From Thermoanaerobaculia bacterium (GTDB lineage Bacteria; Acidobacteriota; Thermoanaerobaculia; Gp7-AA8), in assembly GCA_035544675.1 (NCBI GenBank), contig DATKCA010000025.1, positions 35,776 through 99,775 on the forward strand: DNA of 64,000 nt, in the 5' to 3' direction. Shown here piece by piece: positions 1 to 64,000 of this stretch. Both the position numbers and the translations under genes were made by a program. How positions within the stretch are numbered: the first letter of the stretch is position 1; each line of letters starts with the position of its first letter. Below the pieces are notes generated by a model. That model did no database searches. It saw only the letters and a list, made by a program, of their open reading frames with translations, and was not told where the DNA came from.

Positions 1-1
1 C

Positions 2-601
2 GAAGTGACCGGCGGGAGCGTCACGTACGAGGGAAGAAATCTCCTGGAGATGGCGCCGGAAGCGCGAGCGCGCGAAGGCGTCTTCCTGGCCATGCAGTAT
101 CCGGTGGAGATCCCTGGCGTCAACAACACCTACTTCCTCAAGGCAGCGCTGAACGCGATGCGCAAGCACCGCGGCGAGGAGGAGCTGGACGCCATCGAGT
201 TCCTGCAGCTGGCGCGGCAGAAGATGAAGGTGGTCGGCTTCGACGAGTCGTTCATGAACCGCGGCGTCAACGAAGGGTTCTCCGGCGGCGAGAAGAAGCG
301 GAACGAGATCTTCCAGATGGCCGTGCTCGATCCGAAGCTGGCCATCCTCGACGAGACCGACTCCGGGCTGGACATCGACGCGCTGCGCATCGTCGCGGAG
401 GGCGTGAACACGCTGCGGAGCGAGAAACACGCGGTGCTGGTGATCACGCATTACCAGCGCCTGCTGCAGTATCTCGTTCCCGACTTCGTGCACGTTCTCT
501 CCAACGGGCGGATCGTCAAGTCAGGCGGGAAAGAGCTGGCCGAAGAGCTGGAGCAGAAGGGCTACGAGTGGCTCGAGACCGAGGTCGCGACGGCGCGATG
601 A
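2..601 (+). CDS. sufC: Fe-S cluster assembly ATPase SufC (5'-truncated at window edge)
   Basis: Translation carries the ABC signature (FSGGEKKRNEI), Walker B/D-loop (ILDETDSGLDID) and H-loop (ITHYQRLL) typical of SufC. It is followed by sufD and sufS. Confidence 0.93.
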   Translation, partial: EVTGGSVTYEGRNLLEMAPEARAREGVFLAMQYPVEIPGVNNTYFLKAALNAMRKHRGEEELDAIEFLQLARQKMKVVGFDESFMNRGVNEGFSGGEKKRNEIFQMAVLDPKLAILDETDSGLDIDALRIVAEGVNTLRSEKHAVLVITHYQRLLQYLVPDFVHVLSNGRIVKSGGKELAEELEQKGYEWLETEVATAR

Positions 602-1848
602 AGACCGCTGTGGAAACCGCAGTCCTGCAACGGCTCCGTCAAGCCGGCGCCGAGCGCTTCAAGGCGCTCGGATGGCCGACCACGCGCATCGAGGAATGGA
701 AGTACACAAGCCTGGCGGCGCTCGCGAAAATGCAGTGGAGCGCCGCCATTCCTGGCGGCGAGGCTCCCGTGCTCACCAACTCGATGGTGGGAGTGGCCGC
801 CGTGGAGATGCTTTTCGTGAACGGACACTTCCATTCGATGCAGGGTGAGCCGCCCCGCGGGATCTCCGTGAGCAATCTCGCCGCGGCCGCGGACAGCGAC
901 GTCGTCGAGCAGCACCTGGGCCGGTACGCGGACCTGGAGCGGTCGGCGATGACGGCGCTCAACGCCGCGAACATAGAGGACGGCGCGGTCATCGTGGCCG
1001 GAGAACGCGTTCCGTTCGAAGGGTTCATCCACCTGATCTTCGCCGGAAGCGGCGACGGAGTGTGGTCGCATCCGCGCAATCTCATCGTGGCCGGGCGGGG
1101 CAGCCAGCTCACGGTCGTGGAGAGCTTCGTCGGCACGGGCGCGTATTTCACGAACAGCGTGACGGAGATCGTGGCCGCGGACGGCGCCGTGGTCGATCAC
1201 TACAAGATCGGCTGCGAGTCGGCCACGGCGTATCACGTCGGGTCGGTTCACTATCACCAGGAGCGGGCCAGCAGCGTCACCTCGCGCAATGTCGTCGCCG
1301 GCGGAGCGCTGGTGCGCAACGACATCACCGGCATCCTGGCCGGGGAGGGCGCGTCGCTGACGCTGGAAGGCCTGTTCGTGATCACCGGCCAGCAGCACGC
1401 GGACAACCACACGCTGATCGATCACGTCAGCCCGCGCTGCGAGAGCCACGAGATCTACAAGGGCATCCTCGATGAGAGCGCGAGGGGCATCTTCGACGGG
1501 CGGATCATCGTCCGTCCCAACGCCCAGAAGACGGTCTCACGGCAGGAGAACAGGAACCTGCTGCTTTCAGAGAAGGCCGTCGTTGATTCCAAACCGACGC
1601 TGGAGATCCACAACGACGACGTCAAATGCAACCACGGCTCGACGATCGGGCAGCTCGACGAGGAGGCCATGTTCTACCTTCGCTCGCGCGGCATCGACGA
1701 GGAGGACGCGCGCACGCTGCTGGTGTTGGCGTTCGCGAGCGAGCTCGTCAACCGCATGAAGATCGAGCCGGTGCGCGAGCAGGTCCGCCGCGCCCTGTTC
1801 CGCCAGATGCCGGAGCGGCTTCCGGAGCAGAGAGAGAAGGGACGATGA
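598..1848 (+). CDS. sufD: Fe-S cluster assembly protein SufD
   Basis: About 416 aa with SufB/SufD-family C-terminal beta-helix. Start ATG (MKTAVE) overlaps the sufC stop, and its stop overlaps the sufS start (ATGA). Confidence 0.88.
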   Translation: MKTAVETAVLQRLRQAGAERFKALGWPTTRIEEWKYTSLAALAKMQWSAAIPGGEAPVLTNSMVGVAAVEMLFVNGHFHSMQGEPPRGISVSNLAAAADSDVVEQHLGRYADLERSAMTALNAANIEDGAVIVAGERVPFEGFIHLIFAGSGDGVWSHPRNLIVAGRGSQLTVVESFVGTGAYFTNSVTEIVAADGAVVDHYKIGCESATAYHVGSVHYHQERASSVTSRNVVAGGALVRNDITGILAGEGASLTLEGLFVITGQQHADNHTLIDHVSPRCESHEIYKGILDESARGIFDGRIIVRPNAQKTVSRQENRNLLLSEKAVVDSKPTLEIHNDDVKCNHGSTIGQLDEEAMFYLRSRGIDEEDARTLLVLAFASELVNRMKIEPVREQVRRALFRQMPERLPEQREKGR

Positions 1849-3104
1849 GCCCCGCACACTCCACACTGCCGAGCCTTCCTGCCGCGAAGTACGACGTGCA
1901 GGCGGTCCGGGCCGACTTCCCGATTCTCTCCACGACCGCGCACGGGCATCCCCTCGTCTATCTCGACAACGCGGCCACCACGCAGAAGCCGAAGGCGGTC
2001 ATCGACCGCATCGTCCGCTACTACTCGTCCGAGAACTCGAACGTGCATCGCGGCGTCCACTACCTCAGCGAGGCGGCCACGTCCGCGTACGAGGACGTGC
2101 GCAGCGTGGTCATGCGCTTCATCAACGCCCGCTCGGAGAAGGAGATCATCTTCACGCGGGGCACGACGGAGGGCATCAACCTGGTCGTGCAGACCTGGGG
2201 GCGGAAGAACATCGGCGCGGGCGACGAGGTGCTGATCTCGGCCATCGAGCATCACTCCAACATCGTCCCGTGGCAGATGCTGTGCGACGAGAAGGGCGCC
2301 AGGCTCAGCGTCATCCCGGTCAACGACAGCGGGGAGCTGTCGATGGACGACTACGCGCGTATGCTCAATCCGCGCGTGAAGGTGGTGGCCGTCGGCCACG
2401 CTTCGAATGCGCTCGGCACGATCAACCCGGTCCGTCAGATCACGACACTGGCCCATGCCAACGGCTCTCTGGTCCTGATCGATGGCGCGCAGGGCGTCCC
2501 GCACATGACGGTCGACGTGCAGGCCATCGACTGCGACTTCTACGCGTTCTCCGGACACAAGGTATACGGCCCGACCGGCGTGGGAGTGCTCTACGGGCGG
2601 CAGTCGCTGCTCGAGTCCATGCCTCCCTGGCAGGGCGGCGGCGACATGATCCTCTCCGTGTCGTTCGAGAAGACCACGTACAACGCTCTTCCTTACAAGT
2701 TCGAGGCGGGTACTCCCAACATCGAGGGTGTGGTCGGTCTGGGAGCGGCGCTCCAGTACGTTTCCGCTCTCGGCCTGGACAACATCTCCGCGTACGAGCA
2801 TGACCTTCTGCTCTACGCCACCAGGCGGCTGCAGGAGATCGACGGCCTCCGCATCATCGGCACGGCCCGGGAGAAGGCCGCCGTCATCTCGTTCGTGCTG
2901 GAGGGGGTGCATCCGCACGACATCGGGACGATCCTCGATCAGGAAGGCATCGCCGTCCGCACGGGACATCACTGCGCGCAGCCGCTGATGATGCGCTTCA
3001 ACGTTCCGGCCACCGGCCGGGCCTCGTTCGGCATTTACAATACGCGCGACGAAGCCGCCCGGCTCGTCGATGCGCTGCGTAAAGTCGTCGAGGTGTTTCG
3101 CTGA
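1845..3104 (+). CDS. sufS: cysteine desulfurase SufS (class V aminotransferase)
   Basis: Contains AATTQKP, the PLP-lysine region SGHKVYGPTGVGVLYG, and the active-site RTGHHCAQP. Start chosen at MSPAHS (ATG 1845) inside a longer ORF; ATGA overlap with sufD. Confidence 0.94.
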   Translation: MSPAHSTLPSLPAAKYDVQAVRADFPILSTTAHGHPLVYLDNAATTQKPKAVIDRIVRYYSSENSNVHRGVHYLSEAATSAYEDVRSVVMRFINARSEKEIIFTRGTTEGINLVVQTWGRKNIGAGDEVLISAIEHHSNIVPWQMLCDEKGARLSVIPVNDSGELSMDDYARMLNPRVKVVAVGHASNALGTINPVRQITTLAHANGSLVLIDGAQGVPHMTVDVQAIDCDFYAFSGHKVYGPTGVGVLYGRQSLLESMPPWQGGGDMILSVSFEKTTYNALPYKFEAGTPNIEGVVGLGAALQYVSALGLDNISAYEHDLLLYATRRLQEIDGLRIIGTAREKAAVISFVLEGVHPHDIGTILDQEGIAVRTGHHCAQPLMMRFNVPATGRASFGIYNTRDEAARLVDALRKVVEVFR

Positions 3105-3553
3105 TGTCCGATCTCCGGGAGCTGTATCAACAGGTCATTCTCGATCACAACAAGAACCCCCGTAACTTCCGTGAGCTGGAGGACGCGCGGCGCGTGGAGG
3201 GCTTCAATCCGCTGTGCGGCGACCACTACACGCTCTTTCTCCAGGTCGATGACCATGATGTGATCAGGGACGTGAGCTTCACCGGCAGCGGCTGCGCGAT
3301 CTCGAAAGCGTCCGCATCGGTGATGAGCTCGACCGTCAAGGGAAAATCGAAGGAGGAAGTGGGCCGCCTTTTCGAGACGTTTCACAGACTGGTGACGGGC
3401 GATACGAGCGGTGTCGATTCGACCGAGCTCGGCCGGCTGGCCGCGTTTTCCGGTGTGTCGGAGTTCCCGGCGCGCGTGAAGTGCGCGACGCTTGCATGGC
3501 ATACGCTGCGGACCGCGCTGGATGGGCACGCCGAGAGCGTCACGACGGAGTGA
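3104..3553 (+). CDS. sufU: SufU/IscU-like zinc-dependent sulfur-transfer scaffold
   Basis: NifU-like N-terminal domain with the three conserved Cys (PLCGD, GSGCAIS, CATLAW). Start overlaps the sufS stop. Confidence 0.88.
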   Translation: MSDLRELYQQVILDHNKNPRNFRELEDARRVEGFNPLCGDHYTLFLQVDDHDVIRDVSFTGSGCAISKASASVMSSTVKGKSKEEVGRLFETFHRLVTGDTSGVDSTELGRLAAFSGVSEFPARVKCATLAWHTLRTALDGHAESVTTE

Positions 3554-3587
3554 ATGGAGCGCCGCCGACCCGGCGGCATTGAACGAC

Positions 3588-4148
3588 ATGAACATGAGAG
3601 AAGAAGTCGTAACCAGTCGCAACTGTGAGGCGGTGATGATTCCCAGCGGGGAGCGAGTCCTCGTCCCCGTCGGCTCTCACGCCACGATCACACAGAGCCT
3701 CGGCGGCACCTATACGCTCATCACCGACCGCGGCCTGATGGTTCGCGTCTCGGGCCATGAAGTCGAGGCCATCGGCAAAGTGCCCCAGGAAGTGCCTCAG
3801 GCCGCCAGCGAGGGTCAGGACCTCACGCCGGAAAAACTGGAAGAGTTGGTGTGGGACCAGCTCAAGACCTGCTTCGACCCCGAGATCCCCGTGAACATCG
3901 TCGACCTCGGCCTCGTCTACCTCTGCGAGCTGCAGGAAGCGGAGGAAGGGCGCAAGGACGTGAAGATCAAGATGACTCTGACCGCGCCGGGCTGCGGTAT
4001 GGGCCCCGTGCTCGCTGGCGACGTGAAGAACAAGATCGAGGCGCTGCCCGGTGTGCGGAACGCCGAAGTGGACGTGGTTTTCGACCCGGTGTGGGATCGC
4101 AGCATGATGTCCGAGGCTGCGAAGCTGCAGCTCGGCATGATGTGGTAG
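3588..4148 (+). CDS. sufT: SufT-like Fe-S assembly protein (DUF59/MIP18 C-terminal domain, long form)
   Basis: C-terminus PVNIVDLGLVY...LTAPGCGMGP...DVVFDPVWD matches DUF59. It is the last gene of the suf operon. Start at MNMREE (about 3588) rather than the ORF track's upstream start. Confidence 0.72.
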   Translation: MNMREEVVTSRNCEAVMIPSGERVLVPVGSHATITQSLGGTYTLITDRGLMVRVSGHEVEAIGKVPQEVPQAASEGQDLTPEKLEELVWDQLKTCFDPEIPVNIVDLGLVYLCELQEAEEGRKDVKIKMTLTAPGCGMGPVLAGDVKNKIEALPGVRNAEVDVVFDPVWDRSMMSEAAKLQLGMMW

Positions 4149-4149
4149 G

Positions 4150-4215
4150 TCCTGCGTGCTGCGTGCTGCGGCATTCGCTCAGCACAGCACCCGGCACGCA
4201 ACTCGCGGCACCTCT
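4150..4215. terminator. imperfect GC-rich inverted repeat downstream of the suf operon (putative terminator)
   Basis: gtgctgcgtgctg ... cagcacagcac lies between the sufT stop and the next gene's RBS (GGAGGTG). There is no clear U-tract. Confidence 0.3.
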
Positions 4216-4253
4216 GGACTACAATCACACAGTCCACACAAACCAGTCCGGAG

Positions 4254-4853
4254 GTGATGATGCCGTTCTGCGCGAATTGCGGCCAACAGGTGACCGCGGT
4301 CTCGTATGCTCCGTGTCCGCATTGCGGGCGCCCTTCGAATGGCGCGCCTCCCCGGGTTGCGGCCCCGCCCGTTCGCGCCACGACGAACACCGCGACGGTC
4401 CTCGTGGTGGTCCTCGTCGGTGGCCTGGTGGTCATCGCAATCCTGGGAATCCTCGCCGCGATCGCCATTCCGAATCTACTCACGGCCATGCAGCGCTCGA
4501 AGCAGAAGCGTTCGATGGCCGACATCCGTTCCGCGGCGACCGCTGTCGAAGCGTGGTCAACGGATACCGGGCACTATCCCGAAGCCTCGACGATGGATGA
4601 GCTCGAGCAACAGCTGTCGCCGAAGTACATCGCCGTGCTTCCGAAGGTCGACGGGTGGGGAAATCCGATCAAATACGCCTGCTGGTCCGTTGCGACCGCC
4701 CGGTGCGACTCGTATGCGTTCGGCTCGGCGGCGAGAGACGGCGTTTTCTCGCAGGATTCTCTGAAGGACTACGCTGGCGGGACCGGGACGACGAACTTCG
4801 ACGACGACATCATCTACTCGAACGGCGGATTCATCCAGTATCCCCAGAATTAG
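4254..4853 (+). CDS. zinc-ribbon / pilin-like bitopic membrane protein
   Basis: N-terminal CxxC...CxxC (CANCGQQ...CPHCG), then a Pro-rich linker, then a TM helix IAILGILAAIAIPNLLTAMQRSKQKR resembling the type IV pilin/GspG alpha1 helix. No prepilin G|FTLIE cleavage motif. RBS GGAGGTG upstream. Confidence 0.6.
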   Translation: MMMPFCANCGQQVTAVSYAPCPHCGRPSNGAPPRVAAPPVRATTNTATVLVVVLVGGLVVIAILGILAAIAIPNLLTAMQRSKQKRSMADIRSAATAVEAWSTDTGHYPEASTMDELEQQLSPKYIAVLPKVDGWGNPIKYACWSVATARCDSYAFGSAARDGVFSQDSLKDYAGGTGTTNFDDDIIYSNGGFIQYPQN

Positions 4854-4864
4854 AAAGGCGATCC

Positions 4865-5221
4865 ATGCACTGCACAAATTGTGGACAACAGATTCCGGAT
4901 ACCGGGTCGATCTGCCCGAATTGTGGCCGCAGCGTTCAGAAATTCTCGTCGCAGGCGGCGGCAACCCCGGCAGGAGCCGCTCCTGTGCAGAACTATCTCG
5001 TGCCGGCCATCCTGGTGACGTTCTGCTGTTGCATGCCGGCGGGAATCGTCGGAATCGTCTACGCCGCGCAGGTCAATGGAAAGCTGGCCGCCGGTGACAT
5101 GGCCGGAGCGCTGGACTACGCCAGGAAAGCGAAGATGTGGAGCTGGATCGGTGCCGGAGTGGGGCTGGTCTTCTCGGCGTTGTACCTCGCGCTCATGGGA
5201 CTCGGAATGATCGATGCCTAA
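4865..5221 (+). CDS. zinc-ribbon + CD225/dispanin-family membrane protein
   Basis: MHCTNCGQQI...CPNCG zinc ribbon paralogous to the preceding gene's N-terminus. The C-terminal part (LVTFCCCMPAGIVGIVYAAQVNGK...) resembles CD225/interferon-induced transmembrane family. Start taken at the internal ATG (MHCTNCG) of the longer ORF. Confidence 0.62.
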   Translation: MHCTNCGQQIPDTGSICPNCGRSVQKFSSQAAATPAGAAPVQNYLVPAILVTFCCCMPAGIVGIVYAAQVNGKLAAGDMAGALDYARKAKMWSWIGAGVGLVFSALYLALMGLGMIDA

Positions 5222-5564
5222 GGTCGCGCTTCTGGCGCTGGTGTCCGCCGCGGCGGCCGCCGTCGCCGTCGTCCTCTACCTGTTCGACCCGGCGGCGGTG
5301 GCCTTTTACCCGCGCTGCATGTTCCACGCTCTGACTGGACTGCAGTGTCCCGGGTGCGGGTTGACTCGCGCGGTGCATCAGGTGCTGCACGGAGACATCG
5401 CCGAGGCCATCCGCCTGAATGCGTTCGGGATCGTGTTTGCTCCGGTCGTTGTGGCGGGGGCGATCGCCGCGCCGCCGCGGGTGCTGCTGCGGCCGTGGAT
5501 CGGCTGGACCGCGGTGGCGCTGGTTCTGGGCTGGGGTGTGGCTCGGAACGTCTTCGAGCTGTAG
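5214..5564 (+). CDS. DUF2752-family membrane protein
   Basis: CMFHALTGLQCPGCGLTRA motif with flanking TM segments. Overlaps the preceding gene by 8 nt, so likely co-transcribed. Confidence 0.68.
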   Translation: MPKVALLALVSAAAAAVAVVLYLFDPAAVAFYPRCMFHALTGLQCPGCGLTRAVHQVLHGDIAEAIRLNAFGIVFAPVVVAGAIAAPPRVLLRPWIGWTAVALVLGWGVARNVFEL

Positions 5565-5602
5565 TGGAGCGCCGCGCCATCTCGCGCGGCGCTCCACAGT
5601 TT
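5565..5602. terminator. bidirectional terminator hairpin between convergent small-membrane-protein operons
   Basis: Perfect 14-bp stem gtggagcgccgcgc / gcgcggcgctccac with a 6-nt loop, followed by AGTTTGT. Sits exactly between the stops of the plus and minus gene sets. Confidence 0.6.
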
Positions 5603-5605
5603 GTC

Positions 5606-5938
5606 CTACACGCCTTTGTTGAACCAGGTCCACTGCCCGATGGACTTGCCCTGCTGAAGCAGCTGCGCCTGCATGTAGCCGTCGATCGCAGCAACGAGGG
5701 CGACGATCCCCGAGGGAATGCCGCACGCGATCAGTCCGAGAACCCATACGACGATGGCCACGATGCCCTTCGTCTTCTGGCCCATGATGATGTACCCGAC
5801 GCCGCCTGCCACCAGCAGGTTCAGCACGAGCACGAGGATCGGATCTTTCGGCGGCGTGCTGGGATGGATGATGTCGCCGCCGCCGGGGCCGCCGGCCGGA
5901 GGAGGATTGGACGAACCGCCGGGTGAAATATTGCTCAT
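5606..5938 (-). CDS. TM2-domain-like small membrane protein with Gly/Pro-rich N-terminus
   Basis: Two TM helices separated by the GQKTKG turn (VGYIIMGQKTKGIVAIVVW) resemble TM2-domain proteins. N-terminal PPPAGGPGGG tract. Confidence 0.5.
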   Translation of the reverse strand: MSNISPGGSSNPPPAGGPGGGDIIHPSTPPKDPILVLVLNLLVAGGVGYIIMGQKTKGIVAIVVWVLGLIACGIPSGIVALVAAIDGYMQAQLLQQGKSIGQWTWFNKGV

Positions 5939-5947
5939 GAACTCTCC

Positions 5948-6382
5948 TTAGAATTTGTCAGCGAAGTCGCTGATCATCGGAACGCGGAAGCGCTGGCCTG
6001 CGACTGCCTTGACGATGCAGATGATCCGGATCACGAGAAATCCGATCCAGACCACGCACTGGATCGTCGCAATTCCGCATCCAAGCCCCATGCCTTCCGG
6101 CATGAGGAACCCGAGGATGAAGAAGAGCATCCAGAGGGCGATCTCCGCGGCGAGGATGACCAGGCCGTTCTTGGCGTGCCACTGCACCTCGCGGTCGTCC
6201 TTCTTGGCGAGAAGCGGGATGAGCGCGAGAATCCACAGGTAGGCCAGGACGACCATCAGCGTGCGATCGCCCCCCGGAGCAGCGGCTCCGCCGCTGGGCG
6301 GTGGAGGAGGAGAATACGATCCGCCGCCGGGAGGAGGCGGGGTGGTCGGGGGGGTGGAGGGCGGCGGAGGGATCGAGCTCAT
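5948..6382 (-). CDS. DUF4870-like small membrane protein with poly-Pro N-terminus
   Basis: N-terminus PPPPSTPPTTPPPPGGG, then LAYLWILALIPLLAKKDDREVQWHAKNG and two further TM helices. Sits 9 nt upstream of the TM2-like gene on the same strand. Confidence 0.5.
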   Translation of the reverse strand: MSSIPPPPSTPPTTPPPPGGGSYSPPPPPSGGAAAPGGDRTLMVVLAYLWILALIPLLAKKDDREVQWHAKNGLVILAAEIALWMLFFILGFLMPEGMGLGCGIATIQCVVWIGFLVIRIICIVKAVAGQRFRVPMISDFADKF

Positions 6383-6427
6383 TGAGTCTCCTTCGTCGGA
6401 TTGTTGGTCTGGTGAGTCGGGGCGATT

Positions 6428-8080
6428 CTAGCCTCTTTGTCCCAGACGTGCGAGACGCTTTTCCGCGACGATCAGGGGCACGACAGCGAGCAGCGCTGAA
6501 ACGACGATCGCGGCGGCGATCGGAATCACCGACGACAGCCACGTTTGATCGTAGGCAATGCCGAGTACGCGCCACATGAAATAGCGCACGATCGGACGGG
6601 CCATGATCAGCATCATCCAGCCCACGTACAGCATCGAGATGGCCATATACGCGAAACCACCCAGCGACAGGCCGACCTGCAGCGGATTCTCGGCGTTGAA
6701 TTGCGGAGCGAACGCCCCCATCCCCACTCCCAGGCACACCAGCGTGATCGCCACGATGGCAGCGCCGGCCATCGTGAACCCCCACACCACGAGGCCTGCC
6801 CCGAGGATGACGTTCGCGAACCCCGTCAGGAGCATGGCCAGGAGCGTGAGCGGCAATCCGTAGACCAGGACTTTCACTCGCAGCAGATCGCGATACGAGA
6901 CGGGAGCCACCTGCACCATCCAGAACGCCTTCCCCTCCGCCGAGACCGAGGGGTAGGCGAAGCGGAGACAGATCGCGGCGACGACGAAGCCGGCCATGCC
7001 GAGGTTCGCGTAGGCGACGAGCGTGGCCCGCGCGTCGCCGCCCAGCGGCAGCATGCGGATGTTGTACAGGTAGATGAAGAGCAGCGCGGCCATCAGAAAG
7101 ACCTGCGACCACTGCGCGACATCGCGCGTGACGGTCCGGATCTCCTTGGCCATGAGCGCGCGCGGTACCGGCCGCGCTCGAGTCAGGAGGCGGTCGACCC
7201 ACCCGGTGACGGCCACCGATCCGAGAGCCACGGGGGCCATGCTCTCCCGGGCACGCACGAAGGCCTGGAAATAGACCGGCGTGGCCACGACCAGCAGCAT
7301 CGCGAACAGGGCGGGCGCCAGGAGCGCGATGCGCGCCGGCAGCATCGGACCGCCGTCGATCATCGTGTCCGCCAGCGCCGATCCCGGATAGATGCTCATT
7401 GCCGGCAGCTCCACCGCGCGAAGCACCGCCACCACGTCGTCCGTGGAGATCTCCGCGAACAACCGCTCGGGGCGGCTGGCGCGAAACGCGACCACGGCAA
7501 GACTGAGGACGATGACGGCGAGCAGAGCCACGATCTGGTGGACGCGCCGCACTGGAAACCATCGAACGAGCAGCACGATGACGATGCACGCCAGCGAGAC
7601 GGGGATGGTCAGCAGAAGCGCGAGATTGCCGAGGATGCGCGGGTAGAACGTCCAGGGATGGCCGTACTGGCGCGCGAACGCGACGAAGAGCGGAACGAGG
7701 AACACGAAGACGACGGTCGCGCTCTGCAGCAGCGTCTTGGCCCACCGCCCTGCCACGATGGCGAGCTTGGAGCGCGGGGCGGCGTGATACGTGTCGAGAT
7801 CGAGGTCGGTGAAGAATGCGCCGATCGATGCGGTCAGCGCCGACGAGAAGAGGACGACCGTGGCCACGAGGAAGACCAGAGAGAGGAGATTGCGCAGCAG
7901 GCCGAGCGCGAAGAATGGCGTGGCCGTCTCGATGTCCGCCGTGGCGCGGAACAACCTCTGGAACAGCGCGTAGTCACCCAGGATGAACAGCGCGAAGACA
8001 CTGGCGACGATGGCGATGCGCGCGAAGGCGCTCCCGTTGAGCGGACGGAGTTTCGACAGCGCGATGCGCAGGGACCACAT
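6428..8080 (-). CDS. polytopic integral membrane protein (about 12 TM; possible ABC-exporter-like permease, no ATPase partner here)
   Basis: 550 aa and almost entirely hydrophobic helices. No recognisable catalytic motif. Confidence 0.55.
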   Translation of the reverse strand: MWSLRIALSKLRPLNGSAFARIAIVASVFALFILGDYALFQRLFRATADIETATPFFALGLLRNLLSLVFLVATVVLFSSALTASIGAFFTDLDLDTYHAAPRSKLAIVAGRWAKTLLQSATVVFVFLVPLFVAFARQYGHPWTFYPRILGNLALLLTIPVSLACIVIVLLVRWFPVRRVHQIVALLAVIVLSLAVVAFRASRPERLFAEISTDDVVAVLRAVELPAMSIYPGSALADTMIDGGPMLPARIALLAPALFAMLLVVATPVYFQAFVRARESMAPVALGSVAVTGWVDRLLTRARPVPRALMAKEIRTVTRDVAQWSQVFLMAALLFIYLYNIRMLPLGGDARATLVAYANLGMAGFVVAAICLRFAYPSVSAEGKAFWMVQVAPVSYRDLLRVKVLVYGLPLTLLAMLLTGFANVILGAGLVVWGFTMAGAAIVAITLVCLGVGMGAFAPQFNAENPLQVGLSLGGFAYMAISMLYVGWMMLIMARPIVRYFMWRVLGIAYDQTWLSSVIPIAAAIVVSALLAVVPLIVAEKRLARLGQRG

Positions 8081-8095
8081 TCTTAGGCCTAAGGC

Positions 8096-9172
8096 CTAAA
8101 CAATGCGCCTGGCTTCGCGCAGCCACGCCATCGCGCTCTGGTGCCTCTCCTCGCGCGCCTTGTGGCGCTCGAGCCCCAGCTCCACGAGGCGCTCGATCAG
8201 CCTCGAGTACTTCAGCTCTGCCGCCTCCCACAGCTTGGGATACATCGAGATGTTCGTGAATCCCGGGATGGTGTTGATCTCGTTGACATAGAGACGGTTG
8301 GTGCCGCGCTCGAGGAAGAAGTCGACGCGAGCGTAGCCGGCGGCGCCGACGGCCTTGAACGCCGCGATGGCGAGGCGGCGAACTTCCTCACTCTTCTCCT
8401 TCGGGAGCCGGGCCGGGATGATGAGCGAGGCTTTGTCGTCGGCGTATTTGTCCGCGTAGTCGTAGAAGTCTCCGCCGGGCACGATCTCGCCCGGCACCGA
8501 AGCCTCGACCGTGGTGTTGCCGAGCACTGAGATCTCGAGCTCGCGGGCGTCGACGCCGCGCTCGACGAGGACCTTGTCGTCGAAGCGGAACGCGAAGTCC
8601 ATGGCCTTGCCCAGCTCCGCGTCGCTCTTCACCTTCACGACTCCGATCGACGAGCCGCTGTTGGCCGGCTTGACGAAATACGGGAGCCTGAGGGCGTTGT
8701 CGACGGCGCGGGAGATCCGCTCTTTCTCGGTCCGCCAGTCGCTCTCCAGCACGGCCACGTGCTCGACCGTCGGCAGCTTGGCAGCGCTGAAGGCGTGCTT
8801 CATGTGGCCTTTGTCCATGGCCACCGCGGAGGCGGCCACGCCGCTGCCGGCGTACGGCGCGCCCAGCGTCTCGAGGTAACCCTGGAGCGTGCCGTCCTCG
8901 CCGCCGGTGCCGTGAATGAGCGGAAACACGACGTCGGCGTTGCCGGCGCGCCACCAGCTCTCGAATGAGAAGTCCGCAGGAGCGCCTTCGACAGGCAAGC
9001 CGCGCAGGACTGCCGCGCTCCGCTCCGGATCGAGGAACGCGCCGTCTTTGCTCATGAAGACGGGGATGATCTGCAGCCGCGACGGCGCGGCCGCGCTCAC
9101 CGAGCGCGCCGACAGGATCGACACATCGTGCTCGGCGGACTTCCCGCCGAAGATCAGCGCGACGCGTGTCAT
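8096..9172 (-). CDS. ddl: D-alanine--D-alanine ligase
   Basis: MTRVALIFGGKSAEHDVS...ATP-grasp...EINTIPGFT. Start ATG at about 9172 chosen inside the 463-aa ORF. 4-nt overlap with the upstream MCE gene's stop. Confidence 0.93.
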   Translation of the reverse strand: MTRVALIFGGKSAEHDVSILSARSVSAAAPSRLQIIPVFMSKDGAFLDPERSAAVLRGLPVEGAPADFSFESWWRAGNADVVFPLIHGTGGEDGTLQGYLETLGAPYAGSGVAASAVAMDKGHMKHAFSAAKLPTVEHVAVLESDWRTEKERISRAVDNALRLPYFVKPANSGSSIGVVKVKSDAELGKAMDFAFRFDDKVLVERGVDARELEISVLGNTTVEASVPGEIVPGGDFYDYADKYADDKASLIIPARLPKEKSEEVRRLAIAAFKAVGAAGYARVDFFLERGTNRLYVNEINTIPGFTNISMYPKLWEAAELKYSRLIERLVELGLERHKAREERHQSAMAWLREARRIV

Positions 9173-10707
9173 CGTCCCAGCGGGATGCTGCCGAGCAGGT
9201 ATTTCAAGTCGTCGTCGCGCCAGCGGATGCCGCCGCCGAAGGTAATGGCCGTGTCGTTGAGGGCGTTGTCCACTCCGGATGTGAAGAAGACCCGGGGCAG
9301 CTTCTCGCTCTCGCGCCGGAATGTGTACTCGCCGAAGACGCGGATGTGGGGGTTGTCGTCTCGTTTCTGGCCGAAGTCGAATACCTCGCCGGACACGCGG
9401 AGCCGATCGCTCAGGGAGTAGTCGGCGCCGACGCCGCCCGCGGAGTCGAAGAGGCCGATGCGCAGGGCCAGGTCGTCGAGGACCCATCCCACCTGCGCGG
9501 AGACGAGGAAGTCGCGGTCGAACTTCGTGGTGCGAGTCGTGATGGTGCGCGTGCCGCCGGTGAGCGAGTCGGTGATGTTCTCGACCGTGACCTTGTCGCG
9601 GCGCTTGCCACGCGGATCGTCGCTCAGCTCGACGTTGTAGAAGCGGTTCTTCTCCGGGTTGGGCACGAGGCGGAGGCCCACCGCAGTGCGCGAGTTCCCT
9701 CCGAAGTCCCCGGCCTCATCGCCGTCTTCGTCCGCGTCGTTGCTGCGTCCCGCGTAGTAGTCCGCCTTGATCCCGATATCGAGACCGATCTGATTGGCGC
9801 GACCCAGCGTCGTGCGCAGCTCGTTCACTCCGCTCTCGACCGATCCGAGTGCGGTGGTCAGCCGCTGGTGGGCCTCCTCGCTGTAGAGCAGCTTTCCGAC
9901 CGTGCCTTCACCGCTCTTCACCTGTCCGGTGATGGCGTTGAGGTTCTCGGTGGTCACCCGCAGGTCCGCCGACAGGGTTCGGAGGTTGTCGACGAGGCGG
10001 CGGACGTCTTCGCGATTCTCTCCCACCGTCCCGCCGACGGAGCCGGCGGCGCGGTCCAGCGATGCCGCGAGCTTCGGAATCTCCACGCGAAGGCTGGCGG
10101 TGATGTCCCGCACGTTGGCCATCGTCGCGTCGACGTTGTTGCGGTTCGCGGCCACGAGCTGGCGCATCTGAGCCGTGATGTCGCGGACGTTCTCGACGAT
10201 GTCTTCCAGGCTCTGCTGGCCCTGCGGGCTGGCCATGACCGTCTTCAGCGACTCGGTGATCGCCTTGATGTCATTGGCGATCTCGGACACCTGTGTGGTC
10301 ACGTCATCGATGCTGGCCGGCTGGCTTCCGGGAAGGCGGATGGACTCGCCGGTCACCACGCCTGCGCCGGGGGTGCCGGGGTCGAGCTCCACGTATTTCT
10401 CGCCGAGGAGCCCGAGGTTCGCGACGCGTGCAGTGGCGTTGCGGTGGATCTGGACGTCATCGTCGACGTCCAGCGTCACCACGGCCTTCCCGCTCTCCAC
10501 GCGCACGTCGGACACTTTGCCCTTCCGCACGCCGGCCACGCGTACGGCCGATTTCACGTCGAGACCAGCCACGTCATCGAATGCCACCGTGACCTTGCGT
10601 GTGCCCTTGCCCCGCCCGACGTCGATGTCTTCGATCTTCAGAACGAAGTAACCCACTATCGCCAGGATGACGAGCATGAGAACGCCGAGTTTCGCTGCGG
10701 ATGACAT
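9169..10707 (-). CDS. MCE/MlaD-family protein with long C-terminal extension
   Basis: N-terminal TM plus MCE domain (VTVAFDDVAGLDVKSAVRVAGVRKGKV), a coiled-coil middle, and a roughly 230-aa C-terminal region with beta-strand-like periodicity (RVFGEYTF, ITFGGGIRW). Confidence 0.78.
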   Translation of the reverse strand: MSSAAKLGVLMLVILAIVGYFVLKIEDIDVGRGKGTRKVTVAFDDVAGLDVKSAVRVAGVRKGKVSDVRVESGKAVVTLDVDDDVQIHRNATARVANLGLLGEKYVELDPGTPGAGVVTGESIRLPGSQPASIDDVTTQVSEIANDIKAITESLKTVMASPQGQQSLEDIVENVRDITAQMRQLVAANRNNVDATMANVRDITASLRVEIPKLAASLDRAAGSVGGTVGENREDVRRLVDNLRTLSADLRVTTENLNAITGQVKSGEGTVGKLLYSEEAHQRLTTALGSVESGVNELRTTLGRANQIGLDIGIKADYYAGRSNDADEDGDEAGDFGGNSRTAVGLRLVPNPEKNRFYNVELSDDPRGKRRDKVTVENITDSLTGGTRTITTRTTKFDRDFLVSAQVGWVLDDLALRIGLFDSAGGVGADYSLSDRLRVSGEVFDFGQKRDDNPHIRVFGEYTFRRESEKLPRVFFTSGVDNALNDTAITFGGGIRWRDDDLKYLLGSIPLGR

Positions 10708-10778
10708 CGTGGAACTCTCCTGATCGTGCTAGCCCACAGGGTAACCGGGGAACGGGGCAACCGGAAACCGGAAACCGG

Positions 10779-11360
10779 TTACCTGTCGTGGAACGGGTCG
10801 ATGCCGGCGTGGCGCAACATCTGAAACAGCGTAGCAAGCGGCAGTCCCACCACATTGGTATAGCTGCCGTGAATCGAGTCGATGAACATGGCGCCGATTC
10901 CCTGGACTGCGTACGCGCCTGCTTTGTCGAGCGGCTCTCCTGTCCGAACATACCACTCGATCTCGGCGGGGGTCAGCTGCAGCATGCGCACTTCCGACTC
11001 CGCGACGCGCGTCTCGCTGTGGCGGACATCGAGATTCTGCAGCGTCAAGCCCGTGTAGACGACGTGGGTTTTTCCGGCGATCGTGCCGAGCATGCGCGCG
11101 GCATCCGGCCCGTCCAGAGGCTTCTCCAGAAGCTGGTCACCGAGGAGCACGGTGGTGTCGGCGGCGATCACCCAACGCGAGGAGTGCTGCGCTGCGACGG
11201 CCTGGGCCTTGTCCCGGGAGAGGCGGGCCACGTACTCCTCCGGCGCCTCGCCGGGCTGGTGAACTTCCGGGACGTCGCTGGGCACGATCTCGAAGTCGAG
11301 TCCGATCGACGCGAGAAGCTCCCGCCGTCTGGGAGATGACGAGGCCAGGATGAACCTCAA
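10779..11360 (-). CDS. maf: Maf-like nucleoside triphosphate pyrophosphatase / septum formation protein
   Basis: RFILASSSPRRRELL...ADTTV...AYAVQG motifs. Probable TTG start (about 11360) 4 nt over the stop of the upstream toxin-antitoxin ORF. Confidence 0.85.
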   Translation of the reverse strand: MRFILASSSPRRRELLASIGLDFEIVPSDVPEVHQPGEAPEEYVARLSRDKAQAVAAQHSSRWVIAADTTVLLGDQLLEKPLDGPDAARMLGTIAGKTHVVYTGLTLQNLDVRHSETRVAESEVRMLQLTPAEIEWYVRTGEPLDKAGAYAVQGIGAMFIDSIHGSYTNVVGLPLATLFQMLRHAGIDPFHDR

Positions 11361-11795
11361 GCCGCTCTCACGATCGCGAACACGGCGATGAAGCGCGCCT
11401 CGGCCACGACGCGGTAGACGATGCGGAGGTGTCCGGCGCGGTAGCTCCACAGCCCGCGCATCGGATCGAAGAGCGGCGCCCCGATGATCGGATCGTCGTC
11501 GATGGCCACCATCGCCGCGCGCACCAGCGTCTGCTCCTCCGCGCTGAGCGAGGTCCACTCCTTCTCCACGGCCGCGGCCATGCGCAGCCGGTCGTTGCCC
11601 CGGGCCATCCCCAGATCCTCGGAGAGGAGCATGGCGCCGCGGCGGATCTCCTCCTCGGCCGCCGCGATGCGGGCCAGGAGGGCGGCGTCGGCGGCGATGT
11701 CGATGGTCTCCCGCAGGGCGAGGTATTCGTCGTGCGAGACCAGGATCGCCACGGCCCGTTCACCGCGGTGAAAGACGGTGCGGCGGCCGGTCAGC

Positions 11796-12737
<942 letters not shown>

Positions 12738-12815
12738 GAGTCGCGTAGCATAGCAGTGCTTGACATAAAACTTGCTTCGAGGGATTGTGATCAAACGTTT
12801 CGGTCATGGGTGGGC

Positions 12816-14741
12816 ATGCGTAAATTCCTGATTCTGCTTATTGTTGTTGCCGCGGCGCTGCCGCTGTCGGCGCAGTGGCGGCGAGCCGGGCTGCACGGTG
12901 CGGACGTTCGCGCGCTGATCGTGGACCCCGGCAATCCCGATGTTCTCTATTTAGGCACCAGTGGAGGCGAAGTCTACGTCTCGAGCGACGGTGCGAAGAC
13001 GTGGTCGACGCCGCGGAATGGCGTCCCGTTCCCCGGTTACGTCGTCGATAACCTCCTGGTGGACCGCGACGGCAAGCTCTGGGCGGCGTCGTGGGGTCTG
13101 TGGGGCGGCGGCGTGATCGCCGTGTCCACGGACGGCGGCCGCACGTGGGCGCGGCGCGACGCCGGGCTGGAGGACTTCTCGGTCCGCGCCATCGCGGTGG
13201 ATCCGAACGACGCCAGCTTCCTTCTGGCCGGCGGTCTCTCCGGCGTGTATCGCAGCACCAGCGGCGGTGTGGCCTGGGAAAAGATCTCCGACCAGATCAA
13301 CGTGGAGTCGCTGGCCATCGATCCGCGCACGCGCGACCGCATCTACGTCGGCACGTGGCGGCAGGGCATGCGCACCGAGGACGGCGGCAAGAGCTGGAAG
13401 CTGATCAACGACGGGATGGTGCTCGACACGGACATGTTCGCCATCACCATCGACCCGAGCAACCCCGACAACCTGTGGGTCTCGACGTGCGGCTGGGTCT
13501 ACAGCAGCGAGAACCGCGGAGACAAGTGGACGCGGTACAAGGACGGGTTCAACAACCGCCGCATTCACGACATCGACATCGTTCCGGGCGATGGCAACAC
13601 GCTCTACGCGGGGTCGGTGGCCGGGCTCTACCGCTCCGACAACCGCGGCAAGAACTGGTACCCGGTGTCGAGCGAGGACCTGGTCATCAACTCCGTCGTC
13701 CTCCACCCGGAGCAGCCCGACCGCGTGATCCTCGGTATCGAAGGCGATGGCGTCTACGTCTCGCACGATCGCGCCGCCACGTTCACGCGCTCGTCCACCG
13801 GCCTGCACAACCTGCGCATCTCGACTCTGATCGCCGATCCGAACGTGAAGAATCGCGTGTATGCGTCCGTCTCGTTCGGCGGCGCCTCGGGCATTTACAA
13901 GTCTGACGATGCCGGCAAGACGTGGGACCGGTCCAGCGTCACGAAGCTCCCGGACGTGCTGTCGCTGGCGATCTCGACGGAGCAGGGCGCCGAGGTGCGC
14001 TTGCTGGCCGGAACCGACAAGGGGTTCTTCTGGAGCACGGACGGCATGGAGTGGACGCAGGCGCCGCCTTCCGACTTCGCCATCCGCGTGGACAAGGTCG
14101 TGCGCCTCAACGCCACGAGGGCGTTTGCGGCGACGTCCGAGGGCGTCTTCACCACGCGTGACTCGGGAAAGAACTGGTATCGCCTCGCCGGTGCTGATAA
14201 TCGAGCGGCCGACATCGCCGTCGGTGAATTCAACGGGCGTCCCGCACTTCTCGCTCTGACCGCGACCGGTCTCTCGGTCTTCGACGGAGAGCAGTGGATG
14301 CCGGTGGTGAACGCTCCGAAGAAGGGGCGAACCATCGCGGTGCGCCGGTCCGGCAACGTCCAGCATGTATTCATCGCCGGGTCGGAAGGTGTGAAGGCGG
14401 GCCGGATCGACTTCGATGCGCACTGGATTCCGTCGGAGGCGCCCGACGCCCGGTACGCATCGGTGTACGGATCGGCGCGCAGCGCGCTGTTTCTGACCTC
14501 CCGGCAGCAGCGAGAGATCCTCGTGGCCACGCCAGAGGATGCGGACTGGCTCGAGCTGACCCTGCCCACGCAGAACACCGAGGTTACGGCAATCGCGCCG
14601 GATCCGTTCACGGACCGCTACTACGTCGGAACGGTCGGAGAGGGCGTGTACGTGTACGACGGAAAGACGCGCCGTTACGTCGCGCACAAGGCCCGGCCGG
14701 AGGAGCCGGTCGTGTCGGCCGGCGGCGGCGGGTCGCAGTGA
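12816..14741 (+). CDS. secreted BNR/Asp-box repeat protein (sortilin/Ycf48-like beta-propeller)
   Basis: Signal peptide MRKFLILLIVVAAALPLSA, then at least 10 Asp-box motifs (SSDGAKTWS, STDGGRTWA, TEDGGKSWK, SDNRGKNWY, SDDAGKTWD, TRDSGKNWY...). Confidence 0.75.
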   Translation: MRKFLILLIVVAAALPLSAQWRRAGLHGADVRALIVDPGNPDVLYLGTSGGEVYVSSDGAKTWSTPRNGVPFPGYVVDNLLVDRDGKLWAASWGLWGGGVIAVSTDGGRTWARRDAGLEDFSVRAIAVDPNDASFLLAGGLSGVYRSTSGGVAWEKISDQINVESLAIDPRTRDRIYVGTWRQGMRTEDGGKSWKLINDGMVLDTDMFAITIDPSNPDNLWVSTCGWVYSSENRGDKWTRYKDGFNNRRIHDIDIVPGDGNTLYAGSVAGLYRSDNRGKNWYPVSSEDLVINSVVLHPEQPDRVILGIEGDGVYVSHDRAATFTRSSTGLHNLRISTLIADPNVKNRVYASVSFGGASGIYKSDDAGKTWDRSSVTKLPDVLSLAISTEQGAEVRLLAGTDKGFFWSTDGMEWTQAPPSDFAIRVDKVVRLNATRAFAATSEGVFTTRDSGKNWYRLAGADNRAADIAVGEFNGRPALLALTATGLSVFDGEQWMPVVNAPKKGRTIAVRRSGNVQHVFIAGSEGVKAGRIDFDAHWIPSEAPDARYASVYGSARSALFLTSRQQREILVATPEDADWLELTLPTQNTEVTAIAPDPFTDRYYVGTVGEGVYVYDGKTRRYVAHKARPEEPVVSAGGGGSQ

Positions 14742-14745
14742 TCGC

Positions 14746-14830
14746 CCTTAGTCCTTAGGCGTTAGTCCTTAGTCCTTAGGCGTAGAGGTACGGTTCTCCT
14801 AACGCCTAAGGACTAAGGCCTAAGGACTGG
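14746..14830. repeat. REP-like intergenic hairpin built from TTAGTCC/TTAGGCG heptamers (convergent-gene spacer)
   Basis: The left arm ccttagtccttaggcgttagtccttagtccttaggcgt and right arm acgcctaaggactaaggcctaaggact are reverse complements. Overlaps the last 5 codons of the minus-strand gene. Confidence 0.7.
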
Positions 14831-15301
14831 ATTTACGGGATCGTAGTACCGCACGGCCAGGTACCCGAATCCCTTGCGCCCGTACTCGGTCTTCGGATCG
14901 GCGGAGACCACGACCATGATGTTGGGAAGGCGGTCGTCGTAGAGCACGATCGACTTCGAGCGCACGTTCCGTTTGGGCTCGCCGTGAGCCTTCTGCAGAT
15001 ACGTCTTCTGCTCGAAGAACGCAGCCTGCACCTCGGGCAGAAGCGCAAAGAGTTCGAAGCGCACCGAGCGCAGCCGCTCTCGCGAGAACTCGAGCGTCAG
15101 CGCCTTCTCTGCCGAGTAGTCGATGACTACCTCGTCTTCGTTGCGGCCAGGCTTGAGTGTCCATCCCGACTCCATGAGCGTCTGGACGGCAGCGCCCCTG
15201 GCCATGCCGATCGTCAGCCGGAACGACTGCGGAGTCATCCATGACGTCTTGCTGGCCGAGGGAAAGGCAGTGGCGAGGAGAAGTGTCAGCAGTACAGGCA
15301 T
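14813..15301 (-). CDS. hypothetical secreted protein
   Basis: Start at MPVLLTLLLATAFPSAS (signal peptide) within a longer ORF. No recognisable domain. Confidence 0.5.
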   Translation of the reverse strand: MPVLLTLLLATAFPSASKTSWMTPQSFRLTIGMARGAAVQTLMESGWTLKPGRNEDEVVIDYSAEKALTLEFSRERLRSVRFELFALLPEVQAAFFEQKTYLQKAHGEPKRNVRSKSIVLYDDRLPNIMVVVSADPKTEYGRKGFGYLAVRYYDPVNPVLRP

Positions 15302-15308
15302 CGCCGGA

Positions 15309-15980
15309 TCAGTGAACGTACGAGTCGGACTCCGCAACGGCACGACGTGACTGCACGATGGAGGCGGCCAGCATGGCCCGACGGCCGATCTCTTCCCACT
15401 GCTGCGTGCGCACGAGCTCGGGAACCGCGAGCGACCCACCCAGGTTCACGGCGATGCAGCCGGAGTCGAGATAGGCGTCGATCATGTCCAGGGGAACCGG
15501 TCCGCCGGCAAGCATCAGCACGTCGCGGATCGGCCCGCGAATGGTGCGGATGTAATCGGGGCCGCCGAGGTGCTGGGCCGGATAGATCTTGACGATGTCC
15601 GCGCCGGCTTCCCATGCCCTTATGATCTCGGTCGGTGTGGAGGCACCGGCGATGGAGAGCAGATCGTTCTCCACCGCGTACTCGATGACGCGTACGTCCG
15701 TGTGCGGCGAAACGATCACTTGCGCTCCGGCGCGGCGGGCCACGGCGGCGTCGTTGGAGTCGCGGACGGTGCCGGCGGCCAACACGATGTCGCTGTATTT
15801 CTGGCTGAGCGAAGCGATCAGGTCGATGGCGTCGGGCGTGGTCATGGTGATCTCCACGATCTTCACCCCGTTCCGCGCATAAGCCTCGGCCACGGCGTGA
15901 GCGGCCTCACGGGAATCCTCCCGGACCACACCGATGATCTGCTCTTTACTGACCTTCTCCAGAAGCTCTTTTCGCGACAT
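15309..15980 (-). CDS. eda: KDPG/KHG aldolase
   Basis: TIM-barrel Eda family (GVKIVEITMTTPDA...AGTV...GAQVIVSPH...IKIYPA). Start at MSRKELLEK. Confidence 0.85.
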   Translation of the reverse strand: MSRKELLEKVSKEQIIGVVREDSREAAHAVAEAYARNGVKIVEITMTTPDAIDLIASLSQKYSDIVLAAGTVRDSNDAAVARRAGAQVIVSPHTDVRVIEYAVENDLLSIAGASTPTEIIRAWEAGADIVKIYPAQHLGGPDYIRTIRGPIRDVLMLAGGPVPLDMIDAYLDSGCIAVNLGGSLAVPELVRTQQWEEIGRRAMLAASIVQSRRAVAESDSYVH

Positions 15981-16063
15981 GGCGGTAGCGTAACACGCCC
16001 CGGAGCAACGCCATTTTCGAGCGCATCGAAATGCTAAGCTTGGAGCGGGTCCAGGAGGATTCA

Positions 16064-16999
16064 GTGGCATTCGCGAACAAAGCCATCAATGAGGTGACGG
16101 TGAAGCTCGTCTATTACGGGCCCGGCCTCTGCGGAAAAACGACCAACCTCGAGATGATCTACGGGAATCCGAAGCTCGAGAACAAGGGCAAGATGATCTC
16201 GATGTCGACGGAAACCGATCGCACGCTCTTCTTCGACTTCCTGCCGATGGAGCTCGGGACGGTGGGCGGGCAGAAGGTGCGCGTTCAGCTCTATACGGTG
16301 CCCGGTCAGGTGTTCTACGACGCGACGCGCAAGCTCGTGCTGCGCGGGACGGACGGCGTGGTGTTCGTGGCCGACTCGCAGGAGTCCATGCGCGAGTCGA
16401 ACCTGGAGAGCCTGGAGAATCTCAAGACCAACCTGCGCGTGAACCGCATCGATCCGGAAAAGGTAGCCCTCGTCTTCCAGTACAACAAGCGCGACCTGCC
16501 GGAAGTCGATACCGTCGAGGAGTTGAACTCGTACCTGAACCCCGGCCATCTGCCGGCCGTCGAGGCGGTTGCCGTGCAGGGCACCGGCGTGACGGCGACG
16601 TTGCGCGCCGCCATCAGCAGGATCCTCGACAACCTCAAGAACAACGTGGACATCAGTCTGGCCGGGGAAGCGCCGCTGGCGGCGCCGGACATGACCGCGC
16701 GCTCGGGCGCGGCGGCGGGAAGCGGAAGGTTGTCGATGCGCGGTGGCGCGCCGGCCGCTCAGGCTCAGGGCCAGGGTCCCTCCGAAGAGGATCCGTTCGG
16801 AGCGGTCGCGGTGGCGGAGATCGAGTCTTCATCCGAGGAGCTCTTCTCCGCGAAGGGGATCGCGGACGTGGTGATGGATCGGGCCCAGCTCGAGAGTCTG
16901 GTCGTGGCATCGCGCGAAGTCGTGAAGGCTCTCGAGGCGGCGCTGGCCCGGGCCAGGGAACAGGAGCGCGCGCTCGCCCAGAAGTTGCAGTCGCAGTAG
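16064..16999 (+). CDS. mglA: MglA-like Ras-family GTPase with about 120-aa low-complexity/coiled-coil C-terminal extension
   Basis: KLVYYGPGLCGKTTN, TETDRTLFFDFLP and LYTVPGQVFYDA/NKRDLP match MglA G1-G4 motifs. Likely GTG start 6 nt after AGGAGG. The tail is Ala/Gln-rich then coiled coil (ALEAALARAREQERALAQKLQSQ). Confidence 0.82.
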   Translation: MAFANKAINEVTVKLVYYGPGLCGKTTNLEMIYGNPKLENKGKMISMSTETDRTLFFDFLPMELGTVGGQKVRVQLYTVPGQVFYDATRKLVLRGTDGVVFVADSQESMRESNLESLENLKTNLRVNRIDPEKVALVFQYNKRDLPEVDTVEELNSYLNPGHLPAVEAVAVQGTGVTATLRAAISRILDNLKNNVDISLAGEAPLAAPDMTARSGAAAGSGRLSMRGGAPAAQAQGQGPSEEDPFGAVAVAEIESSSEELFSAKGIADVVMDRAQLESLVVASREVVKALEAALARAREQERALAQKLQSQ

Positions 17000-17019
17000 C
17001 CGGTGACGCACGACACTCG

Positions 17020-17733
17020 ATGACGTGGTACCAGGAGTGGTTCGGCGAGGAGTACCTCGAGCTCTACTCCTATCGCGACGAGACCGAAGCGAAGAAGCAG
17101 GTCGCGTTCTTCAACAGGCAGTTCGGCTCGATCGGCGGGCCCGTTCTCGACCTGGCCTGCGGGATGGGCCGGCACATGCAGGAGCTCGCCGCCGCCGGGT
17201 ATCAAGGCGTCGGGTGCGACCTCTCCTGGGTCCTCCTCCGAACAGGGGAGATCGAATACGGCGCGATGCCTGTGGCGCGCGCGGACATGCGGATGCTTCC
17301 TTTCCGCGACGCGACGTTCCGCGGCCTGGTCAGCTTCTTCACGAGCTTCGGCTATTTCCCGACCGAGAGGGAGAATGCGCACGTGGTCAGCGAGATGTCG
17401 CGCGTGCTGGACGGCGGTGCGGCCTTTCTGTTCGACTATCTCAACGTTCATCGCGAGCTCGAGAAGATGGTCCAGCGCGAGACACGGCAGACTCCTCTCG
17501 GCGAAGTGGCGATCGAGCGATGGTTCGACGGCTCCGACCGCTCCTTCAACAAACGGATCACGATCGGTGATAAACGCTATCTGGAACGTGTACGCGGCTA
17601 CGATCTCGACGAAATCGCGGTGATGTTCGCCTCATGCAATCTCTCGATTCGCCACGCATTCGGGAACTTCGACGGCTCGGAGTTCACCAGGACTTCGCCG
17701 CGCCTCATCCTCGTGGGGAGCAAGAGCCGGTGA
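17020..17733 (+). CDS. class I SAM-dependent methyltransferase
   Basis: VLDLACGMGRH motif I and methyltransferase fold. Confidence 0.75.
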   Translation: MTWYQEWFGEEYLELYSYRDETEAKKQVAFFNRQFGSIGGPVLDLACGMGRHMQELAAAGYQGVGCDLSWVLLRTGEIEYGAMPVARADMRMLPFRDATFRGLVSFFTSFGYFPTERENAHVVSEMSRVLDGGAAFLFDYLNVHRELEKMVQRETRQTPLGEVAIERWFDGSDRSFNKRITIGDKRYLERVRGYDLDEIAVMFASCNLSIRHAFGNFDGSEFTRTSPRLILVGSKSR

Positions 17734-19232
17734 CCGACCCGGCCTGTCTGAGCATCCCGCTCCAGGACTATCCGGGCATGAACCGGTTCGTCCTCGACTG
17801 GATGAGCGGTGACACACGGTTTCTGCGGCGGGATGAGCGGAGCGACGCGCGGGCCGCGCGGCGACGGCCGCCGCCCCACCTCGTCGACGCGCTCATCGCC
17901 TCCAATCGCCAGTGGGGACTCTTCGTCGACGAGCAGTTGCGCCGGTGGGGCCGCGGCCAGACCGTCACCCTGATTGCGGGCCAGCAGGTGGGCTTCGCCG
18001 GCGGTCCGCTCTACACGCTGGCCAAGCTGGCGTCGCTGCTCAAGATGAAGCGCGAGCTCGAGGCGGCCGGCACGCCGGCGACCGCGTTCTTCTGGATGGC
18101 CACCGAGGATCACGACTTCGAGGAGGTGGCGTCGCTGTCGCTGCCGATGAGGACCGGGCAGCTCGATCTCCTGCGCGTCCGCGCCTCGCTCTCCGTCGAA
18201 TCGAGGGCCATGGTGGGCCCGCTGCCCGTCCCGGAGACGCTCATCGCCCAGTTCCTGACGGTGTTCGAGATGCCGCGACCGCAGTGGCTGCGCGAAGGCA
18301 TCACGTTTCGCGACTCCTTCGCGGAGCTCATTGCCGCCGTGGCCGGTGACGAGATCGTGCTCGTGGACGCGCTTCTCCCCGAGCTCCGCCGGGCCGGCGC
18401 GCCGCTGCTGGAGTCGATCTTCGAGAAGTGGGACGAAATGCAGCGCGCGCTGCGCTACCGCTCGGGCGAGCTCGAGAACAGCGGATACGTTCCCCAGGTC
18501 GCCGCGCGCGATGACGGGATGTACACGCTGTTGTTCGAGATCGCCCACGGGGAGCGGACGATCCTCGACCGGCCGAAGTCGCTCGATCCCCAACGCGTGT
18601 CCACGTCGGCGCTCACGCGCCCTCTCCTCCAGGATTTCGTGTTTCAGCCGGATGTCTTCCTCGGCGGGCCGGCCGAGGTGGCGTATTACGCCCAGCTCGC
18701 GCCGCTGCACGAGATGCTGTCCGTCCCCGTGCCCCGCGTCGGCCTGCGCGGTCACCTGCTCGTGGCGCCGCGGCGTCTCCTGCGCTTCATCGACCGGCTC
18801 GCGATCAGGCCTTCGGAGATCTTCTCGTCCCCCGACGCGCTGCTGGCGGAACGGGAGCCGGAGGCGGTCGGCGAGATCCGCCGCCTCAGCGGGGAGATGC
18901 GCAGGGAGCTGATGGAGTACGTCTCGCGCATCGCCGATCTGGCACTCCCGGCCGATCACTCCCTGGCCCGGGCCATCAATCGTTCCGTCGGGCACCTCGA
19001 GTATCACGTGAACAAGCTCGCCGAGCGCGCGGTCAAGGGCGTAGCCCGGAAGGACCGCGAGCGGTACGCCGCGGCGCGCGATCTCGTGGCCACGCTGTAC
19101 CCCGACGGCCAGGTTCAGGACCGCATCGCGGCGTGGTTCCCGCTCTGGCACGAGCACGGGAGTCACCTGATGACGCGCTTCATCGACGAGGTGGAGCCCG
19201 ATACCGCTTCATTCAAGGTGATTTCTTTATGA
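17730..19232 (+). CDS. bshC: bacillithiol biosynthesis cysteine-adding enzyme BshC
   Basis: About 500-aa BshC-family architecture (N-terminal Rossmann-like region with GQQVGFAGGPLYTLAKLASLL, C-terminal coiled coil). Start ambiguous: GTG 17730 overlapping the upstream stop, or ATG 17778. Confidence 0.78.
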   Translation: MTDPACLSIPLQDYPGMNRFVLDWMSGDTRFLRRDERSDARAARRRPPPHLVDALIASNRQWGLFVDEQLRRWGRGQTVTLIAGQQVGFAGGPLYTLAKLASLLKMKRELEAAGTPATAFFWMATEDHDFEEVASLSLPMRTGQLDLLRVRASLSVESRAMVGPLPVPETLIAQFLTVFEMPRPQWLREGITFRDSFAELIAAVAGDEIVLVDALLPELRRAGAPLLESIFEKWDEMQRALRYRSGELENSGYVPQVAARDDGMYTLLFEIAHGERTILDRPKSLDPQRVSTSALTRPLLQDFVFQPDVFLGGPAEVAYYAQLAPLHEMLSVPVPRVGLRGHLLVAPRRLLRFIDRLAIRPSEIFSSPDALLAEREPEAVGEIRRLSGEMRRELMEYVSRIADLALPADHSLARAINRSVGHLEYHVNKLAERAVKGVARKDRERYAAARDLVATLYPDGQVQDRIAAWFPLWHEHGSHLMTRFIDEVEPDTASFKVISL

Positions 19233-19951
19233 GCGAACCGGTGGATCTGTTGTTTGTGGGCGCGCATCCGGACGACGTGGAGCTCGCCTGCGGCGGCACG
19301 GTCGCGCGCGCGGTGAAGTCCGGCCTGCGCGTCGGTGTGCTCGACCTCACCCGCGGCGAGATGGGCACTCGCGGCACTGCGCAGACACGCAAGCGCGAAG
19401 CCCAGACTTCCGCGCGGATCCTCGGCGCCGCCTTCCGCAAACAGCTCGACTTCGGCGACGGAAACCTGCGCACCGGCCGCGAGGAGGAGATGGAGCTCAT
19501 CGAGCTCATTCGCGCCACGAGGCCGAAGCTCGTCTTCACTCCGCTTCCCGATGACCGGCATCCCGATCACACGCGCACCGGGAAGATCGTCACCGAGGCC
19601 TCGTTTTATGCCGGGTTGAGACAGATCAGGACCGGCACCGCGGCACACCGCCCTCAAACGGTCGTCTATTACCTGCAGAACTATCAGTTTCCGCCGACAT
19701 TCATCGTCGATGTCACGAGGAGCTGGGACACGAAGATGAAGGCGGTCCGGGCTTTCAAATCACAGTTCCACGATCCGAAATCGAAGGAGCCGCGAACGTT
19801 CATCTCCAATCCGGAGTTTCTGAAGGCGATCGATGCCCGGGGCCGTCACTTCGGCATCCTCATCGGAGCGACGTACGGCGAGGCTTACATCACGAAACAG
19901 CCCCCGCGGCTGGATGACATGATCGCGGCATACGGGGGACGGGAGGTTTAG
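19229..19951 (+). CDS. bshB: bacillithiol biosynthesis deacetylase BshB1 (LmbE/PIG-L family)
   Basis: VGAHPDDVELACGGT...HPDH zinc-binding LmbE motifs. ATGA overlap with the bshC stop. Confidence 0.85.
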   Translation: MSEPVDLLFVGAHPDDVELACGGTVARAVKSGLRVGVLDLTRGEMGTRGTAQTRKREAQTSARILGAAFRKQLDFGDGNLRTGREEEMELIELIRATRPKLVFTPLPDDRHPDHTRTGKIVTEASFYAGLRQIRTGTAAHRPQTVVYYLQNYQFPPTFIVDVTRSWDTKMKAVRAFKSQFHDPKSKEPRTFISNPEFLKAIDARGRHFGILIGATYGEAYITKQPPRLDDMIAAYGGREV

Positions 19952-20036
19952 TCGTTAGGCGTTAGTCGTTAGGCGTTAGGAAAGCTGTCGCGCGAAGTTC
20001 CTAAGGACTAAGGACTAAGGACTAAGGCCTGAAGTA
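19952..20036. repeat. REP-like element: TTAGGCG-type heptamer array opposed to CTAAGGA array (imperfect hairpin)
   Basis: tcgttaggcgttagtcgttaggcgttagg ...loop... cctaaggactaaggactaaggactaaggcc fills the entire bshB-bshA spacer. Confidence 0.65.
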
Positions 20037-21158
20037 ATGCGAGTAGGAATCACGTGCTATCCAACATTCGGCGGGTCGGGCGTGGTGGCCACCGAGCTCG
20101 GTCTGGCTCTGGCCAAGCAGGGCGATGAGGCGCACTTCATCAGCTACGCGCTGCCGTCGCGGCTGAACATCCTCCACGAGCGCGTGCACTTTCACGAAGT
20201 GACGGTGACCTCGTATCCGCTGTTCGACCCTTATCCGCCGTACACGCTGGCGCTGGCGACGAAGATGGCCGAGGTCGCGGCGTACGAGAAGCTCGACGTG
20301 CTGCACGTGCACTACGCGATCCCGCACGCCATCAGCGCCTACCTCGCCAAGCAGATCCTCGGCCACAACCGGATCAAAGTGATCACCACGCTGCACGGGA
20401 CAGACATCACGCTCGTCGGACGCGACGCCAGCTACCTGCCGATCACCAAGTTCGGCATCGAGATCTCGGACGGCGTCACCGCCGTCTCGGAATGGCTGAA
20501 GGACCAGACCTCGCGGAACTTCGACACGCAGAAGGACATCGAAGTGATTCCGAACTTCGTCGACCCCGATCGCTTCAAGCGTCATGAGAGCGCTTACTGC
20601 CACATGTTCGGCGGGACGGGCGAGAAAGTCCTCTGCCACGTCTCGAACTTCCGGCCGGTGAAGCGGATCATGGACGTCATCGAGATCTTCGAGAAGGTGG
20701 TGAAGGTCGTTCCCAGCCGCCTGCTGATGGTCGGCGATGGGCCGGAGCGGTCGAAGGCCGAGGCATACTGCCGCGAGCACGGCCTGCGCAAGAGCGTCTT
20801 TTTCCTCGGCAACGTCCCGAATCTCGAAGAGGTGATCGCGGCGAGCCATCTCTTCCTGCTGCCCTCGGAGACCGAGTCGTTCGGAATGGCGGCCCTGGAG
20901 GCGCTGGCGTCGGAAGTTCCGGTGATCGCGACGCGAACGGGGGGCCTGCCGGAGGTGGTCGCGGACGGCGAGACGGGATTCCTGCTGCCGGTCGGCGACG
21001 TGAACGCGATGGCCGCGCGCGCGATCGAGATCCTCTCTGACGACTCGCTCCAGCGGCGGATGGGCATGGCCGGCCGTGAGCTGGCGATCGAGCGCTTCGA
21101 CGAGAACAAGATCGTGCCGCGGTATCGGAAGCTGTATCAGCGGGTTTTGAGCTCCTAG
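20037..21158 (+). CDS. bshA: N-acetyl-alpha-D-glucosaminyl L-malate synthase BshA (GT4)
   Basis: MRVGITCYPTFGGSGVVATELG... GT-B fold with the EX7E-like motif (ETESFGMAALEALASEVPVIA). Confidence 0.85.
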   Translation: MRVGITCYPTFGGSGVVATELGLALAKQGDEAHFISYALPSRLNILHERVHFHEVTVTSYPLFDPYPPYTLALATKMAEVAAYEKLDVLHVHYAIPHAISAYLAKQILGHNRIKVITTLHGTDITLVGRDASYLPITKFGIEISDGVTAVSEWLKDQTSRNFDTQKDIEVIPNFVDPDRFKRHESAYCHMFGGTGEKVLCHVSNFRPVKRIMDVIEIFEKVVKVVPSRLLMVGDGPERSKAEAYCREHGLRKSVFFLGNVPNLEEVIAASHLFLLPSETESFGMAALEALASEVPVIATRTGGLPEVVADGETGFLLPVGDVNAMAARAIEILSDDSLQRRMGMAGRELAIERFDENKIVPRYRKLYQRVLSS

Positions 21159-21212
21159 AGCTCAGGGTCTCCCGAGGCCCGAGGCCCGAGACCCGAGACC
21201 CGAGGCCCGCCT
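21159..21212. repeat. tandem heptamer array (RCCCGAG)x5 in convergent spacer
   Basis: ccgaggcccgaggcccgagacccgagacccgaggccc lies between the bshA and slt stops and is preceded by gagctcctagagctc. Confidence 0.65.
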
Positions 21213-23594
21213 TCAAGGCTCGATGCGGATCCCGCCGGCCGGCCCGCCCTGGCCGTAGATCTCGTTGTAGCGTTTGTAGCTGTTCATGACCTTGCGGACG
21301 TAGTGCTTCGTCTCGTCGAAGTTGATGGCCACGAAGAACCAGTCGTCGCCAGGCGCAGCGGCCAGGCGCGACCAGAGCGCGACCTGCTTCGGTCCGGCGT
21401 TGTATGCGGCCGCCGCTCGATAACGATTGCCGCCGAACTGCTGCGAGAGCTCGCTGACGTACTTTGCGCCCAGCCGGATGATCACGCGGGGGTCGTACAG
21501 GTCTTCCGCCGTGACGTCGACGAGGCCGACCTCGCGGCCGATCTCGCGCGCCGTGGTGATGATGAACTGAAGCAGGCCGCGCGCGGCTGCCTGCGACTTT
21601 GCGCGCGGATTGAACCGCGACTCCTCGCGCATGATCGACAGGACCAGGGTGGGGTCGGCGTCGTACCGCTCCGCGTCCGAGACGATGTACGACAGGAAGT
21701 AGCGTGGATAAAGAAGCTGGCGGACGCTCATCGGCAGCAGGTCGGGAACGTAGTCGGCCGGCACCGACCTCATGAGAATCTCGATGGCGCGAATCGACTC
21801 CCTCGAGGCGCTGCCGCGATTCAGGGCGATCGCCTGGGTCAGGGCCGAGCGCGGCTCGTTCAAGGGGAACTTCTGGCGAATCTCATCCACGGCCTCGTCA
21901 TGGAGACCCATGGCCATGAGGATCGTGGCGCGGTCGGCATCCTCGGGCAGCGGGAAGCGCGGCAGCGGCTGTGGCTGAAGCTCCAGGATGGCGCGGTACT
22001 CCGGCAGCTCGCGGTAGATCGCGGCGAGACGTTGCAGCTCGCCGGCGCGATTGCTCGATGACAGGAGGATGCGATCGGTCTCGACGTCCTTCGCTTCACC
22101 GAATCTCTTCGACGCCATGAGACTGGTCACCTGCGCTTCTCTCGACTGCAACTCCTGGGTGAGGCGCGCTGCAAGCGGCGGGGAGTCCAGCCGCTCCCGC
22201 GCAAAATACGCGTAGTGCGCCGGCGCGCTGGACCGCAGCACGGTGAGATACGACGCGAATGCGGCTCTGGCATCGCTCGCCTCGAGCGCTCGCGCCTTCC
22301 AGTACGCGAACTCGGGCCGGTCGTAATCATTGAGGAGCCCCGCCGGAACCGTGTTCAGGACCGAGACGGCGGCCGCACCGTTCCCCGCGGCGAGCATTCC
22401 CACGGCGTAGGCGAGGGATCCCTCGACGAGGGCGCGGTCGGAGGGTGCGATCCTGCGGAGCAGCACCACATCCGTGGCGGCCTCGCTGAGGCGCCCGGCT
22501 TTGACACGGGTGCGGATGCGCTGGGTGAGAGCGGTCGTGGTCTGCGGAAACGTCCCGGGGATGGCGATCGTCGCGGTCATCAGACGTTCGGCGCCGGCAT
22601 CGTCGCCGAGAAGCTGCGCCGCGCGAGCGGCATGCCACAGAAACATGGCCTTCCACTTCGGATCGGAGGTGGAGTTGGCGCCTCGCATGTACGCCTCGCC
22701 GGCGGCGGTGAAGTCCTCGCGGCCGAAGTGACTCCGTCCCAGGGCGTACTGCAGCTCATCGCGCCGGGCGGGAAGGTTCGGGATGGCCGAGGCGATGAAG
22801 GCGGCGGCGCGATCGAAGTGCCGGTGCTGCTGCATGGTCTCGCCGAAGAGGGCGCGCTGCTGCGGCGTCATCGTGCGCACGATCTCGGGCCGGTCGAGAG
22901 CGCGGGCCACGCGATCGGCCGCATCGTCTGTAATGGACGCGCCCAGCACCGCCAGGCCGGCCGTGAACGCGGCGGGAAGCTCGCCGCGGCGCACCAGGAC
23001 TTCGACCATCAGGGCGTCGAGGTCGCGGCTCGGCCCGGCCCTGGCGATGAAGCTGGCCAGCCTGTCCTTGTCGTTGACCGCCGCGAGAAGGGCGGCCTCC
23101 TCATCGATGGCCTCGTCGCGGTACATCGAGCCGTCACTCTCGAAGATCACTGCCTGCCGCACAGTGCTCGCCGCCCGGTCGTTGTTCCGGGCTGCATGAA
23201 TGGCGGCCTGGTGATACAGCGCCAGGGAGCGAAACGGGCTCCCGGCGTCGAGGAAGGGGCGGAGAGCGGCTTCGGCGTCGTCGAGCTCGTTCTCCTCGAG
23301 CAAAGCGCGCCCGTGCAGGTAGCCGAGCGACAGGCGGGCATACTGCTGCGGCTGCGTGGTCCTGATCTGGTCCAGCAGCGCGGCGAGATCCTCCGCATTC
23401 AGTGCGGCGAACGTTTCGCTCCACTGGTCGAGGGGCGGGACTGTCCGCGGTGGCTCCGTTCGCGTTTCCGCCGGCGCGACACGAAACAGACGGTGCCGCT
23501 GAAGGCGCTGCCTGGAAAGAATCACGGCGAAAACGACGATTGCCAGCAGGACCGCGGAGGCCGCTGCGAGTGTGACGAGTTTTCGTTTTGTCAA
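21213..23594 (-). CDS. slt: soluble lytic murein transglycosylase (Slt family) with superhelical N-terminal domain
   Basis: C-terminal SLT domain (LVLSIMREESRFNPRAKS...AAAAYNAGPKQV). Probable TTG start at MTKRKLVTLAAASAVLL (signal anchor), forming a TTGA overlap with the upstream gene's stop. The ORF track extends to 23777. Confidence 0.8.
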   Translation of the reverse strand: MTKRKLVTLAAASAVLLAIVVFAVILSRQRLQRHRLFRVAPAETRTEPPRTVPPLDQWSETFAALNAEDLAALLDQIRTTQPQQYARLSLGYLHGRALLEENELDDAEAALRPFLDAGSPFRSLALYHQAAIHAARNNDRAASTVRQAVIFESDGSMYRDEAIDEEAALLAAVNDKDRLASFIARAGPSRDLDALMVEVLVRRGELPAAFTAGLAVLGASITDDAADRVARALDRPEIVRTMTPQQRALFGETMQQHRHFDRAAAFIASAIPNLPARRDELQYALGRSHFGREDFTAAGEAYMRGANSTSDPKWKAMFLWHAARAAQLLGDDAGAERLMTATIAIPGTFPQTTTALTQRIRTRVKAGRLSEAATDVVLLRRIAPSDRALVEGSLAYAVGMLAAGNGAAAVSVLNTVPAGLLNDYDRPEFAYWKARALEASDARAAFASYLTVLRSSAPAHYAYFARERLDSPPLAARLTQELQSREAQVTSLMASKRFGEAKDVETDRILLSSSNRAGELQRLAAIYRELPEYRAILELQPQPLPRFPLPEDADRATILMAMGLHDEAVDEIRQKFPLNEPRSALTQAIALNRGSASRESIRAIEILMRSVPADYVPDLLPMSVRQLLYPRYFLSYIVSDAERYDADPTLVLSIMREESRFNPRAKSQAAARGLLQFIITTAREIGREVGLVDVTAEDLYDPRVIIRLGAKYVSELSQQFGGNRYRAAAAYNAGPKQVALWSRLAAAPGDDWFFVAINFDETKHYVRKVMNSYKRYNEIYGQGGPAGGIRIEP

Positions 23595-24046
23595 GAATCG
23601 TCGCGGGCGAGCGTCCCGCTCAGAATGGCCTGCGGGGCCCGCCTCAGGATCTCGGCCCGTGCAATCGCGTAGCCAAGGATGGCGTCCACGAGCATCCGCC
23701 GGCCGTCGCGCGAGAGGAGGATCAGCACTCTCTGGCGCACTTCCCGGATCTCGATGATGTCCTCCCACCGCATCCACCGCCCCCGCCTGCCGAACAGCGA
23801 CAGAAGCCGGTTCTCGTACATCACGCCCTGCTCGCTGAAGTAGATGTGGTCGCCGTACTGGATGACCGCCGCGGCGAGAGTGCCGAGGAACAGCAGGACC
23901 AGGCCGATGATGGGGAGGGGACGGATGTCGCCCGCGTTGTCGGCCAGGTAGGTGAAGAAGAGAGCCGCGGAGCCAAACGCCGCGGCACAGGAGACCAGCC
24001 TGGCGATGGGAGGCCGGTCGAACTTGAGGATCGTGTTTCTCTCCAT
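23591..24046 (-). CDS. hypothetical membrane protein (possible bacterial PH-like domain)
   Basis: Two N-terminal TM helices, then a small soluble domain. Start/stop coupling with slt. Confidence 0.45.
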   Translation of the reverse strand: MERNTILKFDRPPIARLVSCAAAFGSAALFFTYLADNAGDIRPLPIIGLVLLFLGTLAAAVIQYGDHIYFSEQGVMYENRLLSLFGRRGRWMRWEDIIEIREVRQRVLILLSRDGRRMLVDAILGYAIARAEILRRAPQAILSGTLARDDS

Positions 24047-24107
24047 TCAGTGCGGAACGTTACAACGGCGAGCGGCAGTGTAGAATGCCGCGTTTTTCGG
24101 ACCCGCT

Positions 24108-25820
24108 ATGCGCTGGACTCACTCCTTCATCAACACGTTACGGGAAGTTCCCGCCGACGCGGACGTCATCAGCCAGAAGCTGATGATGCGAGCCGGCATG
24201 ATCCGCAAAGTCGCCGCCGGAATTTATACCTATCTGCCGCTGGGGTTGCGATCCGTCCAGAAGCTCGAGGCCATCGTGCGCGAGGAGATGAACCGCGCCG
24301 GCGCGATCGAGCTGCTCATGCCCGCCATCCAGCCGGCCGAGCTCTGGAAGGAGTCCGGCCGCTGGCAGCAGTACGGAAAAGAACTGCTCCGCATCAAGGA
24401 CCGTCACGAGCGCGACTTCGTGTTCGGCCCGACGCACGAGGACGTGATCACCGAGACCGTGCGTGACGCCATCAACTCGTACCGGCAGCTGCCGGTCAAC
24501 CTCTATCAGATCCAGACCAAGGTCCGCGATGAAGTACGCCCCCGCTTCGGCCTGATGCGCGGTCGCGAATTCATCATGAAGGACGCGTACTCCTTTCACA
24601 CCACGCGAGAGTCGCTCGACGAGGTGTACGAGAAGATGCGCGACGCCTACAGCCGCGTCTTTCAACGATGCGCGCTCGATCATGTCCCCGTCGAGGCCGA
24701 CACCGGGAACATCGGCGGCTCGGCATCGCACGAGTTCATGGTGCTGGCGCAGTCGGGCGAGGACGCGGTGGTGAGCTGCCCGAGCTGCCGCTACGGCGCG
24801 AACATCGAGAAGGCCACCTCGAAGTTCTTCGCCGGCGAGCCGGAGCCGGCGCCGATGACCGAGATGGCTCCGCTCCACACGCCCGGCACGCAGTCGATCG
24901 ACGACGTCGGCAGATTCCTCGGCAAGCCGACCTCCGAGCTCGTGAAGACGCTCGTGTTCGACACCGACAACGGCGCGGTCATGGTTCTCGTGCGCGGCGA
25001 CCGCGAAGCCAACGAGGTCAAGGTAAAGAACTTCCTCGGCGCCGGCACTCTGGAGATGCTCGCCGACTCCAGCTTCGAAGCCGCAACCGGCGCCCCGGCC
25101 GGCTACTGCGGCCCGGTCGGTACGAAGTGTGCCCGCGTGCTCGCGGACGTCGCGCTCAAAGGACGCGTGAACTGGATTGTCGGCGGCAACAAGCGCGACA
25201 CGCACATCGGCGGTGTGAACCCCGGCCGCGATTTTTCGGAGCCCGAGTACGGAGACTTCACCACCGTCTTTGCCGGCGATCCCTGTCCGCGCTGCGGCAC
25301 GGCGCTGGAGATCTACCGGGGCATCGAGGTCGGCCACGTCTTCAAGCTCGGCACCAAGTACTCGGAGAAAATGAACTGCGTCTTCCTCGACGAGAAAGGC
25401 GAGCGCCAGCCCATGATCATGGGATGCTATGGCCTGGGGATCGGACGCACGGTCGCGGCTGCCGTCGAGCAGAGCCACGACGCCGACGGCATCATCTGGC
25501 CCATGCCGGTCGCCCCGTTCGAAGTGGTGGTCACCTCACTCGGAAAAGAGGAGAGCGTGCTCCGTACTGCTACCGAGGTGTACGAGAAGCTGGCGGAGAG
25601 CGGGATCGAGGTCCTGTTCGACGACCGGGACGAGAGACCGGGGGTGAAATTCAAGGATGCCGATCTGATCGGTTTTCCGCTCCGGATCGCCGTAGGCGCG
25701 AAGAGCCTCGCCAACGGGCAGATCGAGTGGAGCTGGCGCCGCGACAGGGCGAAACAGCTTGGCGCGCCCGTGGCGGTCATCGAGACTGTGATCTCCTCGG
25801 TGCGGGCCGCCCGGGTCTGA
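24108..25820 (+). CDS. proS: proline--tRNA ligase (bacterial type with INS editing domain)
   Basis: Class II aaRS motifs (FGPTHEDV, FIMKDAYSFH, GCYGLGIGR) plus anticodon-binding C-terminus. Confidence 0.96.
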   Translation: MRWTHSFINTLREVPADADVISQKLMMRAGMIRKVAAGIYTYLPLGLRSVQKLEAIVREEMNRAGAIELLMPAIQPAELWKESGRWQQYGKELLRIKDRHERDFVFGPTHEDVITETVRDAINSYRQLPVNLYQIQTKVRDEVRPRFGLMRGREFIMKDAYSFHTTRESLDEVYEKMRDAYSRVFQRCALDHVPVEADTGNIGGSASHEFMVLAQSGEDAVVSCPSCRYGANIEKATSKFFAGEPEPAPMTEMAPLHTPGTQSIDDVGRFLGKPTSELVKTLVFDTDNGAVMVLVRGDREANEVKVKNFLGAGTLEMLADSSFEAATGAPAGYCGPVGTKCARVLADVALKGRVNWIVGGNKRDTHIGGVNPGRDFSEPEYGDFTTVFAGDPCPRCGTALEIYRGIEVGHVFKLGTKYSEKMNCVFLDEKGERQPMIMGCYGLGIGRTVAAAVEQSHDADGIIWPMPVAPFEVVVTSLGKEESVLRTATEVYEKLAESGIEVLFDDRDERPGVKFKDADLIGFPLRIAVGAKSLANGQIEWSWRRDRAKQLGAPVAVIETVISSVRAARV

Positions 25821-25858
25821 TATTCTTTTCGCGGTCCCGATATTTATATGGAGGTTGC

Positions 25859-27247
25859 ATGCGCAGAGCGCTGATCCTGTCTCTGGGTGTCGTTCTCATG
25901 GCGTTTCCGGCAGTGGCTCAGAATACGAGTATCGAGTCGCTATCGGGTTTGCAGTTCAATTTCGGAAACCCCGGTGCCCGTGCCCTCGGAATGGGTGGCG
26001 CATTCCTCGGCCTGGCCGACGACGCGTCGGCTGCCGAGGCGAATCCGGCCGGTCTCACCATCCTGCGGAAGGCCGAGTTCACGATCGAAGCCCGCAACTA
26101 TCTCGAGCAACAGGTACTGACGACGAGCGGCACCTTCCCCGAACTGGAGCGCACCGGCTTCAATAACCACAGCCGGCGCGCGCCACTCGCATTTGCCAGC
26201 GCCGTGTTCCCGATCCGGAACCGGGCCACGGTCGGCGTGTACTTCCACCAAACGCTGCGCAATGAAGGCGCGGGCATCGTCTTTCCGACAGAGGACGAGA
26301 TTACGGGCCGGATCACGCCTCTCCCGAACTTCTTTCTCCCGGCCAACGGCACGCCGGTGACGCAGCAGGAGTGCATCGACATCGTCCGGAACACGGGCGA
26401 CTTCTTCTCCTGCCTCGAATACACCGTCAATCCGTTCATCTCCGCGGTGGACGTGGACATGAAGACCTACGGCATCGCGGGGGCGCTCCAGCTGCATCCG
26501 CGGTTCTCGATCGGCGTCACGGCCCGCTACCAGACCTTCACCGAGACGGCGCTCACGTTCCGTTTCGACCCGAATACCTTCGCGTTCCAGAACATCACCG
26601 CGCAAGCGACGGGCGAGATCGACGAAAGCGGGGCGTTCGTCGAGAAGACGGAGACGGACATCACGTTCGCGGCCGGATTCAAGTGGAGCCCGACCGACAA
26701 GTTGAGCTTCGGCGGCGTCTACAAGGTCGGCGCGGAGTTCGATGCTCCGACTCTTTTCGCCAGCCCCGACACCGACTTTCTCGTGGTGGACCAGACGCGG
26801 TTCCATATTCCCGACGTGGCCGGCCTGGGAGTCTCATTCCGGCCCATCCCCAGTCTGACCATCAACGTCGACGCGGTCCACGTGACGTATTCGAATCTCG
26901 TTGACGACTTCTTCTCGTTCTCGGAGGCGGTGCGCGAAGTCCCGAACACATTCGAGGCCAAAGACGTGACCGAGATTCACATCGGTGGCGAGTACTACTT
27001 CCCGACTCGGATCCCGTTCGCGCTGCGAGCCGGCTACTGGCGTGATCCGGCACACTCGACGCAGTACGTCGGACCGCTGAACCATCCGGACCGCGTTGCC
27101 GAGGCCCTGCTGTTCCCGAAGGGCGAGGATCAGGATCACTTTTCGATCGGGGCAGGCCTGGCCTGGCCGCGCTTCCAGATCGACATCGCCTACGACACAT
27201 CGGACCGCTACAAGGTCGGCTCGATCTCCGCGGTCACCCGCTTCTAG
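25859..27247 (+). CDS. outer-membrane beta-barrel protein, FadL/TodX-like transporter family
   Basis: Signal peptide MRRALILSLGVVLMAFPAVA, alternating amphipathic strands, and a C-terminal Phe (AVTRF). RBS GGAGG upstream. Confidence 0.62.
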   Translation: MRRALILSLGVVLMAFPAVAQNTSIESLSGLQFNFGNPGARALGMGGAFLGLADDASAAEANPAGLTILRKAEFTIEARNYLEQQVLTTSGTFPELERTGFNNHSRRAPLAFASAVFPIRNRATVGVYFHQTLRNEGAGIVFPTEDEITGRITPLPNFFLPANGTPVTQQECIDIVRNTGDFFSCLEYTVNPFISAVDVDMKTYGIAGALQLHPRFSIGVTARYQTFTETALTFRFDPNTFAFQNITAQATGEIDESGAFVEKTETDITFAAGFKWSPTDKLSFGGVYKVGAEFDAPTLFASPDTDFLVVDQTRFHIPDVAGLGVSFRPIPSLTINVDAVHVTYSNLVDDFFSFSEAVREVPNTFEAKDVTEIHIGGEYYFPTRIPFALRAGYWRDPAHSTQYVGPLNHPDRVAEALLFPKGEDQDHFSIGAGLAWPRFQIDIAYDTSDRYKVGSISAVTRF

Positions 27248-27264
27248 AGTCCGCAATGGAATGG

Positions 27265-27297
27265 GAGCGGCGGTGAGGACACCGCCGCTCCATTTCT
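27265..27297 (+). terminator. intrinsic terminator after the OMP gene
   Basis: ggagcggcgg-tgaggaca-ccgccgctcc, a 10-bp GC stem followed by ATTTCTT. Confidence 0.6.
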
Positions 27298-27317
27298 TGC
27301 GCTACTCTCCGTCGAAC

Positions 27318-28523
27318 ATGGAGTTCGACATCTTCTTCTCCATCTGCCAGACCGAGGTGAACGGCTACCTGCCGAGCGAGCGGGTCATGTTCGAGAACTT
27401 CTTCGAGCAGGTGGAACTTGCGGACCAGCTTGGTTTCAATACGGCGTGGGTCGCCGAGAGCCATCTCTCCACCGAGGTGCAGAAGACCAATCCCGGAGCA
27501 GTCATCCCGCACTTCGTGGGCGAGATCGGATTGAACACCGACATCCTCCAGCTCGCGCATCGGGTGTTCGCGCGGACGAGCGGCCTCGGCATCGGCTCGG
27601 CGATCATGAACATCCTCTGCAACGGCGGCCCGATCGCCGCGGCGGAGCGGGTCAAGACGTTCCTGGCGCTGCACGGTCTCGATCCGGAAGAGAAACGCAC
27701 GCTGACGGTCGGCTTCGCATCGGGCCGCTTCCCTTTCATCAACGTGCCGTACGGCATCGTCCCGCGCAGTCCCCTGGAGACCGCGGCGTGGCCTGTCGTG
27801 AAGAACCGGATCTTCGAAGAAGCCACGGAGATCTTTCTAAGGCTGCTGAAAGGGGAGACCCTGAGCTCGGACGACGTGGCGCGGCGGATACTGCGCCGCG
27901 CCGACTTCCGCTCCGACGCCGACTGGCAGCGGGTGGTCGAGGCATATGGGACGGAAGCCGCCGAGATCGTGCTGGAGCCGCGCTGGCGGTTCCCGAATCT
28001 CAAGATCGTGCCGCAGGAGCCGCGCATGGAGCTGCTGAGGCTCTCGATCGGCTCGCACGATCCGGCCACGCAGATCTTCGCGAACACTCTCATGCCCGTC
28101 GGCGTCTTCAACCTGTCGATCACGCCGGGCGACGAGATCGAGAAGACCAACGAGCGCATGCGCACGCACTACCATCCCGGCGGCGGGGGATGGCATCGCC
28201 GGCTGATGCCGCGCACCGTCCTCTGCTTCATCAACGACGATGCCGCCGCGGCCGCCGGAGAGGCCCGCCAGGCGTTGTCGAACTACTGGCGCGCTCTGGA
28301 GGGGACGCTGGACGAGGAGAAGGTGCGGCGGGCCACGAACAACGCTCTGGTCGGCGATGCCGCGGCCATCCTGGCCCAGATGGAGCAGCGGTTTGACCCC
28401 GAAGACCGGCTGATGCTCTGGTTCGACTTCAACAATCACGACTCGAAACGCGTGATGCGCAACATGGAGGCCTTCATGACCCGCGTCGCTCCGCGCTTCG
28501 CATCGATGGGAATCGCCCGGTGA
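27318..28523 (+). CDS. LLM-class (luciferase-like) flavin-dependent oxidoreductase
   Basis: MEFDIFFSICQ... TIM-barrel LLM family. Start placed after the terminator hairpin. The ORF track's upstream extension is rejected. Confidence 0.78.
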   Translation: MEFDIFFSICQTEVNGYLPSERVMFENFFEQVELADQLGFNTAWVAESHLSTEVQKTNPGAVIPHFVGEIGLNTDILQLAHRVFARTSGLGIGSAIMNILCNGGPIAAAERVKTFLALHGLDPEEKRTLTVGFASGRFPFINVPYGIVPRSPLETAAWPVVKNRIFEEATEIFLRLLKGETLSSDDVARRILRRADFRSDADWQRVVEAYGTEAAEIVLEPRWRFPNLKIVPQEPRMELLRLSIGSHDPATQIFANTLMPVGVFNLSITPGDEIEKTNERMRTHYHPGGGGWHRRLMPRTVLCFINDDAAAAAGEARQALSNYWRALEGTLDEEKVRRATNNALVGDAAAILAQMEQRFDPEDRLMLWFDFNNHDSKRVMRNMEAFMTRVAPRFASMGIAR

Positions 28524-29656
28524 TGGCGTTCGACGAGCACCTTCCCGTCAACTTCGCCCGGGCCATGCCGAACTGGCAGCCGCTCGTCGAGTACCGGCGC
28601 AACGGCGTCGCCGAGAACACCGTGCACGGCGCCGTGTCGTGGGTCTCCGGCCGCAACGTCATCTACTCGTTCGGCGGAAACGTCGAGGTCTACGGCCGCT
28701 CCATGGTCAAGCCGATCATGATGAAGGTGTTCCGCGGCGAGTTCGCCTCCGCGCTCTCGCCGGAACAGCAGGCCATCTCCGTCGCCTCCCACAACGGCGA
28801 TACCGAGCACGTCCGCGTGGCGCGCTCCATCCTCATGGAGGGCGAGTGGGGACTCATGCAGGCGCCGCACGACGTTCCACTCGTGCAGTTCGGCCGGCAG
28901 GTGCGGCGTCCGCGCCGCTGGTACCACTGCTGCTCGGGCGAGCACGCCGCGATTCTGAGAGGCTGCAAGCTGAAAGGATGGTCGAGGGTCGGCTACGTCT
29001 GGCCTCATCACCCGTTCTTCCAGGAGTACATGGCCTACATCCAGGGCGTGCTCGGAGACGGATGGAAGCCGGGACGCATCGCCAAGGACGGATGCGGGCT
29101 CCCGACGGTGAGCATGACGGTCACGGACCTGGCCAGGCTGTTTGCGAACCTCGTCACCGAGAAGAGTGGCGACTGGATCTGGCGCGCCATGGCCGAGCAT
29201 CCCGATCTGATCGGAGGATTCAACCGGCTGGACTCGACGATCCTCAAGGCCTGTCACGGCCGCGTCATCGCCAAGGAAGGCGCGGACGGACTCCTCGGCC
29301 TGGCCATCGAGCACCCTCAGTATCCGGAGGGGCTGGGCGTCGTGGTGAAGGTCGCGCACGGCTGGAATCCGCAGGCCACCTGGTACATCGCCCGCTACAT
29401 CCTCGGCGTCCTCGGATTCGAGTTCCGGAATCCGTACAAGCTGCGCCGCCAGAAGGCCTTCATCGTGCCGGAGGTGATCCCGCCGGACCTCCGCGACCGA
29501 ATGACCGGGATCGTGCCGTGGGACTCGTGGGATCCGGATATCGATCGCTGGGAGTTCGAGCCGGAGGAGTACGTCGCCAGCGGTCATTCCGGGCGCAGCG
29601 GGAGATCCGGGGGAGGGGCGGTCCCCGAGTTTCCTGCGTCGCTACGGTCGGGATGA
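28520..29656 (+). CDS. asparaginase-II family (PF06089-like) protein
   Basis: RSMVKPIM, SHNGDTEHV, CSGEHAAIL, GCGLPTV and AKEGADGL match the Rhizobium-type asparaginase II family. GTGA/ATGA overlap with LLM. Confidence 0.55.
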   Translation: MMAFDEHLPVNFARAMPNWQPLVEYRRNGVAENTVHGAVSWVSGRNVIYSFGGNVEVYGRSMVKPIMMKVFRGEFASALSPEQQAISVASHNGDTEHVRVARSILMEGEWGLMQAPHDVPLVQFGRQVRRPRRWYHCCSGEHAAILRGCKLKGWSRVGYVWPHHPFFQEYMAYIQGVLGDGWKPGRIAKDGCGLPTVSMTVTDLARLFANLVTEKSGDWIWRAMAEHPDLIGGFNRLDSTILKACHGRVIAKEGADGLLGLAIEHPQYPEGLGVVVKVAHGWNPQATWYIARYILGVLGFEFRNPYKLRRQKAFIVPEVIPPDLRDRMTGIVPWDSWDPDIDRWEFEPEEYVASGHSGRSGRSGGGAVPEFPASLRSG

Positions 29657-31089
29657 CCATGAAGACACTGCACAACTTCGTCGACGGCGAGCTCGTGCCG
29701 CCGGTCTCCGGCGCGTATATCGACGACGTCGGTCCGGCCACCGGCGACGTGATCGCGCACGTTCCCGACAGCGATGCTGCAGATGTCGATCGAGCTGTGG
29801 AGGCGGCACGGCGGGCATTCCCGGCCTGGTCCGGCACGCCGGCCGCGGAGCGCTCGCGGCTGCTCCTGAAGCTCGCTGATCTGGTCGAGCGCGACTTCGA
29901 CGAGCTGGCGCGCTGCGAGAGTCTGGACAACGGCAAGACCGTGGCGCTGGCGCGACGCATGGACATCCCGCGCGCCATCGCGAACTTCCGCTTTTTCGCC
30001 ACGGCCATCCTGCACGAGGCGTCCGCGGCCCATCACACCGACGGCGTCGCCCTCAACTACACGCTGCGGCGCCCTCTCGGTGTGGCAGGGCTCATCTCGC
30101 CCTGGAATCTCCCGTTGTATCTGCTGTCGTGGAAAATCGCGCCTGCCATTGCGGCAGGCAACTCGTGTGTGGCCAAGCCTTCGGAGCTGACGCCTCTCAC
30201 CGCGGACAGGCTCGCGGCGCTGTCGGTCGAGGCTGGGATTCCCCGCGGCGTCATCAACATCGTTCATGGCTACGGGGCGAAAGCCGGCGCCGCGATCACC
30301 GCGCATCGTGACGTGCCGATGATCTCGTTCACCGGCGGCACGGAGACGGGAGCGAAAGTGGCGATGTCCGCGGCCCCGCACTTCAAGAAAGTCTCGCTCG
30401 AGCTGGGCGGCAAGAATCCGAACATCGTCTTTGCGGACGCGGACCTGGAGCAGGCCGTGACCACGTCGATCCAGTCGAGCTTCGCGAACCAGGGGGAGAT
30501 CTGTCTCTGCGGATCGCGGATCTTCGTGGAGCGCGCCGCGTACGACACGTTCCTGGAGCGTTTTGTCGCCGCGGCGAAGAGGCTTCGCATCGGTGACCCG
30601 GCCGACGAGACGACTGACGTCGGTGCGCTCATCAGCGAGTCGCACCTCGAGAAGGTGATGCGTTACGTCGAGCTGGCCAGAAGCGAGGGCGGCCGGATCG
30701 TCACAGGCGGCCGCCGCGTGCCGCGGCCCGGCTTCTTCCTCGAGCCCGCGGTGATCACCGGTCTGGACTGCACCTGCCGCGTGCTGCAGGAGGAGATCTT
30801 CGGTCCGGTGGTCACGATCACTCCGTTCGACTCGGAAGAACAGGCGGTGGCCTTCGCAAACTCGACGAGGTACGGACTCTCGGCGTCGCTCTGGACGCGC
30901 GATCTCCAGCGGGCGCACCGCGTGGCCGCCGCCATCGAGAGCGGTACTGTGTGGGTGAACTGCTGGCTCCTGCGAGACCTGCGGGTGCCGTTCGGAGGGA
31001 TGAAGGAGAGCGGCGTGGGCCGCGAGGGCGGCTTCGAAAGCCTGAATTTCTTCACCGAGGCGAAGAACGTCTGCGTGAAGCTCGCTTGA
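29653..31089 (+). CDS. NAD(P)-dependent aldehyde dehydrogenase (2-amino/2-hydroxymuconic semialdehyde dehydrogenase-like)
   Basis: ALDH catalytic region (CLCGSRIFVE with catalytic Cys) and GxGxxG NAD(P)-binding. ATGA overlap with the preceding gene. Confidence 0.88.
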   Translation: MTMKTLHNFVDGELVPPVSGAYIDDVGPATGDVIAHVPDSDAADVDRAVEAARRAFPAWSGTPAAERSRLLLKLADLVERDFDELARCESLDNGKTVALARRMDIPRAIANFRFFATAILHEASAAHHTDGVALNYTLRRPLGVAGLISPWNLPLYLLSWKIAPAIAAGNSCVAKPSELTPLTADRLAALSVEAGIPRGVINIVHGYGAKAGAAITAHRDVPMISFTGGTETGAKVAMSAAPHFKKVSLELGGKNPNIVFADADLEQAVTTSIQSSFANQGEICLCGSRIFVERAAYDTFLERFVAAAKRLRIGDPADETTDVGALISESHLEKVMRYVELARSEGGRIVTGGRRVPRPGFFLEPAVITGLDCTCRVLQEEIFGPVVTITPFDSEEQAVAFANSTRYGLSASLWTRDLQRAHRVAAAIESGTVWVNCWLLRDLRVPFGGMKESGVGREGGFESLNFFTEAKNVCVKLA

Positions 31090-32046
<957 letters not shown>

Positions 32047-32052
32047 TCAACC

Positions 32053-33414
32053 ATGATCCAGAAAGCGTACATAGTCCCCGGCCAGCCCCACATCCTCCTC
32101 GGCGCAGACCGGAATGCCGGGTGGGGAGCGCTGCGGCGTGCCTACGAGGCCGTCGGGCGCGAGATCGAGAAGAGCGACGCGGAGCTGCTCCTCGTCTATT
32201 CGACCCAGTGGTTCTCGGTCATCGGGCACCTCATGCAGGTCGATCCGCGTCCGCAATGGGTGCTCGTCGATCAGAACTGGTATGAGCTGGGAGAGATCCC
32301 GTACGAGTTCCGCATCGACCCGGAGTTCGGAAAGCTGTACTGCAGGATCACCCGGGAGAACGGCATGCAGGCATCGACGGTGAGCTATCGCGGCTTTCCG
32401 ATCGACACCGGGACGGTCGTCGCGCTCAAGCTGCTGAACCCGAACAACCGCATCCCGGCATCGATCGTCTCCTGCAACATCTACGCGGAGCGCGAAGAGA
32501 CCCGCGCCCTCGGCTTCGCGGCGCGCGCGGCCATCGAGCAGTCCGGCAGGAAGACGATCGTGGTCTGCGTGACGAATCTGTCGAACCGCTACGAGGTCGC
32601 GGAGATCGACGTGGCCCGCGACCGCATCTCGTCGGCCAAGGACGACGAGTGGAACCGCAAGATCCTGGAGATGCTCGGTGAAGGGCGGCTGGAGGATGTG
32701 GCCCAGGTCGCGCGCGAGTTCGGGCGCGAGGCCAACGCGGACATGGGCTTCAAGGCGATCTGGTGGCTCGGCGCGGTGATGGGAGAGCACAACCGGTACG
32801 ACGGGAAGGTCTGGGAGTATCAGCCGGTGTGGGGAACGGGCAGCGCGATCGTCGGGCTGACCCCGTCGGCCAAGGAGCTGGACTTCGAAAAGGAGTTCGA
32901 CGAAGCGGCCGCGCCGGCTTTTGCCGCAACCGGAAGCGGAACCGGACTGGAGTCGCACAACGTGCTCGCCGAAGCCCCGCAGCGCGACGAAGGAAGCACC
33001 GCCCCGGTGGTCATCAGAAGCGAGCGCGCCCCGAAGCCGGTCGGCCCATATCCGCACGCGCGGCGTGCCGGAGGCATGCTCTTCCTGTCAGGCATCGGGC
33101 CGCGGAAGCCGGTCACCGGGGAGATTCCGGGTCTGGTGCGCGACGCGGCCGGCAACGTCACCGGCCACGACATCGAAGTGCAGACGCGCGCATGCATCGA
33201 GAACATCCGCGCCATCCTCGAGGACGCGGGAAGCTCGCTGGAGAAGGTGCTCGACGTGACCGTGTACCTCACGGACATGGACGGCGATTTTCAGCGCTTC
33301 AACGCGATCTATGCCGAGTATTTCGGCGCCGTGCAGCCGACGCGGACGACAGTGGGCGTGGACTCGCTGCCCACACCGATCGCCGTGGAGTTGAAGGTGA
33401 TCGCCACGGGGTGA
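32053..33414 (+). CDS. fusion: LigB-like dioxygenase alpha-type subunit + RidA/YjgF-family deaminase domain
   Basis: N-terminal ~290 aa are LigB-like without the full His set (alpha-like). C-terminal ~130 aa (PVGPYPHARRAGGMLFLSGIG...VDSLPTPIAVELKVIA) are RidA/YjgF/TdcF-like. Confidence 0.7.
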   Translation: MIQKAYIVPGQPHILLGADRNAGWGALRRAYEAVGREIEKSDAELLLVYSTQWFSVIGHLMQVDPRPQWVLVDQNWYELGEIPYEFRIDPEFGKLYCRITRENGMQASTVSYRGFPIDTGTVVALKLLNPNNRIPASIVSCNIYAEREETRALGFAARAAIEQSGRKTIVVCVTNLSNRYEVAEIDVARDRISSAKDDEWNRKILEMLGEGRLEDVAQVAREFGREANADMGFKAIWWLGAVMGEHNRYDGKVWEYQPVWGTGSAIVGLTPSAKELDFEKEFDEAAAPAFAATGSGTGLESHNVLAEAPQRDEGSTAPVVIRSERAPKPVGPYPHARRAGGMLFLSGIGPRKPVTGEIPGLVRDAAGNVTGHDIEVQTRACIENIRAILEDAGSSLEKVLDVTVYLTDMDGDFQRFNAIYAEYFGAVQPTRTTVGVDSLPTPIAVELKVIATG

Positions 33415-33425
33415 CCCACTAGGGA

Positions 33426-33510
33426 GCCTCTGCGTGAGCTTTGTGATCTCTGTGACTCTGTGGTTGACGTCAAACCACAGAGTCACAGAGGACGCAGAGC
33501 TTACGCAGAG
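33426..33510. repeat. nested perfect palindrome (16-bp stem, 11-nt self-complementary loop, inside an outer 14-bp inverted repeat)
   Basis: The inner stem ctctgtgactctgtgg pairs with ccacagagtcacagag around the loop ttgacgtcaaa. The outer arm cctctgcgtgagctt pairs with gagcttacgcagagg. Confidence 0.7.
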
Positions 33511-33512
33511 GT

Positions 33513-33580
33513 TCCTTAGTCCTTAGTCCTTAGAGGCCTTAGGCCTTACTTAGTCCTTAGTCCTTAGTCCTTAGTCCTCT
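33513..33580. repeat. TTAGTCC/TTAGGCC heptamer array abutting the GGDEF-EAL gene stop
   Basis: ccttagtccttagtccttagaggccttaggccttacttagtccttagtccttagtccttagtcct. Confidence 0.7.
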
Positions 33581-35615
33581 AGGCGTTGGCGGCTTTGCGC
33601 TCGATGAGGAACGACTCGAGGGCATTGGCAGGCAGCGGCGGGCTGAATAGATATCCCTGAATCACATCGCAGTGCTGCCGGCGCAAAAAGTCGAGCTGCT
33701 CTTCCGTCTCCACGCCCTCGGCCACGACCTTGAGATTCAGGCTGTGAGCCATGGAGATGACGGCGCTGACGATGGCCGCGTCGGTGGGATCGGTCGTCAC
33801 GTCGCGCACGAAGATCTGGTCGAGCTTGAGCGTGTCGATCGGAAAACGCTTCAGGTAATTGAGAGACGAGTAACCCGTCCCGAAGTCGTCCATGGAGATC
33901 CGGATCCCGAGGGCCTTGAGCTCGCGAAGCGTGTACATGGTGTTCTCGGCGTTCTGCATCGCGTTGCTCTCGGTGATCTCGACCTCCAGCGAAGAGGGAT
34001 CGATACCTGTCTCCATCACGACATTGCGGATCTGGCTGACGAGGTCCGGCTGCTGGAACTGGCGGGCCGAGAGGTTGACCGCGACCGTCAGTTCCTTGTC
34101 GATCTTCTTCTGCCAGATCTTGATCTGCCGGCAGGCCGTGTAGATCACCCACTCGCCGATGGGCACGATCAGTCCGGAGACCTCGGCCACCGAGATGAAC
34201 CGCGCCGGAGAGAGCAGCCCTTCTTCCGGATGCTGCCAGCGGATGAGGGCCTCCACGCCGATGGTGGCGTTGGTGCGCGAGTCGATCTGCGGCTGGTAGT
34301 AGAGGACGAGCTCGTTCTGGCTGAGCGCCTTGCGCAGCGAGTTCTCTTTGGCCAGGCGTTCCACGGCCCGCGCGTTCATGGCCGGAGCGTAAAGCTGGTA
34401 GTTGTCGCGACCCTGGTCCTTGGCCCGGTACATGGCCGTGTCGGCGTTTCTTACGAGCGTCTCCGGATCGAGTCCGTCGCCGGGAAAGAGGCTGACGCCG
34501 ATGCTCGTGGTGACGAAGAGCTCCTGATCGTGAATGACGAAGGGGATCTTCAGGGTCTCGATGATCTTGTGAGCGATCTTCGCGGCGTCCTCGATGTTCT
34601 CGATCCTGGGGATGAGAAGCGTGAACTCGTCGCCGCCGAAACGCGCGACGGTGTCACCCTCGCGCACGCAGCGGCGGATCCGCTCCGCGACCGATTTCAG
34701 CAGCGCGTCGCCCATGGAGTGCCCCAGGGAGTCGTTGATGTCCTTGAAGCGGTCCAGATCGAGGAAGAAGACGGCGAGCTTCTGGTTGCCGCGATTGGCC
34801 TGGGCGAGCGAGATGATCAGGCGGTCCATGAAGAGCGGCCGGTTGGGAAGACCGGTCAGGGCGTCGTGGTAGGCGAGATGCTCGATCTCGACCGCTGCCA
34901 GCTCCGCCGCCTCGCGCTCATCTTCGAGCAGGCAGGCGATCATGCCGACGCCGACGAGGGTCTGAATCAGGAGATCGATGAATCCGGAATGGGCGGCCAG
35001 TAGCTCCATGCCCCGGCCCGACAGCCAGAAGCTGCCGATGAATGCGTGCTCGAGCTGCTGCAGCGCCGTCGCGGCAAACGCGATGCTGAGGATGATGGAG
35101 CCGACGCCCGAATGCCTGCGGCGCACGCGCCACAGCACTACGGCCGCCGTGGCGAACCCCGCCGCGCCGATGATCGCGAAGGTCCCGTTGCGCGCGAAAT
35201 GCCGGGCCAGCGGCGACGAATCCGCCGTCACGAACAGCAGCGCCGTGAGCGATCCGAACACAGCAAGACCGATGAGAATCCGGCGCGACTCGACGATCCT
35301 CACCGGACGCCGGCGCGTGAACTCGTAGACGCCGAACAGGACCCAGCCGACGTAGAGGTAGCTGCCCGCCATCGCAATCGCTGCCGGGATCAGTCGCGCC
35401 GGGTGAGCCGCGGCCAGACCGGCCCCGATGGCATTCGTTCCGGAGATCGCCACCGCCAGGTGAACCATCGTGAGCGCCGCCCAGGACAGCGTCCAGTGAA
35501 GCAGGTAGGTCTTCCGGTAGGAGAGGTAGAAGCTGAGGAGCAGGCAGGCCATGACCGCCGCGCCGATCATCTGCGCGGTAAAGCTCAAGCCTGCGGCAAG
35601 CTTCAACTCAGGCAT
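33579..35615 (-). CDS. membrane-anchored GGDEF-EAL protein (diguanylate cyclase/phosphodiesterase)
   Basis: N-terminal multi-TM sensor region, then GGDEF (RFGGDEF) and EAL (EVEITES...DDFGTGYSSL) domains. Confidence 0.9.
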   Translation of the reverse strand: MPELKLAAGLSFTAQMIGAAVMACLLLSFYLSYRKTYLLHWTLSWAALTMVHLAVAISGTNAIGAGLAAAHPARLIPAAIAMAGSYLYVGWVLFGVYEFTRRRPVRIVESRRILIGLAVFGSLTALLFVTADSSPLARHFARNGTFAIIGAAGFATAAVVLWRVRRRHSGVGSIILSIAFAATALQQLEHAFIGSFWLSGRGMELLAAHSGFIDLLIQTLVGVGMIACLLEDEREAAELAAVEIEHLAYHDALTGLPNRPLFMDRLIISLAQANRGNQKLAVFFLDLDRFKDINDSLGHSMGDALLKSVAERIRRCVREGDTVARFGGDEFTLLIPRIENIEDAAKIAHKIIETLKIPFVIHDQELFVTTSIGVSLFPGDGLDPETLVRNADTAMYRAKDQGRDNYQLYAPAMNARAVERLAKENSLRKALSQNELVLYYQPQIDSRTNATIGVEALIRWQHPEEGLLSPARFISVAEVSGLIVPIGEWVIYTACRQIKIWQKKIDKELTVAVNLSARQFQQPDLVSQIRNVVMETGIDPSSLEVEITESNAMQNAENTMYTLRELKALGIRISMDDFGTGYSSLNYLKRFPIDTLKLDQIFVRDVTTDPTDAAIVSAVISMAHSLNLKVVAEGVETEEQLDFLRRQHCDVIQGYLFSPPLPANALESFLIERKAANA

Positions 35616-35672
35616 TCCTGGCGACCCTCGGCGATTGTGCTCTGGATAACCTTTGTTTGCAAAGCGGGCTCA

Positions 35673-36746
35673 TCACACTGAGTCCTGGTACGCGGCGATG
35701 AGTCTCCGGGCGGAAGGGGCGTAGTGAAAATGTCTTGCGCGCTCAATGATTTGGGCGCGCAACGGAGTCCCGTCCCGAAGAACGGAAGCCACGATCTGAG
35801 CCAGGTCCTGCGGCTCCATCGTGCGGGCCATGAGCCGCGGCGTGAGGGCCGGGCCAAGAACCGCCTCCACCCCTTCGACGGGGAAGGTCGCGGCGGCAAT
35901 GCCGCACCCCAGCGCCTCGATGACGGCACGGTGTCCTTCATCCGATCCGGGCGCGGTGAAGAGGAGCGCGTTGGCGGCTCGGTAGTACTCGGCGAGGTCC
36001 TCCTCGTGATAGCCGGCCCAGATGACGTCGCCACCGACACCGAGCTCGTACGCGAGCGACTCGAGAGCGGCCTTGTGCTGACGGGCGTGCCCGATGATCA
36101 TCAGCTTCGCGCCCGGAGTGGACGTTCGTGCGTGCGCGAACGTCCGCAGCGCCGACTCGAACCCGCGGCCGGGCACGATCTTGCCGATCACCGCCACGAC
36201 CGGCACTCCTTCGTCCAGGCCGAGAGTGCGGCGGGCGTTGGGACCGTCCGGGGAGAATAGACGCTCGTCGAGCGGCGGCGGCGTGTAGTGCGCGAAGCGC
36301 CCGCCCAGGCCGGGCGAAGTTCGGAACGTGTCGTTGACGACCAGAATGCGCTCCGTGCGGCGGAGAAGCGTTCGCGTGTACGCGTCGGTTCGCAGCGTCC
36401 GGCGGGAGTGAAACGTGCGGGCGATCTTCACCTTGCGCCCGCGCGCCGCGAATCGCGCCAGCGAGTGATCGTAGGTGAGATGCGCGTGAATGAAATCGAT
36501 GTGCTCGCGGTCGATGATGCGACGGACCGCCGCGACCGTTTTCACGAAAGCCACCGGGTTCTGGGCCTTTTCGATGATCGGATGCGCGAAGCCGGCGCCG
36601 GCCAGTTTGGTCTGGAGACGGTAGCCGCCGACATACGCGTAGTGTGCCTCGACTCCCGCCGCGCGCAGCGCTTCGACCTCGGCGAATGCCGGCGCCGCGG
36701 CGCCGGTCCAGCGGTTGCCGGCCGCCAGGTGAAGGATTTTCATCAT
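35673..36746 (-). CDS. glycosyltransferase family 4
   Basis: GT-B fold, MMKILHLAAG... and C-terminal donor-binding motif. Confidence 0.78.
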   Translation of the reverse strand: MMKILHLAAGNRWTGAAAPAFAEVEALRAAGVEAHYAYVGGYRLQTKLAGAGFAHPIIEKAQNPVAFVKTVAAVRRIIDREHIDFIHAHLTYDHSLARFAARGRKVKIARTFHSRRTLRTDAYTRTLLRRTERILVVNDTFRTSPGLGGRFAHYTPPPLDERLFSPDGPNARRTLGLDEGVPVVAVIGKIVPGRGFESALRTFAHARTSTPGAKLMIIGHARQHKAALESLAYELGVGGDVIWAGYHEEDLAEYYRAANALLFTAPGSDEGHRAVIEALGCGIAAATFPVEGVEAVLGPALTPRLMARTMEPQDLAQIVASVLRDGTPLRAQIIERARHFHYAPSARRLIAAYQDSV

Positions 36747-36765
36747 GGGTTATAGTGGCGCCTCC

Positions 36766-37005
36766 ATGGCGGTCGACCAGGAACTGCTGGAGATTCTAGC
36801 CTGCCCCATCTGCAAGGAAGAGGTGAAGCTCGTTCCTCTTTCCGCAGTGCGCAGCGATGCCGTGCGCGACAAATACCGCGAGAAGTTCCGCGGCGAAGCG
36901 CCCGTCGTCGAGCAGGGCCTGCAGTGCGTCAAGTGCCGCCGGATCTACCCGGTCGTCAGCGACATCCCGGTGATGCTCGTCGACGAAGCGTTTGATGAGG
37001 GGTAG
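36766..37005 (+). CDS. Trm112-family small protein
   Basis: LLEILACPICKEEV...LQCVKCRRIYPVVSDIPVML zinc-ribbon-like Trm112 fold. Start at MAVDQELL rather than the ORF-track ATG, which overlaps the divergent GT4 start. Confidence 0.68.
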   Translation: MAVDQELLEILACPICKEEVKLVPLSAVRSDAVRDKYREKFRGEAPVVEQGLQCVKCRRIYPVVSDIPVMLVDEAFDEG

Positions 37006-37026
37006 CTCGGCGGTTCACCGTGAACT

Positions 37027-38229
37027 GTGATCTCCCTTAGATTCCTCGGCGGCCTTTCCCCGGCGCTCCGCGTGGCCGTCGTCTTTTATCTCCTCCACAT
37101 CCTTCTGCAGGGCAAGATCGCGCTTTTGCAGATCACGGCGTTCGTCACGATCCTCTTTCTGGGCTGGTCCATCGCGCGTGGCGAGATGCGCGCATCGTTC
37201 CACATCCTCTTCTTCCCGCTCGCGCTCTACGGTCTCGCCTCCAGTCTCTCCGCGCTGGCCAACGGCGTCTCGATCCATCGGTTCGCCGACGCCGGCATCT
37301 GGTTCAAGATGCTCATCTTCCCCGCCGCGCTGCTGATCTTCCGCCAGGTCCCCCAGACCAGAGAGCTCGCCCTGCGCGCGCAGATCGTGTTCGCGACATC
37401 CATCGCCCTCGTCGGTCTGTACCAGTACTTCGCTCTCGATCGGCGCGACCTCGAACATCGGATCACCGGCACCTCCACGCACGTGATGACGTACTCGGGG
37501 CTGCTGCTGCCTGCGTCACTCCTTCTCCTGGTGCTGGCCATTCACCGCCAGCGCTGGTGGCTGTGGGCGGCGGCAGGGATCACCTCGTTTGCGCTTCTCC
37601 TCACGTTCACACGGAGCGTATGGGTGGCCTGGGCGGTGGCCGCGCTCGCCCTGTTCGCGCTCACACGGCCGCGGTGGCTGATGTTCGCCGTTCCTCTGCT
37701 GCTGATCTTCGTGACGCTGATGCCGCTCGACCTCTTCGGCCGGCTGATCTCGTCCTTCGATCTGGAGGTGACGTCGAACTTCGACCGCGTGCGCATGGTC
37801 GAGGCCGGCGCGGAGATCATCAAGGACTACCCGACCACCGGCGTCGGCCCGGCCAACGTGAAGGAGATCTACCCCCTCTACCGCAAGCCGGATGCCCCCC
37901 GCTTCCGCCCGCCCCACCTCCACAACAACGTGGTCCAGATCTGGGCCGAGCGCGGAATCCTCGGCCTCTCGGCGTATCTGCTGCTCCTGGGGCTGTTCCT
38001 GCGGGAATGCGCGCGGGGGTGGCGCGGGGGCGGGCGGATGTGGGCGGAGGGAGGGGTGGTGGTGGCGGTGGGGCTGACCTGCGCGGGCCTCTTCGAGTTC
38101 AACTTCGGGGATGCCGAGGTCTTCTACCTGATGCTCGAGTATTTCGCCCTGATCGTGGCCTCCCTGGAGGCCACGCCCGAGCCCGCCCCGAATGAACCCG
38201 CCCCCTCCCTTGTTCCAGCAGGTTCGTAA
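37027..38229 (+). CDS. O-antigen ligase/polymerase-like (Wzy_C) membrane protein
   Basis: About 11 TM with the FTRSVWVAW Wzy_C loop motif. Confidence 0.68.
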   Translation: MISLRFLGGLSPALRVAVVFYLLHILLQGKIALLQITAFVTILFLGWSIARGEMRASFHILFFPLALYGLASSLSALANGVSIHRFADAGIWFKMLIFPAALLIFRQVPQTRELALRAQIVFATSIALVGLYQYFALDRRDLEHRITGTSTHVMTYSGLLLPASLLLLVLAIHRQRWWLWAAAGITSFALLLTFTRSVWVAWAVAALALFALTRPRWLMFAVPLLLIFVTLMPLDLFGRLISSFDLEVTSNFDRVRMVEAGAEIIKDYPTTGVGPANVKEIYPLYRKPDAPRFRPPHLHNNVVQIWAERGILGLSAYLLLLGLFLRECARGWRGGGRMWAEGGVVVAVGLTCAGLFEFNFGDAEVFYLMLEYFALIVASLEATPEPAPNEPAPSLVPAGS

Positions 38230-38274
38230 CCTTTGAGACATGGTCCCGTCGAACAACATAGAGACGCTGGGGAA

Positions 38275-38853
38275 ATGAAACACCTGAGCGATCAGGAGCT
38301 GATGCGTATCGTTCAGGGTGGTGACTACTCCCCTGCATCCGAGATTTACGACCGGTACAGTGCGCGGATCTATAACTTCGCGTTTCGATTCTTGAAGAAC
38401 GCCGAAGCGGCCGAGGACGCCACTCAGGAAGTGTTCGTCAAGATGATGAAGCACGCCAATCAGTTTCAAGGCGACGCCAAGCTGTCGACGTGGCTGTTCT
38501 CGATCACCGCGAACTGGTGCCGGGACTACCTGCGGAAGTCCGACAACAAGGCCAAGGAAGCGGAGGACGTCCTGATTCAGCTCCCTACCCCCCCCGAGCT
38601 GTCGCCGGAACGGAATCTGGAGAGACGTGAAGACGAGTTACGCGTGCAGCGCGCGTTGTCGGCGCTGACGCCTGAGCAGAGAGAAGCGATTCTTCTGTCC
38701 CGCTACCAGGGGTTGTCGTATGCCGAGATCGCCCAGATCGCCGGCTGCTCCGAGGGTGCGGTCAAGACGCGGGTGTTTCGCGCGATGGAGACGCTGAAGA
38801 AGACTCTGACCGGCGAGTCGCGTGGAGGTGACAGATGTCTGAATGCAGTGTGA
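38275..38853 (+). CDS. ECF-type RNA polymerase sigma factor
   Basis: sigma-2 (FVKMMKH...WLFSITANWCRDYLR) and sigma-4 (LSYAEIAQIAGCSEGAVKTRVFRA) regions. Start at MKHLSDQ. Confidence 0.85.
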   Translation: MKHLSDQELMRIVQGGDYSPASEIYDRYSARIYNFAFRFLKNAEAAEDATQEVFVKMMKHANQFQGDAKLSTWLFSITANWCRDYLRKSDNKAKEAEDVLIQLPTPPELSPERNLERREDELRVQRALSALTPEQREAILLSRYQGLSYAEIAQIAGCSEGAVKTRVFRAMETLKKTLTGESRGGDRCLNAV

Positions 38854-39845
38854 TGAGACAGAGCATGCCGTTCCTGCTGACCGAGTCGCTCGACCGCGAC
38901 CAGCGGGAGCAGACACACCAGCACATCGAGAGCTGCGCAGTCTGCGGCAGCGAATGGGCTGCGTACAGGGACACCTGGGGCGTCCTGGGCGAGCTGCCCA
39001 AGGTGGAAGTGCCGGCCCGCGTCCGTGACCGGTTTCTCGTTGCGATCGGCGCGCCCGCTGCCGCCGCTCCGGTGGGAGGGGCGCAGGTCGTTGCCTTCCA
39101 CCGCCGCAGCGCGGCCAGGTGGCTCGCCCAGGCCGCCGCGGTCGTCGTCATCGCTGGCGGTGCCTACTTCGCCGGACACCGCACGGTGCCGGTCACGCTC
39201 GCTCCGACAGGACCGGTCATCAGCTCGATAACCCCTTTCTCCATCGCCGAGACGCGGGTCCTTTCCGCCAGCGCGATCAACCCGAACATCGAAGGGCGGC
39301 CGAACATCCAGAACGTGCAGTTCGTCGACGCCGATCCAAACGACAACACCGTCGGTCTCTCGTTCGACGTCACGTCCAGGATGACTGTGACGGGGAGTCC
39401 GACCGACAAGAGTCTCGTGCGCCTCCTCTCGTATGTTCTCGAGAACGAGGACGGCGCGGCGCCCTCGCGCTCACGCACGATCGACTGGGTCAAGCAGACC
39501 TACTCCGAGCCGGGGTATGTCGATCCGGAGATCGCCAACGCGCTGGCCAAGGTGCTGCGCAACGACGAGCACGAGGGCGTGCGCATTCGCGCCGTCGATA
39601 CGCTGACGACGCTGTCGGGGCCGGGCTCGGTGTCTACGCGCGACGCCCTGATCGAGGCGCTGAAGAACGATCCCAATCCGGCCGTCCGCATCAAGGCCGT
39701 GGAGGCGCTGGCCAACATGGCCCGCAGCGGCAGTGCGTTCGACTCTGCAACCGTGGCCACGCTGCGCCAGAAGGCAGCGCAGGATGACGAGAACCTGTAC
39801 GTCCGCGTGAAGGCGGCCGAGGTATTGAGCAGCATCCGTCCGTGA
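38835..39845 (+). CDS. anti-sigma factor (zinc-finger anti-sigma domain) with C-terminal HEAT repeats
   Basis: HIESCAVCGSEWAAY zinc-binding anti-sigma motif, a TM, then three HEAT-like repeats (VRIRAVDTL, VRIKAVEALANM, VRVKAAEVLSS). Overlaps the sigma gene. Confidence 0.65.
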   Translation: MSECSVMRQSMPFLLTESLDRDQREQTHQHIESCAVCGSEWAAYRDTWGVLGELPKVEVPARVRDRFLVAIGAPAAAAPVGGAQVVAFHRRSAARWLAQAAAVVVIAGGAYFAGHRTVPVTLAPTGPVISSITPFSIAETRVLSASAINPNIEGRPNIQNVQFVDADPNDNTVGLSFDVTSRMTVTGSPTDKSLVRLLSYVLENEDGAAPSRSRTIDWVKQTYSEPGYVDPEIANALAKVLRNDEHEGVRIRAVDTLTTLSGPGSVSTRDALIEALKNDPNPAVRIKAVEALANMARSGSAFDSATVATLRQKAAQDDENLYVRVKAAEVLSSIRP

Positions 39846-41410
39846 CAATGACCAGGAGACTCGTTCTTTTCGCCGCTCTGATTGCCGTCGCCACGACGGC
39901 CTCGGCGGACCGTTTCTCGGGCCTCGACCGGTTCCATCGCGAGATCCCGATCTTCATCGGAGGCGCGTTCAGCCTCGACAACCGTGAGGCGTCGGGCGAC
40001 ATCGACATCATCGGCACCGACGAGCCCCGTGCCAACATCACGATTGTCCGGACGATTCGGGGACTCGACGACGCGGCCGTCACCGAGGGCAAGCAGATGA
40101 CGCAGCCCTCCTTCACTGGAGACGACCGGCACAGGATCGTGCGGACATGGCTCTCACCGATGCGGAGCGGGCGGTGGTCGGCGGACTTCGCATACGTCGT
40201 GAAGGTGCCGCGAACCGTCAACGTCACCGTGTCCTCGACGACGAGCAACCGCATCCGTGTGAGCGACATGCGAGGCACCGTCCGGATCAGCAACATGAAC
40301 GGCGGAATCGTGCTCGAGCGCTTGTCGGGAGCGGTCCTGGTGGAGAGCGTCAACGGCAACATCTCGTTCCAGGCGCCGGCTGAAGTCGGCAACATTCAAC
40401 TCACCACCATCAACGGCACCGTGGAGGTTCACGCTCCCACAGAGGCGGCGTTCCGGTGGGTGGCCGAGGCGGTCAAGGGCGACATCCGGACGACGTTCCC
40501 GATCCAGGGCAACTTCCGCGGGAACACCTTCAGCGGCTACGTGAAAGAGCCCGGGCGCGCCACGATCCTCATGCGGACGCTCCTCGGTAACGTGTTGCTG
40601 CTGCGGAACGGATCGACGGGAGCCCAGGCGCAGTCCGTGAAGAACGTCATCCAGCCGACCGCGCCGGCCGCGCAGCAGCAGCCGATGCGTGGCCTCGTGG
40701 CCCGCAGCCTGACCGAGGCGGTTGTGAACGGGAACCTTCAGTACGCCACATCGATGGGCGATGTAACCATCGGCGAGGTGCGAGGCTGGGCCATCATCCG
40801 CACCGGAGCCGGCTCCGTGGAGTTCGGATCGGTACAGGGCGACCTGCAGGTCGAGTCGAACGGCGGTCCCCTCAGCCTCGGCAACATCTTCGGCCAGCTC
40901 ACGGCGAGGACCGCGGCCGGCGACGTGGTGGTGGAGTCGGCGCGGCGCGGGGGAAGCATCTTCACCGGCGGTGGGATCATCAGGCTGCTCTACAGCGGCG
41001 GACCGATGCGGCTGGAGTCGGGCGGTGGCGACATCGTGGTGCGCCGGGCAGCGGGACCGGTCAGCGCCGAGACGCGTTCGGGCGACATCACGATCACGCT
41101 CGACCATGCCTCCCGCAGCCAGCGCGTCGGCGCCAAGACCCTCAAGGGGAATCTGCTGCTGAATGTAGGCGCCGGTTTCGGTGCGGACGTCGAGGCGACG
41201 ATCCTGACGAACGACGCCAACGCGCATGCCATCCGCTCCGACTTCCCCGGCCTGACCGTGCGGCGGGACCAGGTGGGGGGCAAGACGCGGATCCGCGCCA
41301 CCGGCCGTATCAACGGCGGCGGCGAGCGCGTGGAGCTGTCCGCCGAGAACGGCGGGATCCAGATCGCCTCGCAGTTGTCCGCGACCAGCGTCGTGAACGC
41401 GCCTCGCTAA
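39842..41410 (+). CDS. DUF4097 ('putative adhesin', beta-helix) protein
   Basis: Signal peptide followed by repetitive GxI/V beta-helix strands. Typical third member of ECF sigma/anti-sigma modules. Confidence 0.62.
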   Translation: MTMTRRLVLFAALIAVATTASADRFSGLDRFHREIPIFIGGAFSLDNREASGDIDIIGTDEPRANITIVRTIRGLDDAAVTEGKQMTQPSFTGDDRHRIVRTWLSPMRSGRWSADFAYVVKVPRTVNVTVSSTTSNRIRVSDMRGTVRISNMNGGIVLERLSGAVLVESVNGNISFQAPAEVGNIQLTTINGTVEVHAPTEAAFRWVAEAVKGDIRTTFPIQGNFRGNTFSGYVKEPGRATILMRTLLGNVLLLRNGSTGAQAQSVKNVIQPTAPAAQQQPMRGLVARSLTEAVVNGNLQYATSMGDVTIGEVRGWAIIRTGAGSVEFGSVQGDLQVESNGGPLSLGNIFGQLTARTAAGDVVVESARRGGSIFTGGGIIRLLYSGGPMRLESGGGDIVVRRAAGPVSAETRSGDITITLDHASRSQRVGAKTLKGNLLLNVGAGFGADVEATILTNDANAHAIRSDFPGLTVRRDQVGGKTRIRATGRINGGGERVELSAENGGIQIASQLSATSVVNAPR

Positions 41411-41560
41411 GTCGGTCCTTCGTCCTTCCTTCGTCCTTCGTCCTTCCTTAGTCCTTAGTCCTTAGGAGACCCGCCTAAGGCCTAACCCCCCTAAGGCCTA
41501 AGGCCTAAGGACTAAGGGCCTAACGCCTAAGGCCTAAGGCCTAAGGCCAAAGACGTAGGG
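41411..41560. repeat. large REP-like element: (TCCTTCG/TCCTTAG)n arm opposed to (CCTAAGG)n arm
   Basis: gtccttcgtccttccttcgtccttcgtccttccttagtccttagtccttagg ... cctaaggcctaaggcctaaggactaagggcctaacgcctaaggcctaaggcctaaggcc. Confidence 0.75.
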
Positions 41561-41604
41561 TGTTCTGCTACGATCCGCGCTCAGATTTTGCGAAGGGGGA
41601 ACTC

Positions 41605-42309
41605 TTGAAACAGCATTTTGCAATCGCTCTTCTCGCTTGCGTCCTTGCCGCCTGCAGTCCGGCCGGTCAGGACATGGCTACGAGCACGGGCACGCAGGCG
41701 GCGAGCACGACCACCGAGACGATGAGCAGTGACCCCGCGGCCGCGACGACAACGGCGCAGCCGGCCGATGAGGAGAAACCGATGAGCTATTACCAGGACA
41801 AGGTCGCCGAGATCCAGACCACGAAGGGCAGCATCGTCATCCGCTTCTTCGCCGACAAGGCGCCGAACCACGTCAAGAACTTCGTCGACCTGGCCGAGAA
41901 AGGCTTCTACAACGGCACCAAGTTCCACCGTGTCATCCCCGGGTTCATGATTCAGGGCGGAGATCCGAACACGAAGAGCGCCGACTCGAGCCAGTGGGGC
42001 TTCGGCGGTTCCGGGAAGAACGTGGCGGCGGAGTTCAGCGACACGCGGCACGTTCGAGGGATCGTCTCGGCGGCGCGCTCGCAGGATCCCAACAGCGCCT
42101 CCTCGCAGTTCTTCATCGTCGTGGGTGACGCCGGCTTTCTCGACCGCCAGTACTCGGCATTCGGACAGGTCCTCAGCGGGATGGACGTCGCGGATGCCAT
42201 CGTGGGCGCGCCGCGCGGAGCGCAGGACCGTCCGAACGATCCGGTGGCCATTCAGGCGATCAAGATCCGCGCTGCTTCGGACGCGGAGAAGAGCGGTTCG
42301 GCGAAGTAA
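41605..42309 (+). CDS. ppiB: cyclophilin-type peptidyl-prolyl cis-trans isomerase (lipoprotein)
   Basis: FHRVIPGFMIQGGDP and SQFFIV cyclophilin motifs. Lipobox LLACVLAAC. Probable TTG start after AGGGGG. Confidence 0.85.
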   Translation: MKQHFAIALLACVLAACSPAGQDMATSTGTQAASTTTETMSSDPAAATTTAQPADEEKPMSYYQDKVAEIQTTKGSIVIRFFADKAPNHVKNFVDLAEKGFYNGTKFHRVIPGFMIQGGDPNTKSADSSQWGFGGSGKNVAAEFSDTRHVRGIVSAARSQDPNSASSQFFIVVGDAGFLDRQYSAFGQVLSGMDVADAIVGAPRGAQDRPNDPVAIQAIKIRAASDAEKSGSAK

Positions 42310-42351
42310 TCCGCGGCTCTGTGCACCGTTGGTGCATCTGATTGACCTCGG

Positions 42352-43344
42352 ATGACAACGGCTTCACTTCCGCACGAGGCCACTGGCTTCGTGAACGAGT
42401 GGCTGGGCGAGAGATGGACGGCCCGGCCGCTCGCGGGCGACGCCTCCGTGCGCGCGTATTACCGGATTACCACGCCGGACGAGAAGACGTACATGCTGGC
42501 GTACTACCCGCCCGAGGTTCGCTCGCAGCTCCGGCGCTTTCTCGATGCGTACCGGGCCGTTTCGCCGCACGGGCGGATCCCGGAGGTGCTGCGCCACTGC
42601 GGGTTCGCGGTGATGCAGCACGACGTCGGCGACAGGACGCTTTTCGATCTGCTGCACGCCGATCGGCAGCAGGGGTTGCGCCTCTACCGGAAGGCCATCG
42701 ACCTGTTGGTCGGCTTCCAGCGGGCGCCGGCCGGGGAGATCAACCCGCCGTTCACGGCCGGGTTCTTCGTGGACGAGATGGAGATGGCCCGGGAGTATTA
42801 CGCGGAGAGGCTCATGGCGGTGCCCGAGAACGTGGCGGCCCGGCTCGATCCGCTGTTCAGGAAGCTTGCTGATAATCTGTCACGACATCAATATATGCTG
42901 TGTCATCGTGATTTTCATGGTCAGAATATTCATATTTATGATGACTCTCTTTTCCTGATTGATTATCAGGACCTGAGAATGGGTCCTGATACCTACGACA
43001 TGGCGTCCCTGCTGCGCGACCGCGGCGTGGGCCGCATCATCCGCGACGAGACGGAGCTGGAGCTCATCGACTACTATGCGCTGCGCTCCGGCGCCGCCGG
43101 TCCGGTGCGCCAACGCTATTTCGAGACGCTGCTGCAGCGTTCGATCAAGATTCTCGGAACGTTCGCCAGGCAGCCCATCGCGCGCGGACGGATGCACTAT
43201 CTGGATTTCATCCCCCCCACCATGGAAAGCATCCGGCGCTGTCTGGAGGAGCTGCCCGAGTTCGCGCAGCTCTCGGACCTTCTGCCGATGGATTTCTCGA
43301 TCGACGCGGCGCGCCAGCGCGCGGCAAGCATCAAGGAGACGTAG
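42352..43344 (+). CDS. aminoglycoside-phosphotransferase-fold kinase (APH/choline-kinase family; possible anomeric sugar kinase)
   Basis: Brenner motif HRDFHGQN and IDYQD. Confidence 0.68.
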   Translation: MTTASLPHEATGFVNEWLGERWTARPLAGDASVRAYYRITTPDEKTYMLAYYPPEVRSQLRRFLDAYRAVSPHGRIPEVLRHCGFAVMQHDVGDRTLFDLLHADRQQGLRLYRKAIDLLVGFQRAPAGEINPPFTAGFFVDEMEMAREYYAERLMAVPENVAARLDPLFRKLADNLSRHQYMLCHRDFHGQNIHIYDDSLFLIDYQDLRMGPDTYDMASLLRDRGVGRIIRDETELELIDYYALRSGAAGPVRQRYFETLLQRSIKILGTFARQPIARGRMHYLDFIPPTMESIRRCLEELPEFAQLSDLLPMDFSIDAARQRAASIKET

Positions 43345-43349
43345 AGGAA

Positions 43350-44378
43350 ATGGCTCAGCACAAGATCACCCTGCTTCCCGGAGACGGTATCGGGCCGGAG
43401 GTCACGGCTGCGGTCGTGGCGATCATCGAATGCGCCGGCGTGGACGTGGAGTGGGAGAAATTCTTCGTCGGCGCCGAGGCGATCTCGCGGTTCGGCGACC
43501 CGCTGCCGCAGGAGGTGCTCGACTCCATCCTCCGCAACAAAGTGGCTCTCAAGGGGCCGGTGACGACGCCGGTCGGCACCGGGTTCGCCTCCATCAACGT
43601 GCGCCTGCGGAAGAGCCTCGACCTCTACGCGAACCTGCGGCCCGTCAAGTCGCTGCCGAGCATCAAGACGCGCTACGAGAACATCGATCTCATCGTCGTC
43701 CGCGAGAACACGGAAAGCCTCTACGCCGGCCTCGAGCACGAGGTGGTCCCGGGCGTGGTGGAGTCGATCAAGATCATCACCGAGCGCGCTTCCACCCGCA
43801 TCGCCCGCTTCGCCTTCGAATACGCGCGCACACACGGCCGGAAGCGCGTGACGGCCGTCCACAAGGCCAACATCATGAAACTGTCCGACGGCCTCTTTCT
43901 CAAGTGCTTCCGCACCGTGGCCCAGGACTATCCGAACATCACGGCCGACGACCGCATCGTCGACAACCTGTGCATGCAGCTGGTCATGGACCCGAACCAG
44001 TTCGACATTCTCCTTCTGGAGAACCTCTACGGGGACATCGTGTCGGACCTGACGGCCGGACTGGTCGGCGGTCTTGGTGTGGTTGCCGGCGCCAACATCG
44101 GTGAGAACGGGTCGGTCTTCGAGGCCGTGCACGGCAGCGCCCCCGACATCGCCGGCCAGAACAAGGCCAATCCGCTGGCCCTGCTGCAGTCAGCGGTCAT
44201 GATGCTGCAGCACATCGGCGAGATGGATGCAGCCAATCGGATTCACAGCGCGATCCTCAGGCTTCTGGACTCCGGACCGCAGCACCGCACCCGGGACATC
44301 GGCGGCACGGGCAACACATCCGATTTCACGACCGCGATCTGCGACATGCTGCGCCGGGGGACGAGGGCGGGGGATTGA
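43350..44378 (+). CDS. isocitrate/isopropylmalate dehydrogenase-family protein (NAD-IDH-like)
   Basis: LPGDGIGPEV and NLYGDIVSDL motifs. About 340-aa size class. Confidence 0.82.
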   Translation: MAQHKITLLPGDGIGPEVTAAVVAIIECAGVDVEWEKFFVGAEAISRFGDPLPQEVLDSILRNKVALKGPVTTPVGTGFASINVRLRKSLDLYANLRPVKSLPSIKTRYENIDLIVVRENTESLYAGLEHEVVPGVVESIKIITERASTRIARFAFEYARTHGRKRVTAVHKANIMKLSDGLFLKCFRTVAQDYPNITADDRIVDNLCMQLVMDPNQFDILLLENLYGDIVSDLTAGLVGGLGVVAGANIGENGSVFEAVHGSAPDIAGQNKANPLALLQSAVMMLQHIGEMDAANRIHSAILRLLDSGPQHRTRDIGGTGNTSDFTTAICDMLRRGTRAGD

Positions 44379-44391
44379 GGATCTACGATCC

Positions 44392-44808
44392 ATGAAGCCG
44401 GACTTCAGTACGCACTACCTGCGCGGAGTGGAGCATTTCAACGCCCGGGAGTTCTGGGATGCGCACGAGTCGTGGGAGACGATCTGGCTCGTGGCGGCGT
44501 CGGACGCCGAACAATTCCTGCAGGGGCTGATCCAGATCGCGGCGGCCTACCATCACGTGCAGCGCGGCACGTTTCGCGGCGCGGTGAGGCTCTTCGATGC
44601 CGGCCTGCGTCGGCTCAGTGCGTTCCCGCATCCGTACTGCGGCACGGACCGCCGGCCGCTCGAAGCGGCGGCGCGAGCGCACCGCCAGTGGACCGCGGCG
44701 CGCGTCGATGCGGAGGAGTGGCAACAGCGGCTCGAAGAGGGCGATTATCCGCGAATTGCTCTCATAGCGCCTGATGGATCGGTGTCGCCACCGTCGAGCA
44801 ATTGGTAA
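44392..44808 (+). CDS. DUF309-domain protein
   Basis: FNAREFWDAHESWETIW...AAYHHVQRG helical hairpin motif. Confidence 0.55.
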   Translation: MKPDFSTHYLRGVEHFNAREFWDAHESWETIWLVAASDAEQFLQGLIQIAAAYHHVQRGTFRGAVRLFDAGLRRLSAFPHPYCGTDRRPLEAAARAHRQWTAARVDAEEWQQRLEEGDYPRIALIAPDGSVSPPSSNW

Positions 44809-44890
44809 TTTTCCCTTGCGCCGTTCGGGATCACGATACAATCCGGTCGTCGCCTCAGCTCAAAAAATACACCTCGCGTGAGGATCCGAT

Positions 44891-45916
44891 ATGCAGGATA
44901 ACGATCAGCGGGACCGTGAGCTTTTGGGTGTTCTGCAGGGTGAGCTTCCGCTCGTTTCCACGCCGTACGCGGTCATCGGACAGATGATCGACATGTCCGA
45001 AAAAGAGGTGATCAAACGGACCGAGAGGCTCAAACGGGAGGGCATCGTCCGTCAGATCTCCGCCCACTTCGATACCCGCTCGGTTGGCTATCGCTCCTGT
45101 CTGGTGGCGGCCCGCGTCCGCGCCGATCACATCGATGAGGCGGCCGGCGTCGTCAGCGCGCATCCCGGCGTCTCGCAGAACTACCGGCGCAACAACGACT
45201 TCAATCTCTGGTTCACGATCGCCGTGGCCCCCTCCTCGAAGATCGGACTCGACAAGACCATCGACGTCCTCGGCGAAGAGGCCGAGTGCGACATCATCCG
45301 CCCCCTCCCCACGCTGAAGTTGTTCAAGAGCGCCGGCGCCGATGCCTCCGATGCTCACAGCGGGGAAGAGAATGCGCAAGGCGAGTTTCCGCCGCTCAGC
45401 ACGACCGAGATCGAGGCCGTCCGCATCCTCCAGCGCGATCTGCCGCTGCAGCCGCGCCCGTTCGACGTCGTGGCACGTCTGGCCGGCATCGCCGCGGACG
45501 AGATCCTGGGAGCCGCGCGCTCGATGCAGAAGCGCGGTCAGCTCCGCCGGTTCACAGCCACCGTGCAGCCGCGCAAAACCGGATTCCTGGCCAGCGCGAT
45601 GGGCGTCTGGATCGTCCCGGAGGACCAAGTCGACGAGTACGGCGCGAGACTCTCGCAGAACAAGGCCGTGTCGCACTGCTATCTCCGGCCTGTGTACGAA
45701 GACTGGCCGTACAACCTCTACACCATCGTGCACGGGCGCTCGGTCGACGAATGCGAGTCGATCATCAACGACCTGGCCATCGATACCGGCCTCTCCGAGA
45801 AGATCGCGCTCTATCCAACCAAGGAGTACAAGAAGTCGCGCATCAGCTTCTTCTCGTCCGAGGCGGAGGAGTGGGAGTCCTCGCGCGCGGCGCGACTGCA
45901 GGCCGCGGCCTCGTAG
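44891..45916 (+). CDS. siroheme decarboxylase, fused AhbA/AhbB (NirDL-like) tandem Lrp/AsnC-like domains
   Basis: Two tandem AsnC-type HTH plus RAM-like halves with the ...WPYNLYTIVHG signature. Confidence 0.65.
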   Translation: MQDNDQRDRELLGVLQGELPLVSTPYAVIGQMIDMSEKEVIKRTERLKREGIVRQISAHFDTRSVGYRSCLVAARVRADHIDEAAGVVSAHPGVSQNYRRNNDFNLWFTIAVAPSSKIGLDKTIDVLGEEAECDIIRPLPTLKLFKSAGADASDAHSGEENAQGEFPPLSTTEIEAVRILQRDLPLQPRPFDVVARLAGIAADEILGAARSMQKRGQLRRFTATVQPRKTGFLASAMGVWIVPEDQVDEYGARLSQNKAVSHCYLRPVYEDWPYNLYTIVHGRSVDECESIINDLAIDTGLSEKIALYPTKEYKKSRISFFSSEAEEWESSRAARLQAAAS

Positions 45917-45922
45917 TCCCGG

Positions 45923-46243
45923 TTGTTCGAGAGCATCCAGCCGCCTGACCTCGCTGCCCGTCTGCGGGTCGCGACGGTCGTTCCGCTGGCCGCGTTTCTC
46001 ACATCGGAAGCGTATTTCTCTCTCGCTCCGCTCCTCGGACGCGTTCCCGCTCCGCTGTTCTGGGCCATTGCCTTGACCACTCTGGCTGGCGCCGGTTCCG
46101 GCCTCTTCCTCACGACCTCGCTCGCGCTGCGGCGCCGCTCGGAGGTGCGCGGCGGCCGCGCCATCTCCTGGCTGCTCGCCGCAGGCGCGGCCAGTCTGCT
46201 CTGTACCTGGAGGTTCCTCGGGCTTACGCTGCCGTGGCTATGA
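45923..46243 (+). CDS. hypothetical small membrane protein
   Basis: Three predicted TM helices. No known motif. Confidence 0.4.
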   Translation: MFESIQPPDLAARLRVATVVPLAAFLTSEAYFSLAPLLGRVPAPLFWAIALTTLAGAGSGLFLTTSLALRRRSEVRGGRAISWLLAAGAASLLCTWRFLGLTLPWL

Positions 46244-46908
46244 CTTCACCGTTTCCGACCATTCCGTACCGGCGCCGGCGACTCGATGCGGAGGCTGCCG
46301 TGGCGGCGGCCCGGGAGTTTCTCGACACGATCCGGCTCAGACGAAGCGTCCGCGAGTTCTCGAGCGAGCCCATTCCGCTCGAGGCGGTCAGACTCGCTGT
46401 CGCTGCCGCCGCGGCTGCACCGTCCGGCGCGAACATGCAGCCCTGGACGTTCGTCATCGTCACCGATCCCGATCTGAAGCGCCGCATCAGGATCGCCGCC
46501 GAGGAAGAGGAGAAGGAAAACTACGGCGGACGGATGCCGGCGGAGTGGCTCGCGGCACTGGCGCCTCTTCAGACGGACTGGCGCAAGGAGTTCCTCGAGG
46601 TGGCGCCGGTGCTCATTGTCGTGTTCAAGACCGACTATGGCATGGCGCCGGACGGTCGCCGGATCACTCACTATTACGTCAACGAGTCGGTCGGCATCGC
46701 GTGCGGGTTTCTGCTGGCGGCGCTCAACGCTGCCGGCCTTGCCACGCTCACCCACACCCCTTCGCCGATGGGGTTCCTCCGCGACATCCTCGACCGGCCG
46801 AAGAACGAGAAAGCGTACCTCCTGATCCCGGCGGGCTACCCGGCCGATGGCTGTCGCGTACCGGACATTGCGCGCAAGCCGCTCCACGAGACGGTCATCG
46901 AGCGATAG
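46234..46908 (+). CDS. nitroreductase-family flavoprotein
   Basis: RRSVREF...PSGANMQPW... nitroreductase fold. Confidence 0.8.
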   Translation: MAMTSPFPTIPYRRRRLDAEAAVAAAREFLDTIRLRRSVREFSSEPIPLEAVRLAVAAAAAAPSGANMQPWTFVIVTDPDLKRRIRIAAEEEEKENYGGRMPAEWLAALAPLQTDWRKEFLEVAPVLIVVFKTDYGMAPDGRRITHYYVNESVGIACGFLLAALNAAGLATLTHTPSPMGFLRDILDRPKNEKAYLLIPAGYPADGCRVPDIARKPLHETVIER

Positions 46909-46985
46909 CGCAGAAGTTTTTGACGTCGCGGCAGGCCAGCGCACGGTACGGGCGCGCGGAATGCCTCTTGATCAGGATCCGTGTC

Positions 46986-47114
46986 GATGGATCTCGACTT
47001 CGTCATCCGGGAAGCTGAGGAGGACCCGCGACGACCGCCCTCGGCAGTGAATCTGACGGGATGGGAGTCGGTCGTCTTCGAGGTGGCCGACGATGACGAG
47101 GAAGCAGAGGACTA
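46986..47114 (+). CDS. possible 42-aa acidic small protein
   Basis: MDLDFVIREAEEDPRRPPSAVNLTGWESVVFEVADDDEEAED. Followed directly by a hairpin. Not in the supplied ORF track (too short). Confidence 0.25.
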
Positions 47115-47140
47115 GTGGCCTGTGACGGCCACTAGGTTCG
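47108..47140. terminator. bidirectional hairpin terminator
   Basis: actagtggcc-tgtgac-ggccactag followed by a T-rich run. Lies between the small ORF and the convergent CDGSH gene. Confidence 0.5.
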
Positions 47141-47150
47141 CTCTCCCCCG

Positions 47151-47366
47151 CTACTTGTTCTCTTCGGTCTTCTGCACCGCGGCGATCGCTCCCTGAAAGC
47201 CGATCTTCGAGTGCGTTCCGTCGCAGAAGGGCTTCGTCGTCGACCCGCCGCAACGGCACAGCGCCCTCTTCGCGACGGGGATCTCGTTGCCCTGCGCGTC
47301 GACGAGCGTGAAGTCGCCTTCCACCACCAGCGGCCCGTTGTCCTTGATCTTGATCGTGACGCTCAT
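47151..47366 (-). CDS. CDGSH-type iron-sulfur domain protein
   Basis: CRCGGSTTKPFCDGTHS motif. Start at MSVTIKIKDNGPL. Confidence 0.75.
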   Translation of the reverse strand: MSVTIKIKDNGPLVVEGDFTLVDAQGNEIPVAKRALCRCGGSTTKPFCDGTHSKIGFQGAIAAVQKTEENK

Positions 47367-47373
47367 CGTCGTC

Positions 47374-47736
47374 TCAGAAGATCGGATTCGCGGCGCGGTG
47401 GTGGAACTTCCATTTGTACGTGAAGCCCGGATAATCGACGGGCACCACATACTGGACATCCACCGTGATGTCGTTGTTGCCGCGTCTGATCTTCACGTTG
47501 TCCTCCGAGACCGGCAGTTCGAGGTCGGCTGCCTTCTTCAGAATCGTGGCCATGATGCGCTTATCGCTGTGCATCCCGGCCGCCTTGGCTTCGTTGACGA
47601 CTTCACTCCTGAGCTCGGCGGCCTTCACCTTGATCGGGATCATCTTGTACGCGACGAAGATCCCCGCGAGGAGCAGCAGGAGCCCGACCACACACCCGAA
47701 CTGACCCTCCCCACGTTGACCGCGGAATCGATGCAT
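47374..47736 (-). CDS. hypothetical membrane-anchored protein
   Basis: Single N-terminal TM, then a soluble domain. Tight spacing with the CDGSH gene and lepB. Confidence 0.45.
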   Translation of the reverse strand: MHRFRGQRGEGQFGCVVGLLLLLAGIFVAYKMIPIKVKAAELRSEVVNEAKAAGMHSDKRIMATILKKAADLELPVSEDNVKIRRGNNDITVDVQYVVPVDYPGFTYKWKFHHRAANPIF

Positions 47737-47769
47737 GCAAAACCTCCAGCCTGAAGCCAGAGTAGCAGG

Positions 47770-48291
47770 TCACTCGATCCATTTGAAGATGCGGCGGCCG
47801 CTGCCGTTCGACCAGAGTACGAGGCGCGCGCGGCCGACGATCAGTTGTCGCGGCAGGGAGCCCCAGTGGCGGCTGTCGAGTGAGTTGTCCCTGTCGTCGC
47901 CGAGCACGTAGTACCTGTTGGCGCCGACGAGCTGGGGCGACACGCTCTCGGTGCTGGCCTGCCGGCGGACGTAGGGCTCCGGGACGGTGTAGCCGCCGAT
48001 GCGCAGCCGGCCGAGCCTGCTGTCGATGAGATCGCCCGGAGCTGCGACGACGCGCTTGACCATCCACTCCGAAGGGCGTTGCGGCGAGCGGAACACGACG
48101 ACATCACCGCGTGCCGGGCCGGCCGGCCCGTATGGAATCACGATGATGTGATCGCCCACGCTCAGCGTGGGCTGCATGGAGCCGGAAGGGATGGCGTAGA
48201 GCCGCACCGTCGAGCGGACCAGGACAGCGAGCACGATCGCCACGCCCAGAGGCTGGAGGATCATGCGGAGAACGGATTTCTGCCGCGGCAT
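47770..48291 (-). CDS. lepB: signal peptidase I
   Basis: IPSGSMQPTL (catalytic Ser), VKRVVAAPGD (Lys) and GDDRDNSLDSR boxes. Confidence 0.9.
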   Translation of the reverse strand: MPRQKSVLRMILQPLGVAIVLAVLVRSTVRLYAIPSGSMQPTLSVGDHIIVIPYGPAGPARGDVVVFRSPQRPSEWMVKRVVAAPGDLIDSRLGRLRIGGYTVPEPYVRRQASTESVSPQLVGANRYYVLGDDRDNSLDSRHWGSLPRQLIVGRARLVLWSNGSGRRIFKWIE

Positions 48292-48360
48292 GCTTCTCTG
48301 GAAAAACGAACGGGCGGGGAGGAAAGTTCCCTGGTGTGGTGAATTAGAAATACGTAGCAG

Positions 48361-50034
48361 CTAGCGGCTTCCGCTCGTGGCGTGCATCGTGTCGCGCGAG
48401 CGGCCCGGGCCCGGCGTTTCGGCGGAGGTGCCTTTGACCATGTACACGGGCATTTTCTGTTGCAGGCCCTTGAGCGCGAACTCGCCGAGCGACTCGGTCT
48501 CGAAACTGCCGGCCAGACGTTCGAACGTGTTTTGTGAAATCACGAGCTGCCCCGGCTTTGCCACGCCGCTCTCGAGCCGCGAGGCGATGTTCACGGCGCT
48601 GCCCAGGACGGTGTAATCGACGCGCTTCTCGGTGCCGACGTTGCCTACGACCGCGGGCCCGCTGTTGATGCCGACCCGGATCCGGACCTGCTGGAGACCG
48701 GCCTTCTCGCGTTCGGCGTTCCACTCCCCGACGAGGCGCTGCATCATCAGGCCGGCCAGGACGGCCCGGTCGGCGTGGTCGTCCTGCGGGATCGGCGCCC
48801 CGAAGAACGCCATGACGGCGTCGCCGATGAACTTGTCGAGCGTGCCGCCGTACGCGAAGATCGACTCCACCGCGCACGAGAAGAAGTGCGACAGAAACTC
48901 CGCCACTTCCTCCGGCTTCTTCGTCTCCGAGACCGTGGTGAATCCCGAAATGTCCGCAAACATGATCGACAGCTCGGCGTTGCGGATCTCGGTCTCGTCG
49001 GCGCTGATGATGCCTTTCACGATCTCGTCGATGACGGCCGGCGAGTGATAACGCTCCATCTTCGAGCGGATCTTGCGCTCCTGCTCGATCTTCTCGGAGA
49101 GCTGCGCGCGCTCGATGGCCACCGCCGCGAAGTTCGCCAGAGCGGTCAGAAGGTCGAGGTCCTCTTCCTTGAAGCTGCCGATGTGAATGCGCGAGTCGAC
49201 CTGCACCGCGCCGATGACGCGCTGACGGTTCCACAACGGCACGCACATCGCCGAACGGATCCCGTGAATGGCGATCGACTTTCCGCCCAGAAGGCGCGCA
49301 TCTTCGAGAGCGTTCGACGTCATCAGCGCGACCTGCTGGTCCGCCACCATCTTCAGGATCGTGCGCGAGATGGGGATGTCCTGCGCTTCCGAGTCGTCGA
49401 GGAACTTCGTGAGCTTGGGAACGGGCTGCCCGGTTTCGTCGAAGAGGATGATCAGCCCGCGCTCGACCGGCAGGTACTTGAAGATCATGTCCATGACCAC
49501 TTCGAGCAGCGACTGCAGATCTTCCGTCTGCAGAAGGGCCTTGGCCACCTGGATCAGGACCTGGAAGATCTTCTCGCGCGTAAAGTCGGCAGGCTTCACC
49601 GCCGCGGCGCTGGATGCCGGGGCCGACGACTGCTGCGCGACCTCGGCCAGGTCGAGGCCGAACTCGGAATTGAAGTCGGAGATGCGCCGGATGACCGTGC
49701 CGGAAGGGTTGTCGAACATCGACTCGGCTCGGAACTCCACTGAGGGAAGTGCGCGGATCTCCACCTGAACCGACCCGATGTGAATCTGGTCTCCCGCGTT
49801 GACCTGCGCCTCGGTGACGAGGTTGTTGTTGAGCTTGACGCCGTTCGTCGACTTCAGGTCGATGATCCACCACCTGCTGTCGCGAGGCTCCAGGCGGGCA
49901 TGTTTCCGCGACACGGATGGGTGGTTCAGGATGATGTCATTGCCCTCGGTGCGACCGATGGAGAGTGGCCCTTTCAGATCCGTCACCCGGGGCACGCCGA
50001 GGTCGAGGTAGTGGATCTGGAGCTGGTCGGTCAT
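48361..50034 (-). CDS. FHA-GAF-class III adenylate/guanylate cyclase
   Basis: N-terminal FHA (GRTEGNDIILNHPSVSRKHARL...STNGVKLN), central GAF, and C-terminal cyclase domain (FADISGFT...GDAVMAFFG). Confidence 0.85.
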   Translation of the reverse strand: MTDQLQIHYLDLGVPRVTDLKGPLSIGRTEGNDIILNHPSVSRKHARLEPRDSRWWIIDLKSTNGVKLNNNLVTEAQVNAGDQIHIGSVQVEIRALPSVEFRAESMFDNPSGTVIRRISDFNSEFGLDLAEVAQQSSAPASSAAAVKPADFTREKIFQVLIQVAKALLQTEDLQSLLEVVMDMIFKYLPVERGLIILFDETGQPVPKLTKFLDDSEAQDIPISRTILKMVADQQVALMTSNALEDARLLGGKSIAIHGIRSAMCVPLWNRQRVIGAVQVDSRIHIGSFKEEDLDLLTALANFAAVAIERAQLSEKIEQERKIRSKMERYHSPAVIDEIVKGIISADETEIRNAELSIMFADISGFTTVSETKKPEEVAEFLSHFFSCAVESIFAYGGTLDKFIGDAVMAFFGAPIPQDDHADRAVLAGLMMQRLVGEWNAEREKAGLQQVRIRVGINSGPAVVGNVGTEKRVDYTVLGSAVNIASRLESGVAKPGQLVISQNTFERLAGSFETESLGEFALKGLQQKMPVYMVKGTSAETPGPGRSRDTMHATSGSR

Positions 50035-50067
50035 TGAACCGCGAATTATACCTTTCCGACCCCGGGG

Positions 50068-51888
50068 CTAGTGCCGCGCGGAGCGCCGCCGGGTCACCGG
50101 TTCGACGACGAAGTGCAGCGTCGCGTTCGGCATGGAGGAGACCGTGACGGGGCTGGCCTCCCGCAGCGCGCGCGCGTTCTGGTAGTAAACCGTCGTGAAG
50201 CGTCCCACCGGGTCCTGGGCCGCGAAGATGTAGGTGCCCGGCAGGACGACCAGGTCGAACCGGCCGCCGAGGCCTTCGGTCGTCACGATCCGATCGCCGT
50301 CGGGTGTGAGCGCGTAGATCTCGACGCCGGAGACCTGGGCGCCGCTCGGATCGGTGATATTGCCGGAGACTCGTGTTCCGCGCCTGACGCTGAAATCGAT
50401 CGCGGCGATCTGACCCATTTCGAGAGTGCGTGCGGGCGAAACCTCGAACGTGAGCGCATTCCCGAGGTACGAGGTGGCGTAGCGGAGCCGCGGGTCGAAA
50501 GCGAGAAGCTTGTACGTGCCGGGAGTGACGACGAGACCGTAGCGTCCGGCGGCATCCGCCTCGCTGCTGCCGGCCATGATCCCGTCCAGAGTGTAGGCGG
50601 CGACCAGGACACCGGGCGCCTGCCGCGTCGAACCGTCTTCGAACACGGTTCCCCGGATGTGGGCGGAGCGAACGAGCGCGAAATCGGCGAACAACGGAGC
50701 GTCCTGAGAGGCTGCGACGATCGTCGAGGCGTGGAACGTGATCTGGCCCTCATGGAACGCCGTCGCGTACACGCCGCTCTCGTCGTAGGCAATGAGCTTG
50801 AAGGAGCCGGGCGGCAACACGAGGCTGTACGAGCCGTCCGCGGAGGTCCTGGCCGAGACGCGCTGCGTTCCGTCGAGGTTGTACGCGCCGACGGTGATCA
50901 CCGGCAGTGCCGCCGATGTGACGCTGTCGACGACTCTTCCGCTCAGTCGTGTTCCTGGCGAGACCGTGAAGGACAGGCCGGAGCGCAACTCCCCTCCGGT
51001 GACGGTGACGAGCGGCGACTTCTCGAACGACGTGGAATTGCCGAGGTACGCAGTCGCGTAAACGCCCTGCTGGTCCGTGGCCACGAGCCGGTACGCGCCC
51101 GCCGGAAGCGAGAGCGTGTACTGCCCGCCGCCATTCGTCAACGTCGAGCCGGCCTCGTCCGCCTCGGGCGTGAAGGCGAAGATCCGGATGCCGCTGACGG
51201 GCTGGCCGGCCGGATCGTCCACGCTGCCAACCAGAGAAGCCGCGGGCTGGAGATCGAAGTTGACGTTCTGAACGGTTCCGCGGGCCGTCACGACCACTTT
51301 GTCGGCTGTGTCGAACGTCTGCCTGCCGCTGTAGAACTGGGATGAATACAGCCCGCTGTTGTGGTAGGCGATGAGCTTGTACTCGCCCGGGGGAGCGACG
51401 AGCGAGTAGAGGCCGTTGACGTCCGTGAACGTGAAGCCGCGCTGCGTCCCCGACAGGTTGTAGATCTCGACCGCGGAATCGCGGAGAGGAGCGCCTTGGA
51501 GTGTGACGCGCCCGCTGACGGAGCCGCCTGGCACGAGGATGAAGTCGATCAGTCTCGACTGGTTGGCGGTCAGCGAGACGATGGGGGACGTATTGAACGA
51601 GTCGGCATTCCCATCGAACGACGTTGCGTAGAGCCCGGAGAGGTCATACGCCAGAACGCGATAGTCCCCGGCCGGGAGGTCGAGGCCATAGCGGCCCAGG
51701 AAGTCGGTCTTCCCGGTGGCCTGCAGTGTGCCGTCTGCGTTGTAAGCGGCCACAACCATGGCCTCCAGGGGCGTGGCGGAACCGTCCCGGACCACCCCTC
51801 CGACATTCGCCGCGATCAGCGGCTGCGCCGCGAGCAGAAATGCCGCGATCAGGGCGTACTTCCGTCCCGCACATTTCTGGACAGTCAT
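50068..51888 (-). CDS. secreted protein with about 8 carboxypeptidase-regulatory-like (transthyretin-fold) repeats
   Basis: Repeated ~80-aa units (G.V.D..G.PL.GA.V.AY..DGT...T.TD..GRY.L.L..G.Y...A.D..G.YA). Signal peptide MTVQKCAGRKYALIAAFLLAAQPLIAA. Start ambiguous because of a 21-bp tandem duplication (alternative start about 51912). Confidence 0.62.
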   Translation of the reverse strand: MTVQKCAGRKYALIAAFLLAAQPLIAANVGGVVRDGSATPLEAMVVAAYNADGTLQATGKTDFLGRYGLDLPAGDYRVLAYDLSGLYATSFDGNADSFNTSPIVSLTANQSRLIDFILVPGGSVSGRVTLQGAPLRDSAVEIYNLSGTQRGFTFTDVNGLYSLVAPPGEYKLIAYHNSGLYSSQFYSGRQTFDTADKVVVTARGTVQNVNFDLQPAASLVGSVDDPAGQPVSGIRIFAFTPEADEAGSTLTNGGGQYTLSLPAGAYRLVATDQQGVYATAYLGNSTSFEKSPLVTVTGGELRSGLSFTVSPGTRLSGRVVDSVTSAALPVITVGAYNLDGTQRVSARTSADGSYSLVLPPGSFKLIAYDESGVYATAFHEGQITFHASTIVAASQDAPLFADFALVRSAHIRGTVFEDGSTRQAPGVLVAAYTLDGIMAGSSEADAAGRYGLVVTPGTYKLLAFDPRLRYATSYLGNALTFEVSPARTLEMGQIAAIDFSVRRGTRVSGNITDPSGAQVSGVEIYALTPDGDRIVTTEGLGGRFDLVVLPGTYIFAAQDPVGRFTTVYYQNARALREASPVTVSSMPNATLHFVVEPVTRRRSARH

Positions 51889-51940
51889 GGGTGCGTCCTG
51901 GACAGTCATGGGTGCGTCGTGGAACAGCCGTTTCCTTGCG

Positions 51941-51954
51941 AACATTGCAATGTT
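51941..51954. promoter_or_regulatory. 14-bp perfect palindrome AACATTGCAATGTT in divergent promoter region
   Basis: Lies between the repeat-protein gene (minus) and the sensor GGDEF-EAL gene (plus). Candidate dimeric TF operator. Confidence 0.3.
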
Positions 51955-51979
51955 GTGGTGAGAGAGATGACGCGGCACA

Positions 51980-54574
51980 ATGAGTGTATCCGTCTCGTGC
52001 AAAGACGCCAAGATGGGCATTTTCTCGAGCCTTCGCATCCGCACCAAAACGGTGCTGATCATGACCTTGATCCTGGCGGTCATGTCGCTGGCCGTTTATC
52101 TGTACTTTCCCTCCCGGCTCAAACAGCGCGGAATTGACGACATCACCGAGAGAACGGCGGTGCTGAGCGAAATGGCGGCCTACGCCATCGCTCCGGCGCT
52201 GAATGGGAACGATCGGGTGGCGGTCGCCGAGGCGCTGGTGGGGATGCGCCGCAGCTCGGGCGTCGCCTACCTCGTGGTTCTGGACGCGAAAGGGATGCTG
52301 ATGACTGCGGTCGGCGATCTCTACGCCGAGGCGGTCGATTTCCGCGAGCTTCCGATGAAGCCGATCGCGGCAGTCGCGTTCGCCGACCGCCGGGAACGCG
52401 GCCAGCCGCCTGGGGAAGGGGAGGCCACCCCGCGCGGCGGCTTCTCCCGCGACGGCTCGGTGTATCAGGTTGTCTCACCAGTGCGATATCGCGGGCGGCA
52501 AGTCGGTTCGATCTACGTCGGTACGGCGATGGGCAGCGTGGATGAGGAGACCTCGCGCAGCCGGGCCACGGTCGCGCTCGTCACGACTCTGGCGTTCGGG
52601 CTGGGCGTCGCGGCGACCTATCTGCTGAGCACTCTCATCACGGGGCCGCTCAGCAGGATCGCCGAGACTTCCGAGCGCATCGCCGAGGGCGATCTGGAGC
52701 AGCGCGCGCAGATCGACTCCACCGATGAGGTCGGGCAGCTGGCCCGGTCGTTCAACGTCATGGTCGACCGGCTGGCGGCGGCACAGTTCGAGCTGGAGGG
52801 GCTGAACCGCACCCTCGAGGATAGAGTGGACGAGCGGACCGCCCAGCTCCGCGAGGAGTTCGAGGAACGGCGCCGGGCCGAGAGCGCCCTGCGCGTCTCC
52901 GAGGAGCGCTACCGGCTGTTGTTCGATCGCAATCTCGCCGGCGCGTACATCGCCACGCCCGATTTCCGCATCATCAGCTGCAATCAGGCGTGCGCGCGTC
53001 TGTTCGGCTACGACTCGATCGAGGAGTTCCTCTCCAGTGGCGGCGAGATGGCCTACGGCAGCGACTCCCAGCGCGAGGCGATCGCGCGGCGCCTTCAGGA
53101 AGAAGGCACGGTCATGAACGAGGAGGTCGAGTTGCGCTTGCGGGACGGGCGCACGCTCTGGGCTCTCGAGAACGTCCGCCTCATCCGCGATCCCAAGAGC
53201 GGGGAGGCCACGCTGGAAGGTGTGCTTCTCGACATCTCCGAGCGCAAACGCGCCGAGAGGGAGATGGAATACCGCGCCTATCACGACGTGCTCACAGGCC
53301 TGCCCAACCGCTCCCTCTTTCTGGATCGAGTCAGCGTGGCGATCGCTCGCGCGCAACGCCTTTCCGGACACGTGGCCGTGATGTTCCTGGACCTCGATTA
53401 CCTGAAGACCATCAACGACACGCTGGGGCACGCCGTCGGCGACGAGCTGCTGAAACGCGTGGCCGCCCGCCTGGCGGACACGCTGCGCGGCGAGGATACG
53501 GTGGCCCGGGTCGGCGGCGACGAGTTCCTCGTGCTTCTACCGGAGGTTCGGGATGAGGAAGGCGCGTCGATCGTGGCTCGCAAAATCCACGACTCGCTGC
53601 TCGAGGCGTTCGTCGTCGACGATGACGAAATGCACCTCACCGTGAGCATCGGCATGGCCATCTATCCCGAGGACGGAGCGGATCCGGAGACGCTGGTCCG
53701 CAGCGCGGACGCCGCGATGTATCGGGTCAAGGAATCGGGTGGCAACGACTACAGGCTGTCCAGCCGGATCGGAGACGCCGGAGTGGTCGGCCGCATGACG
53801 CTCGAGCAGGAGATCCGCGACGCCCTCGAGAACGATGAGTTCACCCTCTACTTCCAGCCGCAGGTCGAGCTCGACACCCGTCGGATGTCGGGGGCCGAAG
53901 CGCTCGTCCGTTGGAATCATCCCAGCCGCTCCCTCGTCGCGCCGGCCGGCTTCATCCCGATCGCCGAGGCCACCGGCTTGATCACACTGGTGGGCGAGCG
54001 TGTCCTCTACAAAGCCTGTGAGCAGGTCGTGCGATGGCGCAGTGCCGGACACGAGCCGCCGCTGGTATCGGTGAACGTGTCGGCCCGCCAGTTCTATCAG
54101 CGCGACTTCATCGGCATGGTGAAGCGCATCCTGGACGAGACGCACGTCGAGCCGCAGTGGCTGGAGCTGGAGATCACGGAATCGGTCACCATGCAGAAAG
54201 GCGAGCACGCCCTCCGCATGCTGCGCCGCCTCCGCGACCTCGGCCTCTCCATCGCCATCGACGACTTCGGCACCGGCCAGAGCTCGCTCAGTTACCTGAA
54301 GTCATTCCCGATCGACACGGTGAAGATCGACAAGAGCTTCGTGAACGACATCGGCCGGCGCAACACGAGCGAGTCCATCGTCGCCGCGGTGCTGCTCCTG
54401 GGGCGGCAGCTCAAGATGCGGACCGTGGCGGAGGGTGTCGAAAGCGAAGAACAGTGCGACTTCCTGCGCCGGCACCACTGCCGCGCCATCCAGGGATTCC
54501 TGATCAGCCGGCCGATCGAGGCCAGCGACTTCGAGGAGAGGTTCCTCCGGCCCGCCATGAGCATCGAGGCCTAG
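51980..54574 (+). CDS. membrane sensor HAMP-PAS-GGDEF-EAL protein
   Basis: TM, periplasmic-like region, TM, HAMP, PAS, GGDEF (RVGGDEF) and EAL (ELEITES...DDFGTGQSSL). Start may be the internal ATG at about 52013 (MGIFSSL). Confidence 0.9.
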   Translation: MSVSVSCKDAKMGIFSSLRIRTKTVLIMTLILAVMSLAVYLYFPSRLKQRGIDDITERTAVLSEMAAYAIAPALNGNDRVAVAEALVGMRRSSGVAYLVVLDAKGMLMTAVGDLYAEAVDFRELPMKPIAAVAFADRRERGQPPGEGEATPRGGFSRDGSVYQVVSPVRYRGRQVGSIYVGTAMGSVDEETSRSRATVALVTTLAFGLGVAATYLLSTLITGPLSRIAETSERIAEGDLEQRAQIDSTDEVGQLARSFNVMVDRLAAAQFELEGLNRTLEDRVDERTAQLREEFEERRRAESALRVSEERYRLLFDRNLAGAYIATPDFRIISCNQACARLFGYDSIEEFLSSGGEMAYGSDSQREAIARRLQEEGTVMNEEVELRLRDGRTLWALENVRLIRDPKSGEATLEGVLLDISERKRAEREMEYRAYHDVLTGLPNRSLFLDRVSVAIARAQRLSGHVAVMFLDLDYLKTINDTLGHAVGDELLKRVAARLADTLRGEDTVARVGGDEFLVLLPEVRDEEGASIVARKIHDSLLEAFVVDDDEMHLTVSIGMAIYPEDGADPETLVRSADAAMYRVKESGGNDYRLSSRIGDAGVVGRMTLEQEIRDALENDEFTLYFQPQVELDTRRMSGAEALVRWNHPSRSLVAPAGFIPIAEATGLITLVGERVLYKACEQVVRWRSAGHEPPLVSVNVSARQFYQRDFIGMVKRILDETHVEPQWLELEITESVTMQKGEHALRMLRRLRDLGLSIAIDDFGTGQSSLSYLKSFPIDTVKIDKSFVNDIGRRNTSESIVAAVLLLGRQLKMRTVAEGVESEEQCDFLRRHHCRAIQGFLISRPIEASDFEERFLRPAMSIEA

Positions 54575-54579
54575 GGAAC

Positions 54580-55749
54580 TCATAGCGCCGATCGCCGCGC
54601 CAGTTCCGCCGCCACCAGCGCCGATGCGCGTGGGCTCTGAGTCACGGTCCAGTCCAGCGCGATCGAGGACATGGTGGTGTCGGCGGGCTGATTGAAGAAG
54701 ACCACGGCCTTGATGCCGCGGCCGTAGTGATGGTCGATCATGTAGAACGCCTGCCGGTACCACTCGGTGGCATCGCCCCCGGCGGTCAGCGTTCCGAACT
54801 CGCAGACCATGATCGGCCTGTTCAGCTTCTGCAGCGCCGGGTAGGCCTTCTCCACGATCTGGTGGAATGTCCACCAGCGCGACCATTGCGCGACGTTGCC
54901 GTAGTTCAGGACGCCGATCCCGATCCAGTCGACGAACTCCGCGCCCGGATAGTAGTACTCGAACCACGGCATGGAGATGTGGGGCGACCAGACCCACAGG
55001 ACGTTGTTGGCGTTCATCTTCTGAAAGACGAGGTGCACGTGTCTCCACGCCGCGATGAAGTCCTCGGGCCGGTTGCCGTTCTGCGGGCCCCAGGGGTAGC
55101 GGTACGGATCGTTCATCTCGTGCGCGAAGCGAAGCAGGATGGGCTTCTTGTACTGCGCAGCCGCCCTGGCCCACGGAACGATGTAGAAGTCGTACTCGCC
55201 CTTCGCGATGGCGGCCAGGCTTGCGTACTCGCGCTCGGCGAGACGCGGCAGATTGCGCCGCAGACGCTCGTCGAAGTCGCTCACCCACGGCTCCCACGTG
55301 ATCATCGGGACGGATCCCATACGGCTGATCGTCTCGACCATGCGCACCGGGAACTGCTGCTGCGGCTTGTCTCCCCACGCCGAATAGAGGGAGATGATCG
55401 GAAACCGGTAGCGGATGTCCTTCTCGAATGTCTCCAGGCCGGCAAACGTGTTCGGGAACCCGCCGTCGTAAGCGCCGAAGAGAACCCGGGGCGGATTGGC
55501 GAGGGCGGCCTTCGAGTCGAGAATGGGGCGCAGAGGCTCGAGGTACTCGGCGCGCGAGCCGCGCCGGACCGACTGGAGCGCGTCGCCCTGCGCATCGGAG
55601 AAACGCTGCGCCACGCGCGTCAGGCTCTCCGCGATGGAGCGAAAAAACGCCTGGAACCCGCTGCCGAATCCGATCTGGAACAGGACGCCGACCGCGATGA
55701 GCCATCCCAGCGCGAAGAATGCGATCTGATAACGGCGTCTGGCGCTCAC
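54580..55749 (-). CDS. membrane-anchored glycoside hydrolase, GH26-like
   Basis: LRFAHEMNDPYRYPWG and WVWSPH motifs resemble GH26 catalytic strands. N-terminal signal anchor. 4-nt overlap with the GT2 gene. Confidence 0.55.
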   Translation of the reverse strand: MSARRRYQIAFFALGWLIAVGVLFQIGFGSGFQAFFRSIAESLTRVAQRFSDAQGDALQSVRRGSRAEYLEPLRPILDSKAALANPPRVLFGAYDGGFPNTFAGLETFEKDIRYRFPIISLYSAWGDKPQQQFPVRMVETISRMGSVPMITWEPWVSDFDERLRRNLPRLAEREYASLAAIAKGEYDFYIVPWARAAAQYKKPILLRFAHEMNDPYRYPWGPQNGNRPEDFIAAWRHVHLVFQKMNANNVLWVWSPHISMPWFEYYYPGAEFVDWIGIGVLNYGNVAQWSRWWTFHQIVEKAYPALQKLNRPIMVCEFGTLTAGGDATEWYRQAFYMIDHHYGRGIKAVVFFNQPADTTMSSIALDWTVTQSPRASALVAAELARRSAL

Positions 55750-57302
55750 TCTTCCGATCTCTCCCGATCCACCCAGGCCGCGTAGATCCGCCCTGACATC
55801 AGCATCGTATTGATGATCATAAATGCCGTCATTCCCACGCGCACTTCCGTCGTGATCAGCACCTCAGACTCCGCAAGCACGAAGAGCTGCATGAACAGGG
55901 TCCATAGGAACGTGAGCAACGAGATTACAACGATGCCGATCGGAACGCGCGCCAGTTTCCAGAAACTCGCTCGCCGCCGCCGCTTCGATGTCGGGATGTA
56001 TGGCACGGTGATGCGAACGATAGCCAGTAACAGACCCTTCAGGTACACCGTCCACGACCCGATCTTCAGCAGCGTGCCCCGCCAGTGCCAGCCGGCCTCG
56101 CGGGCCGGGTCGCACGTCCAGCGCTGCAGAAACCGGTAGATCACCGCCCCGAAGAATCCCACCGGCGCTGCATGCTGCAGGTACTCGGCGAGAACGAACG
56201 CCGCCGGCTGCGCGCCAACCCAGAGAAAGAGCATCGGGATGCTGAGGTAGATCAGCGTCGTGAACCCGACCATGTAGTAGCTCCCGATCATGAAGTACGA
56301 GATCTTCTGATGCGCGCTCAGGCGCCGGAACGCACGCGGGTACTCCTGAAACAGCACATCGTGGACGCCGCGGGACCACTTCAGCTGCTGCTTCAGCAGG
56401 GAGTCCAGATCCGACGGCACCAGTCCGCGCGAAACGATCTCGGGCACGTAGATCGACTTCCATCCCGCCGCGTGCAGCCTGATCGACGTGACCAGGTCCT
56501 CAGCCAGTCCGATGCCATGTCCGCCGATCGACTCCAGTGCCGCCCGCCGGAACGTGCAGTTCGCGCCGATCGCCACCGCGGTGCCCGTTCCGTTCATCCC
56601 CTGCATGATCGGGCCGTAGAACGCGAAGGTCTGCTCGGCCGCGGCGCGGGCCACGAACGACTCCGGCGGATTGTAGTAGGCCTGCGAAACCTGGACGAAG
56701 CCGACCTGTGGGTCCTCGAAGTATCCGAGGACCCGATCGAGGAACTCCGGGAAGGGGATGTGATCGGGATCGAGGACGAGGATGAACTCCTCGTTCGTCA
56801 ACTTCAGAGCCGCATTGATCTTGCCCGCCTTCGCCCCCGGAACGCCGAGCAGTTCCAGGTGCACCGCTCCCATGTCACGGGCCAGGGCGCCGAATCGCGG
56901 ATCGCGCGTGTCGTCGAGAAGATAGGTCGTGTGCGGGTAACGCACCTGGCGCAGGGCCTCGAGCGTCCGCACGAACATCTCGTAGGGCTCACCCGGAGCC
57001 GAGGTGGTGAAGATCGCCACTGGCAATCCAGGTGGCGCCGGAACCGGCGCCGGCTGCTCCACGTGGAATCCGTTGTACCAGCCCACCATGAGACGGAACA
57101 CGCCGTACCACGTGGCCAGCGACAGCAGGATGAACAGGGCCGGGTCGTTGACGTGCTCGAGGCGGAACCACCACAACGCAAATGCGACCACGCTCTGCAC
57201 GCCGAGGAAGAGCAGGAAGCCGAGGACCCAGCGCTCCCAGCTCTTCACCCCCGGTGCACGGCGGTGGCGGAAAATCTCAGCGCTGTCTGACCAAGGATGC
57301 AT
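55746..57302 (-). CDS. processive family-2 glycosyltransferase (polysaccharide synthase)
   Basis: D, DxD and QxxRW (QQLKWSRG) motifs with flanking TM helices. Start chosen at MHPWSDSAEIF. The ORF track extends to 57371. Confidence 0.78.
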   Translation of the reverse strand: MHPWSDSAEIFRHRRAPGVKSWERWVLGFLLFLGVQSVVAFALWWFRLEHVNDPALFILLSLATWYGVFRLMVGWYNGFHVEQPAPVPAPPGLPVAIFTTSAPGEPYEMFVRTLEALRQVRYPHTTYLLDDTRDPRFGALARDMGAVHLELLGVPGAKAGKINAALKLTNEEFILVLDPDHIPFPEFLDRVLGYFEDPQVGFVQVSQAYYNPPESFVARAAAEQTFAFYGPIMQGMNGTGTAVAIGANCTFRRAALESIGGHGIGLAEDLVTSIRLHAAGWKSIYVPEIVSRGLVPSDLDSLLKQQLKWSRGVHDVLFQEYPRAFRRLSAHQKISYFMIGSYYMVGFTTLIYLSIPMLFLWVGAQPAAFVLAEYLQHAAPVGFFGAVIYRFLQRWTCDPAREAGWHWRGTLLKIGSWTVYLKGLLLAIVRITVPYIPTSKRRRRASFWKLARVPIGIVVISLLTFLWTLFMQLFVLAESEVLITTEVRVGMTAFMIINTMLMSGRIYAAWVDRERSEE

Positions 57303-58776
57303 GAATGGTCCTGGCCTGGTAATCGATCGTCCGGCTGTACTCGTAACCGGCCCTGAGTGAGAACCCGGCAATGGGCCGTGTGGTGAGGTCGAGCCGGGCC
57401 CGGAAGGGCTCGTACACCCGCTCGAAGGCGAACGGCACGATCGTCGCGGGCAGAGGCTCGGCGCCGGCGCCCGGCGCGAACGCGATGCCCTTGTCGCGCG
57501 CCTGGCCGCCGTCCAGCTGCGCGCGAAGCGCTCCTCCTCCCGGCCACTTCAACTCTCCGCCGATGATGCCGCGACCCTCTGTCAGATCCACCGGCGTCCA
57601 ATACGGGATGTAAAGGCCGCGATAGGTGTACCGGAATTGACCGGAGGGCAGGCGCGACGACGACACGGAAATCTCGAAGAAGCGCGCGTCATCGGTATCC
57701 CGGTGCGCGGCGGAGAGTCCGGCCCAGATGCCGAACCGGTCATGCCGGACGATCGGGACGATTCCGTACGCGTACGCCAGCGTGCCGCGGTTTCTGTCCT
57801 CGTACTGGAGGCGCTCGAGATGCACGGCGGCGCTGCGGCCGCTCGCGTCCTCTCGCTTCCACTCCAGCGTCGTGCTGCGCACCATGGCGTACTTCTCCGC
57901 GGGATTGGTGAGGATCTCGCGCTGGCCCGCCGCTGCCGAGATCGCCGAGCGCCCTGCTCGCAACGTGAGCACGATGCTGCCGATCGGCTCCGTCTGGCCG
58001 GCCGGAAGCCGGATGGCCCCTGCCGAGGCGGAGAGCGTGAGCCGCTGCCAGGGAAATGCGCGCTCGACTCCGGCCGTGATTCGCGGAGCCGTCGACGTCC
58101 GGCCGTCGAACGGCCGGTGCAGCCGCCACGTGCCTGCAGAGAGGTCCCATCGCGTCAGTGGATCGGCGAACCCGGTCGCGGCGACTCCGGCCAGGGCGGC
58201 GTGAAACGGCTGATCGTCCCTGGTCGCCGTTGCCTCGATCCGTTGGGTGGGACGCATCGCAGCCTCGATCTCGGTCACGCTTTTGCGCGCCAGCTCGCGG
58301 GCCGGATCCTTCGCCAGCACGCGCCGGAACTCGCGCAGCGCCGTGGTGTAGTCACCCTGCCAGTACGCAGCGGTGGCGCCTCCCTCGAGCGCTTCGACCC
58401 CTTCGGCCGCCTGGAACTGCCGGCGCGCCTCGGCGTACCGGCCGCTCCACAGCAGCGCCCGGGCCAGGCCGAGGCGGGCGCGCGGGGGTGGTAGCGGGCC
58501 ATCCAGCAGCGCGCGATACCGCCGCACGGATTCGTCGAGCTCGTTGTTCCACGCCAGCGTCTCCGCAAGTATGATCTCGTCTTCCGCGGTGCCTTCGGGA
58601 GAGGCGACGACCACCCTCAGCAATGCGATGGCCGGCCCGAATTCGCGGCGGTCCCGGTGCTCGAGTGCGGACTTTCTCGCGTCTGCGGTTGTAAGCTGTG
58701 CTTCGGAGGTACGCGAGGGGCTGAGCAGGATCAACACGATTACGGCGCCCAGCACGCCCGTCCGCGAGGATTGCAC
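57277..58776 (-). CDS. TPR-repeat protein with beta-rich C-terminal domain (putative exopolysaccharide export component)
   Basis: Signal peptide, about 4 TPR-like repeats, then roughly 300 aa of alternating beta-strand pattern. Does not end in an aromatic residue, so barrel assignment is tentative. Confidence 0.5.
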   Translation of the reverse strand: MQSSRTGVLGAVIVLILLSPSRTSEAQLTTADARKSALEHRDRREFGPAIALLRVVVASPEGTAEDEIILAETLAWNNELDESVRRYRALLDGPLPPPRARLGLARALLWSGRYAEARRQFQAAEGVEALEGGATAAYWQGDYTTALREFRRVLAKDPARELARKSVTEIEAAMRPTQRIEATATRDDQPFHAALAGVAATGFADPLTRWDLSAGTWRLHRPFDGRTSTAPRITAGVERAFPWQRLTLSASAGAIRLPAGQTEPIGSIVLTLRAGRSAISAAAGQREILTNPAEKYAMVRSTTLEWKREDASGRSAAVHLERLQYEDRNRGTLAYAYGIVPIVRHDRFGIWAGLSAAHRDTDDARFFEISVSSSRLPSGQFRYTYRGLYIPYWTPVDLTEGRGIIGGELKWPGGGALRAQLDGGQARDKGIAFAPGAGAEPLPATIVPFAFERVYEPFRARLDLTTRPIAGFSLRAGYEYSRTIDYQARTIHASLVRQR

Positions 58777-58834
58777 GCCGCGAGATTAGCAGACCTCGCA
58801 AACGAAACAGGTCTTTGCACACCAATGAATAACG

Positions 58835-58840
58835 TATAAT
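58835..58840 (+). promoter_or_regulatory. candidate -10 box TATAAT in AT-rich divergent spacer
   Basis: ttgcac-N14-tataat sits 33 nt upstream of the PP2C start. The short spacer lowers confidence. Confidence 0.25.
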
Positions 58841-58873
58841 CGGCAGCCGTCCGCCTAAGGGGAAGCCGTCCAA

Positions 58874-60214
58874 ATGTCAGATCAAACGGCGAATGCCGTT
58901 TTTGATAGCCGTCTCATTGTCCGGGCAGCGCTCCGCACCGACGTGGGAAAAGTGCGCTCGGAAAACCAGGATTTCGGCACGCTGACCAGCGAGCAGGAAG
59001 AGCGCAACAGTCAGCCCGGTGGAAGGCTGCTCGTCGTCGCGGACGGCATGGGTGGGCATCGCGGCGGAGCCACGGCCTCGCGCCTGGCCGGAGAGACGGT
59101 CAAGGCGAAGTACCTGGGAAGCAGCACGAGGGACATCCCTTCCGCGCTCCGCGATGCGCTCTCGGTCGCGAACCGGCGCATCTTTTCCGAGGCCCAGGCC
59201 AATCCTGATCTGCGTGGGATGGGAACGACGACCTCCGCATTGGCCGTGCGCCAGAATCAAGGCTGGTTCGCGCACGTCGGCGACTCGCGGATCTACATGA
59301 TCCGCGGCGAGGAGATCCGGCAGCTCACCGACGATCACTCGCTCGTCGCAACGATGATGCGCGAAGGGCTCCTCACCGCCAAGGAGGCCGAGAACCATCC
59401 GCGACGCAATGTCCTGCAGCGTTCCATCGGAGTCGGCGAAGAGGTCGAGATCGACATCAAGGGCCCGATCGACCTGCACGAGGGCGACATGTTCATCCTC
59501 TGCAGCGACGGCCTTCATGGCCTGGTGAAAGAGGATGAGCTGAAGGAAGTGGTGCAGATGGGCGTCGACGAGGCGGCGGATGAGTTCGTCAAGCGCGCGC
59601 TCGAGCGCGGCGCGCCGGACAACGTCACCGTCATCGTCGCGCGTGTCGAGCGCGCCACTGCTGACGACGATACCATCGCCGCAGCCACGCTGGACGGGAG
59701 GACGCTCGATCAGGCCGCGTTCGACGAGACGATTTCCGACGACACGGTGCGTGAAGTCCCGACGCCGACGTTGCCGGGCCAGATCCCGCTGGCCGCAACG
59801 GCCGAGGTGGCACTCCCTTCTGCCGGGGCGCTGCCGATCACGGCCGAAGTGCCCCTGCCGTCCGCGCCGGCGAAGGACGAGAGCAACGTCTCGACGGAAA
59901 AGATCGTCGCGTTGAAGGAAAACACGGACAAGATCCCGGCCCTGGCCGTGACAGCCGAAGTGCCTCTGAAGCCGGAAACACCTTCGCGCGCGGGAGCGAA
60001 GGCCGACGTCGACGCGACGATTCGCGTTGCTCCGGTCACGATGCCGGCGACGCCGCCGAAGCGACCGGTGGGGAAGCCGGTGCGCAAGTCCGGACGCAAT
60101 CTCGTGAAGTGGACGCTGATCTTTGTTGTCGTGCTCGCCGCGGCGGGCGCCTGGCTGTTCTGGAGCCAGCAGCAGGGGTTCGCCGATTCGTCATCGACCT
60201 CTCAGCGGCGGTAA
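58874..60214 (+). CDS. PP2C-family Ser/Thr phosphatase with repeat-containing linker and C-terminal TM anchor
   Basis: VADGMGGH, HVGDSRIYM, DGLHG and APDNVTVIV PP2C motifs. The tail has AEVPL repeats and one TM. Confidence 0.9.
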   Translation: MSDQTANAVFDSRLIVRAALRTDVGKVRSENQDFGTLTSEQEERNSQPGGRLLVVADGMGGHRGGATASRLAGETVKAKYLGSSTRDIPSALRDALSVANRRIFSEAQANPDLRGMGTTTSALAVRQNQGWFAHVGDSRIYMIRGEEIRQLTDDHSLVATMMREGLLTAKEAENHPRRNVLQRSIGVGEEVEIDIKGPIDLHEGDMFILCSDGLHGLVKEDELKEVVQMGVDEAADEFVKRALERGAPDNVTVIVARVERATADDDTIAAATLDGRTLDQAAFDETISDDTVREVPTPTLPGQIPLAATAEVALPSAGALPITAEVPLPSAPAKDESNVSTEKIVALKENTDKIPALAVTAEVPLKPETPSRAGAKADVDATIRVAPVTMPATPPKRPVGKPVRKSGRNLVKWTLIFVVVLAAAGAWLFWSQQQGFADSSSTSQRR

Positions 60215-60218
60215 CCCT

Positions 60219-61859
60219 ATGTTGACCCGTTCCCTCGGTGCAATGGGTCTGATCGCCGTGGCCGTCGGCGTGAGTGGCTGCCGCAGGGATGAAGTGCGGC
60301 TCGACGAGGTTCAGAAGATGGCTTATAGCGTCAAGCCTGCCGTTGTGCGCGTGAACGCGTTCGCGACGGCCGAGTTCCGCTATTCGGGCCGGGCCATCTT
60401 CGAAGTCGCCGCGCAACTCACGCGCGACGGCCGTGATGTCGATCCGCGCAGCATCCCCGATCAGGAGGTCGGCGTGGAGACCGGCGCGGGCGGATCGGGC
60501 AGCGGCTTCGTGGTCAATCCGAACGGGTACATCCTCACGAACCTCCACGTGGTGGCGCCTACGCGCGACGCCGCCTCGCTCGAGCGTGACCTGCGCAGGA
60601 ACGGGGCGATCTCCGCGCTGGTCCGGCATTTTCCGATCGACCAGCTGCGCGCGCTTTATCGCGACGACGTCCTGGACCGTTACATCGACGTCGTGGCCAG
60701 GGCGGGACGCCTCGCCAAGACCAAAACGGTCAACGAGGTCGAGCTGTCGAACGGCGAGAAGCTGCCTTTCACGATCCAGCGGTTCTCCCCCGCGCTCACC
60801 GAGCGCGGGAACGACCTGGCCCTCCTGAAGATCAACCGGAAGAACCTTCCGGTGCTGCGCCTCGGCGACTCCGAGGCGGTTGGCGTCGGGGAATCGATCT
60901 GGTCCGTCGGCTATCCGGCCGTGGCCAGCAGCACCGACGACATCATCGGCGGCTGGCTCTCCCGGGAGAGCGACCTCGAAGCGACGTTCAACCCGGGGAC
61001 GATCACTGCGATCAAGAGCAATGTCGCGAATGCGCCGGTATTTCAATCGAACGTCGCGATCTATCGAGGCAACTCCGGCGGACCGGCCGTGAACCGCAAC
61101 GGCGAGGTGATCGGTGTCTCCACATGGGGCCACACGAGCGCCGAGCAGATCAAATTCCTCGTTCCGGTCAATGCGGCGCGGTCGCTCGTCACGTCCGCCG
61201 GTGTGCAGCCGAACGTGGAGAGCGACTTCGATCGCTACTACCGCGCGGCGCTCGACGCAGCCGCGGAAGGGCGGTGGGCGGGGGCGCGAAAGAACCTGGC
61301 CACGGCATCGCAGCTCTTCCCGAACTCGCCGGACCTCATTCGATTCCGCCGCGACACCGACCGCGCCATCACCCGTGTGCCGGGCTGGCAGCAGTATCCG
61401 CTCGCGGTGGCGGTTCTGGGCGGTGGAGCCGTGGCGATCGCGTTTGTCGGGGTTGTGGCCATCGTGGCCGGGAACCGCCGGCACAAAGCCCCTCGAGAGG
61501 TGCTGAACAGCCAGGCGGTGGAGTCTGTGGTGGCGCCGGCGGGAACCTCGCCCAACAGGATGCTCGGGCGTTTCACCATCCTCAACGGCCTTCGCGCTGG
61601 CGAGAAGCTGGGACTGGGCGGGTCAGGCATCCGGATCGGGCGTGAGTCGGCCATCTGCGAGATCGTGCTGGAGAATCCAAAGGTGTCACGGCTTCATGCC
61701 GAAGTGGTATTGCTCGACGGCAAGGTGATGCTGATCGACAGGAATTCCTCAAACGGTACATACGTAAACGATCAAAAGATCGATCGGCGATATCTCAGAG
61801 ACGGCGACATCATTCACTTCGGTGGGCGCAATGCCGTGGCGGTGGCGTTTCATGTTTAG
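60219..61859 (+). CDS. trypsin-like serine protease (S1C) - TM - FHA domain fusion lipoprotein
   Basis: Lipobox VGVSGC. Catalytic triad: His in TNLHVV, Asp in NDLALLK, Ser in GNSGGP. Then a TM and a C-terminal FHA (RIGRESAICEIVLENPKVSRLHAEV...SSNGTYVND). Confidence 0.8.
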   Translation: MLTRSLGAMGLIAVAVGVSGCRRDEVRLDEVQKMAYSVKPAVVRVNAFATAEFRYSGRAIFEVAAQLTRDGRDVDPRSIPDQEVGVETGAGGSGSGFVVNPNGYILTNLHVVAPTRDAASLERDLRRNGAISALVRHFPIDQLRALYRDDVLDRYIDVVARAGRLAKTKTVNEVELSNGEKLPFTIQRFSPALTERGNDLALLKINRKNLPVLRLGDSEAVGVGESIWSVGYPAVASSTDDIIGGWLSRESDLEATFNPGTITAIKSNVANAPVFQSNVAIYRGNSGGPAVNRNGEVIGVSTWGHTSAEQIKFLVPVNAARSLVTSAGVQPNVESDFDRYYRAALDAAAEGRWAGARKNLATASQLFPNSPDLIRFRRDTDRAITRVPGWQQYPLAVAVLGGGAVAIAFVGVVAIVAGNRRHKAPREVLNSQAVESVVAPAGTSPNRMLGRFTILNGLRAGEKLGLGGSGIRIGRESAICEIVLENPKVSRLHAEVVLLDGKVMLIDRNSSNGTYVNDQKIDRRYLRDGDIIHFGGRNAVAVAFHV

Positions 61860-61885
61860 GATGGGTATGGGCAGGAGAGGACGTC

Positions 61886-62596
61886 GTGGCTGATAAACGG
61901 TGCGCCAACGGGCACTTCATCGACGAGTCATGGGATCTGTGTCCCTATTGCCCGGTCGAGAACGTCGAGCCGGACATCCCCATCGTGCGCCCGACCAGGG
62001 CCGTACCGCAGCCCGAGCCGGCGCGCGCCGTCGCGGTGCCGCCAGCCCCGCCCATCCGGCGCGAAGTTCCGCAGCCGCTCCCGGCGGTGGTGCCGGCGGC
62101 CATCCCGCCACCCACCGCCCCCGTGAGCGCGCAGCCTGCGGCGACGGCGGCCGCTCCACCGGTCGCTCCGGTGGCCGACCGTCCCTCCACCCCTCCCATG
62201 GAGAGGACCATCGCCGTTCCGAAGATGGAGACCGGAGCGGCTGCCAAGCGATACGTTGTCGGCTGGCTGGTGGGGCTGAACGGGGCGTTGCGGGGTGAGT
62301 CGTACGCGGTCCGGATCGGGCGCAACGTTCTTGGCCGGGACAAGAAGTCGGACATCGTCGTCAACGACGATCAGGCCTCGGCGCATCACGCCGATCTGGT
62401 GTTCCGGCCGGAGGAGCGCCGCTTCATCCTGATGGACCACAACTCCACCAACGGCACTTACGTGAACGAGAGCGAGATCGAGCCGCGGCGCGATCTGGCC
62501 GGCAAGGACGTCATTCGCATCGGGTCGCACAGGTTCCTCTTCATGCCGCTGTGTCATGACGGCTTCTACTGGGATGATGAGGGCGCGTTGAAATGA
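61886..62596 (+). CDS. zinc-ribbon - Pro-rich linker - FHA domain protein
   Basis: N-terminal C..H....CPYCP ribbon, about 90-aa Pro/Ala linker, then FHA (RIGRNVLGRDKKSDIVVNDDQASAHHADL...STNGTYVNE). Confidence 0.75.
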   Translation: MADKRCANGHFIDESWDLCPYCPVENVEPDIPIVRPTRAVPQPEPARAVAVPPAPPIRREVPQPLPAVVPAAIPPPTAPVSAQPAATAAAPPVAPVADRPSTPPMERTIAVPKMETGAAAKRYVVGWLVGLNGALRGESYAVRIGRNVLGRDKKSDIVVNDDQASAHHADLVFRPEERRFILMDHNSTNGTYVNESEIEPRRDLAGKDVIRIGSHRFLFMPLCHDGFYWDDEGALK

Positions 62597-63843
62597 TCGG
62601 TAACGTCATCGGCAACTACCGGATCGAGCGCGAGCTCGGCGAAGGAGGGATGAGCCACGTGTACGTGGGTCGCACTCTGGCCGCGAACGAGACCCTGCCC
62701 ACGGACTTCCAGGTCGTGCTGAAAATCATGTCCGAAGAGCTGGCCGGCGAGCTGACGGCGCGCAAGCGCTTCGTGAAAGAGGCGCAGATCCTGTCCAAGC
62801 TGCGTCATCGCTACATCACGCGTTTCTACGAGTTCATCAACAACGACAGCGGAGCGACGCTGGTCATGGAGTTCGTCGACGGCATGCCTGTCGACATGCT
62901 GATCGCCGAGAAGGGCGCGCTGCCGCTTCGCGACGCCATCACCATCACACAATGCATGCTGGAGGCGCTCGTCTACGCTCACGGCAAGGGGATCGTGCAC
63001 CGCGACATCAAGCCGGCCAACCTGATCCGCGAGAAGGGCGGGACGGTGAAGGTCACCGACTTCGGCATCGCCAAGATCAAGGAAGGCGCCGGCGTGACCG
63101 GCCAGACCGTGCTCACCAAGTCCGGATTCCTCCTGGGCACACCGCACTACATGTCGCCGGAGCAGATCCGCGAGCCGAAAGACGCCGGCGCGAAGTGCGA
63201 CATCTACTCCGCGGGAGTCGTTCTGTACGAGATGCTCACGGGGACGCTGCCGTTCAACAGCCGGTCGCTTCCGAAGCTCATTGACGCGATCTATCGCGGT
63301 GACAAACCGGTGCCTTCGTCGCTGCGCCCCGAGATCGACAAGGCACTCGAGGCGATCGTGCTCAAGTCGATGCACCCCCGTCACGATCAGCGCTACGAGA
63401 CCGCGCGCGAGTTCTACGAGGAGCTGGAGGAGTACACGGCCCGCCAGCCCATCGCCGGCGGCCTCGGTCCGACCGCACCCGCCTCCTCCCCGGTGTTCGG
63501 CTCGTCGCCGAACCTCGCGGCGCCCCAGGCGTCTCAGGCGGCCCCGCAGCAGTGGGCCCTGGTCAACGTCAAGCCCGAAGGAAACGAGAAATACCCGATT
63601 CAGGGCGAGAACATCATGGTCGGGCGCGATCGCACCTGCGCCATCGTCCTCACCCATCCGGCCGTTTCGCGGCGGCACGCGCGCATTACCCTCACCGGCG
63701 CCTCGCCCGTCCTGGAAGACCTGAAGTCGGCCAACGGTACGTACGTCAACAACACCCGGGTCGACCGTGTGAAGCTCAAGGCCGGCGACGTCGTCCGTTT
63801 CGGCGCTGACCCGTCATGCAGTTACGTTTTGAGGGATCACTGA
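62593..63843 (+). CDS. Hanks-type Ser/Thr protein kinase with C-terminal FHA domain
   Basis: GEGGMSHVY, VLK, HRDIKPANL, DFG and SPE kinase subdomains. C-terminal FHA (MVGRDRTCAIVLTHPAVSRRHARI...SANGTYVNN). Confidence 0.94.
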   Translation: MIGNVIGNYRIERELGEGGMSHVYVGRTLAANETLPTDFQVVLKIMSEELAGELTARKRFVKEAQILSKLRHRYITRFYEFINNDSGATLVMEFVDGMPVDMLIAEKGALPLRDAITITQCMLEALVYAHGKGIVHRDIKPANLIREKGGTVKVTDFGIAKIKEGAGVTGQTVLTKSGFLLGTPHYMSPEQIREPKDAGAKCDIYSAGVVLYEMLTGTLPFNSRSLPKLIDAIYRGDKPVPSSLRPEIDKALEAIVLKSMHPRHDQRYETAREFYEELEEYTARQPIAGGLGPTAPASSPVFGSSPNLAAPQASQAAPQQWALVNVKPEGNEKYPIQGENIMVGRDRTCAIVLTHPAVSRRHARITLTGASPVLEDLKSANGTYVNNTRVDRVKLKAGDVVRFGADPSCSYVLRDH

Positions 63844-63865
63844 TGAATGCCCCCCAGGAGTCGTC

Positions 63866-64000
63866 ATGAGCCAGATCAATTGCCTTCGCTGTAAAGAGCC
63901 GATCGACGAGCAGCTGGAGCAGTGCCCGGCGTGCGGCGAGAAGGTGACCAGTTTCCAGAGGACGTATGCGACGCGTCTAATCGATGGCAAGTACCAGATC
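63866..64000 (+). CDS. zinc-ribbon protein (3'-truncated at window edge)
   Basis: MSQINCLRCKEPIDEQLEQCPACGEK. RBS CAGGAG upstream. Confidence 0.45.
   Translation, partial: MSQINCLRCKEPIDEQLEQCPACGEKVTSFQRTYATRLIDGKYQI

Follow-up and report, generated by a model that had tools for sequence, protein, structure and literature searches.

A CD225–DUF2752 gene pair recurring across bacterial phyla lies in one of two converging units of small membrane proteins in a Thermoanaerobaculia genome

Five open reading frames (ORFs) for small membrane proteins, three on the plus strand converging on two on the minus strand, lie near the beginning of a 64,000-nucleotide stretch of DNA from a Thermoanaerobaculia bacterium (GCA_035544675.1 DATKCA010000025.1:35776-99775; the whole stretch is referred to here as the window). 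All five were present where an earlier reading, made from the sequence alone (the sequence-only reading), had placed them (Table 1). Hydropathy analysis gave 1, 2, 3, 2 and 3–4 hydrophobic segments for ORF1 to ORF5, respectively, in agreement with their description as bitopic or polytopic proteins. The domains proposed for them were recovered directly by Pfam for T2SSG, CD225, DUF2752 and DUF4870, and through homologues and profiles for the TM2 assignment of ORF4. The suggestion that every N-terminus is either a zinc ribbon or a Pro/Gly tract holds except for ORF3, which has neither: its first element is a membrane helix, and a C-x9-CPGCG knuckle comes next. Further zinc ribbons do exist at 61886 and 63866, as the same reading stated, but they sit in an FHA/Ser-Thr-kinase cluster and were rejected as parts of the same system. 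A scan of the whole window against Rfam at gathering thresholds returned no non-coding RNA.

Table 1. Genes and sequence elements of the locus, with positions counted from the first nucleotide of the window.
Feature	Position	Strand	Basis or remark
TACAAT, -10-like box of unit A	4220-4225	+	34 nt before ATG 4260
GGAGG, Shine-Dalgarno sequence of ORF1	4249-4253	+	sequence
ORF1, zinc ribbon and GspG-like pseudopilin	4254/4260-4853	+	Pfam, fold, homologues
ORF2, zinc ribbon and CD225	4865-5221	+	Pfam
ORF3, DUF2752	5214-5564	+	Pfam
Perfect 14-bp GC-rich hairpin between converging stop codons	5564-5597		bidirectional terminator-like
ORF4, divergent TM2 relative; Pro/Gly-rich tail and two-helix hairpin	5606-5938	-	homologues/profiles
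ORF5, poly-Pro tail and DUF4870/HOTT (MamF/Tic20-related) membrane domain	5948-6382	-	Pfam
ABC_tran_2 polytopic membrane protein, first gene of unit B	6428-8080	-	Pfam

ORF1 matches the Pfam family T2SSG (PF08334) over residues 74–163 with 24.9 bits (cut-off 21, E 2.2e-5), and its zinc-ribbon Pfam matches are weak. An AF2 model (pLDDT 90) consists of a helix at residues 44–103 and a beta-sheet of four strands, for which the best Foldseek matches were the EpsG/GspG structures 3gn9, 4lw9 and 3fu1, with a probability of 1.0 and a target TM-score of ~0.6 at an E-value of only ~2e-3. A CxxC...CxxC zinc ribbon takes the place of the leader before this helix in 119 of 120 homologues. The class III signal with G(-1)/E(+5) (pattern G[FMILVYA][STA][LMIV][LIVPTM]E) was found in none of the 120 family members, the residues at positions -1 and +5 of ORF1 being Val and Gly. 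This absence of a prepilin cleavage motif argues for an anchored, uncleaved pseudopilin, whose predicted layout is a zinc ribbon in the cytoplasm, one long helix in the membrane and a GspG-like head in the periplasm. The likely start codon is ATG 4260, since homologues begin MP[FY]CA.CG. The public record, which calls the protein GspG, uses a start codon too far downstream that removes the conserved domain, and we suggest correcting the annotation to an uncleavable zinc-ribbon-anchored pseudopilin. The ribbons of ORF1 and ORF2, previously taken to be paralogous, are indeed homologous (hhalign 96.7%), but their pattern is that of a generic Zn_ribbon. A literature search found no paper joining a pseudopilin and a zinc ribbon.

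The public name raises the question of whether ORF1 could be a genuine pilin or pseudopilin of a T2SS or type IV pilus, cleaved and polymerised, with its neighbours acting as accessory secretion factors. While the T2SSG match and the GspG/EpsG-like fold agree with such a role, the missing signal, the conserved ribbon before the helix and the truncated public gene model do not. The score against the NCBIfam equivalog TIGR01710 (GspG) is 47 bits, far under its cut-off of 88.85. In addition, GspD/E/F and PilB/C/D were absent within 6–7 kb in the neighbourhood listings of the related loci L002, L003, L005 and L088/L089 (L numbers denote individual loci). We consider a secretion pilin very improbable.

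ORF2, separated from ORF1 by 11 nt and sharing 8 nt with ORF3, matches the whole CD225 model (PF04505) at residues 40–107 with 85.7 bits (cut-off 27.1, E 2e-24), as well as Zn_Ribbon_1 (26.6 bits, cut-off 25). Its first hydrophobic helix carries a CCC motif (FCCCMP, residues 53–58), and the G-D and A-x6-A motifs can be read in the loop NGKLAAGDMAGALDYARKAK. A double-cysteine motif together with G-D / A-x6-A in the basic loop defines the dispanins (PMC3282796). In 58 ORF2 homologues adjacent to DUF2752, conservation of the CC positions reaches 100% and 97%, and gene callers report an overlap of 26–44 nt between the CD225 and DUF2752 genes in relatives. CD225/IFITM proteins are thought to be bacterial in origin, the conserved CC motif of the bacterial dispanins has been left without explanation, and bacterial palmitoylation of this motif is not known (PMC3282796).

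The overlapping gene, ORF3, matches DUF2752 (PF10825) with 74.1 bits (cut-off 27, E 9e-21) and encodes a three-helix membrane protein with the motif C-x9-CPGCG-x-(T/S)R. The invariant residues of the family (alignment A1) are C35 and C45-P46-x-C48-G49, together with N69 and R111, and conserved His residues lie near the cysteine knuckle. Its topology as judged from K/R counts is ambiguous, with the charge bias weakly placing the Cys loop outside the cytoplasm and the CPxCG knuckle suggesting a cytoplasmic zinc site. No fusion proteins of the Rosetta-stone kind were present among the best 120 profile matches, all of which are stand-alone proteins of 116–166 aa. Long DUF2752 ORFs in the six-frame calls (L040, L078, L020 and others) were rejected as overlapping-frame artefacts of GC-rich DNA. 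A literature search found no paper mentioning DUF2752.

ORF4 itself had no match in Pfam, including TM2 (PF05154) even at E up to 1. Its family comprises 373 cluster representatives; among 72 members scanned, 13 match TM2 (E < 0.01) and 3 match DUF6677, and the N-terminal fusions of its homologues include zinc ribbons, GYF_2, TIR, DnaJ/Hsp70 and a kinase. Comparison by hhalign of the ORF4 family with TM2 genes that lie beside DUF2752 elsewhere gave 88.5% probability (E 2.7e-6, 47 columns), and a TM2 HMM built from other phyla matches the ORF4 orthologues in L005 and L018. These comparisons place ORF4, in which K57 and D86 are invariant, as a divergent member of the TM2 superfamily; the function of TM2 is given as unknown in the SHOCT paper. 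ORF5 matches DUF4870 (PF09685) with 38.2 bits (cut-off 25, E 1.5e-9, model positions 18–106 of 107). Its hydrophobic segments by hydropathy are residues 39–61, 72–102 and 97–130, with a charged KKDDRE after the first. DUF4870 is HOTT, related to Tic20 and MamF and implicated in the insertion or targeting of membrane proteins, with an architecture of a re-entrant helix, a charged loop that is conserved, and a further pair of helices (PMC11628618). The ABC_tran_2 gene (PF16949, E 3.8e-67) is encoded on the strand of ORF5, 45 nt upstream of it. In a scan anchored on ORF4, the gene immediately upstream of the ORF4 homologue encodes DUF4870 in all 63 testable loci, and an ABC_tran_2 homologue is upstream of DUF4870 in 27 of 27. 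The order ABC_tran_2, DUF4870, TM2-like is thus strictly conserved, tying an uncharacterised HOTT/Tic20-like protein to a fixed ABC_tran_2/TM2-like triple that is probably a separate unit for membrane-protein handling or export.

Sequence elements at the ends of the plus-strand genes are also conserved. Of 25 distinct regions upstream of ORF1 homologues, 19 have a TA[N]AAT box no more than 70 nt from the start codon (0.6 expected from shuffles), and the box is seen across differing genomic contexts. A scan for consensus sigma-70 promoters found no full -35/-10 pair, only the -10-like TACAAT being conserved. Between the converging stop codons, the perfect hairpin named in the sequence-only reading was found as GTGGAGCGCCGCGC-catctc-GCGCGGCGCTCCAC, with 12 of its 14 pairs G-C and a free energy of -36.7 kcal/mol (z -6.3 vs shuffles). 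Hairpins of at least -15 kcal/mol strength occur at the same convergent junction in 26 of 29 distinct relatives, their sequences being unrelated. Such a bidirectional terminator would insulate ORF1–3 (unit A, 4220-5564, plus strand) from the genes of the opposite strand (unit B, 8080-5606, minus strand).

The five genes recur in the same order in related Thermoanaerobaculia, and neither failed HMM matches nor a confinement of the cluster to this genome was found. Little is proven by this synteny alone: in L002, L003 and L005 the conservation of the five genes is equalled by that of the suf operon and of the ABC_tran_2-Ddl-MlaD flanks, which would suit the plain explanation that five unrelated housekeeping membrane proteins stay together by descent in one class and form no module. 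The order of the ORF1–3 trio is kept in 11 of 11 loci of Thermoanaerobaculia-type genomes (L008–L018), and L088/L089 have the trio with entirely different flanks and without ORF4 and ORF5, unit A thus relocating as a block between genomic contexts. An ORF4-anchored metagenome scan, which used the closer homologue set A5 (the broad alignment A4 had no conserved stretch), placed the trio opposite ORF4 in only 14 of 39 testable loci. Comparative genomics therefore splits into two operons what had been proposed as a single five-gene system, and the membrane-organising or stress-sensing role suggested for it in the sequence-only reading is a guess. The adjoining of units A and B in about one third of relatives, and the presence of TM2-DUF2752 operons elsewhere, leave some room for a functional tie.

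Both in the window and in many relatives the trio comes after sufBCDS-nifU-FeS_assembly_P in the same orientation, and all three unit A proteins are rich in cysteine. These features would fit an accessory role in suf Fe-S assembly, for example as Cys-rich membrane clients or metal handlers co-transcribed with suf. Against this, the trio is preceded by a conserved -10 box of its own and is found without suf in L088/L089, suf operons without the trio occur in L117, L151, L153 and L168, and the CD225–DUF2752 pair has no suf neighbour in other phyla. We give this role hardly any credence.

We collected 80 DUF2752 loci from 80 species genomes with the pattern TG[LV][QAW]CPGCG, so that the invariance of the cysteines in this set is partly circular. 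In 53 of the 80 loci, DUF2752 is accompanied by a CD225/DUF4190-type gene no farther than 700 bp away and in the same orientation. Loci with partners come mainly from Acidobacteriota, Verrucomicrobiota and Bacteroidota, and Pfam confirmed individual operons. Where CD225 was lacking, scanning the neighbouring genes with Pfam gave 28 GYF_2, 18 DUF4190 and 4 TM2 matches, and among the loci that are not of the Thermoanaerobaculia type (L019–L087), 12 have canonical TM2 next to DUF2752. The second iteration of the DUF4190 HMM took in CD225 matches, which fits homology between CD225 and DUF4190. The head type of the partners (zinc ribbon or GYF_2) agrees within the operon in all 24 loci with at least two headed partners, a count inflated by shared descent and corresponding to about four independent lineages. 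Bacteroidota have both kinds of head (zinc ribbon in L044, GYF_2 in L085), L085 having the gene order GYF_2-CD225, DUF2752, GYF_2-CD225. Zinc-ribbon and GYF_2 heads are thus exchanged jointly across the small membrane proteins that an operon encodes. DUF2752 has no recognisable partner in 24–27 of the 80 loci, one subfamily standing alone behind miaA-hfq-tmk-holB, and its pairing is therefore frequent rather than obligate.

The CD225–DUF2752 pair occurs repeatedly, in no fewer than three phyla of bacteria, and we found no earlier description of it. What survives of the association between the five families is a link across phyla between DUF2752 and CD225/DUF4190 and TM2 proteins bearing matched heads, which covers three of the five and extends beyond what the sequence-only reading had suggested. 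Plain synteny agrees with the solo DUF2752 genes and with the separation of units A and B in most relatives. It does not agree with the intact relocation of the trio, with the adjacency of CD225/DUF4190 and DUF2752 in 53 of 80 species, mainly of three phyla and with overlapping reading frames, or with the invariable adjacency of DUF4870 and TM2-like genes; chance same-strand adjacency within 700 bp would be far below 1%. We regard descent without a module as unlikely, while giving it more weight than either the pilin or the suf explanation.

Our best inference is a DUF2752-centred membrane complex. The core of unit A is the overlapping CD225 and DUF2752 genes, a local form of a widespread operon that combines DUF2752 with one to three hairpin proteins (CD225, DUF4190, TM2). 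DUF2752, with its three helices and juxtamembrane Cys3 knuckle, may form the common core of a hetero-oligomeric inner-membrane complex and dock the hairpin proteins, which bear membrane-embedded cysteines (CC(C) in CD225/DUF4190, TCG in TM2), while the matched heads of the partners would interact, either with one another or with a common ligand in the cytoplasm. If eukaryotic CD225 is a guide, such a complex would organise the membrane or change it and would secrete nothing. ORF1 would contribute its GspG-like head on the periplasmic side, as an addition particular to Thermoanaerobaculia. The overall reading, in which the region consists of two independent transcription units abutting in this lineage and unit A yields a DUF2752-centred complex, has in our view an even chance of being correct. 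A narrower proposal, that DUF2752 acts on the dispanin di-cysteine (CD225, DUF4190) and the TM2 membrane cysteine, either as a small integral-membrane thiol enzyme or through a shared Cys-metal clasp, is speculative and improbable. In the thiol-enzyme version, the CPGC motif of DUF2752 might serve for S-acylation or for an exchange of disulfides and thiols.

A different role for CD225 and its partners would be an IFITM-like barrier that stiffens or remodels the inner membrane against phage genome entry or superinfection. It draws on the block of viral fusion by eukaryotic CD225, on the partial activity of mycobacterial homologues in human cells (PMC4488726) and on the TIR fusions among some ORF4-family homologues. 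However, PADLOC-DB had 0 families matching ORF1–5 or the ABC_tran_2 protein at E up to 0.01, PHROGs gave weak pilin and zinc-ribbon matches only, and the genes occupy core-genome contexts (suf, ddl, mlaD) rather than variable defence islands, with no mobile-element signals near them in the window. We judge an anti-phage barrier to be highly improbable, slightly more so than the proposed action of DUF2752 on cysteines.

CD225/IFITM proteins are antiviral restriction factors of medical weight, and PRRT2 is tied to neurological disease. DUF2752 would offer a testable handle on the CC motif as a partner with invariant cysteines of its own, whose gene recurs in three or more phyla and is apparently coupled in translation to that of the dispanin. 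If DUF2752 does act on this motif, the CD225–DUF2752 operon would represent the ancestral context of the animal IFITM/PRRT proteins and a tractable bacterial model for the existence of the motif; if the modules are merely neighbours, the finding is an ordinary one.

Each family resembles a known system with specific departures. Like the dispanins (IFITM1-3, PRRT2 and the mycobacterial 'IFITM'), ORF2 has two hydrophobic helices, a basic loop with G-D and A-x6-A, and a di-/tri-cysteine motif in helix 1 that is S-palmitoylated in IFITM3 (PMC3282796), but it carries an N-terminal zinc ribbon instead of the Pro-rich or endocytic N-terminus of eukaryotic members and is encoded in an overlapping pair with DUF2752. 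ORF1 shares with GspG/EpsG the alpha1 motif GILAAIAIPN, the core motif DGWG(N/H)P and the helix-plus-sheet fold. It differs in lacking a class III signal peptide (neither G-1 nor E+5 is present), in the conserved cytoplasmic zinc ribbon preceding the helix and in the absence of secretion or assembly genes nearby, and should remain membrane-anchored, monomeric or oligomeric, rather than polymerise into a filament. The likeness of ORF4 to TM2 (PF05154; eukaryotic TM2D1-3) lies in a two-helix hairpin with a first helix of the G-x-G-x(3)-G-Q-x(2)-K-G type, a Cys-Gly conserved behind helix 2 and, in the next segment, an acidic residue. ORF4 itself, however, is not matched by the Pfam model and belongs to a family of its own with the C-terminal motif IDGYLQAQQLQ-G-x-P-x-G-Q-W-T-F-F. 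Finally, ORF5 scores above the PF09685 cut-off for the HOTT/DUF4870 proteins (MamF, MmsF and, distantly, Tic20) and has 3–4 hydrophobic segments, but it has no magnetosome genes around it, bears a long poly-Pro/Gly N-terminal tail and is locked to ABC_tran_2 and TM2-like genes.

The five ORFs proposed by the sequence-only reading are all present, and the 14-bp hairpin that it placed between the converging genes is a perfect stem. ORF1 and ORF2 are separated by 11 nt and the ORF2 and ORF3 reading frames share 8 nt (ATGCCTAA), while on the other strand the ABC_tran_2 gene is followed by ORF5 after 45 nt and ORF5 by ORF4 after 9 nt. The converging stop codons are 41 nt apart, and the stem between them contains 12 G-C pairs and closes a 6-nt loop (free energy -36.7 kcal/mol, z -6.3). 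We favour the ATG as the probable ORF1 start because homologues open with MP[FY]CA.CG and GGAGG is found at 4249–4253. Hydropathy gives one, two, three, two and 3–4 hydrophobic segments in ORF1 to ORF5, respectively. Positions 1–4148 belong to a suf operon for Fe-S assembly (sufC, sufD, sufS, nifU/sufU, FeS_assembly_P), which ends 111 nt ahead of ORF1. Upstream of ORF5, the minus strand carries consecutive genes for ABC_tran_2, D-Ala-D-Ala ligase and an MlaD/MCE protein (6428–10707), with no ABC ATPase gene adjoining that of the ABC_tran_2 membrane protein.

Coordinates of features in the window
Feature	Position	Strand	Description
TACAAT box	4220–4225		ahead of ORF1
ORF1	4254–4853 as listed; probable start ATG 4260	+	zinc ribbon + T2SSG
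ORF2	4865–5221	+	Zn_Ribbon_1 + CD225
ORF3	5214–5564	+	DUF2752
Hairpin	5564–5597		between converging stop codons
ORF4	5606–5938	-	TM2-like; no direct Pfam match
ORF5	5948–6382	-	DUF4870
ABC_tran_2 gene	6428–8080	-	550 aa
ORF	60123–61859		578 aa; apparent FHA-like C-terminus, read by eye
Zinc ribbon + FHA protein	61886–62596		
Ser/Thr kinase + FHA protein	62593–63843		
Further zinc-ribbon start	63866		runs off window

The five genes had been read as a single system. They do occur together in three relatives with ~55% ORF1 identity, although the same relatives keep the suf operon upstream and the ABC_tran_2-Ddl-MlaD genes downstream; this is therefore block synteny and proves little about a five-gene cluster. 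Loci were scored with HMMs made from the domains of the window in two anchored scans, covering (a) 80 species genomes anchored on DUF2752 and (b) 80 metagenomic loci anchored on ORF4. Scan (a) placed the full-length ORF1 family only in, and in 11/11 of, the Thermoanaerobaculia-type loci, with ORF4 and ORF5 nearby in six and neither within 6 kb in five. Two loci (L088 and L089) carry the ORF1–3 trio between ABC exporters and ThiS/sortilin genes, without suf or ORF4/5, and in some loci of scan (b) (L117, L151, L153 and L168) suf converges directly on the DUF4870/TM2-like pair and the trio is missing. Among testable loci of scan (b), DUF4870 was directly upstream of the ORF4 homologue in 63/63 and an ABC_tran_2 homologue upstream of DUF4870 in 27/27, and the DUF2752 trio faced the DUF4870/TM2-like genes in only 14/39. 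Of 25 distinct regions upstream of ORF1 homologues, 19 have a TACAAT box ≤70 nt from the start (0.6 expected), and 26 of 29 distinct convergent junctions have a strong hairpin, the hairpin sequences being unrelated. The scan counts, the conserved box and the junction hairpins together show that the cluster comprises two predicted independent transcription units, which abut in part of the lineage. The box is 6–13 nt ahead of the ATG in five ORF1 homologues (L003, L014, L100, L102 and L157), suggesting that their mRNAs may be leaderless; in the window it is 34 nt ahead of ATG 4260, with a Shine-Dalgarno sequence.

What stands of the single-system proposal is a DUF2752-centred module, which is real, links three of the five families and is apparently undescribed. 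ORF2 matches Zn_Ribbon_1 and CD225 (CD225 E 2e-24) and ORF3 matches DUF2752 (E 9e-21); the N-terminal zinc ribbon or Pro/Gly tail attributed to ORF3 was an error, as its first element is a membrane helix, after which comes the invariant C-x9-CPGCG motif. The 80 DUF2752 loci belong to Acidobacteriota (three classes), Verrucomicrobiota and Bacteroidota, with Saccharimonadales and Staphylococcus as labels on one locus each. CD225 and DUF2752 form a translationally coupled pair that recurs across phyla: the CD225 gene directly precedes DUF2752 on its strand in 39/80 loci, and in 1/80 it lies downstream only. Same-strand flanking ORFs of the other 40 loci give 28 GYF_2, 18 DUF4190 and 4 TM2 matches (Pfam), and the partner set varies between CD225, DUF4190 and TM2. 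CD225 and DUF4190-type sequences have a CC(C) motif in common and merge on HMM iteration; one or the other is encoded ≤700 bp from DUF2752 on the same strand in 53/80 loci. A canonical TM2 gene adjoins DUF2752 in 12 loci outside the Thermoanaerobaculia-type set (L019–L087). Pfam-checked operons read DUF2752, GYF_2-TM2, GYF_2-DUF4190 (L021); CD225, DUF2752, GYF_2-TM2 (L049); CD225, zinc ribbon-TM2, DUF2752 (L084); and zinc ribbon-TM2, DUF2752 (L041).

Partner heads (the cytoplasmic N-terminal domains) are zinc ribbons or GYF_2 depending on lineage, and both occur within Bacteroidota (L044 and L085). Within an operon the heads are of the same type, in 24/24 operons with ≥2 headed partners, which shared descent reduces to roughly four independent cases. 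The novelty lies in the CD225-DUF2752 pairing and this head matching, the families themselves all being catalogued; no mention of DUF2752 was found in the literature searched. Four loci (L002 6932–7348, L005 6940–7389, L013 5110–5559 and L018 5571–5999) have a second CD225 paralogue, lying between the first one and DUF2752, in which a zinc ribbon leads into a poly-proline linker (PPPPPPP); in the window CD225 occurs once. Some 24–27 of the 80 DUF2752 loci have no recognisable partner. A 'solo' subfamily (L170–L172, 3001–3438 in each) follows miaA-hfq-tmk-holB and converges on ispG-rseP-dxr, with no CD225, DUF4190 or TM2 neighbour; in L172 an unannotated 132-aa ORF lies just ahead of it. The DUF2752 structure model is confident (pLDDT 91); a search for a solved structural or sequence relative found none, and no fusions occur among the best 120 profile matches.

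We infer that the hairpin proteins CD225, DUF4190 and TM2 could assemble with DUF2752 into a membrane complex in which DUF2752 is the shared subunit. Contact might be made through the DUF2752 Cys3 knuckle, which has conserved His residues nearby, and the membrane cysteines of the partners, and the heads may bind one another or a common ligand. The CC motif of bacterial dispanins is stated to lack explanation (PMC3282796). IFITM and PRRT2 offer an analogy, on which the complex would serve to organise the membrane. Defence, phage and Rfam signals were looked for and none found.

Pfam/NCBIfam directly confirmed the earlier domain calls for ORF1, ORF2, ORF3 and ORF5 (DUF4870, E 1.5e-9), and gave no direct match for ORF4. 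An exhaustive search yielded 373 cluster representatives of the ORF4 family, 72 of which were scanned, with TM2 matches in 13 and DUF6677 in 3. The ORF4 profile matches the TM2 genes adjoining DUF2752 in other phyla (88.5% probability), and an HMM made from those genes finds the L005 and L018 orthologues of ORF4. On these three grounds 'TM2-like' holds at superfamily level. N-terminal domains among the 72 homologues include zinc ribbons (~20), GYF_2 (10), TIR, DnaJ/Hsp70 or kinase; a few aligned homologues have the hairpin fused to domains of the TIR_2, DnaJ, Hsp70 and protein-kinase types, which suggests that it may be a membrane anchor or oligomerising unit of general use. The family of DUF4870, also named HOTT, is kin of Tic20 and MamF and a proposed aid to membrane-protein targeting (PMC11628618), a role that would fit its fixed place behind the ABC_tran_2 gene. 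A signalling cluster at 60123–64000 is separate from ORF1–5.

ORF1 has a T2SSG match above cut-off and weak zinc-ribbon matches (Pfam/NCBIfam). Its relatives number thousands; the best 120 are all ~200 aa and align over their full length, 119 have the N-terminal CxxC...CxxC and none has the prepilin-peptidase motif, Val and Gly standing at the Gly(-1) and Glu(+5) positions. In an AF2 model (pLDDT 90) the zinc-ribbon region forms short strands and is followed by a 60-residue helix (44–103) and a beta-sheet head; the closest PDB folds to this model are the major pseudopilins EpsG/GspG (probability 1.0, target TM-score ~0.6); PDB sequence matches span the helix only. The public record (P0001), named 'type II secretion system protein GspG', has 148 aa and begins internally at MVLVGGLVV..., removing the conserved zinc ribbon with its four invariant cysteines; the shortened product resembles a protein with a short prepilin leader. 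ORF1 is thus no ordinary pseudopilin and is uncleavable, and it should stay membrane-anchored, its zinc ribbon on the inner side and its GspG-like head on the outer. This zinc-ribbon pseudopilin architecture is new, although its component families are already catalogued.

Follow-up and report, generated by a model that had tools for sequence, protein, structure and literature searches.

Genomic setting of the gene

The window, by which we mean the whole 64,000-nucleotide (64-kb) stretch of Thermoanaerobaculia DNA that was analysed, opens with genes for Suf iron-sulfur assembly, a partial sufC followed by sufD, sufS, sufU and sufT. About 105 bp beyond sufT, on the same strand, lies the gene that concerns us here, which encodes a zinc ribbon, a linker, a single transmembrane (TM) helix and a pilin-like head (Table 1). 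A gene for a zinc-ribbon protein of the CD225/dispanin type starts 11 bp after it, and is in turn overlapped by 8 nt by a gene for a DUF2752 protein; all three products are small membrane proteins with a Cys-rich knuckle of the C-P-x-C-G type. A GC-rich hairpin at the end of this set is possibly a bidirectional terminator, and across it lie two convergent genes for small membrane proteins, one without a Pfam family above threshold and the other DUF4870/MamF_MmsF-like. A role in anti-phage defence, suggested by the eukaryotic IFITM relatives of CD225, was considered and set aside, PADLOC having matched none of the five small membrane proteins. The literature that we searched yielded no papers on DUF2752 or on bacterial homologues of CD225.

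Table 1. Coordinates of the features discussed, in window positions except for the last three lines, which are given in positions of their own loci; residues are numbered in the 199-residue frame.
Feature	Coordinates	Strand	Remarks
Suf iron-sulfur assembly operon	5..4148	+	sufT is the long form (TIGR03406, 234.8 bits)
GGAGG ribosome-binding site	4250..4254	+	5 nt before ATG 4260; seen in the sequence itself
Zinc-ribbon-anchored pilin-like protein gene	4254..4853	+	ORF from GTG 4254; stop codon 4851-4853
NCBI call P0001, 148 aa, 'type II secretion system protein GspG'	4407..4853	+	internal GTG start; zinc ribbon dropped
Cys4 zinc ribbon, residues 6-32	4269..4349	+	C6-x2-C9-x11-C21-P-x-C24-G, with a conserved P-x-N-G-A-P tail
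Pro/Ala-rich linker, residues 33-47	4350..4394	+	variable, poorly conserved, differing in length; lowest pLDDT (74-82)
Single hydrophobic TM segment, residues 48-76 (29 residues)	4395..4481	+	relic of the pilin alpha1N helix
G-I-L-A-A-I-A-I-P-N, residues 65-74	4446..4475	+	pilin positions +14 to +23; under the strongest constraint in the protein
Putative exported part: alpha1C (77-105) and GspG-like alpha/beta head (106-199)	4482..4850	+
Zinc ribbon and CD225/dispanin-type membrane protein, 118 aa	4865..5221	+	CD225 85.7 bits; Zn_Ribbon_1 26.6 bits
DUF2752 membrane protein, 116 aa	5214..5564	+	Pfam DUF2752 74.1 bits; C-x9-C-P-G-C-G knuckle
GC-rich hairpin, 14-bp stem (12 G-C pairs)	5564..5597	.	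between convergent gene sets; a consensus-pattern match only
Small membrane protein, Pro/Gly-rich N-terminus	5606..5938	-	convergent to the cassette
Small membrane protein, Pro/Gly-rich N-terminus	5948..6382	-	convergent to the cassette
Eremiobacterota gene, locus L032	10001-10579		zinc-ribbon pilin-like family
Eremiobacterota gene, locus L082	8001-9002		zinc-ribbon pilin-like family
Eremiobacterota gene, locus L083	8001-9028		zinc-ribbon pilin-like family

The order of CD225 and then DUF2752 downstream of the pilin-like gene is found in the window and in all seven of the orthologous loci examined, with two CD225 copies in some of them (L003 and L078). Six of these loci share 20 kb of synteny with the window, and the weight of adjacency is therefore low. 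The seventh, L077, has different flanks, with ABC exporters upstream, ThiS and a BNR protein downstream, and no suf genes; CD225 and DUF2752 still follow, and because they are retained there despite the different surroundings, the conserved unit is a three-gene cassette, an association drawn from a single bacterial class with generally high synteny. The convergent pair, by comparison, is kept in the suf-linked loci and absent from L077. CD225 and DUF2752 genes are missing from the loci of the canonical prepilin cousins, the multi-TM relatives and the Eremiobacterota family described below, and the multi-TM zinc-ribbon relatives at L080 and L081 share no neighbours.

The gap between sufT and the pilin-like gene shows no T-tailed terminator, and scanning the 110 bp before the gene for sigma-70 promoters gave no match. 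The gap contains an imperfect inverted repeat at 4160-4215, GTGCTGCGTGCTG ... CAGCACAGCAC. A motif-based search of the 64-kb window turned up neither a canonical prepilin motif nor a Walker A motif of the GspE type, and no pilin, ATPase or other machine gene lies near the gene in the seven orthologous loci. Farther along, between maf and an NTP-transferase gene, a toxin-antitoxin-like gene (11357..11875, minus strand) differs among the orthologous loci, its equivalents in L001, L003, L078 and L079 matching ParE_toxin in some and the PhdYeFM antitoxin in others, and it forms a small variable spot within otherwise rigid synteny.

Extent of the protein

The open reading frame encodes 199 amino acids, and this frame is used for residue numbering throughout. 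The N-termini of the homologues read M-P-[FY]-C, which matches the ATG at 4260, and since a GGAGG also stands at 4250-4254, it is from this ATG that translation probably starts, giving a protein of 197 amino acids. The corresponding NCBI record (P0001, 99% identical) is much shorter, its 148 amino acids beginning at an internal GTG that is residue 52 of our frame. Nearly all of the best 120 database homologues, however, are 190-205 amino acids long, with a query coverage of 97-99% and an identity of 51-63%, and all keep the four cysteines.

A codon alignment of seven orthologues bears directly on the choice between the two products. In the zinc-ribbon codons there are 0.53 differences per site at position 3 versus 0.245 at positions 1 and 2, and of the codons that changed, a fraction of 0.49 did so synonymously in the ribbon versus 0.24 in the head. 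Because third positions vary so much more than the first two, the ribbon is translated and constrained, and the 148-residue call, judged from this codon comparison, is almost certainly truncated. The AF2 model of the pilin-like protein has a pLDDT of 93.5 and a pTM of 0.71.

A zinc ribbon in place of the prepilin leader

The ribbon consists of two C-x-x-C knuckles, 10-20 residues apart as is usual for this fold, and its cysteines (C6, C9, C21 and C24) are invariant in 116 of 116 sequences; its short strands are modelled by AF2 at a pLDDT of about 90. Matches of the pilin-like protein to Zn_Ribbon_1 and DZR are weak (17.0 bits to Pfam Zn_Ribbon_1, PF13240, against a cut-off of 25), but the relative P0144 scores 31.8 bits, and PF13240 is precomputed for many relatives. 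The metal held by the four cysteines would be zinc, judging by the motif, although knuckles of the form C-x-x-C-G or C-P-x-C-G also fit rubredoxin-type iron sites. The ribbon is probably cytoplasmic.

The short basic leader ending in Gly that is characteristic of prepilins is absent, and in its stead are some 47-51 residues that contain the ribbon. The initial annotation had proposed exactly such a replacement, and the invariance of the cysteines in the 116 sequences and the purifying selection on the ribbon codons bear it out. Its estimate that about 60 residues of ribbon and linker precede the membrane segment is right for the stretch that it quoted, which begins at residue 61, but too long when counted to the start of the hydrophobic helix, where the figure is about 47.

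A pilin helix and head without a processing site

The segment IAILGILAAIAIPNLLTAMQRSKQKRSMADIRSAATAVEAW (residues 61-101) was singled out at the outset for its resemblance to the alpha1 helix of type IV pilins, with the caveat that this could reflect nothing more than generic TM composition. The likeness is well beyond chance. A profile built from 116 homologues and compared with all PDB sequences matches the filament subunit PilA of Myxococcus xanthus with E=5e-11, positions 49-108 of the family profile aligning with residues 3-62 of mature PilA, and it matches crystal structures of GspG/EpsG heads at about 1e-4. Pfam T2SSG (PF08334) matches residues 74-163 with 24.9 bits and so passes its gathering threshold of 21, and the GspG model TIGR01710 aligns residues 54-164 with its positions 5-123, at 47.0 bits, below the equivalog cut-off of 88.85. 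As in pilins generally, a long alpha1 helix with a conserved Gly14 and Pro22 is followed by an alpha/beta head. The alpha1C part carries the motif Q-R-S-K-Q-K-R-[ST]-M-A-D-x-R, and the head carries the motifs D-G-W, G-S-A-x-x-D-G and F-D-x-D-I-[IV] together with a conserved pair of cysteines, C143 and C151, which probably form a disulfide.

With P73 set as pilin Pro22, the -1, +1 and +5 positions fall on Val51, Val52 and Gly56, and comparison of the 116 homologues in this register confirms that the cleavage and methylation site and its glutamate are gone. There is not a single Gly at -1, where the residue is always I, V, A or L, and not a single Glu at +5; Phe is found at +1 in three sequences, and none of the 116 has an acidic residue anywhere in the TM segment. 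Neither Pfam N_methyl (PF07963) nor TIGR02532 (GFxxxE) matches the pilin-like protein at E<=1. Prepilin peptidase requires a Gly at -1 for cleavage, and assembly of a pilus requires a free, methylated N-terminus and a Glu at +5, whose salt bridge docks the subunit onto the growing filament. We therefore predict from the sequence that the protein is neither processed by prepilin peptidase, having no Gly at -1, nor incorporated into a normal pilus or pseudopilus, having no free N-terminus of this kind and no Glu at +5.

The helix has not decayed evenly. At pilin positions -4 to +13 only a generic hydrophobic character is left, and in residues 49-64 a fraction of 0.24 of the changes is synonymous. 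In residues 65-74 this fraction is 0.89, the first and second codon positions show 0.04 differences per site in the seven orthologues, and six of the ten residues (G65, A69, I70, A71, P73 and N74) are invariant in all 116 sequences. Such invariance at +14 to +23 exceeds the needs of a plain anchor and hints that an intramembrane contact of the pilin type has survived. The orientation of the helix is less simply read, since the flank on the presumed periplasmic side is the more positively charged (+2.9 versus +1.2 for the cytoplasmic linker), and the positive-inside rule thus does not support an N-in topology; we speculate that the folded ribbon may fix that orientation.

By fold and descent this is a pilin with a T2SSG domain. 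It is not a member of the prepilin-peptidase substrates or of GspG proper, because it lacks the leader, matches neither of the motif models, scores below the equivalog cut-off and lies outside any gsp operon.

The head occurs in several architectures

An exhaustive profile search of 1.84 billion representative proteins gave 387 clusters with E<=1e-30, a number that grows to 5138 when the limit is relaxed to E<=1e-10, and architectures were counted among the best 150 of the 387. Homologues with the same fusion, which the initial annotation had suggested looking for, are plentiful: 46 of these 150 clusters have a zinc ribbon and one TM helix, as in the window protein, and in 30 others (about 320 amino acids) roughly three further TM helices stand between the ribbon and the pilin-like helix and head, so that a ribbon is present in 76. 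Canonical prepilins account for 12. The other 62 are of mixed form and include fragments, proteins with a short leader of non-canonical type, proteins with several TM helices but no ribbon at the N-terminus, a fusion to DUF5362, ATPase fusions, heads joined to TPR repeats and secreted tandem heads.

Several individual proteins from this mixed group illustrate further contexts of the head. In P0195 and P0210 (about 585 amino acids) a P-loop ATPase of the CbiA/ParA/MinD type and several TM helices precede the same pilin-like helix and head, and in P0234 and P0257 C-terminal TPR repeats follow the head. P0131, P0141, P0146, P0163, P0167, P0170 and P0173 have a signal peptide and two to six tandem heads but no TM helix, and every head copy in them begins at alpha1C. 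These secreted tandem forms indicate that the head folds and works outside the cytoplasm without the pilin helix, and thereby support a head-out topology. To judge by this variety of arrangements, the head is probably a module that is exported and used again in different proteins.

Among the sampled species-representative genomes the head subfamily is almost entirely confined to the Acidobacteriota (Thermoanaerobaculia, Aminicenantes, Holophagae and Polarisedimenticolia), and most of the matches in them are canonical prepilins, several of which are from Thermoanaerobaculia. In a neighbour-joining tree of the heads, a crude method that did not give clean clades, the nearest neighbour belonged to the same class for 29 of 39 ZN1 sequences and 20 of 24 CAN sequences. 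A second family, from Eremiobacterota (P0285-P0317; L032, L082 and L083), has 34 matches, which are named only as 'zinc-ribbon domain-containing protein'. In the literature that we searched we found no published description of the zinc-ribbon-pilin architecture. JGI names full-length homologues PulG/GspG, and elsewhere in databases such proteins go under GspG/PulG or simply as zinc-ribbon proteins; the GspG/PulG naming is a systematic misannotation of a non-prepilin family.

Relationship to known systems

Among the closest known systems is the major pseudopilin of type II secretion systems (T2SS), GspG/PulG/EpsG (PF08334, TIGR01710), from which the window protein differs in having no class III signal peptide but a 47-residue zinc ribbon and linker in its place, an extra C-terminal beta-hairpin, the Cys pair, and CD225 and DUF2752 genes rather than gsp genes downstream. 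Also close are the canonical prepilin cousins (for example P0180, and those at loci L006-L028, mostly from Acidobacteriota), which are nearly the same as the window protein in the head and in alpha1 from +10 onwards, sharing the motif A-I-A-I-P-N-L-L-x-A-x-Q-R-x-K-Q-K-R-T-M-A-D-x-R ... D-G-W ... N-F-D-x-D-I-V-F-x-N-G-x-F-x-Q-x-P-E-G. Unlike the window protein, the cousins have an M-R-K-x-K-G|F-T-L-I-E-L-L leader and pass both N_methyl and TIGR02532. P0180 (MRKEKG|FTLIELL...), for instance, scores 40.2 bits with the former and 35.6 with the latter, but only 76.3 with TIGR01710 against the cut-off of 88.85.

In the order of its parts the window protein resembles zinc ribbon-TM-ectodomain proteins such as Staphylococcus aureus TcaA, in which a ribbon, a short linker and one TM helix are followed by an extracytoplasmic domain; here, however, both the TM helix and the ectodomain are derived from a pilin. 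The CD225 neighbour (4865..5221) has the same kind of N-terminus as the TcaA-type proteins and matches the TcaA model weakly. The Eremiobacterota proteins have the same order as well, with a zinc ribbon, a linker, a G-I-V-A-A-I-A-I-P-N-F helix and a pilin-like head, and share 32% identity with the window protein in the region made up of knuckle 2, TM helix and alpha1C; they differ in belonging to another phylum and in having a head of another subfamily. CD225 and DUF2752 are missing from beside their genes, which in two genomes have a canonical N_methyl and T2SSG gene convergently adjacent.

A parallel can be drawn with archaeal FlaF (ArlF), an archaellin-like protein without a class III signal peptide that acts as a membrane-anchored stator (PMC4425475). 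Like FlaF/ArlF, and FlaG/ArlG, the window protein is a paralogue of a filament subunit with no class III signal peptide and a TM helix that is predicted to stay uncleaved, for which a membrane-anchored, non-filament role is likely. FlaF differs in its archaellin beta-sandwich head, its want of a zinc ribbon, its place in an archaellum operon, its archaeal origin and its experimentally demonstrated function, and we regard the relation as one of analogy and not of homology of the fusion.

Interpretation

The original reading of the gene, as encoding a pilin-like protein whose leader has been replaced by a zinc ribbon, is supported, and we think it probable, with some room for doubt, that the protein is an uncleaved, non-polymerising and membrane-tethered derivative of a GspG-like pilin that serves as a periplasmic module, likely with CD225 and DUF2752. 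Its ancestor would have been a canonical GspG-like type IV pilin within its own lineage, in which the class III signal peptide gave way to a cytoplasmic Cys4 zinc ribbon and linker. The former alpha1N helix would then act as the permanent signal-anchor of a bitopic inner-membrane protein, holding the GspG-like head in the periplasm (N-in/C-out), where its role would be tethered binding or scaffolding and not the supply of filament material. Its most likely partners would be the CD225 and DUF2752 membrane proteins.

The alternative to which we give most thought is that the protein still belongs to a type IV filament machine, held in the membrane with its alpha1 in contact with canonical pilins or the assembly platform, and acting as FlaF (ArlF) does, as a base anchor or stator, or else as a regulator of length or assembly, or as a decoy. 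In its favour are the unchanging and most constrained +14 to +23 segment, the canonical prepilins with the same head in Thermoanaerobaculia (L006, L009, L013, L021 and L024), the prepilin cousins at L008, L015 and L019 that adjoin other prepilins and a GspE-like ATPase, the convergent N_methyl and T2SSG gene beside the Eremiobacterota gene in two genomes, and the FlaF precedent (PMC4425475). The window gene itself, however, adjoins no such genes, either here or in the seven orthologous loci; what is conserved next to it is the CD225 and DUF2752 pair, no pilus genes, the docking salt bridge of Glu+5 is missing, and the same head is used in machine-independent settings such as the secreted tandem repeats. 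We consider participation in a filament machine unlikely. A bolder proposal, and one that we hold to be somewhat less likely again, is that 'anchored pilins' form a class of their own that docks through +14 to +23 onto pilins or the assembly platform, or alternatively that the trio forms an envelope complex unrelated to filaments. Heads of such a class would stay permanently in the inner membrane, each linked to a cytoplasmic module, the zinc ribbon in one case and a ParA-like ATPase in another; if this is true, anchored pilins would be the bacterial counterpart of the FlaF stator, a base anchor or a transmembrane reporter of the state of the pilin or pseudopilus.

Three further explanations have much less to recommend them. 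In the window and six of the seven orthologous loci the gene follows sufT on the same strand at a distance of 24-130 bp. This placement, the want of a T-tailed terminator between the two and a weak match to a rubrerythrin-like model (E=0.043) could mean that the knuckles bind iron and that the protein serves the Suf operon as an accessory or sensor in the membrane. We have downgraded a functional link to suf because L077 retains the gene with CD225 and DUF2752 and has no suf genes; suf genes do not adjoin the multi-TM or the Eremiobacterota zinc-ribbon relatives either, synteny extends over all 20 kb in the suf-linked loci, so that adjacency weighs little, and the CD225 neighbour has the same generic ribbon, all of which makes an iron-binding Suf accessory highly improbable. 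A shade less credible still is a temporary anchor, from which a rhomboid, a site-2 protease or signal peptidase I would free the head by cutting near A-I-P-N-L-L-T-A, leaving the ribbon as a cytoplasmic pro-domain or signalling fragment. Helix-breaking Gly and Pro residues are typical of substrates of intramembrane proteases, and those in this TM segment are invariant, and soluble secreted versions of the head do exist; but the Gly and Pro are inherited pilin features, the cassette has no protease gene, and no cleavage motif is recognisable. That the protein is an ordinary GspG of a T2SS, its long N-terminus an artefact of ORF calling and its true product the 148 residues from the internal GTG, is barely believable. 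Besides the name and length of the P0001 record, it has in its favour the T2SSG score above the cut-off, but the data contradict it: the 51 upstream codons are conserved as protein, with four invariant cysteines and saturated third positions, a GGAGG precedes ATG 4260, the truncated product would itself be without Gly-1, Phe+1 and Glu+5, the TIGR01710 score is 47 against 88.85, and there are no gsp genes nearby.

Significance

Pilin folds are usually treated as filament subunits that depend on a class III signal peptide. The family described here, which is large, previously undescribed, from Acidobacteriota and mislabelled as GspG in databases, reuses the pilin helix and head as a permanently anchored or secreted module, and such reuse extends to at least two phyla. 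With its members named GspG or PulG, tallies of 'type II secretion' genes in Acidobacteriota could come out too high. The cassette also provides a first genomic partner for bacterial CD225/dispanin and DUF2752 proteins, widespread membrane families for which we know of no role in bacteria. As a bacterial parallel to archaeal FlaF, the zinc-ribbon-anchored proteins also bear on how the type IV filament superfamily evolved.

Follow-up and report, generated by a model that had tools for sequence, protein, structure and literature searches.

A 64,000-nucleotide stretch of a soil Thermoanaerobaculia (Acidobacteriota) MAG, referred to here as the window, carries tandem arrays of the heptamer TTAGKCS and of complements such as CCTAAGG between its genes. 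What kind of repeat are these elements, how do they come to occupy gene junctions, and what might they do there?

Heptamer arrays and hairpins in the window

The motif TTAGKCSTTAG matches the window 29 times, against 0.00 expected from 100 shuffles of the window, with all matches confined to five gene spacers, and CCTAAGG is found 17 times, versus 1.69 expected from shuffles. Tandem Repeats Finder returns period-7 arrays at 8085–8099, 14746–14779, 14806–14828, 19948–19980, 20001–20027, 21171–21209, 33513–33578, 41415–41465, and 41473–41552; on a GC3-based gene map, every period-7 array of the TTAG and CCCGAGR sites is located within spacers. All sites listed in a preliminary description of this DNA carry the heptamers it named, at the positions it gave. 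Additional period-7/8 arrays beyond that list exist at 4152–4170 and 10745–10778 (the latter belonging to the same class, with period 7 and intergenic location, but built from a different unit), along with a hairpin at 33446–33490 (Table 1).

Table 1. Repeat elements of the window and one empty junction
Feature	Position	Strand	Description
Array	4152..4170	+	CTGCGTG x2.7, then partial inverse CAGCACAGCAC; spacer after suf/FeS-assembly genes
Mini-element	8082..8099		CTTAGGCCTAAGGCCTAA; two TTAGGCC units, 12-bp palindrome 8082–8093
Direct array	10745..10778		AACCGGR/AACGGGG; spacer between MlaD-domain gene and maf
Hairpin 1, 5′ arm	14746..14779		~5 units TTAGTCC/TTAGGCG
Hairpin 1, loop	14780..14798		Unique, GTAGAGGTACGGTTCTCC-like; absent from other elements
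Hairpin 1, 3′ arm	14799..14828		CCTAACG CCTAAGG ACTAAGG CCTAAGG ACT
Hairpin 2, 5′ arm	19948..19980	+	TTAGTCG/TTAGGCG x4.7
Hairpin 2, loop	19981..19999	+	Resembles loop of orthologous L203 element
Hairpin 2, 3′ arm	20000..20030	+	CCTAAGG ACTAAGG x3 CC
Direct array	21171..21209		CCCGAGR x5.6; spacer between bshA (+) and SLT transglycosylase gene (−)
Empty site	28520..28523	+	Luciferase-like and asparaginase II genes overlap by 4 nt
Perfect 19-bp hairpin	33446..33490		CTCTGTGA/CACAGAG-type units; −40.3 kcal/mol, z −8.4
One-direction array	33513..33578	+	TCCTTAG x ~9.6, broken by AGGCCTTAGGCCTTAC
Element 3, 5′ arrays	41415..41466	+	TCCTTCG-type units, then TCCTTAG x3
Element 3, 3′ array	41473..41552	+	~11 units GCCTAAG/GACTAAG

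Inverted arrays form long hairpins at 14746–14828, 19948–20030, and 41448–41515, plus a mini-palindrome at 8082–8099. Folding supports those in regions 14740–14835 (−51.1 and −50.9 kcal/mol on the two strands; z −6.7 and −8.6), 41411–41556 (−57.1 kcal/mol; z −4.2), and 8075–8105 (−11.7 kcal/mol; z −3.4), and does so weakly in 19940–20040 (z −3.1) because the arms of this hairpin carry different unit variants. No hairpin is supported in 33505–33585 (z +0.4/−0.7) or 21150–21220 (z −0.8), whose arrays (33513–33578 and 21171–21209) run in direct orientation only; the earlier claim of opposed forward and reverse-complement arrays at every site is not confirmed.

The mini-element occupies the 15-nt spacer between ddl (8096–9487, −) and an ABC_tran_2 gene (6428–8080, −) and contains the ddl stop codon (8096–8098). 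Between convergent genes, the 5′ arm of hairpin 1 begins 5 nt past the stop of a Sortilin/BNR gene (12402–14741, +), and its 3′ arm covers the stop and last codons of ORF 14813–15439 (−), the array reaching 18 nt into that ORF. In hairpin 2, the first TAG of the 5′ arm is the stop codon of bshB (PIG-L; 19949–19951), and the 3′ arm stops 6 nt short of the bshA start (20037). Element 3 opens with 5′ arrays 5 nt past the stop of a DUF4097 gene (39842–41410), and its 3′ array, only the first part of which pairs with the 5′ TCCTTAG units, stops 8 nt short of ORF 41560–42309 (cyclophilin). The one-direction array at 33513 adjoins the stop of a GGDEF-EAL gene (33579–35615, −) and shares a convergent spacer with the hairpin directly upstream, which represents a separate unit family. 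The CCCGAGR unit differs from CCTAAGG by two transitions.

Unit sharing and polarity in related loci and other phyla

Our clade comparison covered 78 related loci and, in total, 880 kb in 84 related sequences. Among tandem repeats of the clade, period 7 leads all other periods by a wide margin (129 of 297 arrays in the 84 sequences), and arrays are typically 3 to 5 units long; the arms of this class are tandem arrays of 7-mers, sometimes 8- to 9-mers, in inverted order. Neighbouring arrays of the same period are inverted in a ratio of 31:1, and the palindromes keep a fixed polarity in which the G-rich or TTAG arm leads: in related loci, the G-rich arm (G > C) precedes in 24 cases versus 3, and in TTAGKCS loci elsewhere that possess an inverted partner, this partner lies downstream in 25 and upstream in 3. 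Most TTAGKCS arrays elsewhere (92 of 120) are without an inverted partner.

Each genome uses its own units repeatedly, with several unit families per genome and with loops that are not common to same-genome copies. Of 79 pairs of sites from one locus, 16 share identical units (20%), compared with 53 of 3,002 pairs from different loci (1.8%), such that sharing is 11-fold higher within than between genomes. The proposal of a genome-specific family of extragenic, largely palindromic repeats is supported by this difference, although the TTAGKCS arrays themselves are found in many phyla.

Turnover of whole elements at gene junctions

Elements are gained and lost as whole units of ~70 to 150 bp at gene junctions. 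One window element, hairpin 2, sits within the bshC–bshB–bshA operon, directly before bshA, and among ~62 distinct loci the bshB–bshA junction holds a tandem-unit hairpin in 24, with units unrelated between lineages, and is empty, the stop and start codons overlapping, in ~32. Filled and empty states occur at BshA distances of 3% (L132/L135), 4% (L151/L189), and 7% (the window/L121–L122), whole hairpins of 70 to 110 bp being present or absent among these relatives; the block 19952–20030 is entirely missing in L121 and L122 (93% BshA identity). This turnover of whole elements resembles insertion. The spacer orthologous to the CCCGAGR site measures 13 nt in L121 and contains inverted GGTTTTT arrays in L124.

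After gain, elements change by single-unit gain, loss, and mutation, and the TTAGGCS hairpin that L203 carries at the window's bshB–bshA site differs in its unit variants and in copy number. The duplications at the junctions (TATGAA, RTGAG) span few bases, and retention of a stop and a start codon accounts for them in part. The elements are possibly MITE-like. Loops and copy numbers differ among same-genome copies, which is not the pattern of simple copy-and-paste, and we know of no mobility enzyme for these elements.

Association with PF05635 genes

One architecture of inverted arrays brackets PF05635 genes across phyla. PF05635, the 23S rRNA IVS protein family, is a widespread, small, Avd-like four-helix-bundle gene, and not a transposase. 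Inverted 7- to 8-mer arrays bracket it in 20 of 23 loci from eight or more phyla. Among the bracketed loci are a true 23S rRNA IVS (L216, Azospirillum, with inverted CAGAGGA/CGGATGA arrays) and a PF05635 gene of Xanthomonas, located in an accB–accC insert, that GGGAATC units flank. In array-poor genomes, the only, or nearly only, arrays in 20 kb are located at the PF05635 gene, and arrays touch its start codon. At the junction that is empty in the window (28520–28523), a PF05635 gene is present in L152, L155, and L156, with inverted GGGGCGC/TGGGCGC arrays bracketing it, and in L152 and L156, gene-less hairpins with the unit of this cassette are present 1 to 3 kb from it. Similarity among PF05635 sequences tracks unit similarity only weakly once orthologues are set aside. 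Nor are such brackets confined to PF05635: single genes of other kinds, such as an Fpg/Nei-like and a deaminase gene, also lie between inverted arrays of one unit.

The build of the window hairpins is that of the stems enclosing PF05635 genes in many phyla, which constitutes a new lead. No PF05635 gene was found in the 64-kb window, so for this genome the link is by analogy. We give roughly even chances to the reading that this genome has, in its TTAGKCS elements, a family of its own within a widespread class of intergenic stem-loops made of inverted tandem 7-mers, and that they would be insertion-like, gene-less copies of the PF05635 stem element, cut by RNase III.

Alternative explanations

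It is doubtful that the arrays merely reflect local microsatellite dynamics, each having arisen in place by replication slippage, with inverted arms from template switching inside a pre-existing palindrome and with no mobility, function, or relation to PF05635. Unit number and variants do differ between arms and loci, loops are unique, unit changes separate the window from L203 at one orthologous element, and the empty site of L122 reads CTAGGCC, which closely resembles the unit TTAGGCC and could be a seed; heptamer copy number also varies between Coxiella strains (PMC4990558), and heptamers are the preferred slippage length according to Mrazek 2007, as cited in PMC4679880. However, empty bshB–bshA sites offer spacers of 0 to 10 nt without any hairpin that could expand, while complete palindromes of 80 to 110 bp are present in close relatives, and the higher unit sharing within genomes, the fixed polarity (24:3 and 25:3), and the specific association with PF05635 genes in array-poor genomes all weigh against slippage. 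Selection as RNA elements for gene regulation, whether as U-tract-less ("I-shaped") bidirectional terminators or as 3′-end stabilizers, is clearly improbable. The elements are located at the ends of genes, both convergent and tandem, their stems are very stable, and terminator-like sites across the window are no commoner than in shuffles, such that another device would be needed, but no T-tract follows the stems, a terminator scan gave no match at the elements, one hairpin lies inside the bsh operon, relatives carry hairpins in divergent spacers also (L124, 5371–5531 and 14127–14355), and the same junction is without a hairpin in relatives 3 to 7% apart. Sense and antisense folds are equally stable (14/29, p 0.45), so nothing indicates selection on the transcript. 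Nor is a classical terminator role, as first suggested for these elements, supported by these observations.

We see only a slim chance that the arrays are protein-binding sites at which a multimeric protein reads one heptamer per subunit, the units co-evolving with the genome's binding protein, which might be the pentameric PF05635 protein or a cold-shock, S1, or CsrA-type protein. PF05635 resembles Avd, an accessory protein essential for DGR retrohoming, and Avd itself binds nucleic acid. The several genome-specific unit families, the usual 3 to 5 units per array, and the contact with PF05635 start codons are compatible with binding, as are the homopentameric solved family member (Lin 2006, as cited in PMC4990558) and the cold-shock, S1, or CsrA-type binder proposed for TAACTGA repeats (MacGregor 2015, PMC4679880), but across three phyla the PF05635 proteins with flanking TTAG-type units share just 26 to 36% identity and form no cluster, and the window is without such a gene. 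Least probable are REP/REPIN elements that depend on a RAYT transposase for movement, or classical MITEs derived from an insertion sequence. REPINs are likewise genome-specific, palindromic, and extragenic; they come as inverted doublets that fold into hairpins and are regarded as non-autonomous mobile DNA (Bertels & Rainey 2011, PMC3116915), and presence/absence polymorphism is seen here too; the window arms, however, are microsatellite-like tandem heptamers and not 20- to 40-nt REPs, the spacer is not conserved, no clear target-site duplication exists, and the 30 window ORFs scanned contain no RAYT or transposase domain. REP/REPIN membership is not supported, given that the window shows no REP-type unit, no conserved spacer, and no RAYT or transposase among these ORFs.

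Relation to known repeats and possible consequences

With these elements, the class of heptameric intergenic repeats that includes cyanobacterial STRR and Xanthomonas GGGAATC gains a new member; bacterial repeats of this kind are already known but unexplained. STRR, reportedly described by Mazel et al. in 1990 (cited in PMC4692102) from heterocystous cyanobacteria, where they were targets for fingerprinting with no known function, are said to have been presented without an inverted-arm hairpin form or junction turnover. Like the window elements, they are an intergenic tandem heptamer family, and in the cyanobacterial loci L017, L031, and L117, units resembling TTGGTCA pass gradually into TTAGTCC. 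The GGGAATC heptamers of Xanthomonas and GGGGA(C/T)T heptamers of Nostoc form arrays of 2 to 26 units in intergenic excess and vary in length and sequence between close relatives, and those of Xanthomonas often occur as convergent (inverted) pairs, G-rich array first (Rehm et al. 2015, PMC4692102, which does not mention PF05635, S23p, or RNase III). As in the window, these tandem heptamers are over-represented between genes, within ~50 bp of stop or start codons; the window's TTAGKCS, in contrast, belongs to an acidobacterial host and is without G-tracts, which rules out the G-quadruplex idea for it. Direct TAACTGA repeats, described in Beggiatoaceae, Cyanobacteria, and Bacteroidetes (MacGregor 2015, PMC4679880), are similarly patchy across phyla and located directly upstream of starts and inside operons, essential ones included, but are almost all direct (169 direct sets, one indirect), whereas inverted pairs dominate the window's clade.

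The 23S IVS with an S23p/PF05635 ORF (Coxiella, Leptospira) share with the window a long stem formed by terminal inverted repeats; in Coxiella, this stem includes GACAGAT heptamers in tandem, their number varying among strains, and has been shown experimentally to be cut by RNase III (Warrier et al. 2016, PMC4990558). The window elements differ in lying between protein genes and in having short loops without an ORF, and for them RNase III cleavage is a prediction. If they are gene-less PF05635-type stems, they would be co-transcribed with their neighbours and fold into double-stranded RNA stems of 25 to 35 bp, which RNase III probably cuts, as in Coxiella, such that they would cut or end-stabilize operon transcripts rather than serve as intrinsic terminators. 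In phage T4 genes 38 and 25, split ribosome-binding sites are bridged by a hairpin, and the geometry at bshB–bshA suggests a similar arrangement, in which the fold would bring a GGGAGG ribosome-binding site next to the bshA start codon: this motif is located 5′ of the hairpin, and the start codon follows a few nt 3′ of it.

Heptamer arrays and hairpins in the window

Tandem heptamers of the TTAGKCS type stand head to tail in the window, in at least two to three copies and far above chance: TTAGKCSTTAG occurs 29 times versus 0 expected from shuffles, and CCTAAGG occurs 17 times versus 1.7 expected. At all six places listed in the preliminary description, the heptamers are those that it gave. 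By a gene map drawn from third-position GC, all five TTAGKCS sites and every array lie in spacers, close to stop or start codons, and the arrays of relatives abut start codons. Two window arrays include the upstream gene's stop codon, and one reverse-strand ORF ends inside a 3′ arm.

The preliminary description took every site to be an inverted pair, an observation that is real but over-generalized. It holds at 8082-8099, 14740-14835, 19940-20040, and 41411-41556 (hairpin loops of the window span 7 to 19 nt) but not at 33513-33578, where the array runs in one direction only, or for the CCCGAGR array, which is direct only; both of these fold no better than shuffles. Among the true pairs, the hairpins at 14740-14835 and 41411-41556 are strong, and the fold at 19940-20040 is weaker, its arms being built from unlike variants of the unit. 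A perfect hairpin adjoins the one-directional TTAG array, placing two unit families in one convergent spacer (33446-33578 region).

Coordinates of arrays, hairpins, and related features in the window and in comparison loci (L-numbers)
Feature	Sequence	Position	Details
bshC-bshB-bshA	Window	17634-21158	Bacillithiol gene set
Period-7 arrays	Window	8085-8099; 14746-14779; 14806-14828; 19948-19980; 20001-20027; 21171-21209; 33513-33578; 41415-41465; 41473-41552	Tandem Repeats Finder
Other-unit arrays	Window	4152-4170; 10745-10778	Period 7/8
Mini-palindrome	Window	8082-8099	
Hairpin	Window	14740-14835	-51 kcal/mol on either strand; z about -7 to -9
Hairpin	Window	19940-20040	z -3.1
Hairpin	Window	41411-41556	z -4.2
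Perfect 19-bp hairpin	Window	33446-33490	CTCTGTGA/CACAGAG-type units; -40 kcal/mol, z -8.4; directly upstream of one-directional TTAG array
ORF ending in 3′ arm	Window	14813-15439(-)	Array runs into its last codons
GC-rich perfect palindrome	Window	5565-5605	TGGAGCGCCGCG...CGCGGCGCTCCA; fills spacer between convergent 5214-5564(+) and 5606-5938(-)
Direct repeat, 21 bp	Window	51877-51923	CTGGACAGTCATGGGTGCGTC x2.2 (96% match); where ORFs 50068-52083(-) and 51980-54574(+) overlap
G-rich repeat, period 11	Window	38011-38067	GCGCGGGGGTG x5.3 (68% match); within ORF 37027-38229(+)
PF05635 locus	L156	18133-18567	
PF05635 locus	L155	17917-18360	
PF05635 locus	L152	18260-18702	
PF05635 locus	L012	2676-3111	
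PF05635 locus	L114	4720-5206	
PF05635 locus	L120	389-899	
PF05635 loci	L204-L207		
PF05635 loci	L211-L222		
PF05635 locus	L225	4929-5372	
Luciferase-like ORF reading into array	L156	18133-18166	GGGGCGC array
Other bracketed gene	L066	4637-5470	Fpg/Nei-like glycosylase
Other bracketed gene	L119	3099-3715	Cytidine/deoxycytidylate-type deaminase
Other bracketed gene	L063	3254-3960	Unknown protein
ATCCTGAGCGAAGCGAAGGAT-like hairpin	L124	9894-10001	
ATCCTGAGCGAAGCGAAGGAT-like hairpin	L195		Upstream of bshA
ATCCTGAGCGAAGCGAAGGAT-like hairpin	L122	1615-1698	
ATCCTGAGCGAAGCGAAGGAT-like hairpin	L149	17943-18040	
ATCCTGAGCGAAGCGAAGGAT-like hairpin	L016		

Assignment to a repeat class

Intergenic heptamer repeats have been known since 1990, and STRR were described in cyanobacteria. 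The window family shares the features of the described heptamer families and is, as such, a member of this known class, with a new unit and in a new phylum, adding Acidobacteriota to its hosts. According to the summary of Mrazek 2007 in PMC4679880, the long simple repeats that occur most often in many bacteria are heptanucleotides, and units include TAACTGA in Beggiatoaceae, Cyanobacteria, and Bacteroidetes (PMC4679880), as well as GGGAATC in Xanthomonas and GGGGAYT in Nostoc (PMC4692102). In Xanthomonas, 70 to 75 cases of GGGAATC are convergent pairs able to form stem-loops, with length varying between species (PMC4692102). Proposed explanations of heptamer repeats range from polymerase slippage to G-quadruplexes and translational control; a G-quadruplex role is rejected here because TTAGKCS has no G-runs.

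The elements had at first been read as REP-like, and possibly as terminators, mRNA stabilizers, or MITE-like elements. They are indeed genome-specific, extragenic, palindromic, and insertion-like, but the defining features of REP/REPIN fail: in place of a conserved, imperfectly palindromic REP unit of 20 to 40 nt, the arms are tandem heptamers in variable number, and although inverted doublets are present, the conserved spacer of REPINs is replaced by loops that differ at every locus. No RAYT (Y1 transposase) was found among the 30 window ORFs, of ~53 called, that were scanned with Pfam. As for MITEs, the arms are inverted, but a transposase-encoding parent is lacking: the sole recurrent cargo, PF05635, is not a transposase. 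The terminator claim finds no support, since no terminator-like site coincides with any element: the GC-rich stem plus T-tract of an intrinsic (Rho-independent) terminator is absent from the elements, and terminator-like sites in the window are no commoner than in shuffles (7 versus 7.2; 4 versus 4.3). A scan for canonical promoters returned nothing at the elements, and Rfam yielded no matches at gathering thresholds across the window.

Period-7 arrays in relatives and across phyla

The clade sample comprises 78 metagenomic loci retrieved via BshA plus five from exact look-ups (880 kb), all with the gene order of the window. Period 7 accounts for 129 of its 297 arrays, and this period dominates over others both here and in the 120 array-bearing loci listed from the cross-species scan below. 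Same-period neighbors no more than 150 nt apart form 31 inverted pairs and 1 direct pair. In the first arm, G outnumbers C in 24 cases and is outnumbered in 3; given that a palindrome reads alike on both strands, this polarity is a property of the element and not of gene direction. Units vary among genomes (GATGGCR, GGTCACGC, AAACCAG, GTTCCAR, GGTTGGC, AGTCCTG, GAAGGCA, and more), and identical units are shared by 16 of 79 site pairs within a locus versus 53 of 3,002 between loci; copies in the same genome have arms in common but neither loops nor copy number. A crude GC3 gene caller placed 52 period-7 arrays in coding sequence; this count was set aside, as ORFs proved to run on through arrays lying immediately before the true starts. 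The idea that TAG or TAA at period 7 serves to give a stop in every frame fails as a general rule, since most clade units contain no stop codon. A second hairpin family of the clade, with ATCCTGAGCGAAGCGAAGGAT-like arms that are not tandem heptamers, occupies the same kinds of junction.

A scan with TTAGKCSTTAGKCSTTAG of one genome per species (596 Gb) gave at least 120 loci, a count that is not informative alone, as ~280 matches are expected by chance; it is array extension that is informative, the matches listed being longer arrays that adjoin gene ends and reach well beyond the search pattern. Phyla among the matches listed include Acidobacteriota, Gemmatimonadota, Chloroflexota, Planctomycetota, Cyanobacteriota, Bacteroidota, Pseudomonadota, and others. 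The 120 loci listed contain 264 period-7 arrays, versus at most 28 for any other period, and ~103 further period-7/8 sites lie within their 898 kb. Among these 120, a period-7 CTAA partner of the TTAG array lies downstream in 25, upstream in 3, and is absent from 92, compared with about one for control tetramers. Two of the loci (L010 and L084, from a Thermoanaerobaculia MAG with TTAGTCS arrays) have no overlap with the window.

Turnover at the bshB-bshA junction

The window (65% G+C) carries ordinary chromosomal genes: suf, ddl, mlaD, maf, proS, fadL, bshC-bshB-bshA, and genes for an SLT transglycosylase, a GGDEF-EAL protein, and a cyclophilin. The bsh genes, named after relatives' annotations, are conserved across soil Thermoanaerobaculia, in which the bshB stop and bshA start usually overlap; the BshA of the window is 100% identical to a protein from a Thermoanaerobaculia MAG. 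One operon junction, filled or empty in dozens of lineages, provides a natural experiment. Hairpins with tandem-unit arms (3 to 5 units, once 11, of 7 or 8 nt, around a unique loop) occupy 24 of ~62 distinct orthologous bshB-bshA junctions, hairpins of another kind occupy 6, and ~32 have a spacer of zero or few bases, typically with overlapping stop and start. Filled and empty states alternate at BshA distances of 3% (L132/L135), 4% (L151/L189), 7% (window/L121-L122), and 9% (L150/L163). Units are unrelated among filled lineages, which means many independent gains or gains plus precise losses; in this turnover the hairpins act like insertions.

In L203, the closest relative here, the junction holds a TTAGGCG/TTAGGCC...CCTAAGG hairpin whose loop is similar and whose unit variants and numbers differ, showing unit turnover after gain; variation of unit number and sequence among close relatives at one locus is itself a feature of the heptamer class. 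Alignments display short duplications (TATGAA/TATGAA in L132 and GTGAG/ATGAG in L150) overlapping the required stop and start, with the window junction ambiguous; these duplications are in part accounted for by the demand for a stop and a start, so target-site duplication is not established. The GGGAGG motif serving bshA lies within the end of bshB, before the hairpin, whose folding would bring it next to the bshA start codon.

PF05635 genes enclosed by inverted arrays

In L156, a locus of the clade, two inverted GGGGCGC arrays 379 nt apart enclose a 124-aa ORF that matches PF05635 (23S rRNA intervening sequence protein, E 2e-29) and TIGR02436 (four helix bundle protein). Proteins of this kind are abundant in many phyla and are related to Avd, the accessory protein of diversity-generating retroelements (DGR), which the PF05635 family resembles. 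The PF05635 members of the clade loci (L152, L155, and L156) are all enclosed by inverted arrays, as are the three in the 120 TTAGKCS loci listed, from Bacteroidota (L012), Acidobacteriota (L114), and Planctomycetota (L120), all with TTAG-type arms. Further samples were chosen without regard to repeats. Inverted 7-8-mers flank the PF05635 gene that lies between trpE-like and trpG-like genes in Truepera, the one between nuoF-like and nuoG-like genes in Tundrisphaera, and those of one Dehalococcoidia and one deltaproteobacterial MAG. Of 12 plasmid copies, 9 have inverted arrays, 2 have direct arrays on both sides, and 1 has an array on one side only and an IS on the other; one of the nine, from Azospirillum (L216), is a true 23S rRNA intervening sequence (IVS) whose stem consists of CAGAGGA/CGGATGA units. 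In Xanthomonas, the gene orthologous to the solved structure 2GSC sits between accB and accC and is flanked upstream by GGGAATC GGGAGTG GAGAATC GGGAATC and downstream by CCCATTC CCCATTC CCGACTC CCTATTC, i.e., by the GGGAATC family of PMC4692102, a paper that does not mention this gene.

Overall, at 20 of the 23 loci, drawn from many phyla, the PF05635/TIGR02436 gene stands between inverted 7-8-mer arrays, or at 18 of 21 when the orthologous Thermoanaerobaculia trio counts as one; the genes are usually inside conserved operons (accB-accC, trpE-trpG, nuoF-nuoG, cmr2-cmr3, and cas6-cas4). The association is specific: within 20 kb around the gene, Tundrisphaera has no other period-7 array and Truepera has one. 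Other observations connect the cassette with gene-less hairpins. The clade cassette sits at the junction of luciferase-like and asparaginase II genes, which is empty (4-nt overlap) in the window and the close relative L153, and gene-less hairpins with the cassette's own unit occur nearby in L152 and L156. The luciferase-like ORF of L156 reads into the array, which thus supplies its last residues (...GREARGAGRG) and stop codon. In practical terms, gene calling is affected: arrays lengthen or shorten the ORFs called and provide neighboring genes with stop codons or C-terminal residues.

The PF05635 proteins of L204 to L207 share 59 to 63% identity across Deinococcota, Planctomycetota, Chloroflexota, and a deltaproteobacterium, and their arm units are related (GTGCCGA, GTGCTGA, and AGGACTC), which suggests that gene and arms transfer horizontally together. 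Proteins whose arms are of the TTAG type form no cluster, and the correlation of protein sequence with unit (Spearman -0.31) stems from orthologues and a single cross-phylum group. Inverted one-unit arrays, 540 to 770 nt apart, also bracket other single genes.

Origin of the hairpins

A long stem formed by terminal inverted repeats of tandem heptamers, as in IVS-type elements, is common to the window and the gene-bearing forms; the loop ORF of such elements is missing from the window, in which no PF05635 ORF occurs anywhere. In the Coxiella IVS, tandem GACAGAT heptamers, variable in number between strains, precede the S23p ORF, and RNase III cuts the 28-bp stem at the first repeat (PMC4990558). 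In the literature, excision or cleavage by RNase III within the stem is documented for Coxiella and other IVSs (PMC4990558). We found no paper with a general link between PF05635 and heptamers, the Coxiella IVS paper being the only one to note them.

The likeliest reading, which we put at roughly even odds, is that the window hairpins copy, without the gene, the stem found around PF05635 genes; they would form double-stranded RNA in operon transcripts, be processed by RNase III, and evolve by unit slippage. Cleavage, mobility, and protein binding are inferences here. The chief rival, which we judge improbable, retains slippage, purely local, and dispenses with mobility and function. Sense and antisense folds are equally stable in 29 junction hairpins, giving no sign of selection on one transcript, and we know of no enzyme for spread; on the other side stand the insertion-like turnover at bshB-bshA and the enclosed PF05635 genes.

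More tentatively than the gene-less-copy reading, STRR, GGGAATC, TTAGKCS, and others might all have formed the arms of a single ancient element that spreads horizontally. Its full form would be a PF05635 gene (S23p, Avd-like, a pentameric four-helix bundle) in inverted heptamer arrays that enters gene junctions in operons and helix 45 of 23S rRNA, with short-loop hairpins such as those of the window as gene-less derivatives. The PF05635 pentamer would recognize the arrays and contribute to their upkeep or spread, and RNase III would cut the stem in transcripts. That PF05635 genes are nearly always array-enclosed, in the published cases from Xanthomonas and Coxiella too, brings together two puzzles that had stood apart; both become open to test by RNase III cleavage, by protein-array binding, and by asking whether gene and array counts vary together.

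Other repeats in the window

The palindrome between two convergent genes contains neither a T-tract nor tandem units. The 21-bp direct repeat at the overlap of two ORFs could be an operator or a miscalled start region, and a G-rich period-11 repeat lies within a further ORF.
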